From Candidatus Omnitrophota bacterium (GTDB taxonomy: Bacteria; Omnitrophota; Omnitrophia; Omnitrophales; JACROU01), in the NCBI GenBank assembly GCA_029261035.1, contig JAJDCD010000008.1, forward strand, positions 300,480 through 364,479: a stretch of 64,000 bases of DNA, read 5' to 3'. The notes under the pieces were generated by a model. It had not been told where the DNA came from and did not search any database. It worked only from the letters and a program-made list of their open reading frames with translations. Both the position numbers and the translations under genes were made by a program. Shown one piece after another: positions 1 to 64,000 of the stretch. Positions within the stretch are counted from its first letter, which is position 1. The number at the start of each line of letters is the position of its first letter.

Positions 1-692
1 GAAGGAACACCTCCATTTATAAGTCCTTGATGGTTATAACCATAAACTCCAGAAGGAGAAATAACATACTCCGTATTTTGCCCTGCTAATTGTACATCCA
101 TTCCGCTAGGCTGATCTACCGCATGATTTCTTGGATGTGTATGAATAATCAAGTCCGCTTCATTCAATAATGTATTCGCAGGTCCCAAAACTCTAATTTC
201 GGATTCATTCCCACTGGAAAACATAACGATTTCCCCATGAATCACAGCAATACCAACTTCAAAGGGCAAATTCAATAAACTTAAAACATCTTCTTCTTCA
301 ACGTTTTCCAATACAACAGCTGAGGCATATTCAGGGCGAAAAAGGTCCAAAGCCTCTTCAACACTATATCTTTCTAACTCATAAGGAACACGAACCTCCT
401 CTTCAACTTCTTCCACTTCAGATTCACGAATACTTTCTTCCCCTAACATAAAATCAGAAGTGGATGCAGTAACCTCTCTAACAAACAGAGCTTCGCTACG
501 AAGACGTTCTTCTTCTTGCTTTTGATCATATTCTTCCAGACTAATAGTTCTTGCATGAGGACTCGTTTCCTCTTCTGCAAGCATAGTAAAATTTGCAATA
601 ACTTGTTGCGAGTATCCCGGTAAGGTTTGAAACAAAACTAGAAGGAATATTAAGCTAGATGAAATCCATTTTTGATATAATTTGTTTTCCAT
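1..692 (-). CDS. Hypothetical secreted protein; 5' end complete, 3' end runs off the window edge
   Basis: ATG at 690-692 preceded by AGGAGA SD. N-terminal hydrophobic signal-like segment (MENKLYQKWISSSLIFLLVLFQTLPG). ORF stays open to position 1. Confidence 0.5.
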   Translation of the reverse strand, partial: MENKLYQKWISSSLIFLLVLFQTLPGYSQQVIANFTMLAEEETSPHARTISLEEYDQKQEEERLRSEALFVREVTASTSDFMLGEESIRESEVEEVEEEVRVPYELERYSVEEALDLFRPEYASAVVLENVEEEDVLSLLNLPFEVGIAVIHGEIVMFSSGNESEIRVLGPANTLLNEADLIIHTHPRNHAVDQPSGMDVQLAGQNTEYVISPSGVYGYNHQGLINGGVP

Positions 693-714
693 TATAGATC
701 TCCTTTTTTAAAAT

Positions 715-3700
715 CTAAGCTGAAGTCAGAACTCCTTGTACGTAGTTCTTCCATTCTTGAGCCCATTTTTGAATTTGCTCTGACAAGAAATTTGAAGCAT
801 AAGAATCTCTAGAATTTAAATTAATAGAAGCTTTTTGTTCTGGTGAAAGCTCACTAAAAGATAAAACGGCAATTCTTCCACTCAACACACGTACAAAGGC
901 CAAATCAGAATCATAATTAACTTGTTTTTCAGACGTCAAATCATTATAGATTCGAACAGAGTCCCCATACCCAAGGCCTTCAATTCTCTCTGAAGCACCT
1001 AAAAACACGGTGTGATTCATCAGCCCAAGTAAACGGTTCGGCAACTTAATTCCATGCTGCATAATGCCTCTATAAACTTGATTCATAAGCTTATATTTCA
1101 AATATTTTTTCAGTTCTTTTTGACTGATATTCGTTAGGACAATCACATCAAAACGATCTCCAATCACTTTCTGAACCCCATCCATTTGTGATTGAATTCG
1201 ATCAACCACGGATTGAACCTGAGTTACATCAGACCCCGTATAAATCAACCTGACAAATAATTCAGGATGAACTTTTAAGTTAGCAAGAATGCTTTGAATA
1301 TCACTTTCAGATAAAGGAGTATCTTCAATAACTTCGATTTGCAAACCCACTCCCCATTTTAGATCTGTAAGTAAAGTTGAAGCTTTCTGTAACAGATTTA
1401 CTTCTGTTTGAACATTCGATTCAAAATTGCCTGTATCTTCTTGTGATTGAGCGGAAGCTTTTAAATCAACCAGTTCTTCGATAAGAGTTCTCATAATAGC
1501 AATAGAAAATCCTTCAATTCTTTTTGAAAGACTTTCATAAGTAGGTAGAACAGAACCTAATGCAAGTGATGTGGATAAAACCAAAGATCTATTAAAAGAA
1601 GTCTTTTCAGAATTCAGCAAGGTTCCTAAACTGCGCGCAGTCACTCCACCAAGTTCCAATACAAGAGTTGACTGGTGCGGATTCGCGTCGCCCGTAACTT
1701 GTGTAGAAAGAAGTTCTACTTGAACAATCTTGTCTCGGTCTAGAGCCGCTAAAGGAGAGTTTGCTCCAGAAAATATACTGAGTCCTACATTCTGATTTTC
1801 AACTCCTTGGAACAAAAGGCTTTCTGCAATTGCTCCACTATTATCTGTAAAACGAATAATAAATTGTTGAGGCACATCCGTTGTTGTGCGAAGTAAATTT
1901 ATATCTAACTGATCTCCTAAGACAAAAAATGTATTGGGTTGAGTCGGAGTTAAAATAAACCCGCTTTCAGTATTTGTGGAATCTGTTGCAAAATTTAATG
2001 TTAGCTGCTCTGGATTTTGAGCATTCTGAGTTAAACTCGTTCCGCTAGAAGAATTACCTGTCTTTGTGAAGTCTGCATTTTGAGTAGGGTCAATGTTTCC
2101 AAGAGCTGCAAAGCTAGTTGTACTTAGAGCTGGAAAAGAGGCTCCTATACTAGTTTCACTTGAAGCAGCAAAGCCTTGAATTTCAACAATAACTTCCCCT
2201 GTCATTGTCTGGTCATCAGAAAGAACCAAATTAAGCTCTAAAACTTGTGCTAAATCAAAACCTGTAGGAATAGTTGCTGGGTCCAATAGAATTTCAAAAA
2301 CATGGTTATTAGCGGCTACCTGTTGAGCTAGAGTTTTGTATACTTCTCCTGCCCTATCTTTCAACTCAACTATAATACTAGAAGGAATACTCCCTGAAGC
2401 AAACTGAACATTCATACGAAATAAGCCATTCAAATTATTGAAATTCATAAAATCTTCAGGATCGGTAGGCTGAGGGGTGTCATTATTATTAGTCGTAATT
2501 TGCAAACCAGAAAATTCACCATTTTCTGTTTTAAATATTAGTTTAACTTTATTAGCCCCTATCCTCTGAACTGTTGTTCCAGGAACAGAGCCTCCTAATG
2601 TTTTAATTTCTGGAATTCTAGGGTTTGATGAGACAACTACAACAGAACTCAAACTTGTAGTCATCGCTGTTGGAACAGAATTTTGAGCTGTTATTCTTCT
2701 TAAAGAATTCACTCCTTGAAAAGTCACTCTCAGATCCCCCTCAAAACTGCCAGAAACAGATGTGTTCTGACTACTAATCAAACTAATCTCTAAAATACGA
2801 GTTAAGATCAAATTAACACTGGATAAAGGAACCCGTAAAGTCGCTTTAGAACCATCAAATTGAGTGATAGAAAAAGACTTGCTAAACGTAATTCCCATTT
2901 CATCAACAAACTGAACTTTAAATTCATTCGGTAAGTCCCCTGAAATTTTCTCAATATTGAATACTATTTCTGAAAAGGAAGAAATATCCATAAAGTCTTC
3001 GGCTGTTTTATTAGCAATCACTCCATTATCATCTTTATTATCTTTGGTAATAGTAACTCCACTATAATCAAAATTATTATTTGGATTTGTTGGCTGAGCA
3101 GTATGCTTATAGTGCCAAATAACACTATTCTGACTATCAAAAAAGACTGTCGTTTCTATGTTGCTGCCCCCCGTGACCTCTGCGAAGGATGTCCTTAATT
3201 GCCTAGGAAACAAAGTAGTACTGCTATCTACTACAGCCGGCTGAGACACGGCAATCTGCGGCAGACCAGCTGCAGTTCCAGAAGATCCAGAGTCACCTCC
3301 ATGATGACAAGCAGAAAGAGCAAAACTAACTAATCCTAATAGCATAACCATCTTTAAAGACGAAAGAGTAAACTTAAACCGAGGCAGATAACCCTTCAGA
3401 GTTCCACCCAAACTTCGAGCCATCAAAACATCTTCTTTAACAGACTGCTGGTTTTCTAATGCACTATCTAATTCTAATAAATTCCCTACCGAAAACTGAA
3501 CACCTGGTCTAAAGCTTTTCCAAGAAATCCTTAGTAGGGCCACTCCTTCAGAATCCAAAATAGGTAACACCTGAATCTCTTCACCCATAAATAAATCATT
3601 CTTTCTTAACTCTAATTGAAGAGTATGGGCTAACGATTGCAAATCTAATCTAGAGTCTGAATTTTTCACCAAATCAGTTATAGCTTCATGGATGCCCACT

Positions 3701-5460
3701 TTCACAAAAGCTTCCATCATCCATTTAACACGGTTGCGATCCCAAGCACCTAAGTCACTCTGATAGCCTTCTGCCATAAAAAGCTCCGGAACAATGTAAG
3801 ACTCAACAGGCTTCCTACTCTCTTGAACACGCCCTAATAAAACTTCTTCATAAATTTCAGATAAATACTGATCCCCTTCAGTACCTGTTTGATAAACTTG
3901 AGGAGCTATACTGATAAATCCTAAACCCCTACGCTTCATCTCTTCTTGAATTCCTTTTGTATGATACCCTCCAGTTACAAATGCAATAGCTGACGTCTTA
4001 TGTCTGTGACTTAAATGAACTAAATTATCAACAAATGATATTTCCCTCTGCTCTGCACCGTCATAAAACTCTAATGCTAATCGATATTGTTGAAGCAATG
4101 AAGATTTGGTTTCATTAAAATATTCAAAAAAATCAAGATCTAACCCCTCTACGGAAACCCCTAAAGAATCTATTATATTCTCCGATCTGCTTCTCACATG
4201 ATCTAAATCAGAACGTGAAGCTTCTAAAAACAACACTCTTTTCAATAAATGAAACTCTCTTTCAGCATGGATAAGTTCTTCTTCGTCATTAGATTTAGCC
4301 ATATTTCTTTCTAATCGGTATACCAACTGATCAAACTCATTAAAGAAAGCCGTTCCTTCAATCTCTTCCTTTAATATAAGATTTTTTAGAACCCTTAATA
4401 TTGAGGGAAAAGAGTCCCAACCATTAGAACTTTTGACAACATAAGTATGTAATTGCTCAAACATCTCTCTCCAAGTTTTATAATGAGCACTTAATTTAGG
4501 ATCTATTAAATTCATTGTTATTAATTCATGAATTAAAGCATTTAAGTTCAAAAGAGCATGCTTTTCATCCCTGAGTAATGCCCGCAAATTCTCTAACTCC
4601 TCAGAAAAAGTTTCAGCGCTATATTCCTCTGATTCATTTATAAGGAAATACATTCTATAAAGGTTGGGGTAATCTAGTTGAATTAAAGGATTTTCAAAAT
4701 CAAGAGCAAGTCTTTCCTCTGCCTCTTTTAAAGTTTTCTTATAAAAGTAAGGCGCATTCATAGATTTTCTATTTTGAAATGTTTGATATAACTGGTCATA
4801 CTTCAAAAGTTGAGGGTTATAGAAATTTGTTTTAAGCTTTGCTATTTTTAAATCTACTTGTTTCAATTCTTTCTTTACATCAACCTTTTCTTTAAGTGCT
4901 TTTCGAAACAACTTTATATTATCTTTATACCTATCCAAATCCTCTATCCCGCTTACATTGATCTCCGTAGAAGATCCACTCTGTTCTAAAACAAAAAGCT
5001 CGCCACCTGTAATAAGTCCTTTTTCTAATAAATAATTCGCAATTACTAAATTATTATTTTTATTTTCCGTGATCTTTAAGACATTCGGGTCTATTTTTTT
5101 ATGTGCCCCTTCAAAAGCAAACGTGTTTATATTGTAAGTATCTTTTACGTATTTTAATAAATGAGAAATCTTTCTTTGAATTGGAGCATTTGTATGGGCA
5201 TCTTGAATATGAATAAAAGTTGGGAGTTTCTGTGTTTCTTGTTTTGGTAATCGAAAATGTTGAATACTTCCAATATTTTCCGGAACAGAAAAACCTTTGA
5301 GCACTTTTATATTTTCGAAAGAATTAGCTTTAGGATTGATAGTAATGCTAGAAAAGTTAATTGGAGTTTGAGAGAAAACACTTGAAGAAATCATCATGAT
5401 CACAACTAAAAGAGAAATAATTTTTATATTATTTTTATAACTCATATGATTACCCTTCAC
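715..5460 (-). CDS. Giant secreted protein (1581 aa). N-terminal signal peptide, conserved N-terminal domain shared with the 17993-22651 paralog, and an internal hydrophobic lipobox-like segment (MVMLLGLVSFALSAC)
   Basis: Long ORF with a signal peptide. Shares QDAH and GG[YF]H motifs and a block of about 450 aa with the second giant ORF. Confidence 0.75.
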   Translation of the reverse strand: MKGNHMSYKNNIKIISLLVVIMMISSSVFSQTPINFSSITINPKANSFENIKVLKGFSVPENIGSIQHFRLPKQETQKLPTFIHIQDAHTNAPIQRKISHLLKYVKDTYNINTFAFEGAHKKIDPNVLKITENKNNNLVIANYLLEKGLITGGELFVLEQSGSSTEINVSGIEDLDRYKDNIKLFRKALKEKVDVKKELKQVDLKIAKLKTNFYNPQLLKYDQLYQTFQNRKSMNAPYFYKKTLKEAEERLALDFENPLIQLDYPNLYRMYFLINESEEYSAETFSEELENLRALLRDEKHALLNLNALIHELITMNLIDPKLSAHYKTWREMFEQLHTYVVKSSNGWDSFPSILRVLKNLILKEEIEGTAFFNEFDQLVYRLERNMAKSNDEEELIHAEREFHLLKRVLFLEASRSDLDHVRSRSENIIDSLGVSVEGLDLDFFEYFNETKSSLLQQYRLALEFYDGAEQREISFVDNLVHLSHRHKTSAIAFVTGGYHTKGIQEEMKRRGLGFISIAPQVYQTGTEGDQYLSEIYEEVLLGRVQESRKPVESYIVPELFMAEGYQSDLGAWDRNRVKWMMEAFVKVGIHEAITDLVKNSDSRLDLQSLAHTLQLELRKNDLFMGEEIQVLPILDSEGVALLRISWKSFRPGVQFSVGNLLELDSALENQQSVKEDVLMARSLGGTLKGYLPRFKFTLSSLKMVMLLGLVSFALSACHHGGDSGSSGTAAGLPQIAVSQPAVVDSSTTLFPRQLRTSFAEVTGGSNIETTVFFDSQNSVIWHYKHTAQPTNPNNNFDYSGVTITKDNKDDNGVIANKTAEDFMDISSFSEIVFNIEKISGDLPNEFKVQFVDEMGITFSKSFSITQFDGSKATLRVPLSSVNLILTRILEISLISSQNTSVSGSFEGDLRVTFQGVNSLRRITAQNSVPTAMTTSLSSVVVVSSNPRIPEIKTLGGSVPGTTVQRIGANKVKLIFKTENGEFSGLQITTNNNDTPQPTDPEDFMNFNNLNGLFRMNVQFASGSIPSSIIVELKDRAGEVYKTLAQQVAANNHVFEILLDPATIPTGFDLAQVLELNLVLSDDQTMTGEVIVEIQGFAASSETSIGASFPALSTTSFAALGNIDPTQNADFTKTGNSSSGTSLTQNAQNPEQLTLNFATDSTNTESGFILTPTQPNTFFVLGDQLDINLLRTTTDVPQQFIIRFTDNSGAIAESLLFQGVENQNVGLSIFSGANSPLAALDRDKIVQVELLSTQVTGDANPHQSTLVLELGGVTARSLGTLLNSEKTSFNRSLVLSTSLALGSVLPTYESLSKRIEGFSIAIMRTLIEELVDLKASAQSQEDTGNFESNVQTEVNLLQKASTLLTDLKWGVGLQIEVIEDTPLSESDIQSILANLKVHPELFVRLIYTGSDVTQVQSVVDRIQSQMDGVQKVIGDRFDVIVLTNISQKELKKYLKYKLMNQVYRGIMQHGIKLPNRLLGLMNHTVFLGASERIEGLGYGDSVRIYNDLTSEKQVNYDSDLAFVRVLSGRIAVLSFSELSPEQKASINLNSRDSYASNFLSEQIQKWAQEWKNYVQGVLTSA

Positions 5461-5718
5461 ATATTAACTTTAATTTTATTAAACATTTTTTAATATATTA
5501 ATAAAGATTGTTAAAAGTTAGCACATAGCTGAAAAATTGTCAAACTTAAAGTATTATTGAGATATATTGAGATATAAGGGTTTATTAAGAATATTTAGAG
5601 ATATATAAGGATAATTACTTATAAATGGTCTAAAATGGTGTTTTATATAAAGAATTTATAGAATTAGCTTATAAGTGAATTACTTAAAATATCTAATTTT
5701 GAGAGATAATGAAGAAAA

Positions 5719-5795
5719 TGGTGGGCGATGGAGGGATCGAACCCCCGACCTTCTGAATGTAAGTCAGACGCTCTAACCAGCTGAGCTAATCGCCC
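5719..5795 (-). tRNA. tRNA-Val (anticodon TAC)
   Basis: Reverse complement folds as a cloverleaf: acceptor GGGCGAT/ATCGCCC, D-stem GCTC/GAGC, anticodon stem TCTGA/TCAGA with loop CTTACAT, T-arm GGGGG-TTCGATC-CCTCC, discriminator A, encoded CCA. Confidence 0.85.
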
Positions 5796-5797
5796 AC

Positions 5798-6190
5798 AAG
5801 AGGGGTAATACTTACTACTGTTATAACCTTACAAAACTTCTTAGAACTTTCAAGTTCTTGTCCTTCACCTTCTGGTGGAGGGAGCTAATCGCCCTAATTC
5901 GTAGGATATTCGGTATTATTATATACTTCCGGTACTAATTATCAATTACTACTACTTGTCCTTCACCTTTGGTGGAGGAAGCTAATCGCCCACAAGAGGT
6001 GTAATACTTAAAGTGTATATAACCTTACAAAACTTCTTAGGACTTTCAACCACTTGTCCTTCGCCCTATGGCGGAGGGAGCTAATCGCCCACAAGAGGGG
6101 TAATACTTACTACTGTTATAACCTTACAAAACTTCTTAGGACTTTCAACTACTTGTCCTTCAGCCAAGCTGGAGGAAAGCAGTCGCCCAC
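5798..6190. repeat. Tandem array of four approximately 120-bp units, each a copy of the tRNA-Val upstream region plus a degenerate internally deleted tRNA-Val stub (…ggagggagctaatcgcccac…)
   Basis: The 13 nt from the tRNA 5' acceptor/D-arm (gagctaatcgccc) plus the following 2 nt (ac), fused to a T-stem/CCA remnant (tggtggagg), recur at about 5873, 5980, 6070 and 6168. The approximately 75-bp segment found upstream of the real tRNA recurs between them. Confidence 0.8.
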
Positions 6191-6302
6191 TAAGATATAA
6201 TACTAATACAAAGATTTCTATCGAAATAGTTCTACGAGAATAGTTTTTCGAGAAAGTAGTATACTAAATTATATAAGAATGTAAAGGCTTAAGAACAAGA
6301 AA

Positions 6303-7835
6303 TTAAGCTCTTTGTGTGACGAATGCAGTTACTTCTACATTGGGGCTATTCACTCTCTCAACATTAAGTAAAGCTAATGTTTGAGTACCTTCTTCAAAAA
6401 GTAATATATTATTTCCGGGAGCCAATTGAGTTCCTGCTGAACGAACAAACTCCTGAGCTATATTTACACTAATTAGTCTACTCGCAAGATCATCAAAAGC
6501 TGAACTTCCATTATTTTTAGCAATATATAAATCTGTGTTACTAGATGGTGAAGGGAATATACTGGGTGTTCCGGAAGCAAGAAAAGTTCCTGCAACTTCA
6601 TTTGGAACTGAAGAAACTGGAGCAAATTTTAATTGTAGTGTAGCAAAATCAATAAAGATAGATCCTCCACCAGCAGAAAAGCTAAAGCTTTGACGAATAC
6701 CAACATTATCACCCGGCTCATAACTCAACCTTATATCAAAAGGACCACTTTTAGTACCAAGCTTAGGATCAAAGACAAAAGAATTAAATACATCTAAAGT
6801 TCCATCACCAAATTTAGCTGTATTAGCAATTGCATAAGCACTATCTCCGGAATCCTGAATCAGTTCTATTCCAGTTGTTCCAAACCCTTGACTCGATCCA
6901 CCATCTATATCTTCGTTATATTTAATTGAAGGATTAAAACCAATAGCATCATTTCCATAACTGCCTCTAATTCCAATTTGGCCGATAGGATTTTGCGATA
7001 ACTCCAAACCATCTTCAGGCACATTCAAAAGAGCCCCTAGAGCTTTAGCAATATCAATTCTTCCTTTTGTTGATACCGCACTACTTGAACCTGAATCAAT
7101 TCCTTGATTAGTATTCCCTTGATTGTTAATAGCATCATTTCCACTTCGACCGCTAATAGTAGGTGTATTTAAGTTTGTTCCTGGTTGATTAGGAATTGTT
7201 CTTGAATCAAGATCAATAGTTTTTCCATCAACACCCACACTTCCCTCTCCTCTTCTTACTCCATAACCTTCTAAAGCGTCTTCTGCGCCTTGTGTAATAT
7301 CTGCATGAGCGGACTTAAATAACGAAAACCCTGTTTTGTTATTAGCAACAACAATTTGGCGTGGCTGAATTCTAAATGTTGCAGAAGAACCTGAAGAACG
7401 AGTAAGAATTATCTTCCCACTATCTCGATCCGTAATCTCTCGTGTCCACCTATATTGAACTGTAATCAAAAGAGGGTTCCCTCTTTGAACTTCAACGCTA
7501 TCAATTCCATTTAAAACCAGGCGTATATTCTCAACCAAATTATGATCTTCACGTATACTCACAGCAAAGTCAGCTTTTCTAAAACCTCTATCATTGGAAT
7601 AATCATCTGCAATGTATTTCATTACAGAACTATAATTACCTTTACTATACGAATCAAAAATTTTTCTTAGTGTTAAACTAGCAATTTGTTTTAACAGATT
7701 CTCATCAGCTAGTTTAACAAACTCTTCTTCTGAAATAACTGTTTTTGAAAACACGCTAGGATTAGGAACCACAGAACTAACAAAGAATACGCTAATCAAA
7801 ACAAAAATTTTAAGTGGTGTAATTATTTTTTTCAT
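6303..7835 (-). CDS. Secreted Gly/Ser/Asn-rich hypothetical protein (510 aa)
   Basis: Signal peptide MKKIITPLKIFVLISVFFVSSVV. Last gene of a tightly spaced minus-strand operon. Confidence 0.7.
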   Translation of the reverse strand: MKKIITPLKIFVLISVFFVSSVVPNPSVFSKTVISEEEFVKLADENLLKQIASLTLRKIFDSYSKGNYSSVMKYIADDYSNDRGFRKADFAVSIREDHNLVENIRLVLNGIDSVEVQRGNPLLITVQYRWTREITDRDSGKIILTRSSGSSATFRIQPRQIVVANNKTGFSLFKSAHADITQGAEDALEGYGVRRGEGSVGVDGKTIDLDSRTIPNQPGTNLNTPTISGRSGNDAINNQGNTNQGIDSGSSSAVSTKGRIDIAKALGALLNVPEDGLELSQNPIGQIGIRGSYGNDAIGFNPSIKYNEDIDGGSSQGFGTTGIELIQDSGDSAYAIANTAKFGDGTLDVFNSFVFDPKLGTKSGPFDIRLSYEPGDNVGIRQSFSFSAGGGSIFIDFATLQLKFAPVSSVPNEVAGTFLASGTPSIFPSPSSNTDLYIAKNNGSSAFDDLASRLISVNIAQEFVRSAGTQLAPGNNILLFEEGTQTLALLNVERVNSPNVEVTAFVTQRA

Positions 7836-7865
7836 TCTTTTCCCTTTTTATTAATTATGAATGAA

Positions 7866-8378
7866 TTACGGTGTAACACCAAAAATGGCAGCTCCGGTCT
7901 GGTCATTCAGAGTTGCTTTACCATTTTCAACTTCAAAAATAAATTGCGTTTGTCCTTGCATCAAAATTGGGGCTGTTGCCATAACCATCTGAGGCATCCA
8001 AGAACGATCCCAATGAAAATTGATACTTACATTATTTCCTTCTGCTTCTATATCATCAATGAAGTATTCTATACGAATTACGTCAAATGTCTGAAAGTCA
8101 TTCTCAACTCTATCTTTAAAATCCAGGTAGCCTCTATTAAAACGATTATTGATAAGATTGAAAAAAGTAAATAGACTTTCTCTTTCAAAAGCTCGGACTA
8201 AATCATCCAGAGCCTTCTTAGCCGCTTTAATATTCTCAGTTTCATTCGCTGTTACTGGATAATCAGTTTCCTTAGCGTTCGCATTATAATTCTCTGACGG
8301 CTTACTAGCAAAAGCAATGCTAATCGCACTCACCATCATTAAAAAAACAATTATTCTTATTTTATTCATAAGTGTCAC
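7866..8378 (-). CDS. Secreted hypothetical protein (170 aa)
   Basis: Signal peptide ending AFAS. 8-nt gap to the upstream OMP gene. Confidence 0.65.
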   Translation of the reverse strand: MTLMNKIRIIVFLMMVSAISIAFASKPSENYNANAKETDYPVTANETENIKAAKKALDDLVRAFERESLFTFFNLINNRFNRGYLDFKDRVENDFQTFDVIRIEYFIDDIEAEGNNVSINFHWDRSWMPQMVMATAPILMQGQTQFIFEVENGKATLNDQTGAAIFGVTP

Positions 8379-8386
8379 TTCCTTAC

Positions 8387-10033
8387 TTAGTACTTAAATT
8401 GTAGACGTACAGAACCCACATTTTCTTCAAAATCACTGATACTTCTTTGGAATTCTTGGTCATATTGTCTCCAAGAGACTACAAGCATCACATTGTCCAA
8501 GATGTCATATTCTGCGTTAATTCTCCATGACTGCCTATTCGTATCTGTATCCGCAAAAGAACTATCCACATAATTAATACCATAATTAAAATTAACACGA
8601 AGACGGTCGAAAAATTCAGCTCTCATCCCCCAAACAAAATCACGAAAAGTGCTTCTGTTTGGAATATCATCCAAACGATCATTTCTCATTGTCATATCAA
8701 AATAAGGAGCTAACCAAAACTGATCGAATTTCATGCGATGATCAAAACCAATTCGATATTCATGAACTGTTTGATCCGTAACACCTGCATCATCGGTTCT
8801 TTTTCTAATATCATAACCACCACGAAGATTAATCCCATAAATAAGTTGTTTAGAAACTTCAACCCCAGTCAAATGAGTATCTGTATCTGTTAATGAGTTC
8901 GAAGCTTTTACATGTCTGTAATCATAAAAAGGACGAATAACAAAGTCTGTCATATTAGAAAATGGTGTTATGTCTAAACTAAATCGAGGATTAAATGTAC
9001 GCGTTGATGTGATGATGTCATCATCTAAATTATTACGAAGAGTTCTAAGGTTTGAGTTCAAAGTCCAATACTGATTAAAGATTTGTCTCCAACCAGCATA
9101 AAAAGCTTCTCTGTCACCCACAAACGAACCGGATGAAGCAATAAAATCTGGCTTCACACGATCATAATCAAAGCTGATGTACGATTGCCCCATTCGACTA
9201 TCAAAATTGTAATCTGTTTTTAATGTAAAAGCTGTTCCGTGAAGATCCCCGGCAATCACCTGGTCATCATGATCTCCCGTAATGGATTTAGCCAACTCAA
9301 GTTCAATTCTTAAATCATCAATAGCCCTGATCTTAATATTACCACCAACAAGAAAGTTGTTTAAATCAGCCACACCCAGATCAAACTTTGTACTTCCACC
9401 ACTATCAAAGGTATGAACCACCGTCTGACCTAAAGTAATATCATTAATCACATCTTTAATAAAAGGAGTTTCTGAAATCCAACTTTGAGGCACTTTTTGA
9501 TCTACATGATAACCCCAAACATAACGCGTATTTCTGACCCGTTCCAAACTACGAAATTGACGCCCTGCGATTAAATTCAGATTTGTTCCTGCTCGCTTAT
9601 TCCAGTCCGCTTTAAAATTAAAACCTTCAAAAGAACGATTTAAAGTGAGGTTCGTAAATTGTGTATAAAAATCACCAAAAGTTAATTGGTAATTTTTGTT
9701 ATATAACTTTGAGGTTAACTGTAAAAGATGGACATCTTGACGTGTATCTACTTGTTGATCGTCGGTTTTACGAACACGTATGTCGGTGTCCCATCTCCAA
9801 CCATTCTTCAATTTCTTTCGTGCATTTGCAATGAAGTCATTTGTTAAACTATAACCTTCATCTACAAAAGAAAGATTTTCATTCCCATCAATCTGAGAAA
9901 AACTTCCTGTCTCTATAATACTTCCTGAAATGCTTGTATCTAGGATTTCAATCTTCGCATAAGCAGGATTAAGAGAAAGAGCCAAAATAACCAAAAGTGC
10001 AATAAATGATTTTATTTTAAGTTGTTTTTTCAT
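8387..10033 (-). CDS. Outer-membrane β-barrel protein (548 aa)
   Basis: Signal peptide ending AYA. Alternating amphipathic β-strand pattern. C-terminal aromatic residue (…RLQFKY). Confidence 0.6.
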   Translation of the reverse strand: MKKQLKIKSFIALLVILALSLNPAYAKIEILDTSISGSIIETGSFSQIDGNENLSFVDEGYSLTNDFIANARKKLKNGWRWDTDIRVRKTDDQQVDTRQDVHLLQLTSKLYNKNYQLTFGDFYTQFTNLTLNRSFEGFNFKADWNKRAGTNLNLIAGRQFRSLERVRNTRYVWGYHVDQKVPQSWISETPFIKDVINDITLGQTVVHTFDSGGSTKFDLGVADLNNFLVGGNIKIRAIDDLRIELELAKSITGDHDDQVIAGDLHGTAFTLKTDYNFDSRMGQSYISFDYDRVKPDFIASSGSFVGDREAFYAGWRQIFNQYWTLNSNLRTLRNNLDDDIITSTRTFNPRFSLDITPFSNMTDFVIRPFYDYRHVKASNSLTDTDTHLTGVEVSKQLIYGINLRGGYDIRKRTDDAGVTDQTVHEYRIGFDHRMKFDQFWLAPYFDMTMRNDRLDDIPNRSTFRDFVWGMRAEFFDRLRVNFNYGINYVDSSFADTDTNRQSWRINAEYDILDNVMLVVSWRQYDQEFQRSISDFEENVGSVRLQFKY

Positions 10034-10045
10034 AGGCTTATCCTA

Positions 10046-10384
10046 TTAGACTTCAACTTCTTGTTTTATTCTTAATAATTCTCTATTCACCAACTCTGCT
10101 TTACTGCTAAGAGATAAGTTTTCAGAATCTTCCCTGCCATCTAACAATTCAGAATCCGGTATCTTTGTTGGTTCAGGAACTTTCTTGCCCAAAACAACTC
10201 CTATAACTTGTTCCCCTGTGTCCACAAGCTTTTCATCTACAATATTACCGGCACGGTTCAAACTGGCTACGTTTCCTTTACCATTAAAAAAAGCCGCATC
10301 GGTTTGCACGGCAAAAGCTGTGCCTACAGATAAAACAACAATACATACAAATAAAGGTAATACTTTAAATAACTGTTTCATCAT
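10046..10384 (-). CDS. Small secreted/periplasmic protein (112 aa)
   Basis: Signal peptide ending AFA. Sits between the FecR-like and OMP genes. Confidence 0.55.
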   Translation of the reverse strand: MMKQLFKVLPLFVCIVVLSVGTAFAVQTDAAFFNGKGNVASLNRAGNIVDEKLVDTGEQVIGVVLGKKVPEPTKIPDSELLDGREDSENLSLSSKAELVNRELLRIKQEVEV

Positions 10385-10385
10385 A

Positions 10386-10865
10386 TTAATAAACCTTTAC
10401 TCTAAATGAAGTTCCTCTAGCTCCAACAATTGCCGTAGGTGTTTTTACTTTAAATTGGGAACCAGAACGTGTTTTGGTATCAATAAGAATATTACCGATG
10501 GCTAAATCAAGAAGGGTTGACTCTACACCGCTTTTTTCATCAAGAGACAAATCGCTAATCCTTAACTCACTGTTGTTAGCAACTTTAATCATTGAGTTCT
10601 GCCCCACACTCTCAATAGACAAAATAGCGGTTGCATTTGCCGTTGTGCGAACAGCGTCGTTTTGATTTAAAACAACACCTTTACGGGCAACTTTCCAATC
10701 TGTTTTATTTGCTTGAAGATATTCGACGCGGCCATCTACATTAATCACTGTGGCTTGTCTTTGAACTTGTGCGTAGGAAAATGATGGGACTAAATTAACT
10801 AGTAAAAACGCGAGTGCTAAAAAGGATGAAACTTTAAGTAAAAATCCATTTTTTCTTAATGTCAT
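10386..10865 (-). CDS. FecR-domain protein (start probably at internal Met MTLRK…; the ORF extends to 10925)
   Basis: Signal/anchor segment followed by a FecR-like motif (…AIVGARGTSFRVKV). GGAG SD before the internal ATG. Confidence 0.6.
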   Translation of the reverse strand: MTLRKNGFLLKVSSFLALAFLLVNLVPSFSYAQVQRQATVINVDGRVEYLQANKTDWKVARKGVVLNQNDAVRTTANATAILSIESVGQNSMIKVANNSELRISDLSLDEKSGVESTLLDLAIGNILIDTKTRSGSQFKVKTPTAIVGARGTSFRVKVY

Positions 10866-10967
10866 AATTTTTGACTCCATTAAGTTTTGGTCATTATGTC
10901 CTGTAGAAAGAGTTTCGTCCACCAAATTATGAAACTTTAGTAAATAGTTTTGCGATTATAGGACGCT

Positions 10968-12749
10968 CTATTTATTGTCTTCAATACCTTCCTCACCCAC
11001 ACTCCCTTGTGGTTCTTTGGCTGCAAGAACTTTATTTCTACCTGTTTCTTTAGCCACATAAAGGGCATCATCCGCTCTTTTTATAAGTTCTGCTGTTGAA
11101 GCATCTCCTGCAATACAAGCAACACCCGCACTAATCATTACGGTATGAGAAGTATTTCCATCCTTTATTTTATGAAGCTCTGTATTCTTCCTCATACGCT
11201 CAGCAATAATCATCGCTTCGTCTATACCTGTTCCTGGAAGTAAGACAATAAACTCCTCCCCACCATAACGTCCTACGATATCTAACTCTCGAACACTCAA
11301 ACGAAATGTCTTAGCAACCTCTCTAAGAACTAAATCTCCTGTTTGGTGACCATACGTATCGTTAAATCCCTTAAAGTGATCAATGTCTGTCATCACTACA
11401 GAGAATATCTTATCCGGTTTACTTTTTTGTTTTTTAAATTCTGCATCCAAGAATAGCTCGAAATGTCTTCGATTAAACAACCCTGTTAAACCATCCCTTG
11501 TTGCCAACTTCTCCAGACGTTTCTTCTCAACCGCTAAATGAATCTCTGAATAGAGAGTTGCAGAAATAAAATTAAGTAACACAGCTAATACTGGAGAAAG
11601 TATCGCAATCCAAACACCATAAAAAACTAATAGAACAAAACTCCCTAATAGATATAAAACAATCGTAGATAAAACCAGAACAATACTCGTTCCTGTCTTT
11701 TTCCTAAAGATTGCCATACTTGCAAATAACGACAAAACTAAAATAATAACAGCATTCCAAGCCTGACTTACAGGGTATATAAACTTTTGCGTCAAAAGAT
11801 TTTGGATAATATTTGCATGAACCCCCACCCCTGGATAAACTGGCTGCAAAGGAATAATCTTAATATCTGAAAGCCCCAAAGCCGTTAGACCAATAATCGC
11901 AACCTTCCCCTTAAGCTCATTCAAATCAATCATAGGCTCTTCACCCATCTGTTTTTGCTTAAACGCTTGAATAATCTCAAGAAAAGAATAGTGTTTAAAG
12001 GTATTCTTCCAACGCCCAACCCAGTTAATCCAAATACGATAACGGTTATCAATTGGAATAATAATATTGCCCCTTTCTTCCATAGGAACTTCTATCCACT
12101 TCCCTTTCTTAATAATTAAATCCTCAAATAGGACCCCCCATTGATCCAAGCAAGCCTGAAACGAAATAGAAGGATATAATTGACCCCTTTTTTCAATTAT
12201 TAAAGAAAATTGTCTGATAACTCCATCATCCCCAGACTCTATATTGATATGGCCCATTCCTTTAAGCCAATCCCTAAACTGTTTAACGGGTTGATACTGA
12301 GTAGCATAACGAATAACCCCATTTTCTTCAAAAGCCTCAAAAGCATAAGGAAGGTAGACTATCGGGTTTTGTTTTAGAGCGATCTCAAAAAGATTATCTT
12401 CTTCTGGAGGAGAGCTTTCCGTGAATAAAATATCGTAGACAACCTGCTTGACTTCAAGCTGGTTAAGAATAGAAACAATAGCAGCGTGATATTTTCGAGC
12501 CCATGGCCATCGACCAAAAGCCTTAATTCCATCCTCCGCCACTTCAATCAGAACAATTTGGGGATGTGATTGTTGCTCGGGTTTAATTTTTTGGAAGAAA
12601 TCATACGAAAGAAGTTCTAGAGGTCTTAGAAGATGAAACAAAAATAATGAAAGAATCAAAAGACTACCAAGAAACCCAAATACTATTTTTATATCACCAC
12701 TTCGAAATTTCAGTCCCATAAGGTCCTTCACAATGTCACCCTCGAACAT
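10968..12749 (-). CDS. Membrane diguanylate cyclase with periplasmic CHASE2-like sensor and C-terminal GGDEF (GGEEF) domain
   Basis: TM, approximately 300-aa extracytoplasmic region, three TM helices, then RYGGEEF…DHFK GGDEF signature. CHASE2-FecR gene adjacency is a known association. Confidence 0.75.
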   Translation of the reverse strand: MFEGDIVKDLMGLKFRSGDIKIVFGFLGSLLILSLFLFHLLRPLELLSYDFFQKIKPEQQSHPQIVLIEVAEDGIKAFGRWPWARKYHAAIVSILNQLEVKQVVYDILFTESSPPEEDNLFEIALKQNPIVYLPYAFEAFEENGVIRYATQYQPVKQFRDWLKGMGHINIESGDDGVIRQFSLIIEKRGQLYPSISFQACLDQWGVLFEDLIIKKGKWIEVPMEERGNIIIPIDNRYRIWINWVGRWKNTFKHYSFLEIIQAFKQKQMGEEPMIDLNELKGKVAIIGLTALGLSDIKIIPLQPVYPGVGVHANIIQNLLTQKFIYPVSQAWNAVIILVLSLFASMAIFRKKTGTSIVLVLSTIVLYLLGSFVLLVFYGVWIAILSPVLAVLLNFISATLYSEIHLAVEKKRLEKLATRDGLTGLFNRRHFELFLDAEFKKQKSKPDKIFSVVMTDIDHFKGFNDTYGHQTGDLVLREVAKTFRLSVRELDIVGRYGGEEFIVLLPGTGIDEAMIIAERMRKNTELHKIKDGNTSHTVMISAGVACIAGDASTAELIKRADDALYVAKETGRNKVLAAKEPQGSVGEEGIEDNK

Positions 12750-12833
12750 TTTATCGAGGATCTAGATATTAAAGAAAACTGGATTCCCACTTTCACGAGA
12801 ATGACAAAACTAGAGTTTAGCAACCACAGGTTT

Positions 12834-13331
12834 TTATATTTGAGTTCTTAAAAATTCAGAAAGCTCATTATAATTTTTAACTTCAACCGTTGGAACAATA
12901 TTAAGGTTTTTTGATTTCTCATCATGCCGATCACGCCAATGCAAATAAATACTACTTAATCCAGAATCCACAGCACCTTTAATATCCGTATCAAGCCGAT
13001 CACCTATCATAACGACTTCTTCTGGATTTAAATTAAGAGCATCTAAAGCAATCTTATATAATTTAGGGTCTGGTTTAGCTACTCCCATGTCCAAAGAAGT
13101 AATCACACGATGAAAATATTGAGAAAAATTTAGTTGTTCTAAAAGAGACTGAATATCAGCTTCTCTGGAATGAATGGTATTCGACAGAATGATAATAGGA
13201 CATTTAGTAGAAAATTCAGACAAAAAAGCTTCTACGCCCTCCACGATTTCCAAATCCATATCGGACAGTTTTTTACCTTCTTCTTCTACAACAACAGTAT
13301 CTCCGAAATCCATTAAAATTGCTTTTATCAT
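12834..13331 (-). CDS. HAD-family hydrolase (165 aa)
   Basis: N-terminal LMDFGDTVV (DxD motif I). Distal GDRLDTD motif. Confidence 0.6.
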   Translation of the reverse strand: MIKAILMDFGDTVVVEEEGKKLSDMDLEIVEGVEAFLSEFSTKCPIIILSNTIHSREADIQSLLEQLNFSQYFHRVITSLDMGVAKPDPKLYKIALDALNLNPEEVVMIGDRLDTDIKGAVDSGLSSIYLHWRDRHDEKSKNLNIVPTVEVKNYNELSEFLRTQI

Positions 13332-13353
13332 TAAGCTTTCTTCCTCAACAAGG

Positions 13354-13464
13354 TGTCATTGCGAAGCTGCTGACATTTGGGCCGTGGCAATCTCTGACAA
13401 TGGGGGCTTCCCAAGATACCTGAGATTGCCACGACTCTTTTATTCTGTGTCTCGCAATGACATT
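13354..13464. repeat. Dispersed REP-like element, copy A: two units in inverted orientation forming a long palindrome
   Basis: tgtcattgcgaag…cgtggcaatctc // cctgagattgccacg…ctcgcaatgacatt. Same unit as at 28385-28500 and 36567-36616. Confidence 0.8.
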
Positions 13465-13489
13465 CAATAGAAATTATTAAATTCAACTC

Positions 13490-15736
13490 TTACGTTCCGT
13501 TTACTTTACTAAAAATAGATTGATAAAACTCCTGAAAACCTTGCTTCCATTTACCTGCTGAAAAATACGTAAATGCTAATTTCTGCCGAGTTTGCTTTGA
13601 ATTTTTTAAAGCTAAAGCCTTTAAAAAATTCCTCTCTGCCTTATCTGCTTTTTTTAGTTTCAAATAAGCATCTCCCAGATTGACATATGCATCTACATTT
13701 TGAGGATCAATGTCAATTGAAACCAAATAACTTTTTTCAGCTAAAAAATATTTTTTTCCTGCCAAATACACATTTGCAAGTTCGTAATGTGCTAAATTAG
13801 CATTGGGATTAGCATGAATTAATTTGACCAGCAAATCCTCTGCCTTTAAATAGTCTTTTTGCAAACGCAACATCTTAGAAAGACCAACCACTGCTGTTTG
13901 ATTATTCTGATCCCAATCGAGTATTTGCTTATAAATCTTTATCGCTCTCTCTGTATCTTCTTGCTCTTTAGCTATTTCAGCAATTTTGAAATACGCTTTT
14001 AATTGTTTCGGTTTCAAACGAATACATCGATCATATGCCAAAACAGCTTCTTCGGTCTTACCTAAATTTCTCAACGTGTTAGCGTATTGATAAAAATTCT
14101 CCGCAGACTTCGGGTTACTTTCTGTTGCTTTCAGAAATGCTTCTTCTGCTTTTTCTAAGAGCCCTTGTTCTAAATAAATAAATCCCATATCATGATATGC
14201 TAAATCAAAATCGCTCTTTTCTTCAACAATCTTCTGATAAGCCAACAACGCTTCTTCGTACTTCTTTTGATTTAAGAGTTCATAAGCCTTTTCATATTCC
14301 GACTGTACTTTAATCAGCTTATTAAGAGATTCAATTCCAGATAAAATTTCAGGCTGTGCAGGTCGTATTCGGTTTGCTTCCTTGTAATGAAACAATGCTC
14401 TTTTGTATTGTTCTAAATCAGAATAAATAATAGCTAAGTTTAAATGAGCTTCAAAAAAACGAGAGTTTAATTTCAAAGCTTTTTGATATGCGTTCACCGC
14501 TCGAATACTTTCTTGCAACAAGGAGTATGTCCGTGCTAAATCAAAATAATAAATAGGTTCATCCGACTTTAACTTAATAGCCTTTTTTAAACTCAATACG
14601 GCTTCGTGATAATTTGTAAGTCGATTCAACATAATACCAACCCTCCAATAAATACGAGAGTTATTAGGCTCCACTGAAATAGCTTTTTCGTAAAGCTGAA
14701 TTGAGTTTTCAAACTGCCCCTGATCACTATAAATAGTTCCTAAGAACAAAAGCGACGGAACATCCTTGGGGTAACTTTGTATAAGAACATTAAAATACTC
14801 AATAGATTCTTCAATACGGCCCGACTTCTGAAGGATCCACCCTTTCAAATGTTTATACTCCATCTGATCTGGATTTAATTGAATAGCCTTTTCAATACTC
14901 TGTTCTGAAAGACTCCATTGATTCTGATTAAAATAATTTAATGAAATTTGATAATGCGCAACATCCACTTCTGGCATTTTATCTATAATACCCTGATATA
15001 CCTTTGTTGATTCATCTATCTCGCCTTTATTCCTCAACTCTAATGCTTTGTCTAATTTAGACTCAATATGAATTAAATCTTTAAGGGAATTCATCACCTC
15101 TACCACCTCAGGGTGGTTTGGTTCTATCTCCAAAGCTTTTTCGTAATATCTCGTTGCATCGTTAAACAAATTAAGCTGTTCTGAAACAATTGCTAAATTC
15201 AAATACGCTTCATAAAAAACTGGATTCAAATCTAATGCTTTCAAATAAAGCTCTTTTGCTTTTTTAAATTGCTTCTGCAAAAAATACGTATACCCCAAAT
15301 CAAAATAATAGAACGCTTCATTTGGATTCTTTTCAATAGCAATCTCAAAGTTTTTAATAGCTAAATCGTATTGACCAATTTTGTTTTGCACGATACCCAC
15401 ATTTCGATAGGACTCTGCTATCGAAGGATCAACCTCAATCGACTTTCCGAAGCTTTGAAGAGCATAATCCAGCTTACCTATTTGCACTTGCAAAACTCCA
15501 TAGTTTAAATAAACATAAGGATTCACTGAACCTTGCTGCACAATTGCCTGGTATAAGGCTTCTGCTTTTTCCAAGTCCTGAGATCGGTGAGCTGCCAGAG
15601 CTTCTTCTAAGTCTTGATCTTGTTCTGTAATGGAATTTTGGTTCACTTCTTCTTGGGCTAAAACGATAGGACTGCTAAACACATACGCTATTACAAAAAG
15701 TAGGACAAAGAAGATTGAAGGATTAATTCGTCTCAT
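13490..15736 (-). CDS. TPR-repeat protein with signal peptide (748 aa)
   Basis: Signal peptide ending LAQE. Many 34-aa TPR-like repeats (A..Y.KAL.L.P). Confidence 0.8.
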   Translation of the reverse strand: MRRINPSIFFVLLFVIAYVFSSPIVLAQEEVNQNSITEQDQDLEEALAAHRSQDLEKAEALYQAIVQQGSVNPYVYLNYGVLQVQIGKLDYALQSFGKSIEVDPSIAESYRNVGIVQNKIGQYDLAIKNFEIAIEKNPNEAFYYFDLGYTYFLQKQFKKAKELYLKALDLNPVFYEAYLNLAIVSEQLNLFNDATRYYEKALEIEPNHPEVVEVMNSLKDLIHIESKLDKALELRNKGEIDESTKVYQGIIDKMPEVDVAHYQISLNYFNQNQWSLSEQSIEKAIQLNPDQMEYKHLKGWILQKSGRIEESIEYFNVLIQSYPKDVPSLLFLGTIYSDQGQFENSIQLYEKAISVEPNNSRIYWRVGIMLNRLTNYHEAVLSLKKAIKLKSDEPIYYFDLARTYSLLQESIRAVNAYQKALKLNSRFFEAHLNLAIIYSDLEQYKRALFHYKEANRIRPAQPEILSGIESLNKLIKVQSEYEKAYELLNQKKYEEALLAYQKIVEEKSDFDLAYHDMGFIYLEQGLLEKAEEAFLKATESNPKSAENFYQYANTLRNLGKTEEAVLAYDRCIRLKPKQLKAYFKIAEIAKEQEDTERAIKIYKQILDWDQNNQTAVVGLSKMLRLQKDYLKAEDLLVKLIHANPNANLAHYELANVYLAGKKYFLAEKSYLVSIDIDPQNVDAYVNLGDAYLKLKKADKAERNFLKALALKNSKQTRQKLAFTYFSAGKWKQGFQEFYQSIFSKVNGT

Positions 15737-15774
15737 GAAAAAACTTTTCTTTGTTGGTTAAACAGAAAGGAAAA

Positions 15775-16689
15775 CTAATGTGTATGAGCAACAATTAGGT
15801 TAAAAATACCTGAAGGTTCGGGAAATACATGAAACTTCTTGTACCCATACTTAGACAACATTTTCTTTAACGTTTCTGGAGATCTATAATTTAAATAAAA
15901 ATTCATCGTTTTATTTAAAAAACGTTCAATTCCATGCTTGGGCTCATTCGAGCTAATCAAAATAGAACTCGAACTTTGATTTCTAAATTGGCTGATATGA
16001 CTGAATAATTTATCCACCGCCTCATCAGACATATATTCTACAAGACCGATCATTTTAGTTAAATGTGGAGCAATATCTAACTTGTCTTTAACTTCTGTAG
16101 CTTCTGATTGTATAAACTTAACATTTTCATTCAATCCAAATTCCACACTTTTTTTATTTCCGTAATCAATAGCTTCCTGACTTAAATCAAAAAGACGCGC
16201 TTGAATTCCTTTGATATTATCTTTCTCTTTATATATAGACTCCAAAATGTTATTACCCGAACCCGATCCAATAGCGACCATTTCCATAGTTTGATTTTTA
16301 CCATAAACCTGGATGATGTGCTGTAACGTATTAACTACTAATTGCTGCCTATTCCTCAGCGCTTGTGGCCAAGAATTATATCGATTAATAATCTTATCCA
16401 TCCAATTGCTATACTCAACATTATAATGGGTTAACATTGCTTCCCAACTGCCAGGTCCCTCATAAAGACTTTTTATAATGGAGCTTCGTGTGATAAACCA
16501 AAACGCCTTTAATATGGGACGTACCCCCACATAATTCGTGAAAGGATTGAAAATAAATTTCTTCAAAAATTTATCGATTGGATGCACTTTTTTAAGGTTT
16601 AAACCCCTATGATCAAAGTTAAAATCATCATAGCCAATTACAGACTCAGAAGCCTTAATCGTTGAAATGTTTTCTTGCTCTTCAGACAT
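15775..16689 (-). CDS. Putative class I SAM-dependent methyltransferase (304 aa)
   Basis: Gly-rich motif MVAIGSGSGNN followed by an acidic residue, resembling SAM-binding motif I. Confidence 0.4.
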   Translation of the reverse strand: MSEEQENISTIKASESVIGYDDFNFDHRGLNLKKVHPIDKFLKKFIFNPFTNYVGVRPILKAFWFITRSSIIKSLYEGPGSWEAMLTHYNVEYSNWMDKIINRYNSWPQALRNRQQLVVNTLQHIIQVYGKNQTMEMVAIGSGSGNNILESIYKEKDNIKGIQARLFDLSQEAIDYGNKKSVEFGLNENVKFIQSEATEVKDKLDIAPHLTKMIGLVEYMSDEAVDKLFSHISQFRNQSSSSILISSNEPKHGIERFLNKTMNFYLNYRSPETLKKMLSKYGYKKFHVFPEPSGIFNLIVAHTH

Positions 16690-16855
16690 AAAATAGAACC
16701 CTCTCTCTCAATAGAAGACTAAATAGTATTATCGGTTTGAAACCTACTTCTTTTGAGGAATATTGCAATTTCCTAATTATAGCAGTGAAATGCTCGAATA
16801 CAAGGTACGAGTTCACTAAAACCTTTTAGATAAAAGACTTAGAATTAAATTATTT

Positions 16856-17107
16856 TCAACAACCCCTTCTAGACCCGCTAGAAGCCCCTAAACTAAACTG
16901 CCACTTGGGGGACTCTTCTTCTTTTCTTAGCTCAGAAGCATCAATATCAATACGCTCAGGTTCCTCGTTCTGGATCTTTATGAAGATAGGCTTTGGCGAT
17001 GGTTTAGATACAGTAGGCTTATTTACGCTTTTCTGAGGCTCTTGGGCATATAGATAAGGATTATTTAGGGATATCACCATGAATATCAATAACACAAATT
17101 TGCTCAT
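16856..17107 (-). CDS. Small secreted Pro/Lys-rich protein (83 aa)
   Basis: Signal peptide ending YAQE. Confidence 0.4.
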   Translation of the reverse strand: MSKFVLLIFMVISLNNPYLYAQEPQKSVNKPTVSKPSPKPIFIKIQNEEPERIDIDASELRKEEESPKWQFSLGASSGSRRGC

Positions 17108-17335
17108 AAACTAATAGTAACACACCCAACTAATCCTAACACTACAGATTAATTAACTCATAACTCATTTAAATATATATAGTTACATAATATTTAACCC
17201 TTAGCATCCTACTTCCCTTAAATAAGCTTATTCATCTAAGTTATTTCATAGTATGAGTTTAAAGATAAAAATCTTCAAAACTGGCATTTCCATTAAGAGC
17301 TGTTATATTTCTTTTAAGGTGAAAAAGATAAATCA

Positions 17336-17974
17336 ATGATAAAAAGTATTTTTATTCCCGCAATTGTCTTATATTTAGCGATCCCAAAAATCGAGACTTC
17401 AGCTGTAAGCGTACCTCAAATTTCTCAGCTTCAAAAACAGCTCCTGGATCAAGGTCGTGTCCTAGTTGAAGAAGTAGCCACTCCACATAAAAGTGGACAG
17501 ACTTTTAAGGCTATCACTCTGGTTGATGCCAGCGTTAATGATGTATATAAAATTTTAACTCAATTCAAAAACCACAAAGGTTTTATGCCTAATGTAGGTT
17601 CTTCAGATGTTATTGAAAAAAACAAAAAATCTGCACTCATCAATTACACTCTTAATTTACCTTTAAATCAAACAAAGCGTTACCGCATTCAAACCGAATT
17701 TAAGAAACACAAAGATGAAGCATTGATTCAATGGAAAAAATCGGAATGGCCCGAACTAACAGAGAAAGAAACAATTGCAGATACGGAAGGTTATTGGCTT
17801 ATTAAAAATGATCCTCAATTTCAAAACAAAACGCTTTTAATCTACCAACTTTACGCAGATCCAGGACATGTACCGTCTGGATTTAAATGGATTGTAGATC
17901 GCGTTTCCAAACAATGCATTCCAGATACGGTCGCCGCAACAAGAGATTACATCCACAAAAAGTTTAATCGATAA
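17336..17974 (+). CDS. Secreted hypothetical protein (212 aa)
   Basis: N-terminal signal peptide. One of the few plus-strand genes in the first half of the window. Confidence 0.55.
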   Translation: MIKSIFIPAIVLYLAIPKIETSAVSVPQISQLQKQLLDQGRVLVEEVATPHKSGQTFKAITLVDASVNDVYKILTQFKNHKGFMPNVGSSDVIEKNKKSALINYTLNLPLNQTKRYRIQTEFKKHKDEALIQWKKSEWPELTEKETIADTEGYWLIKNDPQFQNKTLLIYQLYADPGHVPSGFKWIVDRVSKQCIPDTVAATRDYIHKKFNR

Positions 17975-17992
17975 GCAAAAGAAAATACAGAT

Positions 17993-20900
17993 TTATGCAG
18001 CGCGGGAAATGAGGAGTTGAGATTCGTTCGCTTGAATTAATGCTAAAAGAGATTCTTTAACAACAGAAAAGAACCCGTCTACTTGTTTTAATCCATACTC
18101 CATCAAAAACAAATTCTTATCTTTAGCTTGAGTGTAAAGTAGAGCTACACCCAGAAGCCCATTGTCATCATTAGGATATCTAAACTTATTACCCCCTATT
18201 AAAGCAAAATCCTTGGAAGGATCTACGGTACGTGAAAGGTGTAAATTATGCTTCGCTTTACGAACTTCTTTAGATGCTTTCTGCTCGCTATGAGAAGTAA
18301 AGTAAATATTAGGAAGGTTAAGTAAAGGGTGTTTGTTGAACGGACTTGCATTTACGACTACCACCTGAAGTTGTTTTTTGTTTCTTAACGCATATTTAAA
18401 TATTTCATCCAGTTGTTCTCGAGAGAAGTTTTTCAAATCTTCATAATTAATAAATAAATTTACTCGCTCTTTAAAAGAACTCAAAGTTGTAATATCCAAC
18501 TTGCTTTGAATCGTTGGCACGACAGCCCCCAAACTCTTCGCATCCGAAAGCCTTCTTTCATTCGGGTGTAATAGTTCAGGAAAATGCTGGCCTAAGTATT
18601 TATACCTATCACTTAGTGGCGCATACCAAACCTTAAGACTTCCATCTTCTGTAGCTGTTGCCAGACGACTTCCATCAGGGCTAAACAAAACAGAAAGAAC
18701 TGGGCTATCATGTACAAGGGGCTCGCCAAGTAAGCGCTGTGTTTTTTCTTTCCAAATACGGACAGTACCGTCATCGCTAGCTGTGGCTACCTTATCACTC
18801 TTAGGGCTTAAGACCGCCGCATTCACAGCTTGATCATGCCTCAGCTTCTTGCCAAAACGACTTGCTTTCTTTGTGTTTCTATATAACTGTCCATAATCGT
18901 TGCTCGCAACTAAAATACGGTTTCCATCAAAATTATAATCTACGTCAGCAACTGCATTTTTGTGTTTTATTTCTTCTCCCACCAGTTCTCCCGCAGCAAT
19001 GTCCCACCGATGTATCGAGTAATCTTCAGTCACGGTAAGCATCTCTGATCCTGTTCTATTAAAACGAACTAAAACCACTTTCTTCTCGTGAATAAAAACT
19101 TTTTCCAATTTCTCCCCTGATTCTCTTTGCCAAAGATAAACATGTTTATTCGATTGACTAAGAGTTGCAACCAACTCCCCACCAGGGCTCATAACTGCAA
19201 AGCTAACTGTTCCAAGAAAAGTCTTAAGTTTCTTAATAATGGGCTCTCCCGTCTCTACATCTAAAATTTGAGCTGCCTTATCTTTGCCATAAGTAACTAG
19301 CTGTAAACCATCTGGGCTAAACCTTTCTCTTCCCCTATTACTAGAAGAAAGCAACCGTTTTACTCCTAACTTCTCTTCCCACAACGAAGGAGATCCCGTA
19401 GCAAGTTCTAATTTTCTTTCTCCATTTTCTCCTGTAACAATTTTTAATACCCCACCCGTTCCCTTGCTTGTTTTCTTAGAGATAGATGCTCGTAACCTTT
19501 CAGATCTAACCATCTTTCTCACAACATTACTTTCCACCAAAAGATGTGATCCCTGTGGATTGAACTCTATATTCGTAATTGATCCATCCAATTTCAAAAA
19601 CTCTCCAACGGGACTTTGTTTTCTTTTATCAACATCCCAAACACGAACATTACCTTCATTGCCTCCTTCAACAATGTGGGTAGCATCTGGATAAAAAGCC
19701 ATTTTTCCTCCACCCCCTGAGCCTGCTTCCATTAAAAACGAATCCTTAACGGGTTGAGACCAATCAAAAACACCTTCAGAATCTATTCTTTGATTAATAA
19801 CTCGTAATACATTTGTTGTTGAAAGCATTTGTTCTAATACTTTTTTATTTTTTGCATAAATTGATTCAAATAGTATTTTCCTTATTCGTAGAAGGTCTTC
19901 TGGCCTAAGCTGGCTGACCCATTCCAACATTTCAGACTCACGAGAAAGACCTAATAGGACAAGTCGTTTTTGTTCTTTGAAATTAGGGTCCGAAAGAGAG
20001 AATGCCAAATCCCACGCTTCACTAAAATCCGGGTTATCTATAAAGGACTCTCCATCCCAAACATACTTACCCGTAGCAGAGTCTTCCTTTGGTTTAGATG
20101 GCACATCCCCTTGTTTATCACTGATAACCATCGTTCTGCCAGAGTCTTTAACTTTCCTAATCTCTACTCTCATAACCTCTACAACACGGGTTAAAAATTG
20201 TGTTGTATTGCTACCTTCATAGATATTTCTTAAATCAATATTCATTTCTGATAAAAATTCCAAAGTTATATCTCTGACACTCGGTTCAAGAGGGGCCATC
20301 ATATCATCCATGCTTCCAAAAATTTGAGTGTTAATGAACAACTCTAGATCATTAGGGTGAACAGCTTTTGCTAACAAATCTTTTGCTAGTTTATGTTCTA
20401 ACGTTTCTCCCTGACTTGATCCTAAAGATTGACCTTCATGTTCTTCTGCTACTCCTACAGCGTCCGAATGTTGCGTCAAAAACTCGGATAAAGGCTGCTT
20501 TGCTAAACGAACAGCTTTAATTTCTATAATTCTGTCTCCTCCTCCAAGCCAAGTAAGTGTGATATGAGTTAAAGGCTTTTCGGATGGAATTAATCCAACT
20601 TGCATTAACTTCCAATAATTATCTCTACCTAATTGAATATTAGCTGAAGCTAAACGAGTATCATAAGAACCTTCAGAATAATTCCATAATTCTAATAACC
20701 ATAAACCACCATCTACTGTCGAAGGGTTTCTGAATTTGATATTTACAAAATTATAATCTGATAAATCTCTCGCCCATTCCAACTTCATCCTTGCTCTTGG
20801 ATCTTCTTGAGAACCTCCTTTATTTTCATAAAAAAGAAGAGTCTCCCTCCCTGGCTTAGCCATTCTTGTGAAGAATTTAGATCCCATAGCCTCATCGTGG

Positions 20901-22651
20901 GTATAATCTAAAAGAATCGGGCCACCTTCTGGCAAGTCAACATAGAACCCTGGGTAATATTTAGAATCCGACGCTAAGCGAATAGATCTGTCTCCAGATT
21001 CTACTGAACCATAAGAAAAGACTGGCGTAGATGGTTCAGGTTTCATGGTTTGATGAATTGAACAAGACACAAGTGTGAGAACACCTCCTAAAGCTGCCAA
21101 ACCAATGGCTCCCGAAAAAAGACGCTTTAAACCCTTTCCCAAACTCGCTGCATTAGATAATACAAAACCTTCTGGATAGGCATTAAATATAAAAGGGTCT
21201 CTTTCCTTAACATCTGCTGACGGAAACACGCCTACTTCTCTTTGCCTTTGCATTAACCGAAGTCTTTGTCTTTGAGCATCAACATCCCTTAAAGCAATCT
21301 CGAAAAAAGAATGTGGCCTGGAGGCTTCACTCATTGTCTTAACATCTTCAATGCCAACACTATCTTCAGACATAATCCTTTTATATTGAGCTTGATGACG
21401 AGAACTTATTTCAGAAATACGAGGAGAAACAACAACATAGGACACACCTTTATCTTTAAGAATTTGCTTAATCGCATTTGAATGGAACCCACCAAAAACA
21501 AGAATGGCCAAATTTTCTTGAGAAAAATCGACAAACTTTCCTATATGGTTTTTTATAGACTGATCTCTAGCATTAGCAATTTCATAAAAACGAATAGATT
21601 TTTCAATATTCGATTCCCATCTCTTAGAAAGTACAATAGACTTTTTTCCATAAGAAGAAATAAAATCAATGCATTCCCGCGTATTTAAAGAGGCAAGAGA
21701 ATCTTTAACAACTTCATACTCCTCCTGAGTAATTTCTACCGCATTCAATCTTTCCAGAAGAGCAAATCCCTTATGATATCCCCAGAGCTTTAAATCCCTT
21801 TCACTATCTAAATATTGAGAAACAAGATCGTTCTCCATCAACTCAACTTCAGCAAACAAAGTCTTAGCATCTATTTTTTTCATCTGTTCTTGAGATCCTT
21901 TTACATCCACCTGCTCTAGTTCTCTTAGTAAAGCAATCGAAGGGTACCTTGAATCCAAATCTATGTTACTTAATAGCTTTTCGGTTCTTTTTAAATAGTC
22001 GAATAAATTCAATTCTTTCCTATCCAATTTTCCTCTAAGTTTCATCCATCGTTTAAGCTCATTCGGAAAGTATCTTTCTGTTAAAACTTTTATTTCTTTT
22101 TGAAGCTCACGCAGGTCGACCTTAACTTGTTGTTTAACAACAGAGGATTCTTTGTATGCCTTAATGTTTTCTAAATGCAGTTTTATTTTATCAACACCTA
22201 TCAATTTAAAATCTTTTTTACGATTAATATGAGCATACTCCGCACCGCTAATCCGAAGTTGATCCATCAAGTCAAAAGATACTTTTTCTTTAACTTTAGG
22301 ATCTTCTATGTCCCCAAAGAACTCATCACTAGGAACAGGTCCTTCATAACCTTCTTCAAAAACAGTTTGAATCCCATTTTCACTCACCATATATTGTATT
22401 ATTTTTGATATGTTCTCTTGCGCTTCTAGAGAGTCGTGCGCATCTTGAATATAGATAATTGTTTTATCACTCTTTCCAACAAAAGACTCTTCCACAGAGC
22501 CCCATTCTTTGGGAATAGTAATCGAAGCCTCCGGATCCGCATACCCCGATGGAGCATATTGAAGAACCGTGAAAAACATGAATGAAATAGACAGAAAAAT
22601 AGCGGTGGGCTTATAAAATAGATGAGGTTTTAACTTAATTTGAAACTTCAT
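17993..22651 (-). CDS. Giant secreted protein (about 1550 aa), paralog of 715-5460. Conserved N-terminal domain, internal lipobox-like segment (LAALGGVLTLVSC), C-terminal WD40 β-propeller
   Basis: Probable start at internal Met MKFQIKL… (ATG 22649-22651, signal peptide ending GYA). WD40-type repeats with VWD/LWQ/RWD/IWK/VWY motifs. Confidence 0.75.
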   Translation of the reverse strand: MKFQIKLKPHLFYKPTAIFLSISFMFFTVLQYAPSGYADPEASITIPKEWGSVEESFVGKSDKTIIYIQDAHDSLEAQENISKIIQYMVSENGIQTVFEEGYEGPVPSDEFFGDIEDPKVKEKVSFDLMDQLRISGAEYAHINRKKDFKLIGVDKIKLHLENIKAYKESSVVKQQVKVDLRELQKEIKVLTERYFPNELKRWMKLRGKLDRKELNLFDYLKRTEKLLSNIDLDSRYPSIALLRELEQVDVKGSQEQMKKIDAKTLFAEVELMENDLVSQYLDSERDLKLWGYHKGFALLERLNAVEITQEEYEVVKDSLASLNTRECIDFISSYGKKSIVLSKRWESNIEKSIRFYEIANARDQSIKNHIGKFVDFSQENLAILVFGGFHSNAIKQILKDKGVSYVVVSPRISEISSRHQAQYKRIMSEDSVGIEDVKTMSEASRPHSFFEIALRDVDAQRQRLRLMQRQREVGVFPSADVKERDPFIFNAYPEGFVLSNAASLGKGLKRLFSGAIGLAALGGVLTLVSCSIHQTMKPEPSTPVFSYGSVESGDRSIRLASDSKYYPGFYVDLPEGGPILLDYTHDEAMGSKFFTRMAKPGRETLLFYENKGGSQEDPRARMKLEWARDLSDYNFVNIKFRNPSTVDGGLWLLELWNYSEGSYDTRLASANIQLGRDNYWKLMQVGLIPSEKPLTHITLTWLGGGDRIIEIKAVRLAKQPLSEFLTQHSDAVGVAEEHEGQSLGSSQGETLEHKLAKDLLAKAVHPNDLELFINTQIFGSMDDMMAPLEPSVRDITLEFLSEMNIDLRNIYEGSNTTQFLTRVVEVMRVEIRKVKDSGRTMVISDKQGDVPSKPKEDSATGKYVWDGESFIDNPDFSEAWDLAFSLSDPNFKEQKRLVLLGLSRESEMLEWVSQLRPEDLLRIRKILFESIYAKNKKVLEQMLSTTNVLRVINQRIDSEGVFDWSQPVKDSFLMEAGSGGGGKMAFYPDATHIVEGGNEGNVRVWDVDKRKQSPVGEFLKLDGSITNIEFNPQGSHLLVESNVVRKMVRSERLRASISKKTSKGTGGVLKIVTGENGERKLELATGSPSLWEEKLGVKRLLSSSNRGRERFSPDGLQLVTYGKDKAAQILDVETGEPIIKKLKTFLGTVSFAVMSPGGELVATLSQSNKHVYLWQRESGEKLEKVFIHEKKVVLVRFNRTGSEMLTVTEDYSIHRWDIAAGELVGEEIKHKNAVADVDYNFDGNRILVASNDYGQLYRNTKKASRFGKKLRHDQAVNAAVLSPKSDKVATASDDGTVRIWKEKTQRLLGEPLVHDSPVLSVLFSPDGSRLATATEDGSLKVWYAPLSDRYKYLGQHFPELLHPNERRLSDAKSLGAVVPTIQSKLDITTLSSFKERVNLFINYEDLKNFSREQLDEIFKYALRNKKQLQVVVVNASPFNKHPLLNLPNIYFTSHSEQKASKEVRKAKHNLHLSRTVDPSKDFALIGGNKFRYPNDDNGLLGVALLYTQAKDKNLFLMEYGLKQVDGFFSVVKESLLALIQANESQLLISRAA

Positions 22652-22817
22652 TGACGCTCTATTCTCCCAAAGACAATAAGGAGAAATATACCACATCTCC
22701 CCCCTGTTTCCAGTCATTAGAGGATGATTTAAGTAAACAATAACCCTAACTTTTGCGGGAGTAAGTGGTTATGAAAATAGAAGGTTTTTATAGATTTAAA
22801 GAATAAGGCGGGGTTAG

Positions 22818-23726
22818 TTATTTCTTGTCTTTATACGTCTTCTTGCCCTTCCATCGTTTATGCGTCCATAACCATTGTTCTGGGTGAGCAACTATCTGTT
22901 CTTCTAATCTGCGATTCAATTCTTGTGTCAAACTCTCAATCGATGCATCTTCATGATCCTTCAAGTATATTTCTGGATGACAATAAATCTCGTACCGGCC
23001 AGGAGCAACCCTAAAACAATAAGTAGGAATCAGAGCGCATCCCGTCTTTTTTGCTAGACGAGCCGGAAGAGAAATTGTTGATGCTTTCCGACCAAAAAAG
23101 TCAACCCAAAGCTCATCGTTCCCAGCCCATTGGTCCGTAGTAATCGCAATCATATGATTCTGTTTTAAGTGGGATAGTATTTCTTTTGCCGCTCCAACTT
23201 TAGGCGTGTTCTTAACACTCACTGATTTTCTTAAACCTAAAATCCATCGATCCACAAAGGGATTTCGGACAGACCTTCCTAACACGGTGCAATCGTATTT
23301 TTTTAAATGTGGTACAAAGGCAAGATATTCCCAAGGGCCCAGATGAGACATAATCAGAATTGCCCCCTTACCCTTCGCAAAAGCCTGATCAAAATGTTCA
23401 GTGCCTTCAAGACGGATGTTTTCTTTAGACACTTTCTCAAACTTAGTAATCCTAAAAAACTCCATAATAGAAACCGTAAGATGATAAAAGGATTGTAAAG
23501 CGATCTTCTTTTTCTCTGCAACAGATTTGGAGTCACCAAAAGCAATCGTAAGGTTATCCATAGCAACTTTACGTCTTCCAGGCATTACAAAATACATAAC
23601 ACCTCCAATTCTTCTGACAATCCAAGTAGAAACAGTAATGGGCAAAAGGTTCATCAACTCCGTTACGCTTCGTAAAAGAGCATACTCAAACATTCTCCAC
23701 AAAATCTTTAATTTACTAAAAAACAA
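22818..23726 (-). CDS. Lysophospholipid/lipid A acyltransferase (LpxL/HtrB-like family)
   Basis: N-terminal membrane anchor. HLGPWE motif (family consensus HxGNWE). Confidence 0.6.
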   Translation of the reverse strand: MFFSKLKILWRMFEYALLRSVTELMNLLPITVSTWIVRRIGGVMYFVMPGRRKVAMDNLTIAFGDSKSVAEKKKIALQSFYHLTVSIMEFFRITKFEKVSKENIRLEGTEHFDQAFAKGKGAILIMSHLGPWEYLAFVPHLKKYDCTVLGRSVRNPFVDRWILGLRKSVSVKNTPKVGAAKEILSHLKQNHMIAITTDQWAGNDELWVDFFGRKASTISLPARLAKKTGCALIPTYCFRVAPGRYEIYCHPEIYLKDHEDASIESLTQELNRRLEEQIVAHPEQWLWTHKRWKGKKTYKDKK

Positions 23727-23759
23727 AATCGCCCCCTAAAAAAATAAAAGAACTGCTCT

Positions 23760-23975
23760 AAAAGGAAAGAAAGTTTGGCCCGCCAAACAAAGATGAGACA
23801 TGCCAGTGCCTTAGCGCCTGCCTACCGTTAGGTAGGTAGTTTGGTGCCCGTGAACCAGACTAATCACTTCGCTAGCGCTTTGTAGTCGGTACAGGGCTAC
23901 CAAATTAAGGAAAGAAAGTTCCTTAATTTGGTGGAGGCGGTTCTTTGCCCACCCTCTTTAAACTTGTCATGTCAT
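23760..23975. other. Intergenic segment with four consecutive stable hairpins (candidate structured RNA, terminator or leader)
   Basis: Hairpins: gtttgg-cccg-ccaaac; cctacc-gtta-ggtagg; long imperfect hairpin 23839-23905 (tttggtgccc…gggctaccaaa); aattaagga-aagaaagt-tccttaatt. ggaaagaaagtt occurs twice. Confidence 0.35.
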
Positions 23976-24012
23976 AATGCACTAATTTTAACACATTAAT
24001 CTGTACGAATAA

Positions 24013-25848
24013 CTAACTTATTAATTTCAAATGTCTGATTCTAACTTTCCCTTTTGGAAATCGTTCTGCATTTTGATTTTCTATCACAAATGCAATATCA
24101 AAATTTTGATAAATGGGATCCGGGAAAGAAATGGATATTTTTTGCCATGCCGGCGTCACCTTAATGTGTTTTAAATATAAGTACTGTCCATTAGACTTTA
24201 ATTCTAATTTTAATAATTTAGGAAAACCTTTATTAGAAAATCCTCTTATTTGAAAATCTAACTGCTTATAATTTGGCCCTTCCATTAAATTCGGAATAAT
24301 ATACACCCCCCCATAGCTGTAACGTCTATGAACATCGTAATAAATATCCAAGTAACTCGCAATATCCTTGGGAGTTATTATTTCGTAATTAAACAAAGCT
24401 CTTCCAGATTCTTGAAATACATCTACCTTTTTATGTTCCCTTAGCAGATCAATAGTAATCCCATTTGATGATTGAACTAGAGCTTCTTCTTTAACATCTT
24501 TTCTTATGCTCTGAAATGAAAGGTGGTCTTGTTCTTCCGCCAAGAATGTGGCTGCTTTTTGAGCCCAACCTTTTTGAGTTAAATAGTCCCAAAAATAATT
24601 ACTGATCGTTTTTTGCCCATTCATAACACTCAATAGATTGGAAATAGCTAGTAACTCCATCCCTTTATCAAGGGCCAGTATATTTCGATTGATCTCCTTC
24701 GTTACAGGGTTAATTGAGTCAGAAAACCCATAATTAGGATTAAAAACATTGGAGTTCAGCTGCTGAATCTGTCTTAAATTCTGCACGCTTCCAGGTAGGT
24801 CATATTTCAATGCTAAAAACGTAGAATAGATAGTAACAAATTCACTGGGAAATTGATTATAGGCAATCTCAGGGACCCCAGCCATTTCATAACGATTTTT
24901 ATTAGGCACTTCCCCATTAGAAAATCCCCAAATACCTTGTCTACTCAGTTTCTTCCCCCGATCTTTATGAATACGAATCATATTAATTGCATTAACTCTA
25001 AAAGCATTAGGAGCCTTCTCGTCTCCAGCAATAAATTCATCTGCAAGGAGTGTTTCATATAAACTCCCTCCCCAAGGGGCTACTACTTTGATCCTCTCAT
25101 TTTCTTTTGTTTCGTATTCCCGAACCAATCTGCTTTGGTCTTTCCAAATTGCTTCGGAAAGATTTTCTTTCAATATAGCGTACAGCAGCACCATACGAGC
25201 TTCCGTATTAAGAATCAGGTAATCACTGTCTGAATAACGTTTTTCTCGAGTATCCCATCCTAAGTTCAGACGAAATTGATTATCTTTTTCCTGAAAGAAA
25301 AAAGTATAGTCTTTGTCACTCAAATAAGCTTCAATCTCTGAGGCAAATAGAGTTCCCGAATACATCTGTGATGTAATCGCCAAACAGATATCTAAAATTC
25401 CATTATCCAATGATGAAACAAATTGGGATAGCGTCACTTGAGGAATTTTTCCTTTTTTTCCCGAAACATAATACCAGTTGAAAAGAAATCCTCTATAAGT
25501 CTCCAGTTGCTTCAATTTAGAGAATAATACTATCCCTCTACTCAAAGCTTCTTTTTCAGTCAAAACCCCTCTTTGTTGAGCAAGAATCAAATGCAAAAAC
25601 CCAAAACCAATATTAGTGGGAGAAGTCTTACTAGAATAATCATTATGATAATCGATCTTTATCCCATCCCCTACAATACGTCCAATGTCCACTGGAAATT
25701 CTGTTTCTGAATCAATGAGTGCGCTAAACCCATTAAATGTAGCCTTCTCAATCTTCTTTAAATAATCCAGCTGATCTTCACTTGCCATAAGAGGCTCACA
25801 CACACCCATCAACAAATAACTTAAGAAAATAAAAGTAAAGTTTCTCAT
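24013..25848 (-). CDS. Secreted glycoside-hydrolase-like protein of the DUF3131/GH144-like (endo-β-1,2-glucanase-related) family
   Basis: Start at internal ATG 25846-25848 (MRNFTFIF…, signal peptide). Shares motifs with the C-terminal domain of 31998-34148 (ILALDKGMELLAISN versus YLALDQAMILVAINN; GFSDSINP). Confidence 0.55.
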   Translation of the reverse strand: MRNFTFIFLSYLLMGVCEPLMASEDQLDYLKKIEKATFNGFSALIDSETEFPVDIGRIVGDGIKIDYHNDYSSKTSPTNIGFGFLHLILAQQRGVLTEKEALSRGIVLFSKLKQLETYRGFLFNWYYVSGKKGKIPQVTLSQFVSSLDNGILDICLAITSQMYSGTLFASEIEAYLSDKDYTFFFQEKDNQFRLNLGWDTREKRYSDSDYLILNTEARMVLLYAILKENLSEAIWKDQSRLVREYETKENERIKVVAPWGGSLYETLLADEFIAGDEKAPNAFRVNAINMIRIHKDRGKKLSRQGIWGFSNGEVPNKNRYEMAGVPEIAYNQFPSEFVTIYSTFLALKYDLPGSVQNLRQIQQLNSNVFNPNYGFSDSINPVTKEINRNILALDKGMELLAISNLLSVMNGQKTISNYFWDYLTQKGWAQKAATFLAEEQDHLSFQSIRKDVKEEALVQSSNGITIDLLREHKKVDVFQESGRALFNYEIITPKDIASYLDIYYDVHRRYSYGGVYIIPNLMEGPNYKQLDFQIRGFSNKGFPKLLKLELKSNGQYLYLKHIKVTPAWQKISISFPDPIYQNFDIAFVIENQNAERFPKGKVRIRHLKLIS

Positions 25849-25853
25849 CAATT

Positions 25854-26114
25854 TTATTCCTCCAATCGTTGCAATAACGCCTTTTCCTGATTTAAGTTCA
25901 CAAAACAAATTTGTTCTATACCTTCTAAATTCTCATCGACAAATATAAAGGTTGTTTTATGAACACGAAAGACCTTAGCCGCTTTCGTTTGAACATGTCC
26001 TTTTTCAATTAAATGAATCTCCTTATTTAACACCTCTAATCCAACTTCTTGAGAATAGTTTAACTCCCCATAAAGATTTTTTATGATTTGCCCCATAACA
26101 TTTGCAGTATTCAT
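25854..26114 (-). CDS. Small hypothetical protein (86 aa)
   Basis: ORF lying between a LacI-type operator and the GH144-like gene. Confidence 0.4.
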   Translation of the reverse strand: MNTANVMGQIIKNLYGELNYSQEVGLEVLNKEIHLIEKGHVQTKAAKVFRVHKTTFIFVDENLEGIEQICFVNLNQEKALLQRLEE

Positions 26115-26133
26115 AGATTTCCTCCTTAATAAA

Positions 26134-26147
26134 TGTAAACGGTTACA
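26134..26147. promoter_or_regulatory. LacI-family operator-like palindrome tgtaaacggttaca
   Basis: Matches the TGTAAnCGnTTACA class of LacI/CcpA-type operators. Upstream of the 25854-26114 / GH144-like gene pair. Confidence 0.55.
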
Positions 26148-26163
26148 TTGTTAAATAAAAATT

Positions 26164-27180
26164 TTATCCGCTTTTTCCTATTACCAATTTAGGATCAAAC
26201 TTGATTCTTTGTATAACTTTAACTGAGTTGTCCATTACCTCAATTAAGACTCTTACAGCCTTTTCCCCCATTTTTTCCAGAGGTTGTTCTATCGTTGTTA
26301 CTTCACACCAATCCGCCTCTTTTAGTTGTGAGCCATCAAACCCTACAACAGCAATATCTTCTGGAACTTTTATTTTCAAATGCTTTAACGCTTTAATCAC
26401 CCCTCTAGCAATATCATCATTTGCTCCAAAAAAAACATCAGGTTTTTTTTGTGTATTCCATTGAGACAGAACGCTGTGATAAGCAGCCTCTACTTCAAAA
26501 CGACTAGAATTAATATTGAAGTTATTGTCTAATTTAAAATTCATTTTTTTTGCTAAGGTTTTAAAAAATTGATACCTCGCTTTTGCATCATAAGAAACAT
26601 ATTCTGGACCTCTAATCATCCCTATTTTATGATACCCTTTTTTCTTAAAATGTTTTAGCAGCTCTTCAACTCCATGCTTTTGATCAGCATAAACTATATG
26701 AGTATTTATTTTGTTATGATAATCATTTATTAAAACAGCTGGGATATGTGAAGAACCCCCAATATTCTGCACCACTTTAGGGAACAAATTCCAATTCAAT
26801 AAAATGATTCCATCCACAAGGTACTGGTCAACTATACTTTTAAGCGTAATACCCTCTTGATCTTCATCTCGGATTAAAATCCATTTTAAGTCATAACTTG
26901 TTTCCTTAATCCCTTCAATAATCCCTGATATTAATCGCTGAAAATAAGGACTTAATACAATGTCAGAGGAAAAAGTTGTAACCATACCAATTGTTTCTGT
27001 TTTATTTTTCGAAAGTATACGAGCCGCCCTATTGGGGATGTAATTAAGGCTTTTAATTACAGCATTCACTTTTTTACGAGTTTCTTCCCGTACCAATTCT
27101 CTTTTTTCAGGGTCCAGACACCGAGAAACAGTGGCAACAGATACTCCTGCTTTTTTTGCAATCTCCCGAATTCCAAGCAT
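26164..27180 (-). CDS. LacI-family transcriptional regulator
   Basis: N-terminal HTH (IREIAKKAGVSVATVSRCL) followed by a periplasmic-binding-protein-like sugar-binding domain. Confidence 0.85.
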   Translation of the reverse strand: MLGIREIAKKAGVSVATVSRCLDPEKRELVREETRKKVNAVIKSLNYIPNRAARILSKNKTETIGMVTTFSSDIVLSPYFQRLISGIIEGIKETSYDLKWILIRDEDQEGITLKSIVDQYLVDGIILLNWNLFPKVVQNIGGSSHIPAVLINDYHNKINTHIVYADQKHGVEELLKHFKKKGYHKIGMIRGPEYVSYDAKARYQFFKTLAKKMNFKLDNNFNINSSRFEVEAAYHSVLSQWNTQKKPDVFFGANDDIARGVIKALKHLKIKVPEDIAVVGFDGSQLKEADWCEVTTIEQPLEKMGEKAVRVLIEVMDNSVKVIQRIKFDPKLVIGKSG

Positions 27181-27195
27181 TTTTACCTCCTTTAA

Positions 27196-27209
27196 TGTAA
27201 CCGGTTACA
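27196..27209. promoter_or_regulatory. Perfect LacI-type operator palindrome tgtaaccggttaca
   Basis: 14-bp perfect palindrome 16 nt upstream of the lacI-family gene start, suggesting autoregulation. Confidence 0.6.
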
Positions 27210-27379
27210 AATATAACAAACTAATAACAGTCTGTCAAATCTATTTCCTGCAATATCTAAGTGAAATTCATTACCGAATTGATACTAACTCAGGTCTCAA
27301 CTAAGAGCAGATTTCAAAAGTACACTGTTTTTGTAATACAACAACTCTATTAGGTATTCATCCTGGTTTACTGCCAAGA

Positions 27380-27787
27380 TGGTGGAGGCGGAGGGAATTG
27401 CACCCTCGTCCAAAGAAATTATTAAAAGAGGTCCTACATGCTTAGTTTTTTCTTTTAATTTAACCGCTTAAGCTCCGAAAAAACAGGATCAGAAGCAGCG
27501 ATTCCCTTTAAAGTTTCGGAACAAAACCAGAGACCTGTTTTATTCCTATCCTGCTAAATTACATCTAAAAGCGCCCGCAGGCTGAAGCTAATAGATGTCG
27601 CTGAACCTAATTAGGCAGCGAGTGGTAGAGCAACAGGAGCAAAATTCACATTGTGAAGTTCTACTCTGTCACCCAGACTGATGTTCTTATCAGCATTTAT
27701 GTTTTGTGAGGTGTTTTAAGAGGCCTCCCCACCACCTCTGCATGCACGCTCTTCCACTAACATTCTCTGTCGATGCTAGTCGCCCCC
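27380..27787 (-). ncRNA. ssrA: tmRNA (SsrA)
   Basis: 5' GGGGGCGACUAGC… pairs with 3' …GGACGAGGGUGCAAUUCCCUCCGCCUCCACCA (tRNA-like acceptor plus T-arm). Internal tag reading frame …NFAPVALPLAA followed by UAA UAG. Adjacent to smpB. Confidence 0.85.
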
Positions 27788-27887
27788 AAAATATTAGCGT
27801 AGAGCGTTTAGCGCATAGCGGATAGTTTCTATTTGCCAAAAGACAAATGACTTCTATACGCTCCACGCTACGCGCTATTCGCTAATA

Positions 27888-28364
27888 TCACTTTTTCATA
27901 GATTGCTTCACACTTCGATCAATTTCTCGCTGAGCAATCTTCTTTTTTAGATCGTCACGCTTATCAAAGTGCTTTTTACCTTCGCAAACGGCTATTTCTA
28001 ACTTAACCCATCCACGCTTAAAGTATAGCTTAATTGGGATACAAGTGAAACCTTTTCGTGTTACCTTTCCCATCAAACGTTCTATTTCTACTCTATTTAA
28101 CAATAACTTACGTTCTCTTACAGGGTCTGGAATATCAAAAGAAATGTGAGAGTATGGATTAATATGCAAATTAATCACAAAGGCTTGAGATCCTTTAAAA
28201 CGAACAAAGGAGTCACCTATGTTTACTCGGCCTTCACGAATGGACTTCACCTCACATCCAGCCAAGGAAATACCAGCCTCATACTTCTCTAAGACATGAT
28301 AATCGTGAAGTGCTTTTCTATTCGTTAAAACAACGCTATGTTTCTTCTGATCTTTTTTATTCAT
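27888..28364 (-). CDS. smpB: SsrA-binding protein SmpB
   Basis: Family signature (…KLYFKRGWVKLEIAVCEGKKHFDKR…). Immediately upstream of ssrA. Confidence 0.9.
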   Translation of the reverse strand: MNKKDQKKHSVVLTNRKALHDYHVLEKYEAGISLAGCEVKSIREGRVNIGDSFVRFKGSQAFVINLHINPYSHISFDIPDPVRERKLLLNRVEIERLMGKVTRKGFTCIPIKLYFKRGWVKLEIAVCEGKKHFDKRDDLKKKIAQREIDRSVKQSMKK

Positions 28365-28384
28365 TTACCTTCTCTCTATTCCTA

Positions 28385-28500
28385 TGCCTGAGATTGCCGC
28401 GCTTCCTTTTTCAATGCTCGCAATGACAATTCCTTCCTTAGCTATTCGTTTTGTCTGAGATTTCCACGACCTCTCTGCTGATAGTCTAGCAATGACAATT
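28385..28500 (+). repeat. Dispersed REP-like element, copy B: two direct tandem units
   Basis: cctgagattgccgcg…ctcgcaatgacaatt and tctgagatttccacg…tctagcaatgacaatt. Confidence 0.8.
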
Positions 28501-28508
28501 TCTTCCTT

Positions 28509-28527
28509 AATCTATCTGGATCCCCGA
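28509..28527. other. Perfect 7-bp-stem hairpin tccccga-tcgag-tcgggga
   Basis: Palindrome immediately after REP-like copy B. Confidence 0.4.
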
Positions 28528-28642
28528 TCGAGTCGGGGATGACAGCGTTTTTATATTTCAAATAGGGTGGTGTATTCTACTATCTAATAGGATAAAATCA
28601 AAATATCTTATATTGAGTCCTTAACAAATAAAAAAGGACTGC

Positions 28643-28676
28643 CCAAATAGGACAGCCCTTTTTACATTTTATAAAA
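28643..28676 (-). terminator. Putative terminator downstream of the PAS gene (A/T-flanked imperfect hairpin)
   Basis: aaaaaggactgcccaaataggacagccctttttac. Stem is imperfect. Confidence 0.3.
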
Positions 28677-28696
28677 TTGACTCCAAAAATCCTACA

Positions 28697-29320
28697 CTAT
28701 TCTGTTCCGTACTTCTTTTCCTTACCTAATTCACATCGTAAATTATCTACTTCTTCATGTAAATCAGCAACCTCATGCTTCCACTGTTCTGCATCTTTAT
28801 CCAATTTTACAAACTTCTCAATACGCTCTTTATTTCCTTCTTGTTTTTCGTTCCGAGCTGAAATATCTCTGATAATCGCCACTCCACCCACCACTTTCCC
28901 AAATTGGTGTAATGGAGATGCATTTACCTCTACAATACGCGTGGTCCCATCTTTATTACGAATTCGAAACATGTTAAAAGTAGAATATTCCCCCTTAAGT
29001 ACATTGTAGAATAGCTTAAATCCTTCCGCCAAATCATCTAAGCTCATAAACATTCTGAAGTGTCGTCCCATTACCTCATCTTTTTCATATCCACACATGT
29101 TAAGTGATGCTTTATTAGAAAATGTAATTCTACCAGCCAAATCGACGATAATAGCCCCGTCTCGCTGGTGTTCCAGGAAGTAGAAAAACTCCTTTTTCAC
29201 ATCTTCAAGTTCACGCATTTTCTTGCTCATAGCACGTTTCAGGTTTAAGTATTTGCTCTTCATTGGGTCATGTGAAGAAACCTGTTTATCTAGCTGTTTT
29301 TTAATGTCCATCTGCATCAA
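28697..29320 (-). CDS. PAS-domain protein (207 aa)
   Basis: PAS-like core (…ITFSNKASLNMCGYEKDEVMGRHFRMF…). Coiled-coil at the C-terminus. Confidence 0.55.
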   Translation of the reverse strand: MMQMDIKKQLDKQVSSHDPMKSKYLNLKRAMSKKMRELEDVKKEFFYFLEHQRDGAIIVDLAGRITFSNKASLNMCGYEKDEVMGRHFRMFMSLDDLAEGFKLFYNVLKGEYSTFNMFRIRNKDGTTRIVEVNASPLHQFGKVVGGVAIIRDISARNEKQEGNKERIEKFVKLDKDAEQWKHEVADLHEEVDNLRCELGKEKKYGTE

Positions 29321-29533
29321 CCCACTTTCATTGTAAATTTATAAAGTATGTAATTTATTTGTATATCTATGGATAATTATACCTGGCAATATAGGGGAAT
29401 ACAAATAGCCTCCTAAGTTATTGCTATCAAAAGACTTGCGTATTTTTTATGTAAGTTGTTTGTTTATATAGGGTTGGGACAATGGGATTAGGTCGTTTTT
29501 TCTTCTAATTAAGCTAAAAGCAGCCCAGTCTCA

Positions 29534-30679
29534 TTACTTCGATCTAAGCTTGAGCCAACCTGATATTTTGGGGTAGACCTCATTATAGACATTTTTACCA
29601 ATAACCAGGTCATCATGTCCATAATCTGTAGAGTAGCCTTCTAAAGTTGAAAATTCGAGATAAGTCTTATCTCTTGAAGCTAACTTTCGGTAACCATACC
29701 GAACGGTTTCAGGAGGGGTTAAATCATCATCCCTGCCCACTAGTAGTAATACGGGAAGAGTTACTTTATCTAGATTTTCAGTGTAGTTCATTTCACCATC
29801 TGCAGAAACAAAGTCTCCTTTTTTCAGCATTGCTCGAAACTGGCCCGCAACGCCCGGAGAAATATTTTCAACGACGTCATCATACAAACGTATAATAGTC
29901 TCTTCATCCATATTTTTATTTTTAAAGAATAAGTCTCCTAACGGATCTTTAAATATCCCTCGAAGTGGTACCAGAAATTGATATAAGTTTTTTTGGTTTA
30001 CCAGTAAATTTAAATCAATGTAATAAGGATGCGTTTCCAGAAAAGAAAGCATCTTATTATGAGGACGCAAAAAGGTAAAAGGAGGTGAAATAGCTACAAC
30101 ATTTCTGATAACTTCTGGGTTTTCCGCTAATTCCAGAAACCCAAAAACAATAACACTACCCATTGAGTGCCCTACCCAGTTCACACTTTCAGCACCCGAT
30201 ACTTCTTGAACTTTTGAAATCAGAGCTGGAATATCTTTTTCTATATGGTCTTCTATATTCCAATCGAGCTTATCTGCGCTCATACTGACATTAGTAAAAT
30301 CATTAAATCGCACACTCAAGATTTCTCTAAATGCAAACCAACCCGTCTTAGAACTTTTCCCAGAACCTCTTAACGAAACAGCCCAAACATCAAAACCTTG
30401 ATCCGCAAGGTACTGAGCCAAACTCCGCTTATCATCGATAGCCCAGAAATTACTGTTGTAACCCATCCCGTGACACAGAATAATAGGCTCTTTATACTGA
30501 ACATGCCCTTTTTGATAGTAACGTTGCAACTCCAAAGTCCAGTCGTCTTCTGTTTTTGCAAAATGAAGCTCCTGATACGTCTTAGGATGAACTTTCAACA
30601 TTGCTAAAGTACTACACCCAGAAACTAATAGTGCGAAAATCACAATTAAATAAATAGAGCTCCATAAATTCTTTCTCAT
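29534..30679 (-). CDS. α/β-hydrolase (lipase/esterase-like) lipoprotein
   Basis: Lipobox LLVSGCST. Nucleophile elbow GHSMGS. Confidence 0.7.
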   Translation of the reverse strand: MRKNLWSSIYLIVIFALLVSGCSTLAMLKVHPKTYQELHFAKTEDDWTLELQRYYQKGHVQYKEPIILCHGMGYNSNFWAIDDKRSLAQYLADQGFDVWAVSLRGSGKSSKTGWFAFREILSVRFNDFTNVSMSADKLDWNIEDHIEKDIPALISKVQEVSGAESVNWVGHSMGSVIVFGFLELAENPEVIRNVVAISPPFTFLRPHNKMLSFLETHPYYIDLNLLVNQKNLYQFLVPLRGIFKDPLGDLFFKNKNMDEETIIRLYDDVVENISPGVAGQFRAMLKKGDFVSADGEMNYTENLDKVTLPVLLLVGRDDDLTPPETVRYGYRKLASRDKTYLEFSTLEGYSTDYGHDDLVIGKNVYNEVYPKISGWLKLRSK

Positions 30680-30680
30680 A

Positions 30681-31235
30681 TTATTCTCTTCCTAAATATT
30701 CCCCAGTATCTGTATTAATTTTAACCTTTTCACCTTGATCAATAAAAATAGGCACCTGAACCTGATACCCTGTCTCCAACTTGGCAGGCTTCGTATTGTT
30801 AGAAACAGAATCTCCCTTTACCCACGGAGGAGACTCTACAACTTCTAAAATAACAGACTTAGGTAAATTAAGTTGAACAGGAGTTTCGTCATGAAATTTT
30901 ACTTCCAACTCCATATTTTCAATTAAATAATTTTTTCCATCCCCCACCAATTCTTCCCCTAATGCATGTGTTTGATAATCTTGCATATCCATAAAGTGAA
31001 AACCCTCACCATCTTTATACAAAAACTGCATTCTTTTCCCTTCGAGAAAAGCAGTTTCAACATCTTCTGTGGAAGAAAATTTATTCGTAATTACCTTTCC
31101 ACTTTTAAGCCCCTTCAGAGTTGCTTGTATAAAACCTCTTTTATTCCCAGGGGTTGCATGATGATGATCTGTAACGATATATATTTCCCCTTTATGAATA
31201 ATTGCAGTACCTTTTCTTAAATTTGTTGCTTGCAT
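30681..31235 (-). CDS. efp: Elongation factor P
   Basis: Characteristic length (184 aa) and N-terminal KOW-like region (…KGLKSGKV…FLYKDGE.FHFMD…). Confidence 0.85.
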   Translation of the reverse strand: MQATNLRKGTAIIHKGEIYIVTDHHHATPGNKRGFIQATLKGLKSGKVITNKFSSTEDVETAFLEGKRMQFLYKDGEGFHFMDMQDYQTHALGEELVGDGKNYLIENMELEVKFHDETPVQLNLPKSVILEVVESPPWVKGDSVSNNTKPAKLETGYQVQVPIFIDQGEKVKINTDTGEYLGRE

Positions 31236-31260
31236 TGTTTTCTCCCTTTATTCCTAGCGT

Positions 31261-31995
31261 TCAGTCTTTTTTTATCACAAAAGATAAGATGCGTCCTGTA
31301 GGCTCCCCATCTCTTCGGTACGAATAGAAGTAATCCGTATTACAAGAAGTGCATTCTTCCGCAATAAAACAATTTTCTTGAAAAACTCCTACGCTGAGAA
31401 GTTGATCCATAACCATTTGTTTTAGATCTAAAAAACTCGTTTCATTTCTGTCTTCAATATAAGAATCAAAATTATGATTCGTTTCCCTTTTAAATTCGTA
31501 GCAGCACGAATGAATAAATGGCCCCACAGCAATCTGCACGTTTCTTAAATTCCAACCATAACGTTTATCTACTGCAAGAAAAGTCCGGGCGATAATTCCA
31601 GCCTCCAAACCTTTCCATCCTGCATGAATCAAACCAATAACTCCTGAATCTTTATCCACAAAAGTAATGGGAACACAATCTGCAGTTTGGATTGAAAGAG
31701 CTACGTCTTTTAGATCCGTAAATACCGCATCGCTATCGCCATAAAAACCTTGATCTTCTTTAACTTCCACAACATGATTAGAATGCGTTTGGCCCAAAAC
31801 AATAACTTGCTTGGGGTTTAATCCAACCTTCTCAAAAAAAAGACCCCTGTCCACAACTTCTTCTCTGAAATTTTTCTTTTTTGTAAATAGAGGAAAGGAT
31901 TTAGTGCTTAGCCCAGCTACAACAGAGTTGTCTTTAAAATAATCATTTAACCAAAAGTCTTTTTCCCGTGCCCAAACACTCTGTGACTGAATCAA
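31261..31995 (-). CDS. YfiH/PgeF-family (DUF152) protein
   Basis: IQTADCVPI and HAGWKG motifs. Confidence 0.75.
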   Translation of the reverse strand: MIQSQSVWAREKDFWLNDYFKDNSVVAGLSTKSFPLFTKKKNFREEVVDRGLFFEKVGLNPKQVIVLGQTHSNHVVEVKEDQGFYGDSDAVFTDLKDVALSIQTADCVPITFVDKDSGVIGLIHAGWKGLEAGIIARTFLAVDKRYGWNLRNVQIAVGPFIHSCCYEFKRETNHNFDSYIEDRNETSFLDLKQMVMDQLLSVGVFQENCFIAEECTSCNTDYFYSYRRDGEPTGRILSFVIKKD

Positions 31996-31997
31996 AG

Positions 31998-34148
31998 TTA
32001 CGTTCTTTGAGTTGGGTTCCCTTGAACCCCTTCAAAAATATTTTCTTCCGTAATCAACGCAAGAGCTATATCGTTTAAGGGATCTTCATGAAAGCGTTTC
32101 CGAATCGCATTATCATTAAGATAATTATTAATTGCTACTAAAATCATAGCTTGATCCAAAGCTAAATATCGGTACGCCACAGTTCCTGTCTCTGGGTTTA
32201 CAGCATCGTAGAAACCATATTCTCCGTAAATATCATACCGGTCGATCAATCGTCTTAAGTTTTCAGCCACAATTTCAGGAGCTATACCCGCGGCTAATAC
32301 ACTTGCATGAGGTGTAACTGCTCCAGCTTTATAACCCTTTAACCCTAATATCTTCACCCCATACTCTGAATAACCTCCTTCGGGAATAGCAGATGGACTC
32401 ATCCCCCATACAGGATAATCTAATTCTTCAAGAGCATGATAAATTTGCCCTTCTACGTGGCGTTGTGCATTTATTCCTAAACTATCTGGAGAATATTGTT
32501 GCTCATCAATAATCAATTCTGGCATCAAGGCTTCAAAAGAAGATCCCCCCCAACTTGGAACATACTTCAGCTTGCGCCACTCATAGTAGCCTCCGTAAAA
32601 ATTAACGCCCAACACTTCTTTTTGTTCTCTCTCAAAAGGTTCCATGGTTTGCCAAAAGAAATCTCGTGGAAATGTTCTAAACATATAGAACCAATGTTCT
32701 ACAGGCACTTGCCCTAACCCAATAGCAATATAACTGCCCGCACGACTCTCATTAAAAAATGCCCCATAATGATAATCCACATACTGATTCATGTGACCAT
32801 AATACCCATGAAACATCTGTCTTTCGACATCATCATAAAAGAAACCAAAATCATATTGATCTAAGTAATTTTGACAAACAGTACCCACTTCATCGGGAAA
32901 TGCATTTTTGGCTACGATCAAACCTGCCGCAACCCATGCGCTATCCACAAAAGACACAAAGTAACTCGTCTTCTCTTTTGTCGTTGTATCGTAATAGTTA
33001 TACGGAAATCCACTTTCATGATGCTCTAAGCTTTGCATCGACGTCACTGTATTTGTAATTCTTTCGACAGCGTCATCTCGAGTTATAAACTTAAGATCAT
33101 AAGCAGATACAACAGCCATTAAATACATGCCGACATTCGTTACGTTCGTATAGTCCCCAATCCATCCCCCTTCACCAATAGGGGTTTCCTCACCCATTTG
33201 AATCGTATCCAACACAAGATGGCTTTCTTTATCAACAATCTCATCAAAGTAACGCCATGTATCTTTAGCTACTTCTCTAAAAAATGCTTTGTCTTCTTTT
33301 GGGAATTCTTTCTTCAACAACTTTTGCTCAGGAAAGCCTCCGAGTCTACCGGCTAAGAAACGAGCGAATTCAACCCCTTCAATCTTAGTCTCTGTCTTCT
33401 CTATCTTCCGTTCTGGACTAGATAATGGAGATGGACCGGGATCTCCCGTCTTTACGAACTTAATGTTATCTACAAAAATAGCGCCTTCTTTTACATCTAC
33501 TCGACGATCTTCCATCACAATTACAAATTCATCTAATTTTTTAAACGCCATTGCGGGGTTTTGCCAAATCTCAGGATCAGCAAAGTCCATCAAACCCGTA
33601 AAATTATTCAAAGCAATACTGTAGGTTTGCCATTCGGAAGTAATACCCTCAATAACATAAATACCTGTCAGCTTTTCAACTCTTTCATCATTTTTAAATT
33701 TCTTAATTTCCAATTTCAAAACTGAAGGAAAGCCTTCTTCAACATCTCCCTTAATATCAATCTCAAGGTGATCAAACATAGAAACATCTAAATTTCTAAG
33801 TTTGGTCCAAAAACCATTTGATGATGGAAGTGGAGAGTCGACATCATAGGTAAGCTTTAATACATAGTTCAGTTTTTCGTTATTAATACCGGGGTCTGAA
33901 ACAACTTCAGGAAAAGCATCTGCAGTATCATCATAAGGGTCCACATCCCAAGCGCCACTTTGCGCGTCCAAGTTATTCAACAGCTCTCCTGTTTCAAAAT
34001 CATGAATCATCATATCTTCCACATATTCAGGAGCTTCAAGCATAGGAGACACTTCTTCTTGAGCAAGTAAAGGGGAAACAGAAAAAACAGAAACAAGAAA
34101 GACTAAAACTAGAATTAACGCTCTAAAATTATTTGGAAGTAATGACAT
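31998..34148 (-). CDS. Secreted two-domain protein: N-terminal CBM-like β-sandwich domain plus C-terminal DUF3131/GH144-like (α/α)6 glycoside-hydrolase-like domain (β-1,2-glucanase-related)
   Basis: Signal peptide. N-terminal domain is paralogous to 46921-47505 and 49197-49778 (AWDVDPYDDT…YDVDS…GFW.KL…SEWQ…FVDNIKFV). C-terminal domain is paralogous to 24013-25848. Confidence 0.6.
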   Translation of the reverse strand: MSLLPNNFRALILVLVFLVSVFSVSPLLAQEEVSPMLEAPEYVEDMMIHDFETGELLNNLDAQSGAWDVDPYDDTADAFPEVVSDPGINNEKLNYVLKLTYDVDSPLPSSNGFWTKLRNLDVSMFDHLEIDIKGDVEEGFPSVLKLEIKKFKNDERVEKLTGIYVIEGITSEWQTYSIALNNFTGLMDFADPEIWQNPAMAFKKLDEFVIVMEDRRVDVKEGAIFVDNIKFVKTGDPGPSPLSSPERKIEKTETKIEGVEFARFLAGRLGGFPEQKLLKKEFPKEDKAFFREVAKDTWRYFDEIVDKESHLVLDTIQMGEETPIGEGGWIGDYTNVTNVGMYLMAVVSAYDLKFITRDDAVERITNTVTSMQSLEHHESGFPYNYYDTTTKEKTSYFVSFVDSAWVAAGLIVAKNAFPDEVGTVCQNYLDQYDFGFFYDDVERQMFHGYYGHMNQYVDYHYGAFFNESRAGSYIAIGLGQVPVEHWFYMFRTFPRDFFWQTMEPFEREQKEVLGVNFYGGYYEWRKLKYVPSWGGSSFEALMPELIIDEQQYSPDSLGINAQRHVEGQIYHALEELDYPVWGMSPSAIPEGGYSEYGVKILGLKGYKAGAVTPHASVLAAGIAPEIVAENLRRLIDRYDIYGEYGFYDAVNPETGTVAYRYLALDQAMILVAINNYLNDNAIRKRFHEDPLNDIALALITEENIFEGVQGNPTQRT

Positions 34149-34367
34149 AATCGCCTCATTATATAATAAGTTAAAAAGGGCTAAAGTAAGCGAACAGTAT
34201 ATCGAACATGGGGGTTTTTTTCAATAGGACGGAAAAAACTAAAGCCAGAGGTCTGAGGGCTGAAGTCAGAATAAAGTTTGTCATCCCCGAATGCTTCTGT
34301 CGGTGATCCAGGGTTGTTGCTTTTTATGCTAAAAGCCAACAGCTAATAGCTATAAACAAAAGGAAAT

Positions 34368-35606
34368 TTATTTTTTCAGGTGTTTTGCTGTAGTTGGCCC
34401 AATAATCCCGTCCACAAAAAGGCCTTTTTTCTTTTGAAATGCATATATTGCAGAAATGGTTGTTGAGGTAAATTTTCCATCCACTTGCCCTGGATTAAAT
34501 CCTTTTTTCTTCAATCTAGACTCAAAGGTTTTTCTAGAACTTAATTTCCAATTCTTATTATTCACAGCAATCGCTAATTTCTTTGAAGTTTCTTTTCCTA
34601 TAATACCATCCGGTGTAAGTCCTTTTTTACTCTGAAATTGTTTAATCGCTTTGACAGTTGTCTTTGTAACACTTCCATCGGCTCGACCTGGGTTGTAACC
34701 TAAATTCTTTAAAGAAATTTCAAATATTTTACGTCTTCTTCTACTCCAGTTCTTTTCGTTCAGAGCTTCTTTTTTACCTTTTTTACCAATCGTAAGCCTA
34801 GAATAAAAATCCAACATTTTCTTCAAATCATTCCAAGGACTTAAGCTACCTAAAATAGAAACTAAAAAGTCACGCTTGTTATAAGAAATTCTTCCAACGA
34901 AACAATAAAGAGCCGCTCTAGTAAAACCTGTCTTTCCAATAATAGGCCTACTATCTCTCCACAACATTTTATTATGATTTTTTAAATAGTACCTTTTACC
35001 TGCCAAATTTTTTATATGCGTTGTTTTTGTCGCCATCGTTTTCATAATAAAAGGATATTTTTTCGCTTCTTTCATAATCAATGCCAAATCATAAGGAGTT
35101 GTGTACTGCCCTTTTCCAGGAAGCCCATGAGGGTTCACAAACCTAGTACTCTTTGCCCCAATCTGCCTCGCCTTCTGATTCATAAGCTTCGCAAAAGAAC
35201 GTTCGGAACCACTAATGTGATGTGCTATCACAGTAGCCACATCATTGGATGATTTGATCAACAAGGCTCTAAGCAAATCCTTAACGTAAAACTTTTCGCC
35301 GGGTTTCAAATAAAGCTTGGTTGGAGATATATGAGAAGTGTTTACATTCACCTTTACCACTTTATTTAGATTCAGACGGTCCAAAACAACTAAGGCCGTC
35401 ATTACTTTAGTCGTACTTGCAGGCTGTCTTTTGGTATTCCTATTTTTGGAATACATAATCTTCCTATTCCCAATATCATAAATAACAGCCGCACGTGCCG
35501 ATAAAGGTGCTCCTAAACTATAACTTGCCTCAGCTGTCTGGGGAACATAGATTGAAACTGCAAAAATAATGAACGCTACAATGGACGAAAATACCTTATT
35601 CAACAT
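34368..35606 (-). CDS. D-alanyl-D-alanine carboxypeptidase (S11, PBP5-type) with two C-terminal PG_binding_1-like repeats
   Basis: Signal peptide. SxxK motif (ASTTKVMTA). Duplicated …GYNPG..DG…T..A…FQ…GL..DGIIG..T motifs. Confidence 0.8.
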
Positions 35607-35773
35607 CGAAAAACACCACCAATTCTATAGTTTTATTTTTAACATGTGATTAACTTTTAATTATACGGCAAAAGGGAGGAATTACTTAAGTAAATAGGTA
35701 TTTTATTAGACTCTCTGGTCTTTGTAAATTAAAAGAGTGCTTAATTTGAAAAAATGAGTAAACTATCCGCATT

Positions 35774-36430
35774 ATGAATAAACAAGAACCTCAAATTATT
35801 TTTGAAGATTCTCATCTAATTGTCCTCAACAAACCTTCTGGGTTACTCAGCCAGGGTGAAAAAACAGGAGACGATAATCTCGTGGACTGGCTAAGAACTT
35901 ATTTAGGTAGAAATTACGTTGGGCTTATTCACCGACTCGACCGAAACACTTCAGGAATTATGGTTGTAGCCAAGCGCACAAAGGCTGCCAGCCGACTAAC
36001 AAAAGCACTTCAAGACAGAGAGATTCAAAGAAACTATCTGGGTTGGGTTGTTGGAACCGTCAAAGAACCCCTTCGCTGGAATCATTTTTTAAGAAAAAAC
36101 AAATCAAAAAATGAAGTTAAAATAGTTCCATCAACATACAAAGATGCCAAAAGAGCTGTTTTGAACCTAAAACCTATAAAAAGCTCTAAGTGGAATGGAA
36201 TGGCTGTAACCCTTGCTGAATTTGAATTGGAAACTGGAAGATCTCATCAAATAAGAGTTCAAGCGGCGGCAGAAGGCCTCCCTCTTTTGGGAGATAATAA
36301 ATACGGTAGAAGAGAAACTGTTTCCTTTGGACGCCCTGCGCTTCATGCTTACAAACTAACTTTCCCACATCCCATCACACAAAAAACAATGTCTTTCAAA
36401 TGCGATCTACCAAAAGAGATGGATTTTTAG
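35774..36430 (+). CDS. RluA-family pseudouridine synthase
   Basis: HRLDRNTSGIMVVAK catalytic motif. Confidence 0.8.
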   Translation: MNKQEPQIIFEDSHLIVLNKPSGLLSQGEKTGDDNLVDWLRTYLGRNYVGLIHRLDRNTSGIMVVAKRTKAASRLTKALQDREIQRNYLGWVVGTVKEPLRWNHFLRKNKSKNEVKIVPSTYKDAKRAVLNLKPIKSSKWNGMAVTLAEFELETGRSHQIRVQAAAEGLPLLGDNKYGRRETVSFGRPALHAYKLTFPHPITQKTMSFKCDLPKEMDF

Positions 36431-36566
36431 AGTTGGGGAAATGGACTTTTGTAACTATTACGCAGTAATTGTGACAAAAGTGCGTGTCCCCTAGGCAAAG
36501 GATGGGCTGTACCCATCAAGAAATTTCATCTTAAGTAACATACTTCAGGTATGAGAATTGCTCTTT

Positions 36567-36616
36567 TGCCTGAGATTGCCACGGTTCCTATATTGCACAC
36601 CTCGCAATGACAAATT
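36567..36616 (+). repeat. Dispersed REP-like element, copy C (single unit)
   Basis: cctgagattgccacggttcctatattgcacacctcgcaatgacaaatt. Overlaps the stop of trhO. Confidence 0.8.
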
Positions 36617-37441
36617 TTATGCCTTGTTAATGCAATAACAACAACTCTCACCCACTCGATAAGATGGAAGTTGCTGTTCTTTAGGCGTTAACGGATGTCG
36701 ACACTGAAAGCACTCTATAACATCGGATTGTTCTAGATTGGGTTTTAAAGCAATGCGTCGATCAAAAACAAAACAGTCTCCATCATAATGATCTCCACCC
36801 ACTTTTTCGAAATAATTTAAAATACCACCATCCAACTGATAAACATCTTTAAAGCCATTTTGAAGCATTAATGGAGAAGCTTTCTCACATCGAATACCTC
36901 CTGTACAAAAAGTAACAACCGTTTTTTCTTTCCAATCTTTTGGCACATCTTGAAGCTTATCTTCATAAGCCCTAAAATCTTCAATGTTAAGATGGGTCGC
37001 ATTTTCAAAAGTTCCAATGTTGAACTCAAACTCATTCCGTGTATCCAATATCACCATATCCTTACCTTCATCGTACCACTGCTTCAATTGTTCAGGAGAA
37101 ACTCTAGGGCCTGTAAACTCTGCAGGCTTAATGGAAGGATCATTAACTGGGATTAATTGATCTTTTGCTTTTACTAACATCTTCAAGAAGGGTTGGTAAT
37201 CAGACCAACTGTCTTTAAAAAATAAATCATCTAGCCCAATTTTTTTTCTTAAAAAATCTTTGAAATTTTCGACATGATCTTCCGTTCCCGAAACCATCAC
37301 ATTCACCCCTTCTCGAGCAATCAAAATAGTTCCCATCAACTCAAGCTCAACACACTTACTTTTATACTCGCGTCGTACTTGCTCTACATCTCCTTCGATT
37401 TCGAAGAAGTAATAAAATGCGGTATTTAAAATTTTACTCAT
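36617..37441 (-). CDS. trhO: Rhodanese-domain protein of the YceA/TrhO family (tRNA U34 hydroxylase)
   Basis: UPF0176 N-terminal region plus rhodanese active-site motif CTGGIRCEKAS. Confidence 0.75.
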   Translation of the reverse strand: MSKILNTAFYYFFEIEGDVEQVRREYKSKCVELELMGTILIAREGVNVMVSGTEDHVENFKDFLRKKIGLDDLFFKDSWSDYQPFLKMLVKAKDQLIPVNDPSIKPAEFTGPRVSPEQLKQWYDEGKDMVILDTRNEFEFNIGTFENATHLNIEDFRAYEDKLQDVPKDWKEKTVVTFCTGGIRCEKASPLMLQNGFKDVYQLDGGILNYFEKVGGDHYDGDCFVFDRRIALKPNLEQSDVIECFQCRHPLTPKEQQLPSYRVGESCCYCINKA

Positions 37442-37442
37442 C

Positions 37443-38096
37443 TTACTTTTCGACTTCCTTTTTATAATAGTCTTTACCCAACTGAACCTTATCTCGTCCC
37501 TGAGACGTCCTCCATTGATTCATGTCTCTTAAAGAATAAACACAACCACAATACTGCTGTTGATAAAACTCTTCTTCTTTTGCGATCTCAATCATTCTTT
37601 GAGAGCCGGCATCTTTTCTCCAGTTATAATCCCAATAAGTAATTTCAGGGAACAAGGATGCCGCTTTAACACCTGCTGCTGTAACCTGTTTAAAATCTTT
37701 CCACCTCGAAATTCCCAAACAACTTGTAATCACTTTAAAGCCATTATGAAAAGCATATTCTGCTGTTTTTACAAAACGCATCTCAAAACACATAGAGCAA
37801 CGCTCACCTCGCTCCTCGTCATTTTCATGTCCTTTTGTAATATCAAACCAACGATCTGTATCATAATCCGCATCCACAAAAGGGATTCCTAGATCCTCAC
37901 AATACCTAATATTCTCTTCCTTTCGGAGCATATATTCCTTCTCAGGGTGGATATTAGGATTGTAAAAATACACTGATAATTCAACCCCAGACTTGTGCAT
38001 ATCCTCTATAACAGAGCCTGAACAGGGGGCACAGCACGAGTGGAGCAAAACCTTCTTTTCCTTGTGGGGTGGGGTAATATTGTCTCTTCGTTTCAT
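37443..38096 (-). CDS. queH: Epoxyqueuosine reductase QueH (DUF208)
   Basis: LLHSCCAPCSG motif and conserved Cys pattern (CGC near the C-terminus). Confidence 0.75.
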   Translation of the reverse strand: MKRRDNITPPHKEKKVLLHSCCAPCSGSVIEDMHKSGVELSVYFYNPNIHPEKEYMLRKEENIRYCEDLGIPFVDADYDTDRWFDITKGHENDEERGERCSMCFEMRFVKTAEYAFHNGFKVITSCLGISRWKDFKQVTAAGVKAASLFPEITYWDYNWRKDAGSQRMIEIAKEEEFYQQQYCGCVYSLRDMNQWRTSQGRDKVQLGKDYYKKEVEK

Positions 38097-38367
38097 GTCG
38101 CTATATTAGCATATTTTACCCCCGACTTAAATCTCCCCTCCCCCTAAAATAAATATTTGACAAATCGACCAAAATAAGGCATCCTTACCACCAGTAGTAA
38201 TTAATTGATAAAAAAACCTATGAGCTTAATGCTTATGGGCGAACGAATTACAATCCCAACCCTAAAAAATCAATAGGGTTGATTATGTACCTGTCATCTA
38301 TCCTCGTTAGTTGGAATTAGTTGGTCTGGTCATTGTTACTACTATTAATCAAAGGAGAACAAGCAAC

Positions 38368-38568
38368 ATGGAACAAGGAACAGTAAAGTGGTTTAACAAT
38401 TCTAAAGGTTTTGGTTTTATTGCACGCGAATCAGGCGAAGATGTATTCGTACATCACACCGCGATTCAAGGCGAAGGTTATAAATCTTTGGATGAAGGCC
38501 AAAAAGTTGAGTTCGAAATAACTCAAGGACCTAAGGGCGACCAAGCAACTAACGTTGTTAAGTTGTAA
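38368..38568 (+). CDS. Cold-shock protein (CspA family)
   Basis: [18 protein letters not shown]…VFVHHTAI (RNP1/RNP2 motifs). Long 5' UTR. Confidence 0.9.
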
Positions 38569-38589
38569 TTTAATTAGGTAATACCAAAA

Positions 38590-38621
38590 GGGCATTCACA
38601 TTTGTGGGTGCCCTTTTTTTT
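38590..38621 (+). terminator. Rho-independent terminator after csp
   Basis: 8-bp stem gggcattc/ggtgccc (with G·U pairs) followed by an 8-T run. Confidence 0.7.
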
Positions 38622-38736
38622 ATGCCAAAAACTTTCAACTGCTGTCATTCCCGAAATCTTTTATCGGGAATCCGTCAACAAAAGAACAAAAGTAAAAGGA
38701 CTTCTGAAAGCTAAAAGCTATCGGCAAAGGACTAAA

Positions 38737-39075
38737 ATGACCTCCGAAGAAAAATCTAAAATCAAAACCGAAATTGAAGAGAAAATCAAACTCACCAAAA
38801 ATAAAATTATTAGTTTAAAAGAACAAACAAAACCTATTCCCCCAGACAGCGCCCTTGGCCGACTTACTCGAATGGATGCTATTCAACAAAAGAGTCTCAA
38901 CGAAGAATCTCTAAGAAAAGCAGAGCAAGATCTTCATAATTCAGAGAACACTTTAAAATTAATCGATAATGAGCACTTCGGAATATGTGTTAAATGCAAA
39001 CAGACAATCCCTATTGGAAGAATTCTTTTAGTCCCAGAATCTAAGTTGTGCGTACCCTGCGCTAATCAAAGGTAG
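38737..39075 (+). CDS. DksA/TraR-family C4 zinc-finger protein (start at internal Met MTSEEK…)
   Basis: Coiled-coil followed by CVKCKQ…CVPC four-Cys finger. Confidence 0.6.
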   Translation: MTSEEKSKIKTEIEEKIKLTKNKIISLKEQTKPIPPDSALGRLTRMDAIQQKSLNEESLRKAEQDLHNSENTLKLIDNEHFGICVKCKQTIPIGRILLVPESKLCVPCANQR

Positions 39076-39078
39076 TTA

Positions 39079-39957
39079 ATGATTCGCTTTATGAAAAACA
39101 TATTAGATACTTTAAAATTTATTCTTAAACACCCTTTGAACAAAAAAAATCCCTTAGGAGCTTTGTGGCGCTGGTTTCAATGGCAAGTCAAAAGCAGGCT
39201 CACAAAAAATCCGATCGCAGTTCCCTTTTTTAACAATTCACAACTTCTAGTCAATAGCGGAATGACAGGCGCTACAGGAAATATTTATTGCGGACTTCAT
39301 GATTTCGAATCTATGGGCTTTTTAGTTCACCTTCTGAATAGGGATAATACCTTTGTTGATGTGGGGGCCAACGTAGGAAGCTACAGCATTCTCAGCGCAA
39401 GCTTAGGAGCTCAGAGCTACTCCTTTGAACCCATACTTAAAGCATACAATAGCCTCAAGGATAATATTAAGCTCAATAGCTATGATTCCATTGTCACCCC
39501 TTTCAACATGGCCGTATCAGACAATGACGGAATAGTGAAAATGTCCTGCGATCTAGACACCGTCAATAGAGTTTTCGAAAACAATAATGATGATTCTCTC
39601 AACACAGTCGAAGTTGAATCTAAAACCCTAGACTCTCTCTTCCCTAACTTAAATCCCATTGCGATCAAAATTGATGTGGAAGGGTTTGAGGATCAAGTAA
39701 TCCAAGGTGGAAAAAACTTTTTTCAAAAAAACTCTTTATTAGCAGCTATCGTGGAGATCAACCAACAATCAACTCATCGATTAATGACTGAAATAGGTTT
39801 CTCCCCTTTTTCATATGACCCTTTCCATAGAAAGCTCAGCCCCATAAAATCTGTTGTAAAAGAAAACTTAAATGTCTTATACTTACGAGATCTTTCATCT
39901 ATCGAGCAAAGGATTAACAGCTCTCCTAAATTTAAAATTCTAGGGCAAGTAATTTAA
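39079..39957 (+). CDS. FkbM-family methyltransferase
   Basis: VDVGANVGSYS motif. Confidence 0.65.
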   Translation: MIRFMKNILDTLKFILKHPLNKKNPLGALWRWFQWQVKSRLTKNPIAVPFFNNSQLLVNSGMTGATGNIYCGLHDFESMGFLVHLLNRDNTFVDVGANVGSYSILSASLGAQSYSFEPILKAYNSLKDNIKLNSYDSIVTPFNMAVSDNDGIVKMSCDLDTVNRVFENNNDDSLNTVEVESKTLDSLFPNLNPIAIKIDVEGFEDQVIQGGKNFFQKNSLLAAIVEINQQSTHRLMTEIGFSPFSYDPFHRKLSPIKSVVKENLNVLYLRDLSSIEQRINSSPKFKILGQVI

Positions 39958-39961
39958 AATC

Positions 39962-40723
39962 ATGACTAACCTATTAAAGAAATTTAAACAAAATATATGT
40001 CGATGGCATAACCAAGCAGAAATATGGTTTATGCAAAATATTCTTATCGCTCCTGAAGGTCATGCAAACGAAATTAAGTCTACTTTAAAAGAATATTCTA
40101 ATGGAACTTCTAAATCAGATAACGGAAACGTTGTCTTCGACATAGGGGGAAGAAAAGGTGTTTGGTCGGAAGCCTGCAAAAATAATAATTTTAATTACGC
40201 CGTATTAGACATAACGAGTCCCGACCACTATTCAGAGCAACTTCCTCAAAACTTTATCCAGGCAGATGCTCACCAACTTCCTGTACAAAATAATTCCGTA
40301 AAAGGAATCCTCTGTTTTGAAATGTTAGAGCATTGCCGTTATCCAGCCAAAATCTTACAAGAGCTTTCAAGAGTATTAAAAGATGATGGTTTTTTAATTT
40401 TATCGACCCGACAATATTGGGCAACACACGGCTGCCCTCAGGACTACTTTCGCTATACCCAATTAGGCCTCATTGAGTTATTTAAAGAAGCTTCGTTTGA
40501 CGTGGTAAAAACAGTCCCTTTAGGGGGGCCAATGAGCATAGTCGCATCAGTAATTAATGTAAATATCCCTTTTTTAAACAAACCTATTTTGAAACAATTA
40601 TTCATTTATCCGTTGTGGTTGATCTGCACAGTTTTAGACAAAGTATTTTTTCTTCCATCCAAACTATTTAAAACCAACCCAGATACGACCGGGTGGATTG
40701 TCGTAGGACAAAAAAAACAGTAA
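39962..40723 (+). CDS. Class I SAM-dependent methyltransferase
   Basis: Methyltransf_11-like layout (…VFDIGGRKG…ILCFEMLEH…). Confidence 0.6.
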   Translation: MTNLLKKFKQNICRWHNQAEIWFMQNILIAPEGHANEIKSTLKEYSNGTSKSDNGNVVFDIGGRKGVWSEACKNNNFNYAVLDITSPDHYSEQLPQNFIQADAHQLPVQNNSVKGILCFEMLEHCRYPAKILQELSRVLKDDGFLILSTRQYWATHGCPQDYFRYTQLGLIELFKEASFDVVKTVPLGGPMSIVASVINVNIPFLNKPILKQLFIYPLWLICTVLDKVFFLPSKLFKTNPDTTGWIVVGQKKQ

Positions 40724-40832
40724 CTACTTATTTAGGTTTCAAATAAATTGAAAGGCTAAAAATGCTTCTCTTAAATAAATAGTAATTAACATACTCACTC
40801 CATCTTTTATAAATCTATTAAGGAGAAACATC

Positions 40833-41135
40833 ATGTCAGAAAAAAATGTAACTGTCGTAGCAGAAATGAAGGCTAAACTAGGAAAAGAAGCTGAATTAAA
40901 AGAAAACTTAATTGGACTCCTCCACCCCACTCATCAAGAAGAGGGCTGTATCAATTATGATATGCATCAATCCGCTGAAGACTCTTCTACTTTTTTATTT
41001 TATGAGAACTGGACTTCTAAAGAAGCCTTAGATCAACATTTAGCTATGCCCCATCTAAAAGCCTTTTTCGCAAAAACACCCGATTTAATAGATGGCGAAG
41101 TTAAGATATCTTTGTGGGATAAAGTGTCCTACTAA
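40833..41135 (+). CDS. Antibiotic-biosynthesis-monooxygenase (ABM) domain protein
   Basis: Approximately 100-aa ferredoxin-like ABM pattern (…YENWTSKEALDQHLAMPH…). Confidence 0.55.
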   Translation: MSEKNVTVVAEMKAKLGKEAELKENLIGLLHPTHQEEGCINYDMHQSAEDSSTFLFYENWTSKEALDQHLAMPHLKAFFAKTPDLIDGEVKISLWDKVSY

Positions 41136-41162
41136 AAAATAATTACAATAAAAGGAGATGGT

Positions 41163-41735
41163 ATGACAAACAATACAATTATTGAAGGAGTTGATTACGG
41201 TCCTTTAGCCGCACTTATTGGAACCTGGGAAGGTAATAAAGGAATGGACCGTTCTCCCGAACCTGATGGAGAGGAAAAGAACCCCTATTTTGAGACTATT
41301 TTATTTGAAGCCATTGGAGATGTCACTAATGCCGAATCACAAACCTTAGCTGCAGTTCGTTACCATCAAGTTGTCAGCCGTCAGTCTGACCAAAAAGTTT
41401 TTCATAACGAAACGGGCTATTGGATGTGGGATTCCAACACAAACACCTTAATGCATTCCCTAACAATTCCACGCGGTGTCTGTGTACTTGCTGGAGGTAT
41501 CTATAACGCTTCTAATACATCCCCTATTACGCTTGAAGTTAAAGCTAAATTAGGAGATGAGAACTGGGGTATTATTCAATCCCCATTCATGCTTAAAAAT
41601 GCTCGGACCGTTTCTTTTGAACACAAAATTTCCATCGAAGGAGATACTCTTACCTACTCCGAATCCGTAGGCTTAGAAATTTATGGAAAAGACTTTGATC
41701 ATACAGATACAAATACGCTAAATCGTTCTAATTAA
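41163..41735 (+). CDS. Hypothetical protein, possibly a nitrobindin/THAP4-like β-barrel (DUF1794)
   Basis: LAALIGTWEGNKGMD motif resembling the GxWxG region of nitrobindins. Weak assignment. Confidence 0.35.
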   Translation: MTNNTIIEGVDYGPLAALIGTWEGNKGMDRSPEPDGEEKNPYFETILFEAIGDVTNAESQTLAAVRYHQVVSRQSDQKVFHNETGYWMWDSNTNTLMHSLTIPRGVCVLAGGIYNASNTSPITLEVKAKLGDENWGIIQSPFMLKNARTVSFEHKISIEGDTLTYSESVGLEIYGKDFDHTDTNTLNRSN

Positions 41736-41756
41736 GAACCTCCTAAAGGAGACTCT

Positions 41757-42023
41757 ATGAAAAAACCTTCAATCATAAAAGGTATCCTCTCTGCTTTGCT
41801 CACTTTTATCTTTTGTTTAGTATTTATACCAGCAATCGTTGCTTTAATATTGCCATTAGCCCTATCTTGGATGGGTGAAGGTTATGTTTCTTTAGCATCG
41901 ATCATTCTGATGGGAGTGGTTGTATTGATGATTCCATTTTCCTTTTGGGCCGCTTGGAAAAGGTACCGAACATTTAACCCACGAAACCCCTTAGAAAGCC
42001 TCTATAAAAATGGCCAACACTAA
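41757..42023 (+). CDS. Small membrane protein (two TM helices)
   Basis: Two hydrophobic helices. Confidence 0.45.
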   Translation: MKKPSIIKGILSALLTFIFCLVFIPAIVALILPLALSWMGEGYVSLASIILMGVVVLMIPFSFWAAWKRYRTFNPRNPLESLYKNGQH

Positions 42024-42363
42024 TAAAATTGACTATATTGAGAGCCCCACGACAGACATTCAAAAAACTAAAAGTTTTTTCAAACAACTCTTTGGTTGGA
42101 CTTTTCAAGATTTTGGACCTGATTATACAGCCTACGATGACGGCTATATGAAAGGTGGTTTTTATAAATCTGAAACAGTTGCTTCTATTGGAACTGGGAG
42201 TGTCTTAGTTGTTTTTTACAGTACTGAGCTAGAAACTTATAAGGAAAAAATTATTCATCTGGGTGGAAACATCACGAAAGATATTTTTTCTTTCCCAGGA
42301 GGACGGCGATTTCATTTTACTGAGCCTGGTGGAAGTGAATTCGCAATATGGTCCGATAAATAA
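42010..42363 (+). CDS. VOC/glyoxalase-like small protein
   Basis: Size and βαβββ-like pattern. Weak assignment. Confidence 0.35.
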   Translation: MANTNKIDYIESPTTDIQKTKSFFKQLFGWTFQDFGPDYTAYDDGYMKGGFYKSETVASIGTGSVLVVFYSTELETYKEKIIHLGGNITKDIFSFPGGRRFHFTEPGGSEFAIWSDK

Positions 42364-42383
42364 CTCCAAACAAAGGATTCCCA

Positions 42384-43040
42384 ATGGAATGGACATCTGA
42401 GATTGATCAAGGGCTTGTGCGTAAAAAACAAGAAGACAGCATTCAACATTGGCCAAAGGAAAATCCCAAACTATTTATCCTTGGAGATGGGCTTGGAGGA
42501 CTCTCTGACGGAGATATAGCAAGTTCTACTGCTGTTAAACATATTTATGAAACAGCAGAAAAACAAAATGGCTTTAAAACAGTAACAGGTCTTAAGAAAG
42601 CAGTTCAGCAATCCAACAACCGCCTCAAAGAGCAAAACTCATCTAGACCTTCAGAGTCTCATATGGCAACCACCTTAACCCTAGCTTATTTTCAAGACGA
42701 AACCATTCGTTTTGCCCACATCGGAGATAGCCGTATTTACCGAATTAGAAATAATAAAATAAAACAGCTTACCACCGACCATTCTTATGACAGGCACACA
42801 TTAAGCCAAGCTATTGGCTTAGACAGCCATTTGGATATAGACGCTAAAAAGCTCAAAACAAACCCAGGAGACGTCTACCTTATATGCAGTGACGGACTTT
42901 ACGGAATGGTTATGGATGAAACCATCATACAAGAGTATAATAAGAATATCGATATAAAGAAGTACTCAAAAGCTCTTTTAAAACATGCTCTTGAAAATGG
43001 AGGCGAAGATAATATCTCTTTATTCTTAATAAAAATTTAA
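42384..43040 (+). CDS. PP2C-family Ser/Thr phosphatase
   Basis: LFILGDGLGGLSDGD metal-binding motif and C-terminal GGEDNIS. Confidence 0.8.
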   Translation: MEWTSEIDQGLVRKKQEDSIQHWPKENPKLFILGDGLGGLSDGDIASSTAVKHIYETAEKQNGFKTVTGLKKAVQQSNNRLKEQNSSRPSESHMATTLTLAYFQDETIRFAHIGDSRIYRIRNNKIKQLTTDHSYDRHTLSQAIGLDSHLDIDAKKLKTNPGDVYLICSDGLYGMVMDETIIQEYNKNIDIKKYSKALLKHALENGGEDNISLFLIKI

Positions 43041-43067
43041 ACGATATTATTGATCTAAAGAACAACC

Positions 43068-43805
43068 ATGAAAAAGAAGCCAAAAAAGCCAAAAAAAATA
43101 ACAGAATTCAATCTTAAATCTGGAAAAATATTTGATAAAAATTATGAAATATTAGACCTTCTTGGAAAAGGCTGGGAAGGTGAAGTTTATCGCATTCAAG
43201 ATTTAAACACAGGCATAGAAAGAGCTGCAAAACTCTTCTTCCCTCACCGCAACATTAAAAACAAAACATCTAACATTTATGCCGCAAAATTACACCGTCT
43301 TAGAGAATGCCCTGTCGTCATTCATTACCATCATCAAGAAATTATCCGAGTTTCTGGGCAACCGGTAACAGTTTTAGTATCCGAGTACGTTGAGGGAGAA
43401 CTGCTCTCAAATTACTTGCTCAAACAACCCAGAAAACGCTTGAGCCCTTTCCAAGCACTCCATCTCCTTTTTGCCCTTGTTCTCGGAATTGAAAACATCC
43501 ATCATCTAGGCGAATACCATGGAGACTTGCACACAGACAACGTCATCGTCCTAAGGCACGGCTTAAACTATCACCTTAAACTACTCGACTTCTTTCACTA
43601 TGGCCGAGCAACCAAAGAAAATAAAAGTGACGACATCGTTTCTGCCATACAGATTTTCCACGAAGCTTTGGGTGGAGCTAAACAATATTCTAAACAACCC
43701 AAATACATCAAAGAAATATGTCTAGGATTAAAGCACAGTCTTATCAAAAAGAAGTTCAAAACTGCCAGCGACCTTCGAGTCCACCTAGAAAATCTCTCAA
43801 TGTAA
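43068..43805 (+). CDS. Protein-kinase-like protein
   Basis: Gly loop GKGWEGEVY, AAKLF lysine motif, catalytic loop HGDLHTDNV. Confidence 0.65.
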   Translation: MKKKPKKPKKITEFNLKSGKIFDKNYEILDLLGKGWEGEVYRIQDLNTGIERAAKLFFPHRNIKNKTSNIYAAKLHRLRECPVVIHYHHQEIIRVSGQPVTVLVSEYVEGELLSNYLLKQPRKRLSPFQALHLLFALVLGIENIHHLGEYHGDLHTDNVIVLRHGLNYHLKLLDFFHYGRATKENKSDDIVSAIQIFHEALGGAKQYSKQPKYIKEICLGLKHSLIKKKFKTASDLRVHLENLSM

Positions 43806-43851
43806 TTCGCTTATCCACTAGCAGGAAAAAAGGTAGGTTTTTTTGAAGGGC

Positions 43852-44583
43852 TTAATCCCCTTTAACAAAGAAAAGCCAATCGGTATGATTTTCATTAACA
43901 AGCGTATTACGAAAGTTAATCTCTTCTACTCGAACTTCACCAAAAACATTCTTAAGCGCCTCGGCAAACGGAGAACTTTCAGCATAAGACCAGAGACCAA
44001 GAATTCCACCAGGAGCCAAATGCTCCTTAGCTCTCTTCAAACCCTCTTCTGTATAAAAAGCATCATTCCCCTCTTTAATATCTAGATGCTCTCCTGGGGA
44101 GTGATCAATATCAATTAAAATCAAATCGTATTGTCTTTCTGGCGAGGTAGAAAGCTGTTCATAAAAATCTCCCTGAATCACTTCTAAACGATTATCAGAA
44201 TTAAGCTCATCCGACAGAGGCACAAGCCCATCTTTAAGCCAGCGGATCACCTGCGGTAAAAATTCAATGACTTGCAGTTGTTTAACACGTTTAGATTGCA
44301 ACGCTGCACGAGCGGTATACCCCAACCCCAAACCACCCACAAGAACACTAAGATCATTCCCCTGATGCATCTGAAGCGCAATATCCGCCAAAGCACACTC
44401 AGAGTCTGTATTATAACTACTCATCAAAAACTCTTGATTCAAAGTTATCTCAGTAACAAATGTACCAGCTTGCCCCAAAAGCTCCCTACGCCTAAGACAA
44501 AGAACTCCAAGAGGTGTAGACTCATAAGCTAAAATTTCAAAAGAAGATGAATTCATAGCCCCATTATATACTAGACCTCTCAT
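43852..44583 (-). CDS. Spermidine-synthase-like class I methyltransferase-fold protein
   Basis: VLVGGLGLGYT SAM-binding motif and ILIDIDHSP. Confidence 0.5.
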   Translation of the reverse strand: MRGLVYNGAMNSSSFEILAYESTPLGVLCLRRRELLGQAGTFVTEITLNQEFLMSSYNTDSECALADIALQMHQGNDLSVLVGGLGLGYTARAALQSKRVKQLQVIEFLPQVIRWLKDGLVPLSDELNSDNRLEVIQGDFYEQLSTSPERQYDLILIDIDHSPGEHLDIKEGNDAFYTEEGLKRAKEHLAPGGILGLWSYAESSPFAEALKNVFGEVRVEEINFRNTLVNENHTDWLFFVKGD

Positions 44584-44658
44584 AAAAAACCCTAAATCTT
44601 AAAAATAACGACCCCTTGATTTTCAAACCGAAACGACTATAATGTGACCTCTTTTGGT

Positions 44659-44735
44659 GGTGGGCGTAGCTCAGTTGGTAGAGCCCCTGATTGTGGTTCA
44701 GGTTGTCGCGGGTTCAAGTCCCGTCGCTCACCCCA
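44659..44735 (+). tRNA. tRNA-His (anticodon GTG) with encoded G-1 and CCA
   Basis: G-1:C73 extra pair, acceptor GTGGGCG/CGCTCAC, anticodon loop TTGTGGT, T-arm GCGGG-TTCAAGT-CCCGT. Confidence 0.85.
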
Positions 44736-46546
44736 TTTGATACCCTCGGACGAACCGGATCTATTAATCCGGTCGTCGGGTTAAATTCCCGCGGCGGTCT
44801 GCCTCTTCCTTGAGGTTGGCCGCCATTTTGGCTAAACTTTAAGCGCTTCGCATTATTCCCATAGCACTTGCCAATTTCTTCTAAAGTTTCAGCCCAAATT
44901 TTTGTCAGACTGGTGTCAATCGCTGGTTTACAAAATAAACCTACAGTAATTTCTCCCGTCCAACTTTTCCTATCATAAACTTTACAAACCGCGTATCTAA
45001 TGAAGCCTGATAGTAAACTTTTCAACTTTTCCGGTTTATCTTCGCATGAATCAACAATCATCTCGAAAAGTTGAAGCGTTTGAATTTGTTCGCGAGCATT
45101 TCCTGCAAGCCTCGTCTCAGCCTTTAATTCCTGATCGAGTCTCCGTTCTTCCTGGTTGAGCTCGTCAATCTCTGTTTGCAATGCCCGGAGTCTATCTTTC
45201 ACGGTCTCCACCCCACAAACCCCCTTATCTGCTAGCACCTCAACTAAATTTTGAATCTTCTGTTCCGTTTGAGGCTTTAGGGCACGTACGCGAATCAAAT
45301 CTTCATCGAGATCTTTGATTCGGGAGTAACTGGCTTTATTAGCTTTGTTTATCACCTTTTCAATAATAGTGGGTCTCAACTTTAATCTTTTAAGAAATTC
45401 TATAACTGCTTGATCAATCGATTCAGCAGGCACATAAACACTTTCGCATTCTGCGCCGTCTGATTTGTCTGCCTTCGAGCACAAATAATAAGGGTAATAA
45501 CGTTTAACTCTCGATCCACCTATACCCGGTTTTGGCACCATTGATGATTGACAGCTTGGACATCTTAAAAGACCTTGCAGCAGATACACATATTTCTTTG
45601 TTGCATCAAGAGTTTTTCTGCTGTGATTTGTTTTCGAATTGCTCTTGATAATGTTTTGAATCTTTTCGTATACCTTCAGGTCCCGAATAGGCTTCCAGTT
45701 CCCGACGTAACGCTTTCCCTCATAATCCTGGTGACCTGCATACCGAATATTTTGAAGGATTCTTAAAACTTGCGGTTTTGTATAGGATTTACCACGTGGG
45801 GTCTTGTATCCCAGCCTCCTGAGTTCGCGAGCTACTTTATTTGAGCTTTCATGTTGGATATAAAGTCTGTCTATTAAATTTATATGTTTCTTAAAATTAT
45901 TATGAATTAGAAAAGTATGGTGACCATTCTTATCTCTTGTCATTTTATATCCAATGGGTGGTGAGCCAAGAGGACGTCCCTGCTGTACGTGTCTTACGTT
46001 AGTTTCTAAACTATACTGCGAAATGCGATCTGCTTGCCACTGCGCAAGATTGGCATGGTTACGCATAATCATTTGGCCATCAGGCGTTGATGTATCAATG
46101 TCTAAATCGAGACAAACTAATGCAACTCCGGACTCATTAAATTGTCCTGAAATCTGAATGTAATCTAGCAAGTTTCTGGCAATGCGATCCAGCTTTGTGA
46201 CCACAACCACATCAATCAAGCCGCTCTTTGCAAGCAGAAGCGCTTGCCTTAACCCCTCGCGTCCAAATATGGTCGTCGCCGTTTTTCCTCGCCGTTCCCC
46301 CTTCTCATTCTCGTTTTCAACAAAGATCTCCGTCAGCATCCACTTCTGAGGAGTTAGCATGGTGGATTTCGCTTTTACCCAGTTAGCGAGAACATCCTTC
46401 TGATGATCTAAGGATTCGCCAATCTTTTTCGCCTGCTTGTCTGATGACACCCTTGTAATGCCAAAGACACGAATAGTGTCCTTTTCTTTAAAGCTGTCAA
46501 TCGTTGTAACATTTTGCCATCTTCTTCGTCTCTTTCTCATGCTCAC
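44714..46546 (-). CDS. Large serine recombinase (resolvase domain, recombinase domain, zinc ribbon, coiled coil). C-terminus overlaps the tRNA-His 3' end
   Basis: GITRVSSDKQ catalytic Ser motif. DIDTSTPDG…LAQWQ. Cys-rich CPSCQ…C…C zinc ribbon. ORF stop lies inside the tRNA. Confidence 0.85.
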   Translation of the reverse strand: MSMRKRRRRWQNVTTIDSFKEKDTIRVFGITRVSSDKQAKKIGESLDHQKDVLANWVKAKSTMLTPQKWMLTEIFVENENEKGERRGKTATTIFGREGLRQALLLAKSGLIDVVVVTKLDRIARNLLDYIQISGQFNESGVALVCLDLDIDTSTPDGQMIMRNHANLAQWQADRISQYSLETNVRHVQQGRPLGSPPIGYKMTRDKNGHHTFLIHNNFKKHINLIDRLYIQHESSNKVARELRRLGYKTPRGKSYTKPQVLRILQNIRYAGHQDYEGKRYVGNWKPIRDLKVYEKIQNIIKSNSKTNHSRKTLDATKKYVYLLQGLLRCPSCQSSMVPKPGIGGSRVKRYYPYYLCSKADKSDGAECESVYVPAESIDQAVIEFLKRLKLRPTIIEKVINKANKASYSRIKDLDEDLIRVRALKPQTEQKIQNLVEVLADKGVCGVETVKDRLRALQTEIDELNQEERRLDQELKAETRLAGNAREQIQTLQLFEMIVDSCEDKPEKLKSLLSGFIRYAVCKVYDRKSWTGEITVGLFCKPAIDTSLTKIWAETLEEIGKCYGNNAKRLKFSQNGGQPQGRGRPPREFNPTTGLIDPVRPRVSNGVSDGT

Positions 46547-46590
46547 TCCATTTATTCATTTAGGTATCATATTATATACATAAATGGTAT

Positions 46591-46887
46591 TTATCGCATT
46601 ACTTTTTCCATACAATTTTCCGCCCATATTTCACTTAGCAAATCAATAATTTCTTCAATTCGCTCTTCATGATCCAGTAGGTTAAAGGGGTTCAGCGGAT
46701 TATCTTGCAACGCCTTATATTCATTATTACCTGCTATGCGCACGACAAAACATCCCCTACGCATTTTTAGGGGCTTTCCCTTCAAACATTTTTGTGGGAA
46801 AGGCATTTTCTTCTCCCTCTTTTTTGATCTTGCGATATTAATCACCTCCAAAGGTTTGAATAGCAAGACAACAGCCTTCAGCCTCAC
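46591..46887 (-). CDS. Small basic hypothetical protein (possible recombination directionality or regulatory factor)
   Basis: Position next to the recombinase only. No recognisable motif. Confidence 0.3.
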   Translation of the reverse strand: MRLKAVVLLFKPLEVINIARSKKREKKMPFPQKCLKGKPLKMRRGCFVVRIAGNNEYKALQDNPLNPFNLLDHEERIEEIIDLLSEIWAENCMEKVMR

Positions 46888-46920
46888 TGTTTGTCAATGA
46901 GACTGAAAGCTGATATTTTT

Positions 46921-47505
46921 TTAAACAAAACTTATCTGATCAATATAAAGCGACCCTGCTTTTGGCCTCGAATTTACATCGTCAAAAACGATCACAAATT
47001 CATTCAGGCTAGTCCAGTCATTGATTCGCCTGAATTTTTCAAAAGGGATCGTGACTCTTTGCCATTCACTGGTAATTCCACTTACCACGTATGCGGACGG
47101 TCTCGCGCTCATGTCCTTCAATTCAATTTTTATTCGATTCGTAAACTCTTTTTCGGCATCACCCTTCACAAAAAAGCTAAGCGAGTTGAATCTGCTTGCA
47201 TCCTCACCGTTTAGCTTCATCCAGAATCCGTTATATGCTGGATTCACAGAATCGACATCGTAATCCAATCTCACGGAATAGCCTGCCGAATCACCTAACG
47301 CATCATCCGGTTCAAAGGATAATTTCGTTCCTTGGGTATCATCATAAGGATCTTTATCCCAGGCTCCGAAATCACCTCCGATATTATTTGGTTTGTCTCC
47401 GGTATCAAAATCAGCTATCACGAGTTCGCTTTGTGCTGCGTTTACGACCGGACTAACCATCGCAAAAATCGCCATGACTAAAACAGCTGCGGTTTCTTTT
47501 TTCAT
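46921..47505 (-). CDS. Secreted CBM-like β-sandwich domain protein (paralog of the N-terminal domain of 31998-34148)
   Basis: ATG 47503-47505 with signal peptide MKKETAAVLVMAIFAMVSPVVNA. Shared motifs AWDKDPYDDT, YDVDS, GFWMKL, SEWQ, YIDQISFV. Confidence 0.7.
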   Translation of the reverse strand: MKKETAAVLVMAIFAMVSPVVNAAQSELVIADFDTGDKPNNIGGDFGAWDKDPYDDTQGTKLSFEPDDALGDSAGYSVRLDYDVDSVNPAYNGFWMKLNGEDASRFNSLSFFVKGDAEKEFTNRIKIELKDMSARPSAYVVSGITSEWQRVTIPFEKFRRINDWTSLNEFVIVFDDVNSRPKAGSLYIDQISFV

Positions 47506-47530
47506 TTGTAAGCACTCTCCTTTTTTTGAT

Positions 47531-48079
47531 TTAAAATATTGAAACAATGGAACCGAGGGTTCCATACTTATGCTTCGCCATGATCTTTCTGAATTCCGGA
47601 TCATTCACAAATTGCTTAAGCGCATCCTTCACAAGAAAGTCTGCGATGCGTTCCTTAGCTTCTGACTCCATAAAAGAATCAATCAACACCTCGTAGCCTC
47701 CTGACTTTTTCCCTTCATATTTAAGGACACCTTTTTCATTGATTACTCTGAGTTCGAGAACGAGTGCGGCTTTAACTGGCCGACTCAAGATATCCGGCGA
47801 TGAAAGCTCAAGTCCTCTCACTCTCAAGATGACCTTTTCACTATCCTTGCTTGAAACAAGTTCGATAATACCTTGCTGATCTTCATTCCTTTCAACCTCA
47901 AGACCCGTTTTAAGACCGATGTAATGAACCAAATAACGTGTAACCATATCTCGAAGACTATTATCAGTTGGGATTATCTCCTGACTCTCTTTTACTTTTT
48001 CGGTCATAACTTGGGGCACCGTGGCTGCACAGCCAATAACCAATGAGAGGAGTAATATCGCAAGACTTGAGATCCTCAT
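47531..48079 (-). CDS. Lipoprotein, hypothetical (182 aa)
   Basis: Lipobox LVIGCAAT. Confidence 0.55.
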   Translation of the reverse strand: MRISSLAILLLSLVIGCAATVPQVMTEKVKESQEIIPTDNSLRDMVTRYLVHYIGLKTGLEVERNEDQQGIIELVSSKDSEKVILRVRGLELSSPDILSRPVKAALVLELRVINEKGVLKYEGKKSGGYEVLIDSFMESEAKERIADFLVKDALKQFVNDPEFRKIMAKHKYGTLGSIVSIF

Positions 48080-49200
48080 GCTTTATTACCCTCTTCCGTT
48101 CGTTGTCTAATTTGGTGCTGCATAAAAAGATCACGGCCACGCTGAAGCTCTCGCTTGAGATCATCAGGTTTTGGGAGTTTAAGCTGATATTTTGAGACAA
48201 ATATTTTGTTACTCATGCCACCCGTGGCATACTTCACACATGCGCTACTTTTATTCGCGCACAATACAACGCCAATGGGATCGCTTTCTGCTTGTGGCAT
48301 TAAATGATCTTTTGCCCAGTTCAAATAGAGATTCATTTGACCGGCGTAAGCGTGTGTAAATCGTCCGATTTTGAGGTCCAATATCACATAACAATTTAAA
48401 GGAATATGATAAAGGACGAGATCCATTCGATACTCATCTCCATCCAGATTAAAACGCTTCTGTCGCGATACGAATGTGAATCCGGCTCCGAGTTCCAAAA
48501 GAAATCGTTCAAGGTGATGTATCAAGGCATCTTCAAGATCAAGCTCTGAATACTCATCTTTAAGATTCAAAAACTCAAGAACGTAGGAATCTTTTATTTC
48601 ATCTTCCGGCCGTACAATAATGGGATGTTCATTGGCTTTCTTTAAAACAAGATCTTTACGCTTTGACAGAGCTGTTCTCTCAAAAAGCGCCGCCTGAATT
48701 TCACGATCAAGTTGTCTTGCAGACCAATGGCTTCGCAGACACTCATTTTCATAGAATCTTCTTTTTACCGAATCATCCAACCTCATAAGCTGCCTGTAAT
48801 GTGACCAAGAAAGGCTAAAGGATCTGATCACATCACCTAATGCGGGCGCTTTGGCCAATTCGCTACACACCGTGTAGCGTTTTTCGATGCCTTTGTAGGT
48901 GAGGTAAAACTGCCGTATGGCTCTTAGATGGGCCTCACCCCACCCTTTTCCAAGCTTATGTTTAAGGTCTCCCGACAAATGCTTGAGTAAAGCCTCCCCA
49001 TAGCGAGCTCGATTCCTTCCTTTTTGCTCAAATTCCACGATCCTTCGGCCGGTCAACCAATAGGTAGCAACTAACGCAGCATTAACCTGCCTGACCACAC
49101 TCTCTCGGCCCTCATGAATTAAGGCTGATATGCTGTTGAGCAACTGCCGATAATCGTCCATCCGCACTGCGTTATTTCCTGATGATTTGAGATGCCTCAT
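48076..49200 (-). CDS. YhcG-like PDDEXK nuclease (DUF1016)
   Basis: N-terminal LVATYWLTGRRIVEFEQKGRNRARYGEALLKHLSGDL…GWGEAHLRAIRQFY is the hallmark of DUF1016/YhcG. C-terminal D…E.K-like block. Confidence 0.75.
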   Translation of the reverse strand: MRHLKSSGNNAVRMDDYRQLLNSISALIHEGRESVVRQVNAALVATYWLTGRRIVEFEQKGRNRARYGEALLKHLSGDLKHKLGKGWGEAHLRAIRQFYLTYKGIEKRYTVCSELAKAPALGDVIRSFSLSWSHYRQLMRLDDSVKRRFYENECLRSHWSARQLDREIQAALFERTALSKRKDLVLKKANEHPIIVRPEDEIKDSYVLEFLNLKDEYSELDLEDALIHHLERFLLELGAGFTFVSRQKRFNLDGDEYRMDLVLYHIPLNCYVILDLKIGRFTHAYAGQMNLYLNWAKDHLMPQAESDPIGVVLCANKSSACVKYATGGMSNKIFVSKYQLKLPKPDDLKRELQRGRDLFMQHQIRQRTEEGNKA

Positions 49201-49778
49201 GAAAGAGTGCCTCCCTTCACAACAGAAACTTCTTTCAAAAACAACACACCTTTTTTGGGCCTTGCGTGGATATCATCAATCACAATCTCAAATGTCTTTA
49301 CCTCTGACCAATCCCGGATTCTTCTAAATTTCTGAAGAGGGACTTCAAATTCCTTCCATTCGCTTCTTACTCCTGACAATAAATAGGGCGCTTTACGATT
49401 ATCTTTATCCGTAAATTGAAGTGCTATATTGCCAGTGAAGGGCGGATCGCTTTCAGCTCTCATCCAAAGATGAAGCGATTCATATTCTGATAAATCATGG
49501 CCCTCGATTTTAAGCCAGAAACCTCCCATTGCAGGAAGCGAAGAATCCACATCAAAGAGCACGTCTACTTCTGCGGCGTTCGCGCTAATCTCATGTCTTA
49601 CGCTCTGCGCAGCATCGAGAATGTTATGCTCCCAGGTTCCCATCATGATCTCAGCATCAAGCCGAGTAAGATCGAGTAGATTCAGTTTTTCGTTCTCAGC
49701 ATTCGCTTGCCCTTTAAATGACACGATACATATAAAAAGGAGCAATGCCCTAGAAAGAGTTCTTAAGCACATTCGCAT
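49197..49778 (-). CDS. Secreted CBM-like β-sandwich domain protein (third paralog)
   Basis: ATG 49776-49778 with signal peptide MRMCLRTLSRALLLFICIVSFKGQANA. Motifs DVDSSLP, GGFWLKI, SEWKEF, FLKEVSVV. Confidence 0.7.
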   Translation of the reverse strand: MRMCLRTLSRALLLFICIVSFKGQANAENEKLNLLDLTRLDAEIMMGTWEHNILDAAQSVRHEISANAAEVDVLFDVDSSLPAMGGFWLKIEGHDLSEYESLHLWMRAESDPPFTGNIALQFTDKDNRKAPYLLSGVRSEWKEFEVPLQKFRRIRDWSEVKTFEIVIDDIHARPKKGVLFLKEVSVVKGGTLS

Positions 49779-50508
49779 GCCTCCTTGCCGAATCGAGAGA
49801 TTCCTTGCTTCCGATATCAAACCACGCCCCGTCAAAGTCCACCGCATAAAGTGACTCTTTCTTACTGAGCCATGCAACAAAATCTCCGATCCTGTCAGGA
49901 TTTAGTTTCTCAAGCTCAAGGTATTCATAAATCCTCATCCGGTACTTGCTTGGAAAATAATAAACACCAATGCACACATCCGTAGACTTCGGGTTCTCCG
50001 GCTTTTCTTCAAAGTCCGTAATGAGGTTATGATCATCTCGCATCACCACGCCACATAGCGATGCAACCGAAGGTTCTCCTACATCATAAATACCGACAAA
50101 GGCATTCTCAGGATCTCCGAGACACGGCAAGAGAAAATGGCTCAATGGAAAATCAAAGTAGTTATCTCCACAAAAAACAAAGAAATCATCACTCCCGCAG
50201 TATCCAGAGCGGAGTGCTAGATCGAGATCCCTCACGGCACCCAGTCTTTTCTCCGGCACAAACGCGTTATTTTCAACGATGTGAATGGGCTTCTGATAAC
50301 ATGAGTTCCTGCACCATTTATAGAAGTCCAGATAAAACTTCCCGCTAGTCACGATAATGATTTCATCCACGGCACTGACCACCTCTAGCTGTTCGATTAG
50401 AAAATCCAGAATCGTTTTATTTCCTAACTTAAGCAGTGCCTTTGGCGTATCCTCTGTAATCGGATAAAGTCTTGTTCCGAACCCTGCGGCGAGAATAATA
50501 GCTTTCAT
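49750..50508 (-). CDS. Sugar-1-phosphate nucleotidyltransferase (NTP_transferase fold)
   Basis: MKAIILAAGFGTRLYPIT…PKAL signature. Confidence 0.8.
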   Translation of the reverse strand: MKAIILAAGFGTRLYPITEDTPKALLKLGNKTILDFLIEQLEVVSAVDEIIIVTSGKFYLDFYKWCRNSCYQKPIHIVENNAFVPEKRLGAVRDLDLALRSGYCGSDDFFVFCGDNYFDFPLSHFLLPCLGDPENAFVGIYDVGEPSVASLCGVVMRDDHNLITDFEEKPENPKSTDVCIGVYYFPSKYRMRIYEYLELEKLNPDRIGDFVAWLSKKESLYAVDFDGAWFDIGSKESLDSARRHANVLKNSF

Positions 50509-50526
50509 ATAAATAAACTCCTTTTA

Positions 50527-51456
50527 TTAAGAATTAATTTTGATAGAAGCGTGCATCCCGTACCTAAAGTTCCCCGGGATTCCATCAAGTTTCACTTCAC
50601 AAGAAACCACATGCCGAATCTTAAAGACCTTCTCAACCTCTTGCGATGTGCGCGGCGCTAACCTCACAACCCGCCCTTTGTAAGTTTTTGAAGAAAACGC
50701 ATGAAACCTTGCTTTTACTTTGCTACCCACTTTAATCTTTTGCACCTCTTCTTCCGGAATTAAGACTTCAACAAAGTAGGTATCTGGGTCTGCGATCTCA
50801 AGCACAAACTCACCTTTTTGGATGGGACTCCCTATCGTGTCTGATGGGTCAGTCAAAAGAACTCCATCAAAAGGCGCTTTAAGCTCAAGAGACTCCATTC
50901 CTTCTTTGATATAATCCAATTCCCTTTTCGCAGACTGAATTTTCTTCTCAAGAATCACAAATTCCTGAGTGGCTTGAATAAAATCAAATTCTTTCTTGCC
51001 CAATTCACTTTTTCCGGTCACACCATTCTCATAAAGCATCTTGGTTCGTTCACGAACCTTGTCCAAATACTTTAATTTTTCATTCACTATCACTTTTTCA
51101 TCTTCTAATCTCCCAAGCTCTAATTCTGCTTGTGTGTGTTGCTTTAAAAGTTCGGGGTTTTCAAATCTCGCAATTAGCTCCCCTTTCGTTAAAACCGATC
51201 CCTTCTCACGCAGCAATTCTTTAAGCACTCCGGAGCTCGTAAGTCCAAGCCTCGCAAATTTATCTGCTTGGAGCACTCCATCGCCTTTAAAGTCTGCTCT
51301 TGGCCAGATAAGGAAAGAAACAACGGCTATCACTAAAATTAAAATCATCTTTCCTTTTTTGCCTTTAGCTTTCTTCTTTACCTCATGATTCTCTTCAAAA
51401 AGCTGCGGTTCATCTTTCGGAGAATCGTCCGTTGGTTCTTTATTAATTTCTGTCAT
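50527..51456 (-). CDS. HlyD-type membrane fusion protein (periplasmic adaptor)
   Basis: N-terminal TM, biotinyl/lipoyl-like hairpin (…KGELIARF), coiled coil, LKAPFDGVL β-barrel motif. Confidence 0.8.
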   Translation of the reverse strand: MTEINKEPTDDSPKDEPQLFEENHEVKKKAKGKKGKMILILVIAVVSFLIWPRADFKGDGVLQADKFARLGLTSSGVLKELLREKGSVLTKGELIARFENPELLKQHTQAELELGRLEDEKVIVNEKLKYLDKVRERTKMLYENGVTGKSELGKKEFDFIQATQEFVILEKKIQSAKRELDYIKEGMESLELKAPFDGVLLTDPSDTIGSPIQKGEFVLEIADPDTYFVEVLIPEEEVQKIKVGSKVKARFHAFSSKTYKGRVVRLAPRTSQEVEKVFKIRHVVSCEVKLDGIPGNFRYGMHASIKINS

Positions 51457-51480
51457 TTTTATCTCTTCTCCTTTTATTTA

Positions 51481-53097
51481 TTAAATCCAGTTTCTCAGTT
51501 CTTGCGGTACTGTCTTTGACGTTAGATAGACTGCCGGAATCGATAAGATCAGGCTCGTCAAAATCGGTGTTGCTTGCCAAATGAAGTAATGCACATTCGT
51601 CAAAATGAAAATTAACCCAAATACGCCAAAGGCTGTTCCTCCCCACATATACTTTGCTGTACTTGTTAAAGTGATCTTCGCAAAGGGATCTTTCAGCATT
51701 GGTTTCCAATTCAACTTCCTTAAAGGAATAGTCAAAATATCAATAGGCGCATAAACAAAATTATTAAGCGTAATAAGCGTTGATAGAAATAGTTCGTACA
51801 AATATTCTCTAAAGTCTCGCCAAGTTTTTAAAATTGTTACTTTGTGAAAAAACACGACACTAATACTAAAAATCAGAACCCATTTAAGAGTACTGTTCGT
51901 ATAAAGTCCCATCCAAATCGAATCTATTTCAAAATGAATAAGCTCACCGGTAAATTCGGAGTGGCTTAAAATCCCAAGGATTACCCAATAAAAGAAAACA
52001 AGATCAGCGAGGTAAAGGTAGATCCCGTAGAAGGCGAGAAAGCGGGTTGCTGGCGTAATACCGCGCTCAAGAACAAGCGGCCATCCTTGAAGCGTACCCT
52101 GTGCCCAACGCTTTGTTCTGGCACGCGATTCAAGATAGTTTGCCGGAGCTTCATCATAGGCGTGAACATCTGGGCAAAAGACTACCCTGTAGCCTAGTTG
52201 TCTGAGCCTGACAGTATCCCAATTATCATGAGAGAGAAGACCTTTGGGGAGACGCACCTTTCGAAGCGCCTCTGTCCTCGCAAGATGATGATGGCCAAAT
52301 GAAACTGTCTCTCCAAAAATTGCTTGAATTGCGATAAAGCTAAATTTTTGTGCAAAGTAGGCTCCTATTCTTTCAAAGCGAGAGTACCAAGTCGTTGCAT
52401 GAGCAATTCGGATAATTGCTTGAAAAATAGCGACATCCTGATTTTTAGGATGCTCAGCTTTCCTCAGTAGCTTTAAGAGCGTCCCTTTAGGAACCATTCC
52501 ATCCGCGTCACAAACGTAAATATACTTATACTCAGGATGTGAGTGGACAAACTCCCCGACATTTCCTTGTTTTCGTTCAACAGGGTTTTCACGTCTTCTA
52601 TAAAACACTCTGCCCGGATGCAATCGTTCTAGCTTTGCAACAAGATTTTTTTCATATGAAATAAAATCCTCAGAAGAATCAGAGAGTAGCCAAAGATCTG
52701 TATCAGGTAATTTATTTCCTGAAAAAGAATAATGAATCCTTTCAGAAAGGCCATGCCCTTCATTACGAATAGGATAGACGAGTGCCATTTTAGGAATTCG
52801 TTTTACAAAAGTTTCTTTTAAAATGGGTCTTCTAATAAATAGGTGAGCAATACTTAGAAGAAAAAGATAAGCTACATTGAAAAATAGAAATTCAAACCCT
52901 ACAATCCAAAGAACTCCAAAAATCCAGGTTTCACTTGTGAACACGATCCTTGATGCCACAAGCCCCATCGTAAAAAGAGAACCGATAAGAGCCGTCCCAA
53001 GAAAGAGCCGCGTTCTTTTAACGGGTGTAAGCCAATCGTTTAAATAAAATCTATTCTTCATAGTCGGTTTCCTCATAAAGAGAATATTCTTCGTCAA
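51481..53097 (-). CDS. opgH: OpgH(MdoH)-like membrane GT2 glucosyltransferase (β-1,2-glucan backbone synthase family). Start may be an internal Met
   Basis: PIRNEG, LLSDSS, YRRRENPVERKQGN, VCDADG, LLSHD, RTKRWAQGTL align with OpgH motifs PIYNE / FVLSD / YRRR..N..RKAGN / VLDADS / ILSHD / RDRRWCHGNL. Multiple TM helices on both sides. Confidence 0.65.
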   Translation of the reverse strand: MTKNILFMRKPTMKNRFYLNDWLTPVKRTRLFLGTALIGSLFTMGLVASRIVFTSETWIFGVLWIVGFEFLFFNVAYLFLLSIAHLFIRRPILKETFVKRIPKMALVYPIRNEGHGLSERIHYSFSGNKLPDTDLWLLSDSSEDFISYEKNLVAKLERLHPGRVFYRRRENPVERKQGNVGEFVHSHPEYKYIYVCDADGMVPKGTLLKLLRKAEHPKNQDVAIFQAIIRIAHATTWYSRFERIGAYFAQKFSFIAIQAIFGETVSFGHHHLARTEALRKVRLPKGLLSHDNWDTVRLRQLGYRVVFCPDVHAYDEAPANYLESRARTKRWAQGTLQGWPLVLERGITPATRFLAFYGIYLYLADLVFFYWVILGILSHSEFTGELIHFEIDSIWMGLYTNSTLKWVLIFSISVVFFHKVTILKTWRDFREYLYELFLSTLITLNNFVYAPIDILTIPLRKLNWKPMLKDPFAKITLTSTAKYMWGGTAFGVFGLIFILTNVHYFIWQATPILTSLILSIPAVYLTSKTVPQELRNWI

Positions 53098-54406
53098 AAA
53101 GCGACCTAAAAGCGGTCTTTCTATCTAAACGCGCCATTAAAATCCTATAATCTGTAACAGCCATAAGTTGATTGATCTTCGCTTCCTCTAAAGCGATAAA
53201 TGAATCAATTAGTTCACCAGCGCCACGCTCACCAGCAATAAGACGGGTCTTTTCGTTCTTATAAATCTCCCGTCTTTCACGCCGAAGCGTTTTTGCAAGA
53301 CGAACCTTTTCACGCAGCGCCCTGCCATCATGAAATAGCTTCCTTATCTCTTTTTCATGTTCACGAACCTTTATTTCACCTTCCCACTTTGTTTCTTCCA
53401 TTTCATGTTCCTTAGCTTGGATTTTGGAACCGAGTCTTCCAAAGTCCCAAATATTCCATTTCACTTCCGCGCCAACCATTGCCCTATTTGTGTCTACAAA
53501 AACATCATCGTTACGATTCCATCTCGCCGTAAGATTGATATGAGGAAATCGATCTGCCTGAAGCTCTCGCCTTTCAAACTTCTTCTCTTTCACCTTATAA
53601 TCCCAAAGCCGGTAGATAGGATCGTTCTTACGCGCAGCTTCAAGGTAATATTCCGAGTTACTCTGAAGCTCTGCGTAGTCAGACAAGGGCTCAAGGCTAA
53701 GAGATTCTCCTTGAGCAATTCCAACTGTCTCAATCAACACATCTAAAAGATAATCATAAGATTCTTTGTGTTTCACAAGCGCATGCTTAGATCTTTGAAG
53801 TAAGGTTTCAACTCTAAACAGCTCATAAAGCGGAAGAATCTCTTTATCTATTAGCCGTTTCATACGTTCGTGCGCCGTTTGAAGCTCACGAACCTGTCCT
53901 TGAGCAATACGGGTAGATTCTTTTTCAAGTAGCACTTGTGCATAAAGAATCCGAATTCCAAGTTCTACATCAAGCTTGGCCGCTTCCAGCTCAGTTTCTT
54001 CTCCCCCAACCCGAGCCTTTTGCTTTCTTTTCCCCGCAATGATTTTCCCGCCTTTAAAAAGAGGCTGCTCAATACCCGCATCAAGGTAATTCACCGTTTT
54101 CTTCTCACCCGTGGACACAGCCCCAAAAAACTCGGCAGAAAGCTTTGGAAGGAACTCTGAAAGACTTCCTTTATAAAGAGCCTTTTCTTTACGAAGTCTT
54201 GCAAATGCCCGTTTCATCTCTGCCTGATTCTTAAGAGCTCTCGTAATAGCATCATTAAGAGTAATGAGAGATCCATATCCCATTAAACCAAGCTCCTCTG
54301 CGGCCTTCGCTTTCACCGGAGTCATTAAAAATATTAAGGCAAAGACAGATACGCCTAATATTCGTATGCCGGACTTTTTCTTTGTATGTGCAAGACTTGC
54401 TCTCAT
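53051..54406 (-). CDS. TolC-like outer-membrane efflux protein (OMF)
   Basis: Signal peptide (ATG 54404-54406). Two-repeat coiled-coil/β layout typical of the OEP family. Confidence 0.75.
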   Translation of the reverse strand: MRASLAHTKKKSGIRILGVSVFALIFLMTPVKAKAAEELGLMGYGSLITLNDAITRALKNQAEMKRAFARLRKEKALYKGSLSEFLPKLSAEFFGAVSTGEKKTVNYLDAGIEQPLFKGGKIIAGKRKQKARVGGEETELEAAKLDVELGIRILYAQVLLEKESTRIAQGQVRELQTAHERMKRLIDKEILPLYELFRVETLLQRSKHALVKHKESYDYLLDVLIETVGIAQGESLSLEPLSDYAELQSNSEYYLEAARKNDPIYRLWDYKVKEKKFERRELQADRFPHINLTARWNRNDDVFVDTNRAMVGAEVKWNIWDFGRLGSKIQAKEHEMEETKWEGEIKVREHEKEIRKLFHDGRALREKVRLAKTLRRERREIYKNEKTRLIAGERGAGELIDSFIALEEAKINQLMAVTDYRILMARLDRKTAFRSLFDEEYSLYEETDYEE

Positions 54407-54461
54407 AAAAAAATCTTCTCCTTCCAAATAGACTGTTTTTCTAGAAACTTTCCTTCGAACC

Positions 54462-54734
54462 TTATCCCGCGAGTTTTTCTCCGAGTTTCTTAAACCCTTT
54501 CAAAAACTCTTCTGGTTTCTCCGGATAGGGAATTCCTCTTTTTTGCGGGAGCATAATGTCTTCCTTACGCCCCTTCTCAAAAAACCGCATATCACCGACC
54601 GTTTGACCATCAATTTCAACTACGGAAAATCGGAACTCTTCACCATCTCCTGTTGGAATCACATGAACGATCTCTTTTTGCACGATCTCTCTTTGCTTAA
54701 ACACCCGCTTCGTTCTTTGTTCTGTTTTTGCCAT
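54462..54734 (-). CDS. Small hypothetical protein (90 aa)
   Basis: ORF between trbI-like and OMF genes. No signal peptide. Confidence 0.35.
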   Translation of the reverse strand: MAKTEQRTKRVFKQREIVQKEIVHVIPTGDGEEFRFSVVEIDGQTVGDMRFFEKGRKEDIMLPQKRGIPYPEKPEEFLKGFKKLGEKLAG

Positions 54735-54758
54735 TGTGATATTTCTCCTTTTTTAAAT

Positions 54759-55721
54759 TTAAATTGCTTCAAGCAAAATCACTTGAATGGGAGTGTAGGA
54801 CTCCACGGTAATGCTTTTCTCCACGCGTGCTTCTCTCAAATTCTGGCGTGCTTCATCATGAAGATTCTGTGAAACATTCAGCCTGAGCTGATCTTCCAAG
54901 CTATAGGGGTCACGCCCTCGTCCCCCAAGAAAAAGAGAACCTACTGAAAGCACAGACTCACCAATAGCTTTTAATACTTTCCTGTCCGTGTGCCGATCCA
55001 CATCACCTTGTATTCCTGCGGCCCCGTCCTCAGAAAGAGCCAGAGCTCGCACACGAACCTCACGACCGTCCGGTAAGATTAAGAGATCAAAGCTGACATT
55101 AATCCGGTCTAAGGACTTCACAACATCTGCTTCTCCAAGAAATCGTGCCCCCTTCGGAATCACCACTTCATCTCCGTAACTGAAATCCTTGGGAAGAATT
55201 GCCTGAACCGGTGCTCGGACGTTAAAAGAAAATATACGGTCTGAAAGAAGCGCAGGAACCTTTGTTCCTGACGGCAACCCGAAACTGAACTCCTCTTTTG
55301 TCTCTCTGAGACGCATATTTTTCTCTTCCTCTGGTTTTGAAACAAAAACTGCAATCTTTGTGTCATATTTTCTTTTTTTGCGTTCTGCTCGGATCTCATC
55401 GGATCTTCTCTTAACCTTTTTGGTAGACCGTGAAGATTTTTTAATCGCCTTTTCCATCGATTCTGCCGTCATTACAATCCTGCCTTCTTCAACCGGAGAA
55501 ATTTTCATTTCTCCTTTTGTTTTTTTAGAACGCGGCGAAAAAACAGAGAACGAGAGAAACACAACGATTAATATGAAAACTACAAATAAAACAGGCCGCT
55601 TTTTAATTGCCTCTTTAAGGCTTTCTGCTTTTTCTCTTGGACCGTCTGGTGAATCAAAAAATTGTTTCTCTGGCGGTCCCTGTTTTTTCTTCTGAGCTTT
55701 CTTAAAAAAATCTTTAAACAT
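54759..55721 (-). CDS. trbI: T4SS VirB10/TrbI-like protein
   Basis: N-terminal cytoplasmic region, TM, linker. C-terminal …VIPKGARFLGEA…LSEDGAAGIQGDVDRHTDRK matches the TrbI/VirB10 barrel domain. Confidence 0.75.
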   Translation of the reverse strand: MFKDFFKKAQKKKQGPPEKQFFDSPDGPREKAESLKEAIKKRPVLFVVFILIVVFLSFSVFSPRSKKTKGEMKISPVEEGRIVMTAESMEKAIKKSSRSTKKVKRRSDEIRAERKKRKYDTKIAVFVSKPEEEKNMRLRETKEEFSFGLPSGTKVPALLSDRIFSFNVRAPVQAILPKDFSYGDEVVIPKGARFLGEADVVKSLDRINVSFDLLILPDGREVRVRALALSEDGAAGIQGDVDRHTDRKVLKAIGESVLSVGSLFLGGRGRDPYSLEDQLRLNVSQNLHDEARQNLREARVEKSITVESYTPIQVILLEAI

Positions 55722-55748
55722 AGTCGGCAGTCCACTCCTTAAAAGTTA

Positions 55749-56771
55749 TTATTCAAACCACTTAAATCCCTTAATCTCAATATCTCGCTTTTTGCCCATC
55801 TCACTATCCTCAAGAATTCGAATAAATGGTTTTTGCTTCTTTCCAAGTACCCGGTAATCAAAAACAAGCACACCATACTCATAGGCATCCGGAGAGATTG
55901 TTTCAGGAAGCTCAAGTTCTGACGGAAGCTCAATAACACCCGTCTCTTTATTTCTCAAAAACTTCCTTTCATGACTCACAGCCCCAACTAAAACCTTCAG
56001 TACCTTGAATGGCGTTCTTGAGTAGTTAAGAACCGAAAATCGCAGATAGGCTTTATCTGCAACTTGAGAAAGGGACAAAAGATTTACCTGCACATCTTCC
56101 TCTGCCTCAGATTTACGAAGCTCTATCGTCTGAACGCCTGAGGCCACCTTCTCAAGTAATTTTTCCTCAGAAAGCTTTTCTGCCTGTTCATTAAGCTCTT
56201 CAGATCTCTCCTGATAAACCTCTTCAAGCTCGTCGGTCTTTTCTTTTACTCGCTCCTCGAAGGCATTCTTAACAAGAGCTTCATCTTCTTTGGGCAATCT
56301 AAAATCCAGTACAAAATCAGCAGTATCCGGCGGACCAACTGACACATCAAAAGCAAGACGATTAGATGCCGTTACAATCACAAGGTTTGAGCGAGCGTCC
56401 GTTTCATCTGTAATAGGCTTTACAAGAACCTGCCGCTCATAGACTTCAACCTTAAAAAGTTCCTGATCTCCAACAAAAACTTTTTGAGCGGGTTCAGGCA
56501 AATCAATCGTTGACACATAACCAAGCGCTGTTTGAAGACGAAAAGCAACCGTAGAACGCATCGTGACCTTGTAAATATTTTGTGTAGTACGTTTTAGTTT
56601 GTTAAATGTTTGGCGAATCTTGAGCGGGTCTGATTTCTTTTCAGTCTCTGAGAATACCCCTCGCTCAAGAGTCATAGGTTCGTTTCCATAGGCTATAAAA
56701 ATTGGTCCTAAGGCTAAAACCGCACATATGAGAACGCTTGTAAGAATTAGTAAACGTGATCTTATTTTCAT
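55749..56771 (-). CDS. trbG: T4SS VirB9/TrbG-like protein
   Basis: Signal peptide. N-terminal YKVTM…YVSTIDLPEPAQKVFVGDQELFKV…VLVKP…SNLVIVTASNRLAFDV fits the VirB9 N-domain pattern. Confidence 0.75.
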   Translation of the reverse strand: MKIRSRLLILTSVLICAVLALGPIFIAYGNEPMTLERGVFSETEKKSDPLKIRQTFNKLKRTTQNIYKVTMRSTVAFRLQTALGYVSTIDLPEPAQKVFVGDQELFKVEVYERQVLVKPITDETDARSNLVIVTASNRLAFDVSVGPPDTADFVLDFRLPKEDEALVKNAFEERVKEKTDELEEVYQERSEELNEQAEKLSEEKLLEKVASGVQTIELRKSEAEEDVQVNLLSLSQVADKAYLRFSVLNYSRTPFKVLKVLVGAVSHERKFLRNKETGVIELPSELELPETISPDAYEYGVLVFDYRVLGKKQKPFIRILEDSEMGKKRDIEIKGFKWFE

Positions 56772-57424
56772 TTTTCTTCCTCCAATTTATTGAGTATGAT
56801 TTCTTTATAATTCTCTACAAGAAGACCCGATGAGGAAGATCGCGTACGCCTTACCTTCTTTAAAACGAGTTCTGCTTTGAACAAACTTGACTCACGATAA
56901 TCAGGATCGTTATAGTTAAAGAGGGTTCTCACTCCGACAAGTGAGACAAAAGCAAAATCGTCTGTCTCACGCTCCACTTTTTCCTCTTTAAATTCAATCC
57001 GGGCATAGAGGCCTGTTCCCTGAAACTTCACAAGAAAACCAGAATCTATGAGATCTCGATTCGCAATCTTCCGGTATCTGGATGTCATCCAGTTCCAGGC
57101 ATACTTTGTCTCTGTAAGCGCATAAGAATTAAGCCCTCTGAATTTCTCTACGAAAAATGTTGAGAATTCAAGAATCTCCACTTCGCTCGGATCATTGTGG
57201 GACTTTATATTTTCAATCACTTCTGCTTTACCTACCTCATTAACCCGAATCACCAGAGGTGGACGTGACATCACCATTAAAAGTGCAGCAATCAAAATAA
57301 AATTGAGTCCTATTGACATAAGGTTTGTGCTTTTCAAAAATTCGTTAAAGACTTCGTAATCCGCAAATACCTCGTAATATTTCCTTTTCATGTTCTTTAG
57401 TTTTTCCTCAAATCTTGTTTTCAT
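56768..57424 (-). CDS. trbF: T4SS VirB8/TrbF-like protein
   Basis: Bitopic: cytoplasmic N-terminus, one TM, approximately 150-aa periplasmic domain. Gene-order position. Confidence 0.6.
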   Translation of the reverse strand: MKTRFEEKLKNMKRKYYEVFADYEVFNEFLKSTNLMSIGLNFILIAALLMVMSRPPLVIRVNEVGKAEVIENIKSHNDPSEVEILEFSTFFVEKFRGLNSYALTETKYAWNWMTSRYRKIANRDLIDSGFLVKFQGTGLYARIEFKEEKVERETDDFAFVSLVGVRTLFNYNDPDYRESSLFKAELVLKKVRRTRSSSSGLLVENYKEIILNKLEEEK

Positions 57425-58311
57425 TTATAAGTTCCTCCTCCTGAAGTGGCGGATGATCCGGCCCGGCCCGCAGCTCCGGCAGCACCACCCGCAAAACGAT
57501 TTCCAGAGGTCGCAGGACGAATTATGTAGCGTCCCGTAACAGCAGCGACCGTCCCTAACACAATTGAACCTAAACCACCTATGCTCGGCCCACCGACAAA
57601 TTGGTTAGTCATGATCGGAACTAGAATGAAAAGCACGATAAAAACAATATTTGCAGTTAGAACTACCAAGAAGTTGGTGTCTTCGGCTGCATAAATTGCC
57701 GTAAGATTCATGACCGATATGACTTTCATGAGAATGGAAAGAAGAACCTTCCAAGCAGAGATTGCAACAAGACTACGTATCCACGCATCGAGCCCGCGAG
57801 AGCTGACTTTGTAAACCGCCATTCCTGCTACGATGGGTCCAATTAAATAGAGTGCTGAGAGAAGCGCAAATCTCAGAATAAAGTTTGCACCAAGCACCGC
57901 ACCGGCGATTGCGTATGTGACATAGTTCATGACCGTTAGGGAAATTCGCTGATCAAATTTCCAAAAATATTTCCAGTCAAATGGAGCATCAAAGAAAGCT
58001 TTTGCAGTCTCGCGGAATTCTTCATGCGGAAGAATTGAATCCGCCAACAGATCCATACCGTAAACAATCATGATAAAAAAGCGGTCGTACATAATGAGAA
58101 GGCCTGCAATAAGCAATACCCTCAGAAAAAGTCCTGTGTAATCAGACTTCCCTTTCATTGCTTGTACGTTTTCGTGAAGTATTGCTACGATGAAAAAGAA
58201 TGAGAATAAAACAAATGAAAGTCTCATAAGCAATGCGAAAGGTTGCTCAAAGAGGTTTGGAATTTGAAGAACATTAGTAAATAAGAATCCGTGATTAAAT
58301 CCTGAAAACAT
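57421..58311 (-). CDS. trbL: T4SS VirB6/TrbL-like polytopic membrane protein
   Basis: 5-6 TM helices. Gly/Ala-rich C-terminal tail typical of TrbL. Confidence 0.6.
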   Translation of the reverse strand: MFSGFNHGFLFTNVLQIPNLFEQPFALLMRLSFVLFSFFFIVAILHENVQAMKGKSDYTGLFLRVLLIAGLLIMYDRFFIMIVYGMDLLADSILPHEEFRETAKAFFDAPFDWKYFWKFDQRISLTVMNYVTYAIAGAVLGANFILRFALLSALYLIGPIVAGMAVYKVSSRGLDAWIRSLVAISAWKVLLSILMKVISVMNLTAIYAAEDTNFLVVLTANIVFIVLFILVPIMTNQFVGGPSIGGLGSIVLGTVAAVTGRYIIRPATSGNRFAGGAAGAAGRAGSSATSGGGTYK

Positions 58312-59082
58312 TTAGAGAGCACCTCCCCCATAAAGCGTACTAAGACCTTCCGCAAAGTCAGAGGAATCCTCTAAAAACTTAACCTTTTCTCGTTCTATGC
58401 GTTTTTCTTCTCGCGTGACCTGTTCTATTTGAGTCGCTTGAAGTTCCAACATTTTCGCGAGAACTTCTTGATTCTGCTGTTCAAGAACCATAAGACGAGA
58501 GACACCCTGAACTTGTAACCTAGCCGCACCTTTTGGGCTTGCGTTCTTTGATTGACTCTGAATTAAGTCCGCAGCATCCCGTGTTTTTTGTCCTGACTCA
58601 CGGATCTGCCCTGCCAAATGAAAGGCATCTACAACTTGAGATTCTTCAAACATGATGTAGGAACGGGCCTCAGTGTCCGGTATTGCGCCTGTCACTGACT
58701 CAAGCGCATTCCGGATGTCCTGAGGAGTACCCCCGCTACCTAACACTTCAATATTGGGTGTGATAAAACCAGCATCAAAAAAGAAATCTTTAAGGCTTCC
58801 TCCTTGATCCATGAGGCCTCTAATAGAATCACCAATTGTGGAATCAAATATTTCGTCTAGACCCGAATGAAAGCGAAATGTTTCTAGGGTTTGGGCTTTG
58901 AGTTCGCTAAGACGATCTACAGCAAGCCCAATTTCTTTGACCCACTTCGCTTGCATAAGAGTGTTTCTAAGCACATTAATCGCGGTGTTAATGGGGTCAT
59001 TAAACGTATAAGCTTTTGAAGCGGGCGTCATTAAAACCATACATAAAGGAATGAGGATAAGAGCTTTCTTCAATTGCTTCAT
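58312..59082 (-). CDS. T4SS VirB5/TrbJ-like secreted α-helical protein
   Basis: Signal peptide ending SKAYT, helical repeats. Position between VirB4-like and VirB6-like genes. Confidence 0.5.
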   Translation of the reverse strand: MKQLKKALILIPLCMVLMTPASKAYTFNDPINTAINVLRNTLMQAKWVKEIGLAVDRLSELKAQTLETFRFHSGLDEIFDSTIGDSIRGLMDQGGSLKDFFFDAGFITPNIEVLGSGGTPQDIRNALESVTGAIPDTEARSYIMFEESQVVDAFHLAGQIRESGQKTRDAADLIQSQSKNASPKGAARLQVQGVSRLMVLEQQNQEVLAKMLELQATQIEQVTREEKRIEREKVKFLEDSSDFAEGLSTLYGGGAL

Positions 59083-61598
59083 GCAGCTACCTCACTTTTA
59101 TTCACGCCGTTTGGATATTTTTTTGCCAATCTTTCAAGCGCAGCCAAATTAGAGTCGCTGGGATATTCACTTCGGAGCCTTTTCTCCTCAGCTAGGTCCG
59201 TTGGATCTGTTGTAGCAATCCAGTATTCAAGAGGACTAGGCTCAAGCTTTGCAAGTACTGATCTTTGATCAAAAAGAATAAATATTTCCGAATAGCGTCC
59301 GGGCTTAACTTCCAATTCCCGTACTGCACGAACCTGATTTTCATTAAATCCAAAATCACCGAGCTCTTCATGCCCTTTCTTAAGGCGCAGGATATACTTC
59401 ACATGCGCGTTATTAGCCATAACACCAGCAATTTCAGAACTGAGAAAGTCTTCTGGGTTTTGACTGATGGCAAGAACCGCTCCATTCATTTTTCGCATTG
59501 TTCTAAAGAACAGTTCTATAAGATCTACGCCTTGCGTTTTTTTGAGAAGATGCCAGCATTCATCAAGTACAAGAATCTTCTTGCGATTTACATTTTCAAA
59601 CTTACGTCTTAAAGCAAACGGAATAATGAGCAGTAAGATTTCTTGAAGTTCTTCGTATTGACTGATCTTCCTAAGATCAAAGATGGCAAAACGTGAATCA
59701 AAATCAAATCGGGCGGGACGATTTAGAATCTTTGAGTACTCACCTTCACAAAAAAGGGTGAGCTCTTTCGCGAACTTATAAGCAAGCTGTCTGTCTTCGT
59801 CATCACCGGCACCATAACTTTGGAGGTATTTTTGAATGTCACCAAGAATAGGCGCTTCTTTTGGGGAAAGATTTTTATAAACATACCGAATAACACGTTC
59901 AAGAATGACTTTCTCGCTAGCAGCCCAAGCCCGTTCGGGATTGATCATCTTCTGGAGGAGTTCCTTCAGAAACTGAAGAAAAGTCGCATCGGCCTCCCCT
60001 TCAGTTGGGAATAGGACTTCTTTCGAAGGAAAGGGATTTAAAGCAAACTCTTCACTACACTCTACCTCAAGATAAGACCCCCCTAAGATGCCAGCAAGTT
60101 TCTTATAGGAACCTCCGAGATCAAGCACGATCACATCATGCTCAGACGCTTCACTTAAAAAGTGCATGAGAAGATGGTTCGTAAAAAAGGATTTTCCTGA
60201 TCCCGTACTACCGAGCATGAGAGCATGTTTTGAAGCGAGCGAAGAATCAAAGAGATCCAATTTTAACGGTTCATTACGATAAGTTTTTAGAAGCAGCCCT
60301 ATTTCCTGAGTCCCCGGCCAACTAGCTTGTACTGGAAGAAGATTTACCGCAGTTTCAGAACTCACAAGAAATGCGATTGGATTCTCTCCGCCTTGGAGTG
60401 GAAGAAGCGAAAGAAATAGCCGGTCATGATTCATATGATCAAGAATGGCTTGAGCACCATCCCCTAAATGTCGGAACCCACGCAAAACCTCACTCGCTTG
60501 ACGAGCTGCGCTTTCTTTCTTTTTACTACGCGTCATTACAATCATCGAAGCATAGAAAAGCTTATCTGAACTCTCCGCTATTTCCGTCAAAAGAGCATCT
60601 GTATCATCTTCCTTTGCAAGCGCATCATGGTTCTTTGTCCTGGAATAATAACTTTCTGCTCGCGCAAGATTTCCGGTGCGCTTAAGTCCTGATTTTTCTT
60701 TATCCTGATCCGGAACTTCTAGTGTTAAAGAAAGGTAATAATCATCCCCAAGCCCACTCTCAAAACTTTTCATACTTTTCAGACTCGTTGTCTCAGGCAT
60801 CTGAGAAAGATTGATCACGTTATGGAAATACTCACTTAGATAAAATGCGTCATAACCAGCGAAGGGATTACTTAAAAGAAGTTTCGAGCGAACGCTTGAG
60901 GGATCAAGCTGATCATTACGACTCGAAAACGCATATTTCTCAAATTCTGAATTTTTTGAATCCAAACTCGGATTCAAAAGCTCATGGCAATACCGCAGGA
61001 CATCTTCATCATTAAGTTCTTTAATCCCTAACCCTAAGTCTTTTAAGGACTCTTTAATCTCCGTTGAAATTGAATGAAGCCTGTCTCTGAGTCTTTCAAA
61101 TTCTTGCTTCTCTAGGCGGACTGCTTTTTTATTGAAAGCAATCGCCATATCTGGAACAAGAGAGTTTCTTGGTTTTTTACTCGATGGATGAATAACTACA
61201 AATAAATAGACTTCTCTTTTAAGAAAAGGTTGTTTCATATGAGTCTCGATCCTTGCTTCTGAAAATCGCTTACTTAACACGTGATCGCTCTGGATGGACT
61301 CACGGTATTGCTCAAGCAAGACTTCATCGCCCTTTTTCTGACGAACAACAAAATGAAGAGTAGTTTTTTCAGGAAGCGAATTAAGGAATCGCCGCATACG
61401 ATGTTCAAAGTCAGAGATTTCAGATTCTTTCTCAAGCAAAAGATCCCTACCTTCCACAAGGAACCCTTTCCCCAAAGATCCTGATACTCCAACGATGGTT
61501 GAATCATCAACATCGTAGAGATCGATCTCTTTTAAAAAGGAAGGTTTATTTTCCCGTTGAATCAAATCTCTTGTTTTAGTAATGAAATTTTTTTTCAT
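59079..61598 (-). CDS. trbE: T4SS ATPase VirB4/TrbE-like (839 aa)
   Basis: Walker A LMLGSTGSGKSF, Walker B ILVLDECWHLL (DEAW-type). Size typical of VirB4. Confidence 0.8.
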   Translation of the reverse strand: MKKNFITKTRDLIQRENKPSFLKEIDLYDVDDSTIVGVSGSLGKGFLVEGRDLLLEKESEISDFEHRMRRFLNSLPEKTTLHFVVRQKKGDEVLLEQYRESIQSDHVLSKRFSEARIETHMKQPFLKREVYLFVVIHPSSKKPRNSLVPDMAIAFNKKAVRLEKQEFERLRDRLHSISTEIKESLKDLGLGIKELNDEDVLRYCHELLNPSLDSKNSEFEKYAFSSRNDQLDPSSVRSKLLLSNPFAGYDAFYLSEYFHNVINLSQMPETTSLKSMKSFESGLGDDYYLSLTLEVPDQDKEKSGLKRTGNLARAESYYSRTKNHDALAKEDDTDALLTEIAESSDKLFYASMIVMTRSKKKESAARQASEVLRGFRHLGDGAQAILDHMNHDRLFLSLLPLQGGENPIAFLVSSETAVNLLPVQASWPGTQEIGLLLKTYRNEPLKLDLFDSSLASKHALMLGSTGSGKSFFTNHLLMHFLSEASEHDVIVLDLGGSYKKLAGILGGSYLEVECSEEFALNPFPSKEVLFPTEGEADATFLQFLKELLQKMINPERAWAASEKVILERVIRYVYKNLSPKEAPILGDIQKYLQSYGAGDDEDRQLAYKFAKELTLFCEGEYSKILNRPARFDFDSRFAIFDLRKISQYEELQEILLLIIPFALRRKFENVNRKKILVLDECWHLLKKTQGVDLIELFFRTMRKMNGAVLAISQNPEDFLSSEIAGVMANNAHVKYILRLKKGHEELGDFGFNENQVRAVRELEVKPGRYSEIFILFDQRSVLAKLEPSPLEYWIATTDPTDLAEEKRLRSEYPSDSNLAALERLAKKYPNGVNKSEVAA

Positions 61599-61873
61599 TC
61601 AAACACTTCCTCTTTTCTTTCTCGTTTAATCAGATATCGCTTTGGCCTCAAAAGGAACTTCACCAAAGAACTAGTCCAATGAGGCGGCTTTCCTCTTTTA
61701 TAGGCTCGTAAAAATAAATAGACTCCTATCATGACAACTAGGTTCACCAAAAGATCTTTTGAAAATGTGAACACCAACCAAAACACAAAAAACAAAAAGA
61801 AGAGGTCAAAGAACTCCAAGCCAAAAAATTTATTTTTATGTTGAATCTTGTTATGTCCTTTAACTGTCTTCAT
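61595..61873 (-). CDS. trbD: T4SS VirB3/TrbD-like small membrane protein
   Basis: 92 aa with a hydrophobic core. Directly upstream of, and overlapping, the virB4-like gene. Confidence 0.55.
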   Translation of the reverse strand: MKTVKGHNKIQHKNKFFGLEFFDLFFLFFVFWLVFTFSKDLLVNLVVMIGVYLFLRAYKRGKPPHWTSSLVKFLLRPKRYLIKRERKEEVFE

Positions 61874-61884
61874 ATTCTGTCCTT

Positions 61885-62202
61885 TTAAAAATTTGTAAGT
61901 CTCTCCAAAATATCAAGAAGCGCTCTACTCAAAAGCATGATCGCTCCCCCGAGTGCCACTAGCCCAAATTTTTGAGCTGTCCTACTGTCTCCAAAAATAA
62001 CCGCCGCGCCGGCCAAACAGATCCCAATAATAAAAAGCGGGCCTGCCACGGTATTAATCAGGAAGTCTCCGATCCCCGAAAGAAAATCTATGAGATCTGC
62101 TTCTGAGGTTGCCTCAGCAAATGCAAACCTTGCATTAAACAAAAGCATTCCGGTAAACATGAGTGCCTTATGAATCATTTTTTGTTTTTCTCGGTCTCTC
62201 AC
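61885..62202 (-). CDS. trbC: T4SS pilin VirB2/TrbC-like
   Basis: 105 aa: long signal peptide followed by two hydrophobic helices (…PLFIIGICLAGAAVIFG…GLVALGGAIMLL). Confidence 0.6.
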   Translation of the reverse strand: MRDREKQKMIHKALMFTGMLLFNARFAFAEATSEADLIDFLSGIGDFLINTVAGPLFIIGICLAGAAVIFGDSRTAQKFGLVALGGAIMLLSRALLDILERLTNF

Positions 62203-62231
62203 TTTTCTTTTACCTCCATTTATTCAAAAAA

Positions 62232-62317
62232 GATGAGGGGAAGCATGATCGAATTCCCTTAGTGCGGCTATTAAGCCTTGTATACCTTACTTGAGTGGAA
62301 TGTCATGCTCCCCTCAT
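62232..62317. promoter_or_regulatory. 15/16-bp inverted repeat (atgaggggaagcatga … tcatgctcccctcat) separated by 54 bp, in the leader region of the T4SS operon
   Basis: Seen directly. Located between the regulator stop (62369) and the trbC-like start (62202). Confidence 0.5.
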
Positions 62318-62368
62318 ATAGGGGCACGAAACACGATTTTTTGAATGAACTTTTAAGGGTGTTACTCT

Positions 62369-63001
62369 CTATACAAATTTCTTAACCCCTTCCCTAATAA
62401 TTTGATGAACTCGAACTATCGAAACTCCAAGCTGCTCGGAAATTTGTTTGAGCGTTCGACCTTGCTTCCTCAGCTTAAGCACTTCTCTTTGTCTTTCTGT
62501 TAAAGGCCGTGATCCCTTTTTCTTTTTCCGGTATGAACGCTGTGAAGATTTCCGGTGGGTTTTGATCAGTTTCGCTTGTATTCGATCTCGCAAATGACAA
62601 AAATGAGATTGAGATATACCTAACCTCTTTTGAACAGTCTCATCCGAATACTTCATCTCATAGAAAAATGTGTAGCATGCTTGCTCCTGAGGACTCAGAT
62701 TTGCTCTGAGAGCCAGAAGCCCCAGCTTTGTTCTTTGTGCATGTTCTTTCTCTTCAAGAACCTCCTCTTCTTCAATTCTCACAAGCTCATCGTAGGGACT
62801 CGGGGAACTTGCCAGCTTTCGTTTCACCTCAAGCTCAAAGATTGAAAGAGGGACTCCTGAATTTGAATTGTTCTCGATACGTTGAAAGTCAACACTCTTC
62901 ACCGTACGTCCTGATTCAAACCATATAAGAGATTCTCTCTCATCCCTCTGGCTCTCCTTGATAAGTCTCTCAAGCGTTGCTCTTCTTTTTTGTTCTTTCA
63001 T
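62369..63001 (-). CDS. Transcriptional regulator with two HTH segments (σ70 region-4 / LuxR-like C-terminal HTH)
   Basis: …TERQREVLKLRKQGRTLKQISEQLGVSIVRVHQIIREG… Start most likely ATG 62999-63001 with AGGAGA SD, rather than the upstream GTG at the ORF's 5' end. Confidence 0.6.
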   Translation of the reverse strand: MKEQKRRATLERLIKESQRDERESLIWFESGRTVKSVDFQRIENNSNSGVPLSIFELEVKRKLASSPSPYDELVRIEEEEVLEEKEHAQRTKLGLLALRANLSPQEQACYTFFYEMKYSDETVQKRLGISQSHFCHLRDRIQAKLIKTHRKSSQRSYRKKKKGSRPLTERQREVLKLRKQGRTLKQISEQLGVSIVRVHQIIREGVKKFV

Positions 63002-63043
63002 TTTGGTTCTCCTATTCCGCCGAACAGGGAGAACCCAACGCAC

Positions 63044-63078
63044 ACAAAAAAAGCGGCAATCCGAAAGGACTGCCGCTT
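63044..63078 (-). terminator. Rho-independent terminator-like hairpin (GNRA loop) plus T-tract, upstream of the regulator gene
   Basis: Minus strand: gcggcagtcc-tttc-ggattgccgc followed by ttttttt. Confidence 0.5.
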
Positions 63079-63654
63079 TTAGGCTTAAAACAAAAAAATT
63101 AGCTTTTTAAAAAAAACAACTCATCTGGGCACAAAAAGGGCCTTGGTTACTTAGAAATACTTATCAACATATAAAGACTCCAAGATTAAAAACAGGAACT
63201 TGATTCTAGGGAAATGGAAAGGAAAGAATACTCCCGTGTGAGATCAGAACAAACACACTACGCCTGCAAGCGGAGATCCTCCGCATTGCCGCGTCCTTGC
63301 GTTGCTTAAAGGTACGCCCCACACGGCTTTGGGTCAAATCGAAATCCGAAGCACCTCATGAACTGCATGCTCTTGATTCCAATTCGCTCCGGATGAGTAC
63401 AAAACTTTGTTTTGCTCATCCAAACCCGTCAAAGGTTTTGGATTTTTTAACGGGCTATAACAATGACGGCCCACCTGCTTCCAGGCGAGTTTGCCGCCGC
63501 AAAGATAAAGAACTTGAGTGCTCTTTATCCAAATTTCGAGTTGTCAAAATAACCGCAAATATATTTTTTTGCAAGTATTAATATTCGAATATCCTGATGC
63601 AGACCAATAACTTATAGCATTTTCTAGCCACTCCTAATTTAGATGATCTGATTT

Positions 63655-63714
63655 TGGGCAAAAAAAAAGACCTTTTTTAGAGAGGAAGGGAGTCTTAATT
63701 ACAGACTCCCTTCC
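63655..63714 (-). terminator. Terminator-like perfect 12-bp hairpin after the partial ORF
   Basis: ggaagggagtct-taattaca-agactcccttcc, then an A/T tract on the transcribed strand. Confidence 0.4.
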
Positions 63715-63720
63715 CTACTT

Positions 63721-64000
63721 CTAACGTCTCCTGAGAAACCTCTGCACGTCGCGAACAATTCCATTTAGAACAGACCAAGTTGATTTTACTTGTGTCTGCA
63801 TAGTTGGCTTTGGACGTTCATACGGGTAGGTCACTGGACTTCTTTCAAAAGACTCTGGCAACTTCTTCTCTTGTAGTTGTGCAGGCTCTTCTACGCTAGT
63901 TTCAATCTGATCATTTTTGAAAATACCAGCTATTAACCGGCATCCACCACCAACGCCAAAGACGAGAAGACCAATAAAACCAAGTCGAAGCAGCCATCGA
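63721..64000 (-). CDS. C-terminal fragment of a membrane protein (gene continues beyond the window)
   Basis: Open minus-strand frame from the window edge to TAG at 63721-63723. TM segment LGFIGLLVFGVGGG. Confidence 0.4.
   Translation of the reverse strand, partial: RWLLRLGFIGLLVFGVGGGCRLIAGIFKNDQIETSVEEPAQLQEKKLPESFERSPVTYPYERPKPTMQTQVKSTWSVLNGIVRDVQRFLRRR

What the first reader, a model, noticed from the sequence alone, without database searches (positions are those of the whole stretch)
44659..64000. Integrated mobile element (candidate ICE, at least 19 kb) at tRNA-His, with a large serine recombinase, raised GC and single-strand gene orientation
A large serine recombinase gene starts 10 kb inside the region and reads through the tRNA-His 3' end, overlapping it by 22 nt. 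Every gene from here to the window end is on the minus strand. Base composition looks visibly GC-richer than the first 44 kb, although GC was not computed. Cargo includes the OpgH-like module, CBM-like proteins, a PDDEXK nuclease and a Trb-type T4SS. The right boundary is not in the window, or was not recognised.
Basis: partly seen in the sequence, partly recalled or inferred. Interest (0 to 1): 0.65.

Follow-up and report, generated by a model that had tools for sequence, protein, structure and literature searches.

The report
Serine-recombinase conjugative island at tRNA-His
The last 19 kb of the window is about two thirds of a roughly 28-kb conjugative-type mobile island, inserted at the very 3' end of a tRNA-His gene by a large serine recombinase, an enzyme class that the papers I could check describe as not targeting tRNA genes.

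Summary
tRNA-His is at 44660-44735. A 610-aa large serine recombinase (LSR) ORF (44714-46546, minus strand) ends 22 nt inside the tRNA. GC jumps from 0.364 to 0.416 exactly there.

The reading as an integrated mobile element is supported, and comparison with relatives strengthens it:
- 13 distinct loci carry an LSR of this family (47-84% identity) abutting a convergent tRNA-His.
- Related hosts carry unrelated elements at the same site.
- Related elements sit in different hosts.

The whole tRNA tracks the host. The junction therefore lies at the tRNA's ACCCCA terminus, not in its body.

The "cargo" is conserved backbone. Five other loci show the same order: an eight-gene type IV secretion set, then a TolC/GT2/HlyD/sugar-nucleotidyltransferase module.

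A 73-82% identical relative continues past the window's end with a TraD-like coupling protein, a MobC-like protein, RadC and a PC4-like protein. The element therefore probably extends about 9-10 kb beyond 64000. No canonical relaxase and no far end were found.

Likely host: Omnitrophota.

Verdict: a new variant of a known kind.

The parts
44660..44735 (+). tRNA-His(GTG), the integration target. It is host-derived over its whole length. G-1 is at 44659 and CCA is encoded at 44733-44735.
   Evidence: Both halves of the tRNA track the host flank, not the element.
44729..44739 (.). Inferred junction interval (CACCCCATTTG) holding the crossover. The approximate dyad GGTTC (44711-44715) / GAACC (44752-44756) is centred on C74/C75 of the CCA.
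   Evidence: Inference only; no empty site or far end was seen.
44736..44758 (.). Element-side arm of the attachment site (TTTGATACCCTCGGACGAACCGG). The DNA motif is conserved across the family even though it is translated in three different frames.
44714..46546 (-). Large serine recombinase: 610-aa ORF, called as 608 aa (P0001). The last 22 nt and the stop codon lie in the tRNA.
46591..46806 (-). Small conserved partner of the recombinase (71 aa; core motif NPxNPFxxLS(D/E)EER..GLLWAExC). Candidate directionality or accessory factor.
   Evidence: Found upstream of the LSR in 27 loci. Only 22 representatives among 1.84 billion proteins. No Pfam or PHROG match. AlphaFold2 model uninformative.
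46921..47505 (-). Secreted CBM11-like protein (called as 194 aa).
   Evidence: Paralogues also lie on the host side in L022, L011 and L021.
47531..48079 (-). 182-aa protein of unknown function with a hydrophobic N-terminus followed by a Cys (lipoprotein-like, by eye; not tested).
   Evidence: Conserved in L012, L013 and L091.
48076..49200 (-). YhcG-family protein (DUF1016_N plus PDDEXK nuclease domain).
   Evidence: In the same position in L022, L003 and L091.
49197..49775 (-). Second CBM-like secreted protein, a paralogue of 46921-47505. The start is uncertain.
49750..50508 (-). Sugar-1-phosphate nucleotidyltransferase.
50527..51456 (-). HlyD/RND-type periplasmic adaptor.
51481..53097 (-). 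Membrane GT2 glycosyltransferase, OpgH/MdoH-like (below the equivalog cut-offs).
53051..54427 (-). TolC-family outer-membrane factor.
54462..54734 (-). 90-aa protein of unknown function, always found between trbI and the outer-membrane factor.
54759..62202 (-). Type IV secretion mating-pair genes, listed in window order (they are transcribed right to left, so the list runs from the last gene of the operon to the first):
- TrbI/VirB10: 54759-55721
- TrbG/VirB9: 55749-56771
- VirB8-position gene: 56768-57424
- TrbL/VirB6: 57421-58311
- VirB5-position gene: 58312-59082
- VirB4: 59079-61598
- VirB3-position gene: 61595-61873
- TrbC/VirB2 pilin: 61885-62202
   Evidence: Gene order is conserved in L003, L093, L094, L095 and L097.
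62312..62333 (-). Promoter-like motif (TGTTTCGTGCCCCTATATGAGG) upstream of trbC.
   Evidence: In L093 it occurs upstream of both trbC and the operon that holds the coupling protein.
62369..63043 (-). Regulator with a sigma-70 region-4 / LuxR-type helix-turn-helix (called as 210 aa, P0124).
63235..63537 (-). Highly conserved non-coding core (candidate structured RNA or transfer origin). An intrinsic terminator follows at 63049-63080.
63724..64000 (-). 3' part of a gene running off the window. It is the homologue of the 120-aa membrane protein that precedes the regulator in relatives.

Best explanation
Positions 44736-64000 are the recombinase-proximal 19 kb of an integrative, probably conjugative, element of about 28-29 kb. 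It lies in a low-GC bacterium that is most likely an Omnitrophota member.

Integration (inferred). A large serine recombinase encoded at the extreme end of the element recombined an element site with the 3' terminus of the chromosomal tRNA-His gene. The crossover lies within CACCCCA|TTTG, about at the CCA. The tRNA stays intact and is host DNA. The recombinase ORF now runs across the junction and stops 22 nt inside the tRNA. Serine recombinases exchange strands at a 2-bp core, so no long direct repeat flanks the element.

Excision (inferred). The small protein always encoded just upstream of the recombinase is the best candidate for an accessory or directionality factor.

Transfer (partly shown). 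The window shows eight mating-pair genes. Relatives show a TraD-like coupling protein, a MobC/replication-relaxation-like protein, RadC and a PC4-like (putative ssDNA-binding) protein in the part that lies beyond the window. An element-encoded sigma-like regulator probably controls these genes through a motif repeated in front of both operons.

Glycan module (inferred). The GT2 synthase, HlyD adaptor, TolC factor and nucleotidyltransferase are fixed directly downstream of trbI. They most likely make and export a surface glucan-type polymer, in the manner of the BgsA/BgsB/TolC and Xcs tripartite systems. The polymer could serve cell-cell contact during transfer or host attachment.
For: Composition: there is a sharp break at 44 kb.

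Recombinase: all three LSR domains are present and the RVS catalytic motif is invariant.

Target site:
- 13 distinct loci hold an LSR of this family abutting or overlapping a convergent tRNA-His.
- Tree: loci with a tRNA-His are basal and paraphyletic in the family tree.
- Similar hosts with unrelated elements (L023/L043, L018/L045, L011/L021): element side 48-68% identical, tRNA 96-100%, host flank 61-79%.
- Similar elements in different hosts (WIN/L011, L016/L043): last 25 nt of the element 96-100% identical, tRNA 71-82%, flank about 50%.
- The element-side motif is kept in three reading frames.

Foreign composition: element GC deviates from host GC in both directions in different loci.

Backbone:
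- Synteny is shared with L022, L003, L091/L093, L094 and L097.
- Collinearity: the window is collinear with contig SRR23375771_34341 at 73-82% nt identity. Protein identity is mosaic, 52-96%.
- Relatives carry a coupling protein (PF02534; TraD-type NCBIfam hit of 113 bits, below cut-off) and a MobC-like protein (NF041423, E = 4e-11, below cut-off).

Literature: tripartite glycan exporters are described in PMC13438883.
Against: - The far end of the element and an empty tRNA-His site were never seen. The crossover position and the element's size are therefore inferred.
- The window itself has no coupling protein and no relaxase.
- No canonical relaxase was found in any relative. The MobC-like match is below its curated cut-off, and a profile comparison with a Replic_Relax protein gave only 16% probability.
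- No VirB11/TrbB gene was seen.
- Host orthologues between the window and L022 are about as diverged (32-59% aa) as element orthologues (38-59%). For that pair, long co-residence cannot be excluded.
- No evidence of excision was obtained.
Confidence: 0.78

Rival explanations
1. An old, immobilised island. A T4SS plus glycan-export locus was acquired long ago and is now inherited vertically in this Omnitrophota lineage. It would serve host or prey contact rather than conjugation, and the recombinase would be a relic.
For: - Between the window and L022, host-flank orthologues (32-59%) and island orthologues (38-59%) are similarly diverged.
- The same host gene (orthologue of 34368-35606) flanks tRNA-His in L022, L011, L021 and L016.
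- No canonical relaxase, VirB11 or far end was found.
- The glycan module is fixed to the T4SS in every relative.
Against: - The recombinase and all island ORFs are intact, with lengths matching relatives.
- Similar hosts carry unrelated elements at the same site.
- Island GC is higher than the host in the window but lower than the host in L022.
- Identity to the close relative is mosaic, 52-96%.
- Relatives keep a coupling protein, RadC and a PC4-like (putative ssDNA-binding) protein, which are typical of DNA transfer.
Confidence: 0.14
2. An integrative element that is mobilisable but not self-transmissible, or whose T4SS secretes proteins or takes up or releases DNA rather than conjugating.
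For: Only a MobC-like accessory-type protein stands in for a relaxase. No VirB11 was found. In L003, a type I restriction-modification system replaces the coupling-protein region upstream of the T4SS.
Against: A TraD-like coupling protein sits in three relatives in the same operon as the MobC-like protein, which is 90-94% identical among them. This suits a DNA-processing pair.
Confidence: 0.06
3. Chance adjacency. The recombinase is an invertase or resolvase of a host region with atypical composition, and the tRNA overlap is an accident.
For: Only the lack of a visible second boundary.
Against: There are 13 independent LSR/tRNA-His junctions with a conserved junction motif. The recombinase has the full LSR integrase architecture.
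Confidence: 0.02

Closest known systems
Integrative conjugative or mobilisable elements that use large serine recombinases (Tn5397 TndX, Tn4451 TnpX, streptococcal elements; SCCmec Ccr; Anabaena XisF)
   Same: - Resolvase, Recombinase and Zn-ribbon architecture.
- The recombinase sits at the end of the element.
- Very short identity is expected at the junctions.
   Different: - Those elements insert within, and usually disrupt, protein-coding genes (PMC5704250). This family targets the 3' terminus of tRNA-His and leaves the gene intact.
- Sequence is distant: XisF 113 bits against a cut-off of 375, Ccr 49-91 bits against 700-900, and at most 26% identity to plasmid LSRs.
- Here a conserved small partner gene lies upstream of the recombinase.
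tRNA-targeting genomic islands and ICEs with tyrosine integrases (the Islander signature; for example ICEs at tRNA-Phe or tRNA-Gly)
   Same: A tRNA gene is the landing site, the target stays functional, and the integrase gene lies next to the tRNA.
   Different: The recombinase family is unrelated. No displaced tRNA fragment or long direct repeat is present or expected. [quoted passage not shown] The main text of the largest LSR catalogue never mentions tRNA (PMC10083194).
Trb/VirB-type (P-type) and F-type conjugative type IV secretion systems
   Same: The gene order is pilin, VirB3, VirB4, VirB5, VirB6, VirB8, VirB9, VirB10. Relatives have a TraD-like coupling protein.
   Different: VirB4 scores best with the F-type TraC model (295 bits against a cut-off of 567) and is at most 25% identical to plasmid TraC proteins. 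There is no VirB11/TrbB and no canonical relaxase. A glycan-export module is fused to the operon.
Tripartite synthase-dependent glucan exporters (BgsA/BgsB/TolC of Sinorhizobium; the Xcs cellulose system of Thermosynechococcus)
   Same: A GT2 synthase, a HlyD-type adaptor and a TolC-type outer-membrane factor.
   Different: Here all three genes and a nucleotidyltransferase are adjacent and sit on a mobile element directly downstream of trbI. The GT2 is OpgH/MdoH-like and below the equivalog cut-offs. The product and any c-di-GMP control are unknown.

Membership tests
Large serine recombinase (integrase type) | N-terminal resolvase catalytic domain with the catalytic serine | tested here: met
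   PF00239, E = 1e-21. R30-V31-S32 (P0001 numbering) is invariant in 35 homologues.
Large serine recombinase (integrase type) | Recombinase domain and zinc-ribbon domain C-terminal to the catalytic domain | tested here: met
   PF07508, E = 6e-11, and PF13408, E = 8e-14, both above their cut-offs.
Large serine recombinase (integrase type) | Catalyses attP x attB integration at a 2-bp core | not testable with these tools
   Only one junction was seen. The crossover interval 44729-44739 is inferred.
Integrative conjugative element | Integrase at a defined chromosomal site, with both element ends identified | tested here: inconclusive
   The left junction at the tRNA-His 3' end is defined to about 11 nt. 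The right end is outside the window and was not found in relatives.
Integrative conjugative element | Mating-pair formation genes, including VirB4 | tested here: met
Integrative conjugative element | Type IV coupling protein | tested here: inconclusive
   Absent from the window. Present in the collinear relatives L093, L094 and L095 (PF02534; TraD-type NCBIfam match below cut-off).
Integrative conjugative element | Relaxase and transfer origin | tested here: inconclusive
   No canonical relaxase in the window or in relatives. Only a 255-aa MobC/replication-relaxation-like protein was found (NF041423, E = 4e-11, 42.6 bits against a cut-off of 200; hhalign probability 16%).
tRNA-targeting island of the tyrosine-integrase type (Islander signature) | Tyrosine recombinase integrase | tested here: not met
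   The only recombinase is of the serine family.
tRNA-targeting island of the tyrosine-integrase type (Islander signature) | The island carries a copy of the tRNA 3' part, leaving a displaced tRNA fragment as a direct repeat | tested here: not met
   No repeat in the window or in relatives. The tRNA body tracks the host, not the element.
IncP/Ti-type Trb system (MPF-T) | TrbE/VirB4 equivalog and a TrbB/VirB11 ATPase | tested here: not met
   TrbE models score 39-58 bits against cut-offs of 810-1322. The best model is F-type TraC, also below its cut-off. No VirB11 gene was found in the window or in relatives.
OpgH/MdoH glucan glucosyltransferase | Score above the equivalog cut-off | tested here: not met
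   Best score is 160 bits against a cut-off of 419. This is a GT2 family-level resemblance only.
Tripartite GT2 / adaptor / TolC glycan exporter | The three components are encoded together | tested here: met
   Adjacent genes span 50527-54427. The same set occurs in L003, L022, L091 and L094.
Tripartite GT2 / adaptor / TolC glycan exporter | Makes and exports a polysaccharide | not testable with these tools
   Inference from domain content and from PMC13438883.
XisF / Ccr recombinases | Score above the NCBIfam equivalog cut-off | tested here: not met
   XisF scores 113 against 375. CcrA, CcrB and CcrC score 49-91 against 700-900.

The most novel reading that the evidence does not exclude
This would be the first described family of large serine recombinases whose ancestral and conserved target is a tRNA gene. 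The target is the CCA terminus of tRNA-His, with the T-arm serving as one half-site. The recombinase ORF ends in host DNA, so its C-terminus changes on excision. A dedicated small partner protein may be the directionality factor. The family would drive a previously undescribed conjugative element family of Omnitrophota. That backbone couples a divergent T4SS to a tripartite glycan exporter, a non-canonical MobC-like DNA-processing protein and a highly conserved 300-nt structured non-coding element.
Probability: 0.45. Interest if true: 0.72.

Novelty: new variant of a known kind. Interest (0 to 1): 0.6.

Why it matters
- Target rule. The papers I could check treat tRNA genes as landing sites for tyrosine integrases only. 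A serine-recombinase family with tRNA-His as its conserved target would break that rule. It would also show how an enzyme with a 2-bp crossover can use a tRNA gene without damaging it, by cutting at the very end.
- Tool value. Serine integrases need only short sites and no host factors, and tRNA-His 3' ends are conserved. Such enzymes could therefore be useful insertion tools for uncultivated or hard-to-engineer bacteria.
- Biology of the host group. The element gives a first concrete conjugative-type element for Omnitrophota, a phylum of very small, probably host-dependent bacteria known almost only from metagenomes.
- Testable link. The element ties DNA-transfer machinery to surface-glycan export in a way that can be tested.

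Tried and rejected
1. Crossover in the anticodon loop, with the element supplying the tRNA 3' half. L020 (LSR followed by a tRNA 3' fragment only) and a G4-U69 wobble suggested this. I rejected it because both tRNA halves track the host flank and not the element. L020 is better read as insertion next to a tRNA-His 3' fragment that is followed by a speH-like gene.
2. A direct repeat of the tRNA 3' end. None was found in the window or in relatives.
3. An inverted copy of the element-side arm at the presumed far ends of L093, L094 and L095 and in the last 2.5 kb of the window (61.5-64.0 kb). The best candidates still had 7-8 mismatches in 21 nt.
4. Reaching the source contig beyond 64000.
   - The 465,966-bp NCBI contig is listed for P0001, P0121 and P0124 but cannot be retrieved.
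   - The source genome is not in genome contigs.
   - The Logan contigs from this sample are only 1-4 kb long.
5. The break between Logan contigs inside the tRNA (L002 ends at 44687, L004 begins at 44658, a 30-nt overlap). It cannot be interpreted, because any other tRNA-His allele in the sample would cause it.
6. Phage origin. Only one family member occurs in IMG/VR, and it is not of the tRNA type. No phage genes were seen.
7. Structure of the small partner protein. The AlphaFold2 model has pLDDT 59 and was not searched further.
8. The 255-aa protein as a member of Replic_Relax. Pairwise E = 3e-4 over the N-terminus only; hhalign probability 16%; no Pfam match. Only the NCBIfam MobC-like match below cut-off stands.
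9. orf90 as PC4-like, which I suspected by eye. Pfam does not support it.

Full report
**1. The observation**

ARAGORN finds tRNA-His(GTG) at 44660-44735 on the plus strand, and Rfam agrees (62.9 bits). The base before it (44659) is G, the G-1 typical of bacterial tRNA-His, and CCA is encoded.

ORF 44714-46546 on the minus strand (610 aa; public gene calls give 608 aa, P0001) carries Resolvase, Recombinase and Zn_ribbon_recom domains above Pfam cut-offs. The gene starts 1.9 kb inside the region, not 10 kb.

The compositional shift is real and sharp.

| Measure | Host part | Island part |
|---|---|---|
| GC | 0.364 (1-44659) | 0.416 (44736-64000) |
| GC3 of genes | 0.305 | 0.390 (Mann-Whitney p = 1e-6) |
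| Tetranucleotide distance to the host mean | 0.10-0.19 | 0.25-0.32 |

All supported genes after 44.7 kb are on the minus strand. So are most large ORFs in the first 38 kb, so orientation distinguishes nothing.

**2. Gene content of the window part**

From the tRNA inwards, in order:
- the large serine recombinase (LSR);
- a 71-aa protein;
- a CBM11-like secreted protein;
- a 182-aa protein of unknown function;
- a YhcG-type DUF1016/PDDEXK protein;
- a second CBM-like protein;
- a sugar-1-phosphate nucleotidyltransferase;
- a HlyD-type adaptor;
- an OpgH/MdoH-like GT2;
- a TolC-family protein;
- a 90-aa protein;
- the secretion genes TrbI/VirB10, TrbG/VirB9, a VirB8-position gene, TrbL/VirB6, a VirB5-position gene, VirB4, a VirB3-position gene and the TrbC/VirB2 pilin;
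- a regulator with a sigma-70 region-4 helix-turn-helix;
- a 650-nt non-coding stretch;
- the 3' end of a gene that runs off the window.

No NCBIfam equivalog cut-off is reached by any of these. VirB4 scores best with F-type TraC and is at most 25% identical to plasmid TraC proteins. The LSR is at most 26% identical to plasmid-borne LSRs.

**3. The recombinase family and its target**

A protein search found about 70 homologues at 46-82% identity. A scan of metagenome contigs with their alignment returned 42 family loci.

In 13 distinct loci, counting the window, a convergent tRNA-His(GTG) abuts or overlaps the 3' end of the LSR gene. These are the window, L011, L016, L017, L018/19, L021, L022, L023, L024, L027 (= L008, L010), L043/44, L045/48 and L049. 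A bacterial genome typically has only one or a few tRNA-His genes, so chance cannot explain this.

In a neighbour-joining tree the tRNA-His loci are basal and paraphyletic. One derived clade has no tRNA downstream of the LSR. tRNA-His is therefore the ancestral target, and one subclade switched target.

Cargo next to the LSR differs between loci:
- an RND efflux system with DsbA proteins in L008;
- type III restriction-modification genes in L018;
- a Replic_Relax gene set in L005.

**4. Where the junction is**

I first thought the element supplied the tRNA 3' half. In L020 an LSR is followed by a tRNA-His fragment reaching only to the anticodon loop. Pairwise comparison refutes this idea.

| Pair type | Pairs | Element side | tRNA | Host flank |
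|---|---|---|---|---|
| Related elements, different hosts | window/L011, L016/L043 | 96-100% (last 25 nt) | 80-82% (3' half), 71-74% (5' half) | about 50% (unrelated) |
| Related hosts, unrelated elements | L023/L043, L018/L045, L011/L021 | 48-68% | 96-100% (both halves) | 61-79% |

So the entire tRNA is host DNA. The nearest differences on either side bracket the junction to CACCCCA|TTTG, window 44729-44739.

The element side carries a conserved 23-nt motif. In the recombinase's reading direction it is GGTTCG(C/T)nGGAGGGTA(A/T)CAAA. It is retained although it is translated in three different frames:
- frame A: ...RVSNGVSDGT*
- frame B: ...GEEHMG*
- frame C: read-through ...WATGIEPATPRSTILCSNQLSYAHH...

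That is a DNA-level constraint, as expected for an attachment-site arm.

Its GGTTC and the T-arm GGTTC form an approximate dyad centred on C74/C75 of the CCA (44733/44734). Two element types (L018, L027) have AA instead of TG at the first two tRNA-side positions. This places those two bases on the element side and suggests a core at about C73-C75. All of this is inference from one junction type.

Three consequences follow:
- The LSR ORF crosses the junction. Its last codons and its stop are host-encoded, and in some relatives more than 30 codons are, reading through the whole tRNA.
- The tRNA stays intact.
Indeed no repeat exists in the window or in relatives.

The same comparison is also the best evidence of mobility. 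The same site in closely related hosts is occupied by unrelated elements.

**5. A conserved partner gene**

A small ORF lies directly upstream of the LSR and in the same orientation (window 46591-46806, 71 aa). It is found in 27 family loci, in both the tRNA clades and the non-tRNA clade. Its core motif is NPxNP(F/Y)xxLS(D/E)EER(L/M)KDFxExxGLLWAExC.

It has no Pfam or PHROG match. Only 22 representatives occur among 1.84 billion clustered proteins. An AlphaFold2 model was of low confidence (pLDDT 59). Calling it a directionality or accessory factor rests on linkage alone.

**6. The "cargo" is backbone**

The order trbG, trbI, 90-aa gene, TolC-like, GT2, HlyD-like, nucleotidyltransferase, YhcG recurs in several loci.

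| Locus | Source | Similarity to the window |
|---|---|---|
| L022 | metagenome contig; LSR and tRNA-His follow | 38-59% aa |
| L003 | "Candidatus Omnitrophica" MAG | VirB4 53% |
| L091/L093 | Logan contig SRR23375771_34341 | see below |
| L094 | Logan contig | SigHTH regulator 51% aa |
| L097 | ENA contig | SigHTH regulator 61% aa |

L095 shows the same trb operon but is cut off before trbG.

The 53-kb Logan contig is collinear with window 45950-63819 at 73-82% nt identity. Protein identities are mosaic: 96% for the LSR N-terminus, 93% for TrbL, 52% for the regulator and 63% for YhcG. This mosaic pattern suggests recombination among elements.

GT2 plus adaptor plus TolC is a known tripartite design for glucan export. 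Examples are BgsA/BgsB/TolC and the cyanobacterial Xcs system (PMC13438883). Its fixed position behind trbI suggests a role tied to the secretion system, such as cell-cell contact. That role is speculation.

**7. What lies beyond the window**

In L093, L094 and L095 the regulator is preceded by these genes, read outwards:
- a 120-aa membrane protein, whose homologue is the partial ORF at 63724-64000 (46% identical);
- a DUF6573 protein;
- a variable block (Amidoligase_2 plus GATase in L093, ThiF plus JAB in L095, neither in L094);
- RadC;
- a PC4-like (putative ssDNA-binding) protein;
- a 592-612-aa coupling protein (PF02534; TraD-type NCBIfam models at 114 bits, below cut-off);
- a protein of 239-256 aa;
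- a 146-aa protein;
- a 125-aa Cys-rich protein.

The 239-256-aa protein is 90-94% identical among the three relatives, far more than its neighbours. It matches the NCBIfam "MobC family replication-relaxation protein" model at E = 4e-11 but below the cut-off. Its link to Pfam Replic_Relax is weak. It is the only relaxase candidate.

No VirB11 was seen. By synteny the window's element should run about 9-10 kb past 64000, for a total of about 28-29 kb.

I could not find the far end:
- There is no tRNA fragment and no convincing inverted copy of the element arm in the leftmost parts of L093-L095.
- Homology between L093 and L095 continues to the limit of the sequence held.
- A LacI-family gene ends at L093:97, but whether it is host or element is unknown.

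**8. Host and history**

The host side of L022 is syntenic with window 27.9-35.6 kb, including tmRNA and smpB. The orthologue of 34368-35606 lies directly beside tRNA-His in L022, L011, L021 and L016. The closest T4SS in genome collections is in an Omnitrophica MAG, and one LSR homologue is named as Omnitrophica. The source is therefore most likely an Omnitrophota genome of about 36% GC.

Between the window and L022, host and element orthologues are similarly diverged, so long co-residence cannot be excluded for that pair. Against a purely vertical history:
- Element GC is above the host in the window but below the host in L022 and five other loci.
- Site reuse: different elements reuse the same site (section 4).
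- Element identity to the close relative is mosaic (section 6).

**9. Comparison with what is known**

Serine-recombinase elements are described as inserting inside protein-coding genes and disrupting them, with only 2-bp identity at the junctions (PMC5704250).
- The main text of the largest LSR catalogue classifies targets by protein-coding gene cluster and never mentions tRNA (PMC10083194).
- I found no later report of a tRNA-targeting LSR with the searches available. I cannot exclude that large island databases contain examples.

The element works like an ICE. It fails the tyrosine-integrase island signature, the IncP Trb equivalogs, and the OpgH, XisF and Ccr equivalogs. These are family-level resemblances only.

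**10. Verdict**

The added value from this stage is:
- the family-wide tRNA-His targeting by a serine recombinase;
- the junction at the tRNA's CCA end, with the ORF crossing into host DNA;
- the conserved small partner protein;
- the recognition that the T4SS and glycan module are backbone;
- the predicted missing third of the element;
- a highly conserved non-coding element next to the regulator.

Rating: a new variant of a known kind, of moderate-to-good interest.

Noticed in passing
window 63235-63537 (minus strand), with terminator at 63049-63080: A 303-nt non-coding core is 85-96% identical among five or more related elements. Its flanks are 50-80% identical and the adjacent regulator protein only 51-61%. 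No reading frame is open in all copies, and substitutions show no 3-nt periodicity. The RNA fold has z = -5.2. A few compensatory changes occur in predicted hairpins. There is no Rfam match. It is a candidate structured ncRNA or transfer origin. Gene callers placed spurious ORFs here on either strand.
   Followed up: partly
window 62312-62333 (minus); L093 1110-1124 and 10672-10686: The promoter-like motif TTCGTGCCCCTATAT lies upstream of trbC. In the close relative it also lies upstream of the operon holding the coupling protein. It may be the target of the element's sigma-like regulator.
   Followed up: partly
window 35774-44583: A 9-kb block, mostly on the plus strand, sits between tRNA-His and the host gene that directly flanks tRNA-His in four related loci. 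It holds a PP2C phosphatase, a Ser/Thr kinase, a glyoxalase, a THAP4-like haem-binding protein and a 243-aa protein without a recorded Pfam match. GC is host-like (0.385). It may be a lineage-specific insertion or rearrangement.
   Followed up: no
L020 1863-2483: An LSR of the family is followed by only the 3' part of tRNA-His, reaching to the anticodon loop, then by unrelated DNA with a speH-like gene. The recombinase may accept a displaced tRNA-His fragment as its target.
   Followed up: partly
P0004, P0007, P0010, P0017, P0019, P0023 (LSR homologues); L022 8401-10341: In some relatives the recombinase ORF reads through the whole tRNA-His complement into host DNA (...IEPATPRSTILCSNQLSYAHH...). 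More than 30 C-terminal residues are then host-encoded in the integrated state.
   Followed up: partly
L093 1776-2546; L094 2905-3624; L095 1509-2276: A protein of 239-256 aa with an N-terminal stretch like the start of a Replic_Relax protein and, by eye, a PD-(D/E)xK-like motif lies next to the coupling protein. It is 90-94% identical among elements whose other proteins are far more diverged. It gives a MobC/replication-relaxation-like match below cut-off and is a candidate non-canonical relaxase.
   Followed up: partly
L015/L018 (one 41-kb contig) and L045 19-1206: A second, different LSR gene lies about 10-13 kb upstream of the tRNA-His-type LSR in two unrelated contigs. These are either two-recombinase elements or tandem or nested insertions.
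   Followed up: no
L025, L028-L039, L042, L051, L005: A derived clade of the LSR family has no tRNA after the gene and has different C-termini, which suggests a target switch. The small partner gene is kept in most of these loci where the upstream sequence is held.
   Followed up: no
window 44658-44687: Two Logan contigs from SRR15505518 end here with a 30-nt (k-1) overlap inside the 5' half of tRNA-His. This marks a branch in the assembly graph of that sample. The cause is unknown.
   Followed up: no
window 27380-27787, 715-5460 and 17993-22717: The host part holds a tmRNA with a long tag (ADKNISLGDRVELHNVNFAPVALPLAA), similar to that in L022. It also holds two very large ORFs (1581 and 1574 aa) that I did not examine.
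   Followed up: no
window 46921-47505 and 49197-49775; L022 11887-12462; L011 3822-4568; L021 5380-6159: CBM11-like secreted proteins occur both on the island and in host genes next to tRNA-His. The host copies include the N-terminus of a 716-aa host protein orthologue. These may be glycan-binding proteins matched to the exported polymer.
   Followed up: no

Follow-up and report, generated by a model that had tools for sequence, protein, structure and literature searches.

In Sinorhizobium meliloti, tolC is genetically essential for the production of a mixed-linkage glucan, and a tripartite synthase–adaptor–channel complex of BgsA, BgsB and TolC has been proposed (PMC13438883). BgsA is described as being activated by c-di-GMP through its C-terminal domain, and tolC lies outside the bicistronic bgsBA operon (PMC13438883). 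A cyanobacterial cellulose model, XcsA–XcsB(HlyD-like)–TolC (Maeda et al. 2018, reviewed in PMC12430437), also combines a synthase with a membrane fusion protein (MFP) and a TolC-like channel instead of BcsB/BcsC; the genes for its three proteins do not share an operon, and according to the review the model is without experimental validation (PMC12430437). OpgH, by comparison, needs no adaptor to release its glucan into the periplasm. Cgs is a single polypeptide of ~2800 aa in which a cyclase and further domains, among them a GH94 phosphorylase domain, are fused to the synthase; its product is exported by the ABC transporter ChvA/NdvA. In the tripartite systems EmrAB, MacAB and HlyBD, the energiser is an ABC, RND or MFS protein.

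Here, we analyse a window of 64,000 nt from Candidatus Omnitrophota bacterium (GCA_029261035.1, contig JAJDCD010000008.1, 300,480–364,479 of the forward strand; GTDB lineage Bacteria; Omnitrophota; Omnitrophia; Omnitrophales; JACROU01), in which genes for a TolC-family channel (OMF), a GT2 synthase, an MFP and a sugar-1-phosphate nucleotidyltransferase are tightly packed, in that order, on the minus strand (49750–54406; Table 1). Like BgsA–BgsB–TolC, this triad joins a membrane GT2 synthase and an HlyD-type MFP gene to a TolC-family channel; unlike that system, it has its OMF gene in the operon, overlapping the GT2 gene, and all of its genes belong to a type IV secretion system (T4SS) operon carried by a mobile element. 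Its genes are contiguous and co-conserved, in contrast to those of the Xcs model. A preliminary description, made from sequence alone, had read the locus as an OpgH-like synthase within an MFP–OMF module for β-1,2-glucan secretion. That interpretation is supported overall, including the placement and strand of the four genes, with the product linkage and export remaining inferred. Its view that a synthase–MFP–OMF arrangement is atypical is out of date, as the two proposals above show that the architecture is not unprecedented, and it missed the T4SS operon of an integrative element as the setting of the cassette.

The synthase and its partner proteins

By sequence and fold, the GT2 falls with OpgH/MdoH and Cgs, not with cellulose or chitin synthases. 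Its best nine NCBIfam matches are all MdoH/OpgH models (top E 5e-47), no BcsA/cellulose-synthase model in NCBIfam scored, and in Pfam it matches Glyco_trans_2_3 (E 4e-16) and, more weakly, Glyco_transf_21. BLASTP against Escherichia coli OpgH gave 28% identity over 298 aa (E 4e-20), and hhalign a probability of 99.9% (E 5e-35) over OpgH residues 234–706; the first ~230 residues of OpgH have no counterpart. The two proteins share a homologous catalytic domain, a C-terminal transmembrane (TM) region and the motif set, with PIRNEG (97), LLSDSS (125), YRRR (154), RKQGN (163), CDADG (184), LLSHD (275) and RTKRW (315) all aligned, among them every motif quoted in the preliminary description. The OpgH-like assignment made there thus held, yet the GT2 falls below all MdoH equivalog cut-offs (top score 160 bits against 419), and in a neighbour-joining tree the MFP-linked GT2s form a clade of their own, apart from canonical OpgH.

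A GT-A domain lies between two N-terminal and ~5–6 C-terminal TM helices, and the AF2 model (pLDDT 92.7) predicts a membrane-embedded GT-A synthase with a TM channel architecture of the polysaccharide-synthase type. Among solved structures, Cgs matches the GT2 and its TM module best: a PDB profile search found Cgs/NdvB alone (E 6e-10), and Cgs ranked first by fold (TM-score 0.71–0.73, query-normalised), followed by BcsA (0.62). Taken with the NCBIfam matches, these results set the GT2 apart from cellulose and chitin synthases. Whereas the synthase of Cgs is one part of a very large polypeptide, the GT2 here stands alone at 526 aa; searches of it detected neither PilZ nor any additional domain, in contrast to the regulated BgsA.

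The OMF, which carries a Sec-type signal peptide, probably starts at 54406, the end coordinate of the preliminary description, although the mechanical reading frame reaches 54427; it scores below the cut-off of the TolC model TIGR01844 (E 2e-19). The MFP comprises an N-terminal TM helix (residues 37–51), a coiled-coil hairpin and a β-barrel domain, without a recognizable membrane-proximal domain, and its top PDB matches are EmrA and MacA. At the hairpin tip, the R-L-S TolC-binding motif reads R137-x3-L141-x6-G148, with Ser replaced by Gly in this MFP and in most close relatives. RND, ABC and MFS adaptor models match both proteins, which, with the two OEP repeats of the OMF and the TM anchor, hairpin and β-barrel of the MFP, resemble the components of EmrAB, MacAB and HlyBD; the glycosyltransferase, however, takes the place of the energiser. 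The nucleotidyltransferase, whose top PDB match is the glucose-1-phosphate thymidylyltransferase 3hl3 (E 5e-18), probably supplies NDP-hexose, with NDP-glucose favoured, but its sugar and nucleotide specificity is unresolved. Domain identities and fold are shown by these comparisons, as are the gene overlaps: the last 11 nt of the OMF gene are also the first 11 of the GT2 gene, with GAGGA upstream, and the 24 nt between the GT2 and MFP genes contain AAGGAG.

Table 1 Features of the locus, in window coordinates
Feature	Position	Strand	Evidence
Second chromosomal secreted GH189-like protein, partial C-terminal CBM11-like module	24013–25908	−	PF10091 E 1.4e-11; Cgs cyclase region E 7e-16; CBM HMM E 1e-8; signal peptide
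Chromosomal secreted protein, N-terminal CBM11-like module and GH189/GH144-clan catalytic domain	31998–34148	−	PF10091 E 7e-20; DUF3131; CBM HMM E 3e-35; signal peptide
Element boundary	44660–46546		tRNA-His and serine recombinase
tRNA-His	44660–44735	+	ARAGORN
Large serine recombinase	44714–46546	−	Resolvase, Recombinase, Zn_ribbon_recom
Strong intrinsic-terminator-like hairpin, operon end	46872–46912	−	18-bp stem directly after last CBM gene
Secreted CBM11-like protein, paralogue b, last gene of operon	46921–47505	−	Pfam CBM_11 E 2e-5, under gathering score
182-aa lipoprotein, same gene array	47531–48079	−	
YhcG/DUF1016 PDDEXK nuclease	48076–49200	−	YhcG_C E 2e-55; PADLOC PDC-S02 E 5e-130
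Secreted CBM11-like protein, paralogue a	49197–49778	−	HMM from locus survey; signal peptide read from translation
Sugar-1-phosphate nucleotidyltransferase	49750–50508	−	NTP_transferase E 2.5e-32
HlyD/EmrA-type MFP	50527–51456	−	HlyD_3 E 2e-17; HlyD_D23 E 4.5e-13; TIGR01730 E 3e-21
OpgH-like processive GT2 synthase	51481–53061	−	NCBIfam MdoH; OpgH hhalign; PDB profile; AF2 fold
TolC-family OMF	53051–54406	−	Pfam OEP E 3e-41, two repeats
90-aa conserved cytoplasmic protein	54462–54734	−	Position between VirB10 and OMF kept in most loci
VirB10/TrbI	54759–55721	−	Pfam
VirB9/CagX	55749–56771	−	Pfam
VirB8-like	56768–57424	−	
VirB6-like	57421–58311	−	
256-aa protein	58312–59082	−	
VirB4	59079–61598	−	Pfam
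VirB3-like	61595–61873	−	Pfam
VirB2/TrbC pilin	61885–62202	−	Pfam

Conservation of the triad and its genomic setting

In a survey of about 50 related loci, with adjacency counted over testable loci only, the MFP gene adjoins the GT2 gene in all cases (44/44) and the OMF gene does so in 30/33; the three loci without a linked OMF are among the most divergent. The grouping is not due to chance, as it repeats in dozens of independent loci. The triad spans at least two phyla and both mobile and non-mobile settings, and it occurs without a T4SS and in other gene orders in Elusimicrobia L007, L046/L048 and L061. Canonical OpgH genes instead have OpgG/OpgD/OpgC as neighbours. The identity of the GT2, the best conserved of the four proteins compared, covaries with that of the OMF (rho 0.97), the MFP (0.92) and VirB4 (0.92; n=13). 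Pfam searches detected no OpgG/OpgD and no ABC, RND or MFS genes in the portion of the window that the element covers, and no pump gene of these three classes was found in any element examined. Co-conservation, co-divergence and the absence of a pump are shown, and none of the outcomes named beforehand as refuting the proposal was observed: the GT2 does not cluster with non-OpgH families, no ABC transporter stands beside the MFP and OMF genes, and the triad is co-conserved.

Upstream of the cassette lies a co-directional T4SS region (54759–62202), identified from Pfam matches, with 4-nt overlaps or gaps of at most 27 nt between genes, in which VirB7 and VirB11 were not recognized by Pfam; downstream are the nucleotidyltransferase, a CBM-like and the YhcG nuclease genes, and related loci are alike. 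In 27 Omnitrophota loci, the cassette comes after T4SS genes in this same order; the nucleotidyltransferase gene follows the MFP gene in most T4SS-linked loci, and the YhcG nuclease and 182-aa lipoprotein recur across many related elements. The cassette is missing from the sister T4SS clade of Bdellovibrionota. The 90-aa protein has no signal peptide and is likely to lie outside the secretion machine; its HMM also matches a gene with a faint PC4 match in another locus (L056), and it may possibly be PC4-like.

A consensus terminator scan placed strong terminators at only two points in the scanned region. The first is behind the last CBM gene, the second upstream of the HTH regulator gene located ahead of VirB2; nothing comparable occurs between VirB10 and the OMF or within the cassette. 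At the element boundary, the 3′ end of the serine recombinase gene overlaps tRNA-His, and GC content steps from ~0.37 to ~0.42 at 44 kb. The cassette forms the distal half of a VirB2–VirB10 T4SS operon in a tRNA-His-integrated element, co-transcription being inferred from gene spacing and the terminator scan only.

CBM11-like and GH189/GH144-type proteins

The CBM-like and GH144-like proteins of the preliminary description held up as two secreted CBM11-like proteins of the element and two chromosomal PF10091 proteins. The CBM11-like paralogues are 32% identical; in L041, a homologue of paralogue a lies between VirB10 and the OMF. Paralogue b has more than 1000 homologues, and its AF2 model (pLDDT 85.6) has C. 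thermocellum CBM11 (1v0a, E 2.7e-9) as top fold match. Characterized CBM11 ligands are β-1,4 and β-1,3-1,4 glucans, not β-1,2.

Fusions of the CBM11-like module to GH189/GH144-type domains are shown in both chromosomal proteins, which are encoded 13–23 kb from the element, and in 1234- and 1281-aa proteins ~4 kb or less from the non-mobile triads of L046 and L048. The larger of the two chromosomal proteins matches the TiCGS cyclization domain (8wy1, E 2e-42), the Cgs cyclase (E 6e-36) and GH144 (5gzh, E 6e-7). Homologues of the Cgs cyclization (GH189) domain are thus present in the source genome as well, but they are separate from the synthase and carry signal peptides and CBM modules, whereas the Cgs cyclase is fused. 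Characterized members of the GH189/GH144 clan act on β-1,2-glucans (PMC10834661), and the XcsC glucanase of the Xcs model (PMC12430437) is a parallel. Given these fusions of the element's module, the β-1,2-glucan theme is stronger than the preliminary description could know, although linkage and export are inferred.

Proposed mechanism and alternative explanations

On the reading we favour by a modest margin, OMF, GT2 and MFP constitute a self-contained machine for polysaccharide secretion that spans the envelope and depends on the synthase. The nucleotidyltransferase would provide NDP-hexose, most likely NDP-glucose; the GT2 would polymerize it at the cytoplasmic face and thread the chain through its own TM channel; and the membrane-anchored adaptor would surround the periplasmic exit and dock on a TolC-like trimer, leading the polymer to the cell surface. 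Polymerization would power export, the synthase replacing an ABC, RND or MFS pump. The product would most likely be a β-glucan, probably β-1,2-linked, that the CBM11-like proteins of the same operon may bind and that secreted GH189/GH144-type enzymes bearing the same module could remodel. The triad likely functions as a single secretion unit, although the physical complex and export are inferred, and no experiment or complex model stands behind the GT2–MFP contact. Taken by itself, the β-1,2 assignment could fall either way, as the linkage is extrapolated by analogy from relatives only 24–28% identical.

The most open alternative concerns the product. It is possible, though not likely, that the triad exports something other than β-1,2-glucan, either a different hexose polymer, for instance mixed-linkage or β-1,4 glucan, or a glycolipid in the manner of DevBCA–HgdD. 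The unresolved sugar specificity of the nucleotidyltransferase, the weaker Glyco_transf_21 match and the ligands of the CBM's nearest structural match allow this, and the sole genetically supported synthase–MFP–TolC system makes mixed-linkage glucan. Against it, OpgH and Cgs, the nearest characterized relatives by sequence and fold, both make β-1,2-glucan, cellulose-synthase models did not score in NCBIfam, the CBM module is fused to domains of a β-1,2-glucan-active clan (PMC10834661), and the modelled channel is of the polysaccharide-synthase type.

It is unlikely that the GT2 alone makes a periplasmic OPG-like glucan while the MFP and OMF serve an efflux or type I system with its pump encoded elsewhere. 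The OpgH homology, the ability of OpgH to work without an adaptor and the matches to pump adaptor models favour this explanation; TolC-family proteins are also often common to several systems. However, the adjacency persists despite changes in gene order, across phyla and settings, the three proteins co-diverge, the OMF and GT2 frames overlap, and the OpgG/OpgD partner of true OPG loci is absent; moreover, a mobile element dependent on an unlinked host pump would fail in new hosts. Least likely is that the OMF and MFP are T4SS accessories forming an outer-membrane conduit for pilus or DNA, with the GT2 modifying a T4SS component or the cell wall. In 27 loci the cassette does directly follow VirB10 as part of one gene array, and VirB7 and VirB11 went unrecognized, but four surveyed triads (L007, L046, L048 and L061) lack T4SS genes, the Bdellovibrionota sister clade lacks the cassette, the usual outer-membrane core of VirB9 and VirB10 is present, and the fold and motifs of the GT2 are those of a processive polymer synthase.

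The secretion module is not loose cargo but the distal part of a T4SS operon in a family of small integrative elements of uncultured Omnitrophota. Given this position, its expression together with the transfer apparatus is probable, co-transcription being inferred; that it serves conjugation may be so, but we incline slightly against this inference. We see in the triad a fresh variant of the recently proposed synthase–MFP–TolC mode of polysaccharide secretion, carried on a mobile element.

Conservation of the synthase, adaptor and outer membrane factor

The cassette consists of adjacent genes for a TolC-family outer membrane factor (OMF), an OpgH-like glycosyltransferase family 2 synthase (GT2) and a HlyD-type membrane fusion protein (MFP), followed by a sugar-1-phosphate nucleotidyltransferase gene, and it lies on the minus strand, which carries every gene between 44.7 kb and 63 kb. 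The OMF stop and the GT2 start share an 11-nt string (ATGAAGAATAG) with GAGGA upstream, and a 24-nt spacer containing AAGGAG separates GT2 from the MFP gene. For GT2, the start is the MKNRF methionine from which the gene for an identical protein in the database is called. The preliminary description had reported these genes, their coordinates and a list of OpgH motifs, and these observations held in every particular.

Coordinates of the cassette, its neighbours and other features of the window
Feature	Position	Strand	Evidence or remark
90-aa cytoplasmic protein	54462-54734	-	Between VirB10 and OMF in most elements
OMF, TolC family	53051-54406	-	Pfam OEP, E 3e-41, two repeats; signal peptide
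GT2, glycosyltransferase family 2, 526 aa	51481-53061	-	Glyco_trans_2_3, E 4e-16
MFP, HlyD type, 309 aa	50527-51456	-	HlyD_3, E 2e-17; HlyD_D23; TIGR01730; one N-terminal TM helix
Sugar-1-phosphate nucleotidyltransferase	49750-50508	-	NTP_transferase, E 2.5e-32
CBM-like a	49197-49778	-	
YhcG/DUF1016 PDDEXK nuclease	48076-49200	-	Within operon; kept in many related elements; matches PDC-S02, a candidate defence family in PADLOC (E 5e-130)
Predicted lipoprotein, 182 aa	47531-48079	-	N-terminus ...LVIGC; no family match; downstream of cassette in >20 related loci
CBM-like b	46921-47505	-	
Terminator-like hairpin 1	46872-46912		After last CBM gene
Terminator-like hairpin 2			Upstream of an HTH regulator gene, itself upstream of the pilin gene
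GH189-domain homologue, chromosomal	31998-34148	-	Secreted; N-terminal CBM module, E 3e-35; signal peptide
Cgs-cyclase-like (GH189) protein, chromosomal	24013-25908	-	Secreted; partial C-terminal CBM module; signal peptide
tmRNA gene	27380-27787	-	Unusually long predicted tag peptide (ADKNISLGDRVELHNVNFAPVALPLAA)
ORF of ~1580 aa, chromosomal	17993-22717	-	C-terminal WD40 beta-propeller
TPR protein, chromosomal	13490-15736		30 kb off
CHASE2-GGDEF diguanylate cyclase, chromosomal	10968-12749	-	
ORF of ~1580 aa, chromosomal	715-5460	-	No Pfam match

The database holds roughly 120 GT2 homologues, nearly all from Omnitrophota metagenome-assembled genomes (MAGs). We surveyed 7 annotated loci and 48 from GTDB species representatives, detecting neighbours with HMMs built on the window's own proteins and removing duplicate contigs before counting. 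An MFP gene adjoins GT2 in all 44 loci with testable sequence. The OMF gene, which overlaps GT2, is linked to it in 30 of 33 testable loci, the three exceptions being the most divergent; that it is needed for production or export is inferred. The triad persists even though gene order varies: an Elusimicrobia chromosome (L007, 38% identity) has the order OMF-MFP-GT2, two loci (L046 and L048) have GT2-MFP with the OMF gene inverted, and a non-mobile triad (L061, 33% identity) has OMF-GT2-MFP with a 4-nt overlap. A small PilZ protein is encoded ~5.6 kb downstream of this last triad. Identities to the window proteins covary between GT2 and OMF (rho 0.97) and between GT2 and MFP (rho 0.92; n = 13), with the caveat that these points are not phylogenetically independent.

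The MFP, most like EmrA and MacA, is anchored by an N-terminal transmembrane helix; anchored adaptors of this kind serve pumps without large periplasmic domains. Its hairpin tip, R137-x3-L141-x6-G148, resembles the TolC-binding motif R-x3-L-x6-S with glycine replacing serine; most close relatives share this glycine, and several of the more divergent homologues have serine there. The triad differs from TolC-dependent tripartite efflux and type I secretion systems in having no inner-membrane transporter: no ABC, RND or MFS gene was found in the element part of the window, in the seven annotated related loci or in any related element examined. Its outer-membrane part also distinguishes it from the classical synthase systems (Bcs, Pga, Alg and Pel), being of the OEP/TolC family, and the operon contains no gene for a TPR and β-barrel porin of the BcsC/PgaA/AlgK-AlgE type.

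The reading of the triad as a candidate secretion system is supported, as a candidate. The observations named in advance as refuting it, namely grouping of GT2 with a non-OpgH family, an ABC transporter nearby or loss of co-conservation, were all absent.

The synthase lineage and its putative product

GT2 carries all of the OpgH catalytic motifs (PIxNE, DSD, YRRR..RKxGN, DAD, LSHD and RxRW) in alignment with Escherichia coli OpgH, and the set is invariant or nearly so across 42 homologues. Its nine best NCBIfam matches are MdoH/OpgH models (top E 5e-47, 160.4 bits), no NCBIfam cellulose-synthase model scored, and each annotated GT2 match listed in plasmid records is named mdoH. BLASTP aligned it to E. 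coli OpgH with 28% identity over 298 residues, and hhalign with 99.9% probability over OpgH residues 234-706. Because the alignment spans only these residues, leaving out some 230 residues at the N-terminus of E. coli OpgH (847 aa), the 526-aa GT2 corresponds to a minimal OpgH without that region.

GT2 shares the motif set with OpgH/MdoH but lacks the other marks of that family. It falls under the equivalog cut-off of all nine MdoH models (160.4 bits for the top model vs 419), these cut-offs beginning at 328 bits in NCBIfam, including PRK05454. No partner genes for OpgG/OpgD, or for OpgC, were found in the window's element or related loci. Canonical opgH genes do neighbour them, in E. coli, on Leptospira plasmid p74 and at a locus of ~30% identity (L062); the canonical loci L058 and L059, like L062, carry OpgG/OpgD (and OpgC). 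Conversely, no MFP or OMF neighbours were found at the canonical loci examined, p74 and L062 included. The OpgH-like genes of p74 and of a Cupriavidus megaplasmid served as canonical-OpgH controls because no such neighbours were found beside them. As GT2 misses the score cut-offs, lacks the partner genes and does not have the full-length architecture, we do not regard it as a bona fide OpgH. In a neighbour-joining tree, MFP-linked GT2s form a clade separate from canonical OpgHs. The OpgH superfamily thus splits into two context-defined branches, one with OpgG/OpgD/OpgC and one with MFP and OMF, the product of the latter being presumably secreted.

The AlphaFold (AF2) model of GT2 (pLDDT 92.7) has Cgs as its top fold match (TM-score 0.71-0.73 normalised to the query), followed by BcsA (0.62) and then by hyaluronan, plant cellulose and chitin synthases. 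PDB searches with the single GT2 and OMF sequences returned no match; for GT2, matching required a profile. By this model GT2 is a processive, membrane-embedded synthase with its own transmembrane channel. With OpgH and Cgs nearer and the BcsA fold match weaker, GT2 does not appear orthologous to BcsA or BgsA, a conclusion drawn without direct comparison to the BgsA sequence. Pfam detected no PilZ or other extra or regulatory domain in GT2, whose C-terminal end consists of transmembrane helices. The window encodes a chromosomal diguanylate cyclase (see table); since GT2 lacks a PilZ domain, no link between cyclase and cassette is apparent.

The two nearest characterised relatives of GT2, OpgH and Cgs, both produce β-1,2-glucan. 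A second line of indirect evidence comes from the operon's two small secreted proteins, which have a CBM11-like fold (model pLDDT 85.6; top match Clostridium thermocellum CBM11, E 2.7e-9). An HMM of this module also detects larger proteins. Two of these are the secreted chromosomal proteins of the window, each a homologue of the Cgs cyclization (GH189) domain that stands alone. At L046 and L048, 1234- and 1281-aa proteins encoded ~4 kb from the non-mobile GT2-MFP-OMF sets join the module to a PF10091 domain (E about 1e-36) and most closely match GH144-type β-1,2-glucanases. GH189 cyclises linear β-1,2-glucans (PMC10834661), and GH144, GH162 and GH189 have been described as the families of β-1,2-glucan metabolism (PMC12102758). 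Because the CBM11-like module is fused to GH189- and GH144-type domains, we suggest, by inference, that it binds β-1,2-glucan. The fusions would likewise tie the synthase clade to β-1,2-glucan enzymes, much as BcsZ or XcsC go with cellulose synthases. Against this reading, characterised CBM11 binds other β-glucans, and the hydrolase-like genes are chromosomal in the window. Synthesis of a β-1,2-linked glucan from UDP-glucose is therefore an inference with indirect support only, from the OpgH/Cgs kinship and the CBM-GH189/GH144 fusions.

The GH189 domain of Cgs belongs to a multidomain enzyme of the cytoplasm; the exported stand-alone proteins may cyclise or transglycosylate β-1,2-glucan outside the cytoplasm. 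CBM-like b has more than 1000 database homologues, vs ~120 for GT2, the best 120 being 62-100% identical; it is very widespread, unusually conserved and not confined to the element. Beside the non-mobile GT2-MFP pair of another locus (L050, 12852-21464, plus strand), an ORF of more than 2870 aa with RHS repeats, an ILEI domain and weak CBM11-like modules runs off the locus end.

A type IV secretion operon on an integrated element

The preliminary description did not report the genetic setting of the cassette, which makes up the distal half of a gene array for type IV secretion (T4SS). From 5′ to 3′ the array encodes a VirB2/TrbC pilin, a VirB3-like protein, VirB4, a 256-aa protein, VirB6-like and VirB8-like proteins, VirB9, VirB10, the 90-aa protein, OMF, GT2, MFP, the nucleotidyltransferase, CBM-like a, the YhcG nuclease, the lipoprotein and CBM-like b, with genes overlapping or spaced by no more than 55 nt. 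The mating-pair-formation genes VirB2, 3, 4, 6, 8, 9 and 10 are thus present, recognised by Pfam TrbC, TraC/P-loop_TraG, TrbL (weak), CagX and TrbI, with VirB8 backed by homologues. The scanned region contains two strong terminator-like hairpins, one on each side of the array. Only this terminator result was used from the regulatory scan, the sigma-70 promoter search being uninformative (18 sites vs 28 expected from shuffles).

A large serine recombinase adjoins tRNA-His at 44.7 kb, where GC changes from ~0.37 to ~0.42. The 3′ end of tRNA-His is not repeated within the window, so the far boundary of the element (its second att site) must lie outside. In a related element (L056), the upstream region encodes the same regulator, RadC and, by a weak match, a VirD4-like coupling protein; by analogy we infer a coupling protein for the window element. 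No relaxase was recognisable in L056, and the window stops at 64 kb, before the corresponding region. The HMM of the 90-aa protein also matches a second L056 gene (5748-6263) with a faint PC4 match, and the protein is possibly a single-stranded-DNA-binding protein. The 182-aa lipoprotein may act as a VirB7-like component or belong to the glucan system.

The order VirB4-to-VirB10, OMF, GT2, MFP recurs in 27 of 27 loci with GT2 identity of at least 44% and enough upstream sequence. GT2 identity follows VirB4 identity (rho 0.92), and GT2 is the best conserved of the set (mean 60% vs 54% for VirB4). The nearest outgroup T4SS, in a Pseudobdellovibrio MAG of the Bdellovibrionota (L057, VirB4 29% identical), is without the cassette; an FtsK/SpoIIIE-type ATPase follows its VirB10 instead. 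The GT2s that branch at the base of their clade are non-mobile. The simplest history is capture of a chromosomal triad by an Omnitrophota integrative element, with inheritance in its backbone thereafter. Several genomes hold two to four copies of the element; one MAG has L020, L022, L025 and L035 and another L013, L015 and L024, each a separate T4SS-glucan element, which may mean that the element proliferates actively or that the bins mix strains.

Other explanations of the association were considered. The cassette might be variable cargo of the element, a view rejected because GT2 is the best conserved protein within it and co-diverges with VirB4. The reading of the OMF and MFP as T4SS parts was likewise rejected, since triads exist without a T4SS. 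A reading of the triad as a known defence system is unsupported, as PADLOC gave no match for OMF, GT2 or MFP.

Proposed mechanism and implications

We favour a synthase-driven export system, a model that rests on inference for the physical complex, for export, for the linkage and for co-transcription. The nucleotidyltransferase, whose nearest solved relative is a glucose-1-phosphate thymidylyltransferase, would supply NDP-glucose; GT2 would polymerise the sugar and translocate the chain; and the MFP would surround the chain and dock with the OMF, polymerisation providing the driving force.

The preliminary description overstated the novelty of this architecture, since two such systems had been proposed earlier. 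XcsA-XcsB-TolC was proposed for cyanobacterial cellulose but lacks validation, and no single operon encodes its three components, a point that a 2025 review lists as an open question (PMC12430437). BgsA-BgsB-TolC was proposed for the mixed-linkage glucan of Sinorhizobium meliloti, tolC being genetically essential (PMC13438883). The window triad likewise combines a synthase, an MFP and a TolC-family channel, which we infer to work alike. It lies outside both families: its synthase is of the OpgH/Cgs lineage and has no c-di-GMP receptor domain (PilZ or the BgsA C-terminal domain), its OMF is operon-encoded, and the module is carried within the T4SS operon of a mobile element. The system is new in three respects: the triad is encoded in one operon, the synthase is of OpgH lineage, and the module is embedded in a T4SS and integrative element, with CBM-GH189/GH144 links. 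The literature searched contained nothing on OpgH with a membrane fusion protein or on exopolysaccharides with mating-pair functions encoded by integrative and conjugative elements (ICEs). The Omnitrophota genome papers and preprints searched do not mention the cassette, and no description of it or of the element family was found in the searchable literature.

The idea that a synthase can take the place of the pump in a TolC-type system is recent and thinly supported, and contiguous, translationally overlapping and co-diverging components kept across phyla and gene orders provide independent comparative evidence for it. The compact four-gene cassette might be expressed in a heterologous host, and the CBM11-like module is a candidate β-1,2-glucan-binding domain.

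A bolder possibility is that the glucan module functions within the transfer apparatus and serves conjugation. In this scenario, once the T4SS operon is switched on, the donor would extrude β-1,2-glucan through the GT2-MFP-OMF duct, and the glucan, together with the secreted CBM11-like proteins, would glue donor to recipient or mark the donor surface for exclusion. If true, this would be a polysaccharide-based stabilisation of mating pairs, of a kind not described for conjugative elements, and the first operon-encoded, co-evolving synthase-MFP-OMF machine on the OpgH lineage. The retention of a polysaccharide cassette in a T4SS operon is unusual and suggests a role for surface glucan in transfer among the ultra-small, uncultured Omnitrophota.

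Follow-up and report, generated by a model that had tools for sequence, protein, structure and literature searches.

The window, the whole stretch of 64,000 nucleotides analysed from a Candidatus Omnitrophota bacterium, carries on its minus strand a regulator gene encoding two HTH motifs, together with a compact set of eight type IV secretion system (T4SS) genes (63001..54759, ORF check). All nine ORFs listed in an earlier note on this DNA are present on that strand with the coordinates given there, and its reading of the set as a T4SS in the order VirB2-3-4-(5)-6-8-9-10 behind the regulator is upheld. Four T4SS gene junctions overlap by 4 nt, the pattern of a translationally coupled operon. 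A single promoter-to-terminator unit (63001..46921) comprises the regulator, the eight mating-pore genes, a PC4-like gene, a glycan trio, an NTP-transferase, YhcG and secreted proteins, and its terminator is the only strong one on the minus strand between 63049 and the recombinase gene, which is transcribed separately. The features are summarized in Table 1.

Table 1. Features of the tRNA-His-proximal element in the window, from its boundary to the window edge
Feature	Position	Strand	Evidence or remark
tRNA-His(GTG), putative integration target and right-hand boundary	44660..44735	+	ARAGORN, Rfam
Large serine recombinase (element's integrase)	44714..46546	-	Resolvase 1e-21, Recombinase 6e-11, Zn_ribbon_recom 8e-14
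Strong intrinsic terminator, ends long transfer operon	46872..46912	-	18-bp stem
Paralogous secreted 227-aa protein	47604..46921	-	Weak CBM11 similarity: CBM_11 2.2e-5, below gathering score
Lipoprotein, 182 aa	48079..47531	-	Lipobox LVIGC
YhcG PD-(D/E)xK nuclease	49200..48076	-	YhcG_C 2e-55
Secreted 227-aa protein	49880..49197	-	Distal operon gene
Sugar-1-phosphate nucleotidyltransferase	49750..50508	-	PF00483 2.5e-32
HlyD/RND-type periplasmic adaptor (membrane fusion protein)	50527..51456	-	HlyD_3 2e-17; TIGR01730 2.8e-21
Polytopic processive GT2, OpgH/MdoH-like glucan synthase	51481..53097	-	NF003958 MdoH 5.3e-47; Glyco_trans_2_3 4e-16
TolC-family outer-membrane factor (OEP)	53051..54427	-	PF02321 3e-41; TIGR01844 1.8e-19
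PC4-like protein, 90 aa	54462..54734	-	40% identical (2e-13) to both repeats of L124 orthologue
VirB10/TrbI-like protein	54759..55721	-	PF03743, 61.6 bits (gathering score 35)
VirB9-like protein	55749..56771	-	CagX 8.4e-8; TIGR02781 VirB9 8.6e-10
VirB8-like bitopic protein	56768..57424	-	Orthologues PF04335
VirB6-like polytopic membrane protein	57421..58311	-	TrbL 0.0056; Bacteroidetes TraJ 1.3e-5 (weak)
Secreted helical protein, 256 aa, VirB5/TrbJ position	58312..59082	-	No family or PDB match
VirB4-family ATPase, 839 aa	59079..61598	-	P-loop_TraG 2e-36, TraC-F-type 8.5e-88, VirB4_CagE 1.5e-50
VirB3-like small membrane protein	61595..61873	-	TIGR03750 2.8e-4, TraL 2.3e-3 (weak), position, size
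VirB2/TrbC-type pilin	61885..62202	-	PF04956, 38.4 bits (gathering score 27.9)
Regulator, two sigma-70 region-4-type HTH motifs, 210 aa	62369..63001	-	Sigma70_r4 4.3e-13; TIGR02937, 2 stretches
Conserved leader region, not coding	63002..63720	-	Promoter, structured RNA, terminator, hairpin
Promoter TTGCAA-17-TATTTT	63574..63546	-	Part of leader
Structured RNA, ~308 nt	63538..63231	-	MFE -124.3 kcal/mol, z = -6.8
Highly conserved 3' module of leader RNA	63335..63263	-	Helix 1 pairing
Intrinsic terminator in leader	63080..63049	-	Terminator search
Hairpin sequestering ribosome-binding site, just before regulator ATG	63035..63005	-	Predicted
Membrane protein gene (~120 aa), 3' part, cut by window edge	63724..63999	-	Homologues at same position

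The transfer operon and its leader

HMM support for the VirB assignments made earlier is strong for VirB2, VirB4 and VirB10, moderate for VirB9 and, via orthologues, for VirB8, and weak for VirB3 and VirB6; the "VirB5-like" identity of the 256-aa protein finds none. The pilin has a signal peptide and two hydrophobic helices. The VirB3-like gene shares 4 nt with the start of VirB4 and has orthologues 37-82% identical in relatives. The VirB4 ATPase scores 295 bits against the TraC-F-type model (cut-off 567) and 172 bits against VirB4_CagE, and matches VirB4 4AG5 (2.7e-15) and TrwK (5.9e-9) in the PDB; the Walker A (GSTGSGKS, 463-470) and Walker B (D679/E680) motifs noticed earlier are invariant in 16 homologues. 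The 256-aa protein has no Pfam, NCBIfam or PDB match, as single sequence or profile, its family comprises only 21 clusters among 1.84 billion representatives, and its single-sequence structure model, of poor quality (pLDDT 53), consists of helices only. The VirB6-like orthologue in L118 matches PF04610 TrbL. The window's own VirB8-like protein has no HMM match, and PF04335 is matched by five of eight orthologues (best 4e-6). The VirB9-like protein reaches 32.7 bits for CagX, slightly short of the 34.2-bit gathering score, and its orthologues carry CagX matches; the VirB10-like protein also matches NF038091 (2.4e-11). Nothing equivalent to VirB1 or VirB7 was recognised.

The regulator described earlier as having two HTH motifs contains two sigma-70 region-4-type stretches by HMM, and its orthologues occupy the equivalent position in all relatives. 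The listed ORF starts at GTG 63043; the alternative start, ATG 63001, is more likely because the database contains an identical 210-aa protein. In the leader RNA upstream, an alignment of three close sequences gives 106 predicted pairs, four of them compensatory, and in 10 sequences helix 1 of the 3' module pairs completely (100%), with UG/UA/CG variants. Its covariance model finds one match per T4SS locus and none elsewhere in 874 kb, and the RNA has no match in Rfam. The leader RNA, terminator and hairpin at the ribosome-binding site probably gate expression of the regulator and hence of the whole operon. The partial membrane-protein ORF at the window edge is real: its translation, ending in ...QVKSTWSVLNGIVRDVQRFLRRR, matches a 120-aa ORF directly upstream of the regulator in L046 (51% identity) and L047 (42%). 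This gene closes the element's upstream accessory block.

From the VirB10-like gene to the recombinase there is, as noted earlier, no VirB11, coupling protein or relaxase; the genes are PC4-like, TolC-like OEP, GT2, HlyD-like adaptor, sugar nucleotidyltransferase, YhcG nuclease, lipoprotein and two paralogous secreted proteins, the latter both matching one single ORF in L047. The PC4-like protein probably binds single-stranded DNA, judging by its L124 orthologue, which carries PF02229 PC4, and its L117 orthologue, which also matches PC4. The GT2 scores 160 bits against NF003958 MdoH (cut-off 419) and has the invariant motifs D133, D190xD192, HDNWD and RxxRW; the nucleotidyltransferase matches glucose-1-P thymidylyl- and uridylyltransferase models at ~1e-22. 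The OEP is kept at the same position in relatives down to 34% VirB4 identity, and the GT2 is 48-79% identical in relatives, tracking VirB4. The TolC-like/OpgH-like GT2/HlyD-like module is conserved within the transfer operon and diverges in step with VirB4. The trio's most likely role is synthesis and export of a beta-glucan-type polymer. That such a glucan lets very small cells adhere to one another during mating is a doubtful conjecture and the least supported step of this reading.

Island boundary, relatives and genes predicted beyond the window

The recombinase stop codon lies within the tRNA-His gene, where the G+C content steps from ~0.36 to ~0.42 (~44 kb in the composition profile) and which is followed by a conserved junction motif. 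Recombinase homologues were found at 58 metagenomic loci, at least 17 of which abut tRNA-His likewise, and two loci (L058, L061) have the string T4SS-OEP-GT2-MFP-NTP-YhcG-recombinase-tRNA-His, as in the window. A repeat of the tRNA-His 3' end was not found at the left flanks of relatives. The T4SS family is widespread and syntenic in Omnitrophota metagenomes, and the chromosomal flanks differ between relatives. In L117 the same transfer module occurs with a tyrosine integrase and two HTH_17 genes, and in L008 (Elusimicrobia) a related T4SS is followed by a serine recombinase and then tRNA-Met; both represent the module exchange typical of integrative conjugative elements (ICEs).

The region 3-8 kb upstream of the regulator encodes, in 12 syntenic relatives, a candidate relaxase of MOB_C type (Replic_Relax) and a VirD4 coupling protein; a Replic_Relax-like gene is followed by VirD4 in L001, L004, L046, L047 and L117. 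A cognate coupling protein (P0124; 611 aa, a singleton, 75% identical to that of L046) is encoded on an NCBI contig whose length, 465,966 bp, is that of the contig on which all tested window proteins lie. The protein is complete and has P-loop and TraG-D_C domains; we infer its position relative to the T4SS genes from the relatives. Of the two readings offered earlier, these results favour missing genes beyond 64 kb and make a reduced, non-conjugative T4SS the less likely. The missing parts are probably for the most part a window-edge effect, with the coupling protein just past the edge and the relaxase probably there too. VirB11 is different: no full-length relative has it, so its absence is a family trait and not a gap of the window. 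Outside MPF_T, VirB11 is rarely found (PMC4027160).

Searching for the relaxase family yielded no hit on the 465,966-bp contig; this gap is not informative because the search overlooked even the query's own entry in the database, as well as a 90%-identical L047 protein. The candidate P0262 passes the PF13814 gathering score (26.5 vs 25.3), the L117 candidate matches it strongly, and PF13814 is present in 11 of 34 family members, one of which NCBI names "replication-relaxation family protein". PF13814 corresponds to MOB_C (PMC5357655), and MOB_C relaxases have a restriction-endonuclease fold (PMC12857230). The AlphaFold model (pLDDT 89.5) predicts a wHTH domain and a nuclease-like domain with invariant PD...ExE...K residues, and the gene overlaps the coupling-protein gene in every relative. 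The candidate is probably MOB_C, with marginal HMM scores and Foldseek E-values for the nuclease domain above 1e-3.

A probable integrative conjugative element and the alternatives

Positions 44,736-64,000 likely represent the right-hand ~19 kb of an ICE that has inserted into an Omnitrophota chromosome at the 3' end of tRNA-His and probably measures ~27-30 kb in all. As far as sequence can tell, the flagged genes are a real DNA-transfer (T4SS) machine on a mobile island adjoining that gene. Going by the relatives, we infer that the order beyond 64 kb would be an oriT-like palindrome, a small gene, the MOB_C-type relaxase (wHTH and restriction-endonuclease fold), the VirD4 coupling protein, a two-repeat PC4-like protein, RadC and variable accessory genes. 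The serine recombinase would excise the element, the relaxase would nick oriT, and the coupling protein would pass the single strand to a VirB4-powered pore working without VirB11; PC4-like proteins may coat the single-stranded DNA, and the element would re-integrate at tRNA-His in the recipient.

The element could instead be a decaying or non-autonomous ICE that keeps pore and coupling protein but has lost its relaxase or oriT and no longer transfers itself. The empty relaxase search would fit this, as would the left part of the element lying outside the DNA read; against it stand the poor recall of that search, the full-length coupling protein, the relaxase gene overlapping the coupling-protein gene in every relative, and the 19 ORFs of the element's window part, all intact and tightly coupled. 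Decay is considered unlikely. Many Omnitrophota are epibionts or predators, and coupling proteins can also recruit protein substrates. A contact weapon or host-interaction system, delivering proteins or attaching by a glucan-coated pilus with DNA transfer secondary or absent, would accord with this, with the wide, syntenic distribution of the T4SS in Omnitrophota metagenomes and with an unusual conserved envelope/export module and secreted proteins of possible carbohydrate binding. However, the T4SS is accompanied by a relaxase-family gene, two integrase classes, tRNA targets, RadC and PC4-like proteins that probably bind single-stranded DNA, it occurs in varied chromosomal contexts with a G+C content unlike the host flank, and no effector-like genes were recognised; this role is less likely still. 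That the T4SS serves DNA release or uptake, in the manner of the gonococcal genetic island or ComB, and not mating is highly improbable. Proteins probably binding single-stranded DNA do lie within the operon and no mating-pair stabilisation protein is recognisable, but the combination of a VirB2-type pilin, a complete outer-membrane core (VirB9 and VirB10) and an element bounded by an integrase follows the ICE pattern, and ComB-type systems lack the coupling protein and relaxase represented here on the window's contig and, as candidates, in relatives, respectively.

Comparison with known systems

The ICE proposed here carries an undescribed T4SS type, one always accompanied by a sugar-polymer export module; this module and the structured leader RNA are its two out-of-the-ordinary features. 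With MPF_T systems (Agrobacterium VirB, IncP Trb, R388 Trw) it shares the order VirB2-B3-B4-(B5 position)-B6-B8-B9-B10, a VirB2-type pilin, the VirB9 CagX and VirB10 TrbI domains and a VirD4-family coupling protein on the same contig. It differs in that relatives lack VirB11/TrbB, no VirB1, VirB5 or VirB7 is recognisable, the relaxase is MOB_C-like and not MOB_P or MOB_Q, and an OEP-GT2-MFP module lies within the operon. The TrbE, TrbI and VirB4 equivalog models all score far below their cut-offs (NCBIfam TrbE models 58, 42 and 39 bits vs 810-1322; IncP TrbI 18 bits vs 386). VirB4 is matched best by the TraC-F-type and Bacteroidetes-type TraG models and VirB11 is absent from all relatives, so the earlier "Trb/P-type" label does not hold. 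Likeness to MPF_F (F TraC) and MPF_B (CTnDOT TraG/TraJ) lies in these VirB4 models (TraC-F-type, P-loop_TraG), a VirB6 weakly like Bacteroidetes TraJ, a VirB3 weakly like TraL, the absence of VirB11 and a weak match of one member of the 256-aa family to DUF4141, which we take to be the CTnDOT TraI family. However, all scores are below family cut-offs, no F-specific (TraU, N, F, H, W) or CTnDOT-specific (TraK, M, N) genes were recognised, and the pilin is of VirB2/TrbC type, whereas MPF_F has no VirB2 homologue (PMC4027160).

Compared with MOB_C relaxases (TraX of pAD1, MobC of CloDF13) and streptococcal class-8 IMEs (MOB_C, VirD4 and serine integrase), the element likewise uses a serine integrase and its family has a PF13814-type wHTH and PD-(D/E)xK protein immediately upstream of, and overlapping, VirD4. 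In contrast, sequence scores are marginal, the hosts belong to diderm candidate phyla, a full T4SS is part of the element itself, and the relaxase gene is seen in relatives only. The recombinase shares the Resolvase, Recombinase and Zn-ribbon architecture of XisF elements, SCCmec Ccr and Tn5397 TndX, with XisF and Ccr as the closest NCBIfam models, but scores far below the equivalog cut-offs and targets the tRNA-His 3' end, its stop codon inside the tRNA gene.

A tripartite glucan exporter of GT2, HlyD and TolC has precedent (PMC13438883). Like the synthase-dependent beta-glucan exporters BgsA/BgsB/TolC (Sinorhizobium) and XcsABC (Thermosynechococcus), the module combines a processive polytopic GT2 (D, DxD, RxxRW), an HlyD-type adaptor and a TolC-family channel, adjoined by a sugar nucleotidyltransferase. 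No PilZ or c-di-GMP domain was detected in it, and no report of glucan-export genes inside a conjugation operon was found in a literature search not aimed specifically at this module. Unlike in those exporters, the GT2 is nearest to OpgH/MdoH and not to BcsA or BgsA, and all three genes lie within a conjugation operon on a mobile element.

Transfer operon and integration end at tRNA-His

The type IV secretion system (T4SS) gene set and two-HTH regulator described in the earlier note are real, and VirB2, VirB4 and VirB10 are clearly supported by HMMs. The central puzzle of the missing partner genes is mostly a window-edge effect on an integrative conjugative element (ICE), of which the window holds the right-hand ~19 kb, and the coupling protein is accounted for. 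Nine consecutive minus-strand ORFs make up the flagged interval, regulator first, with a 4-nt overlap at four junctions; the genes after the regulator, in VirB2 to VirB10 order, have 105, 92, 839, 256, 296, 218, 340 and 320 codons. Ten further minus-strand ORFs follow the VirB10 gene without a strong terminator ahead of the one that closes the run. The coordinates of the main features and the gene order of relatives are summarized in the table.

Features of the window and of related loci (positions are those of the window unless a locus of a relative, L004, L047 or L117, is named)
Feature	Position	Strand	Remarks
tRNA-His(GTG)	44660-44735	+	
Large serine recombinase gene	46546..44714	-	Stop codon within tRNA-His gene
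Intrinsic terminator	46912..46872	-	18-bp stem; ends run of ORFs
Second strong terminator	63080..63049	-	Just upstream of regulator; no other strong one on this strand
Leader region	63002-63720	-	Ahead of regulator; conserved promoter, ~308-nt structured RNA, terminator, hairpin over ribosome-binding site
Relatives, upstream start			Small gene, 239-289-aa protein, VirD4 coupling protein, two-repeat PC4-like protein, RadC
Relatives, next block			Variable genes: ThiF/JAB, or amidoligase/GATase, or DUF2201/AAA_5
Relatives, up to regulator			DUF6573, ~120-aa membrane protein, ~570-810-bp non-coding stretch, regulator
Relatives, T4SS part			VirB2, B3, B4, 256 aa, B6, B8, B9, B10
Relatives, downstream of B10			PC4-like, TolC-family protein (OEP), glycosyltransferase (GT2), HlyD-type adaptor (MFP), nucleotidyltransferase, YhcG nuclease
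Palindrome or inverted repeat	L047 ~2010-2130; L004 ~1975-2105; L117 ~3000-3200		Upstream of relaxase/coupling-protein operon

The individual VirB assignments proposed earlier hold to different degrees. The window pilin matches TrbC/VirB2 and the VirB10 protein matches TrbI, each above the Pfam gathering score, and the VirB4 ATPase matches P-loop_TraG (2e-36), TraC-F-type (8.5e-88) and VirB4_CagE (1.5e-50), with Walker A and B residues invariant across 16 homologues. VirB9 also stands, with a CagX match (8.4e-8) just below the Pfam gathering score and a TIGR02781 match (8.6e-10). VirB8 is recognised through its orthologues, five of eight of which match PF04335 (best 4e-6), the window protein itself giving no match. 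VirB6 and VirB3 are assigned from weak HMM matches, leaning to Bacteroidetes TraJ and to TraL respectively, together with their position in the operon. The VirB5-like assignment of the 256-aa protein finds no support: neither the single sequence nor a profile matched anything in Pfam, NCBIfam or PDB sequences, and a search of all representatives gave no bridge to VirB5/TrbJ. Its family comprises only 21 clusters among 1.84 billion representatives; the protein carries a signal peptide, and its single-sequence AlphaFold model is all-helical but unreliable (pLDDT 53). Profiles of the VirB8-like, 256-aa, VirB3-like and MOB_C-like families gave nothing significant against PDB sequences. The regulator contains two stretches of sigma-70 region-4-type HTH. 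An intact-motif VirB4 ATPase is accompanied by the diderm core (VirB9, VirB10, VirB6, VirB8, VirB3 and pilin) of a VirB4-based T4SS. The 90-aa ORF after VirB10 was considered as a VirB7 lipoprotein and rejected, being PC4-like and without a lipobox.

G+C content is about 0.36 to the left of tRNA-His and about 0.42 to the right; with the integrase and the tRNA, this step places the T4SS genes within a compositionally distinct, integrase/tRNA-bounded island. A metagenome scan with the recombinase returned 58 loci, 17 of which have tRNA-His(GTG) on the other strand directly 3' of the recombinase gene, frequently reaching over the stop codon of that gene, and the loci with this junction have a common motif after the tRNA. 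An integrase at the boundary beside a conserved target, as in an ICE, is therefore found in 17 loci. Two relatives (L058 and L061) run from VirB6 or VirB9 through OEP, GT2, MFP, sugar nucleotidyltransferase (NTP) and YhcG to the recombinase and tRNA-His as in the window, which ties the window's right half to the left half seen in other relatives. The same transfer module ends in two HTH_17 genes and a tyrosine integrase in L117, and the end of an Elusimicrobia locus (L008) is a serine recombinase adjoining tRNA-Met. ICEs commonly swap integration modules in this way while keeping the transfer module.

The left end of the element is outside the window. In relatives, the left flank was checked for a direct repeat matching either the tRNA-His 3' end or the junction motif, and only chance 11-13-mers appeared. 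The end of the recombinase ORF overlaps the 3' end of the oppositely oriented tRNA-His gene in the window (44714-44735) and in many relatives, L058 and L062 among them. The conserved TTTGTTACCCTCnGACGAACC just past tRNA-His encodes the C-terminal tail of the recombinase, which probably puts the att core inside the 3' end of the integrase gene itself. A second CCCCAnTTGTTCC junction motif occurs shortly after the first, 70-80 bp after tRNA-His, in three relatives (L063, L064 and L099), and two recombinase genes (L053 and L056) lie ~15 kb apart on one contig; these second copies and paired recombinases suggest tandem accretion or element remnants at tRNA-His. Elsewhere in the window, the chromosomal flank has two ~1,580-aa ORFs (715-5460 and 17993-22717), one without any Pfam match and the other with a C-terminal WD40 propeller, and the tmRNA (27380-27787, minus strand) has an unusually long tag of 27 residues, ADKNISLGDRVELHNVNFAPVALPLAA.

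Coupling protein, relaxase and oriT candidates upstream of the regulator

VirB4 homologues at 53-81% identity come nearly all from Candidatus Omnitrophota metagenome bins, which is the basis of the host assignment; viral contigs yielded distant VirB4s only. The loci of these VirB4 relatives have one architecture in common on both sides of the regulator. The ORF cut by the window edge (63999..63724, minus strand) is the ~120-aa membrane protein of their upstream block, which predicts a coupling protein some 3-8 kb past the edge. The suggestion that it lay beyond 64 kb is the favoured one: a VirD4/TraD-type protein of 611 aa (P0124), outside the window, shares 75% identity with its counterpart in the closest relative, and relatives place VirD4 upstream of the regulator. 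P0124 is a singleton on an NCBI contig of 465,966 bp, identical in length to the one on which all window proteins looked up are singletons. It supplies the type IV coupling protein of the ICE, and its adjacency to the T4SS is inferred from relatives. In a related ICE (L120/L121), a "recombinase in trio" arrangement of three neighbouring tyrosine recombinase genes is inserted at 2280-5193, within the accessory region.

The relaxase, also proposed to lie past 64 kb, has a MOB_C-like candidate upstream in relatives, and this genome's own relaxase is unconfirmed. The candidate gene of relatives (239-289 aa) overlaps the start of the coupling-protein gene. One family member (P0262), from a relative and not from the window genome, matches PF13814 Replic_Relax at 26.5 bits, over the Pfam gathering threshold of 25.3; a more remote orthologue (L117) also matches PF13814 strongly in precomputed annotation. 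This domain is in the precomputed annotation of 11 of 34 family members, one of which is named by NCBI as a "replication-relaxation family protein". PF13814 is the MOB_C relaxase family (PMC5357655), whose prototype, TraX of pAD1, has an active site of restriction-endonuclease type (PMC12857230). The AlphaFold model of the candidate, built from 29 sequences (pLDDT 89.5), consists of a winged helix at the N terminus followed by an alpha/beta domain at the C terminus, with P159-D160, E173, E175 and K180 invariant. The nearest solved folds of the C-terminal domain are PD-(D/E)xK nucleases, at Foldseek E-values of only 2e-3 to 7e-2. A search with the relaxase family gave 34 matches, none on the 465,966-bp contig. 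As neither the query's own entry nor a relative at 90% identity was among the matches, this null result says little.

An imperfect palindrome of ~100 bp upstream of the relaxase operon is conserved between two relatives (L047 and L004), which each share only 62-79% VirB4 identity with the window; in L117, a different inverted repeat takes its place. The strongest candidate for oriT is this palindrome, outside the window. Another sequence first considered as oriT, the conserved 60-nt block in the 63.3-kb intergenic region, was rejected: its G-U-tolerant helices and compensatory changes, together with its position between a conserved promoter and a terminator, favour an RNA element.

Leader RNA and glucan-export genes

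The non-coding stretch before the regulator carries a promoter conserved in 10 sequences and a structured region of ~240-310 nt, which in the window folds at an MFE of -124.3 kcal/mol (z = -6.8). The terminator in the leader is conserved, and the ribosome-binding-site hairpin has compensatory changes in its arms. Three close leader sequences have 106 predicted pairs in common, with compensatory changes in 4; all 10 sequences keep helix 1 of the 3' module fully (100%) paired, and one of its positions is occupied by three different pair types. Covariation is modest because there are only 10 sequences. The 3' module, GCCGUGUG...ACGCGGCAAYGCGGAGGAU, is almost invariant among relatives whose neighbouring proteins are just 30-50% identical, and its covariance model has one match per T4SS locus and none elsewhere in 874 kb. 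The leader had no match in Rfam and is a candidate for a new cis-regulatory RNA. Likeness of the hairpin of the conserved 60-nt block to group II intron domain 5 was considered and dropped, as catalytic-triad geometry, an intron ORF and an Rfam match were all lacking.

Downstream, in all relatives down to 41% VirB4 identity, the genes after VirB10 and the PC4-like gene encode the TolC-family protein, a polytopic GT2 and the HlyD-type adaptor; the OEP is retained even at 34%. GT2 identities (79, 72, 62, 65, 61, 63, 57 and 48%) track those of VirB4 (79, 62, 62, 62, 56, 55, 52 and 41%); this marks the trio as a long-standing component of the module rather than newly acquired cargo. The nearest model to GT2 is OpgH/MdoH (160 bits, under the cut-off), and its motifs D, DxD, HDNWD and RxxRW are invariant among relatives, which would mark a processive glycan synthase. 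The GT2 motifs, HlyD-type adaptor and TolC-type channel together constitute, as judged from sequence, a putative tripartite synthase-dependent glucan export system, and we infer a role for the trio in cell aggregation for mating.

Paralogous secreted proteins of ~200 aa (46921-47604 and 49197-49880) lie on either side of the YhcG nuclease; one has a sub-threshold CBM11 match (2.2e-5) and weak legume-lectin similarity, and at other loci homologues are found on the chromosomal side of tRNA-His too. CBM11 modules bind mixed-linkage beta-glucans. Two chromosomal proteins of the window (24013-25908 and 31998-34148) have PF10091 "putative glucoamylase" domains, one with DUF3131 too. We take PF10091 to be the GH144 beta-1,2-glucanases; if so, these proteins would match the beta-1,2-glucan chemistry of the island's OpgH-like synthase.

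Relation to described conjugation systems

The Trb/P-type label given earlier is wrong. NCBIfam TrbE models score 58, 42 and 39 bits on VirB4 against cut-offs of 1020, 810 and 1322, the IncP TrbI model scores 18 bits against 386, and the VirB4 equivalog models NF010473 and NF010427 give E-values of 6.6e-5 and 2.7e-4. The top VirB4 models are F-type TraC and Bacteroidetes-type TraG, every one below its cut-off. An MPF_F assignment is not supported either: the TraC-F-type model reaches 295 bits on the window VirB4 against a cut-off of 567, and no operon gene matches the F-specific families TraU, N, F, H or W. VirB11, regarded earlier as a possible gap of this window, is absent both from the window and from all twelve relatives, including those covering relaxase to integrase. 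VirB11 seldom occurs outside MPF_T (Guglielmini et al., PMC4027160), and its absence is therefore a family trait. At the thresholds available, no described T4SS class fits the family, which constitutes a hitherto undescribed conjugative T4SS variant.

In the literature searched, no such conjugation machinery was found described for Omnitrophota or for other candidate phyla that have had little study, and the mobile elements listed in recent surveys of Omnitrophota mostly lack classical ICE machinery. A broader reading is tentative, and we hold it to be rather unlikely as a whole: an undescribed diderm conjugation class centred on Omnitrophota, in which a co-evolving TolC-type/HlyD-type/OpgH-like trio would be integral, making a mating-aggregation polymer or forming part of an outer-membrane conduit, and a new structured leader RNA of ~300 nt would gate the operon. 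If the trio truly serves transfer, it would represent a novel way of forming mating pairs or crossing the outer membrane; the conserved leader would be a new regulatory RNA class linked to horizontal transfer. The family itself offers a tangible and widespread ICE that looks complete and has a defined tRNA-His target, of use in tracing gene flow in these ultra-small bacteria.

One metagenome locus (L122, 1-2383; JGI 3300025858, Ga0209099_1002314) matches the 3' conserved segment of clinical class-1 integrons with 100% identity; this segment, qacEdelta1-sul1-GNAT, adjoins IS6100 in plasmids. Here, the segment is joined directly to accessory genes, leader and T4SS of the ICE family. The junction may reflect either a genuine insertion or a chimeric assembly; if genuine, it would link the family to resistance-gene spread.

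No report of a tripartite glucan exporter inside a conjugation operon was found in the literature searched, in searches not aimed at this point. Tripartite GT2, HlyD and TolC glucan exporters are known as BgsA/BgsB/TolC and XcsABC (PMC13438883). Streptococcal mobilisable elements combine a MOB_C relaxase, VirD4 and a serine integrase, matching the MOB_C-like, VirD4 and serine recombinase trio of the window's element family.
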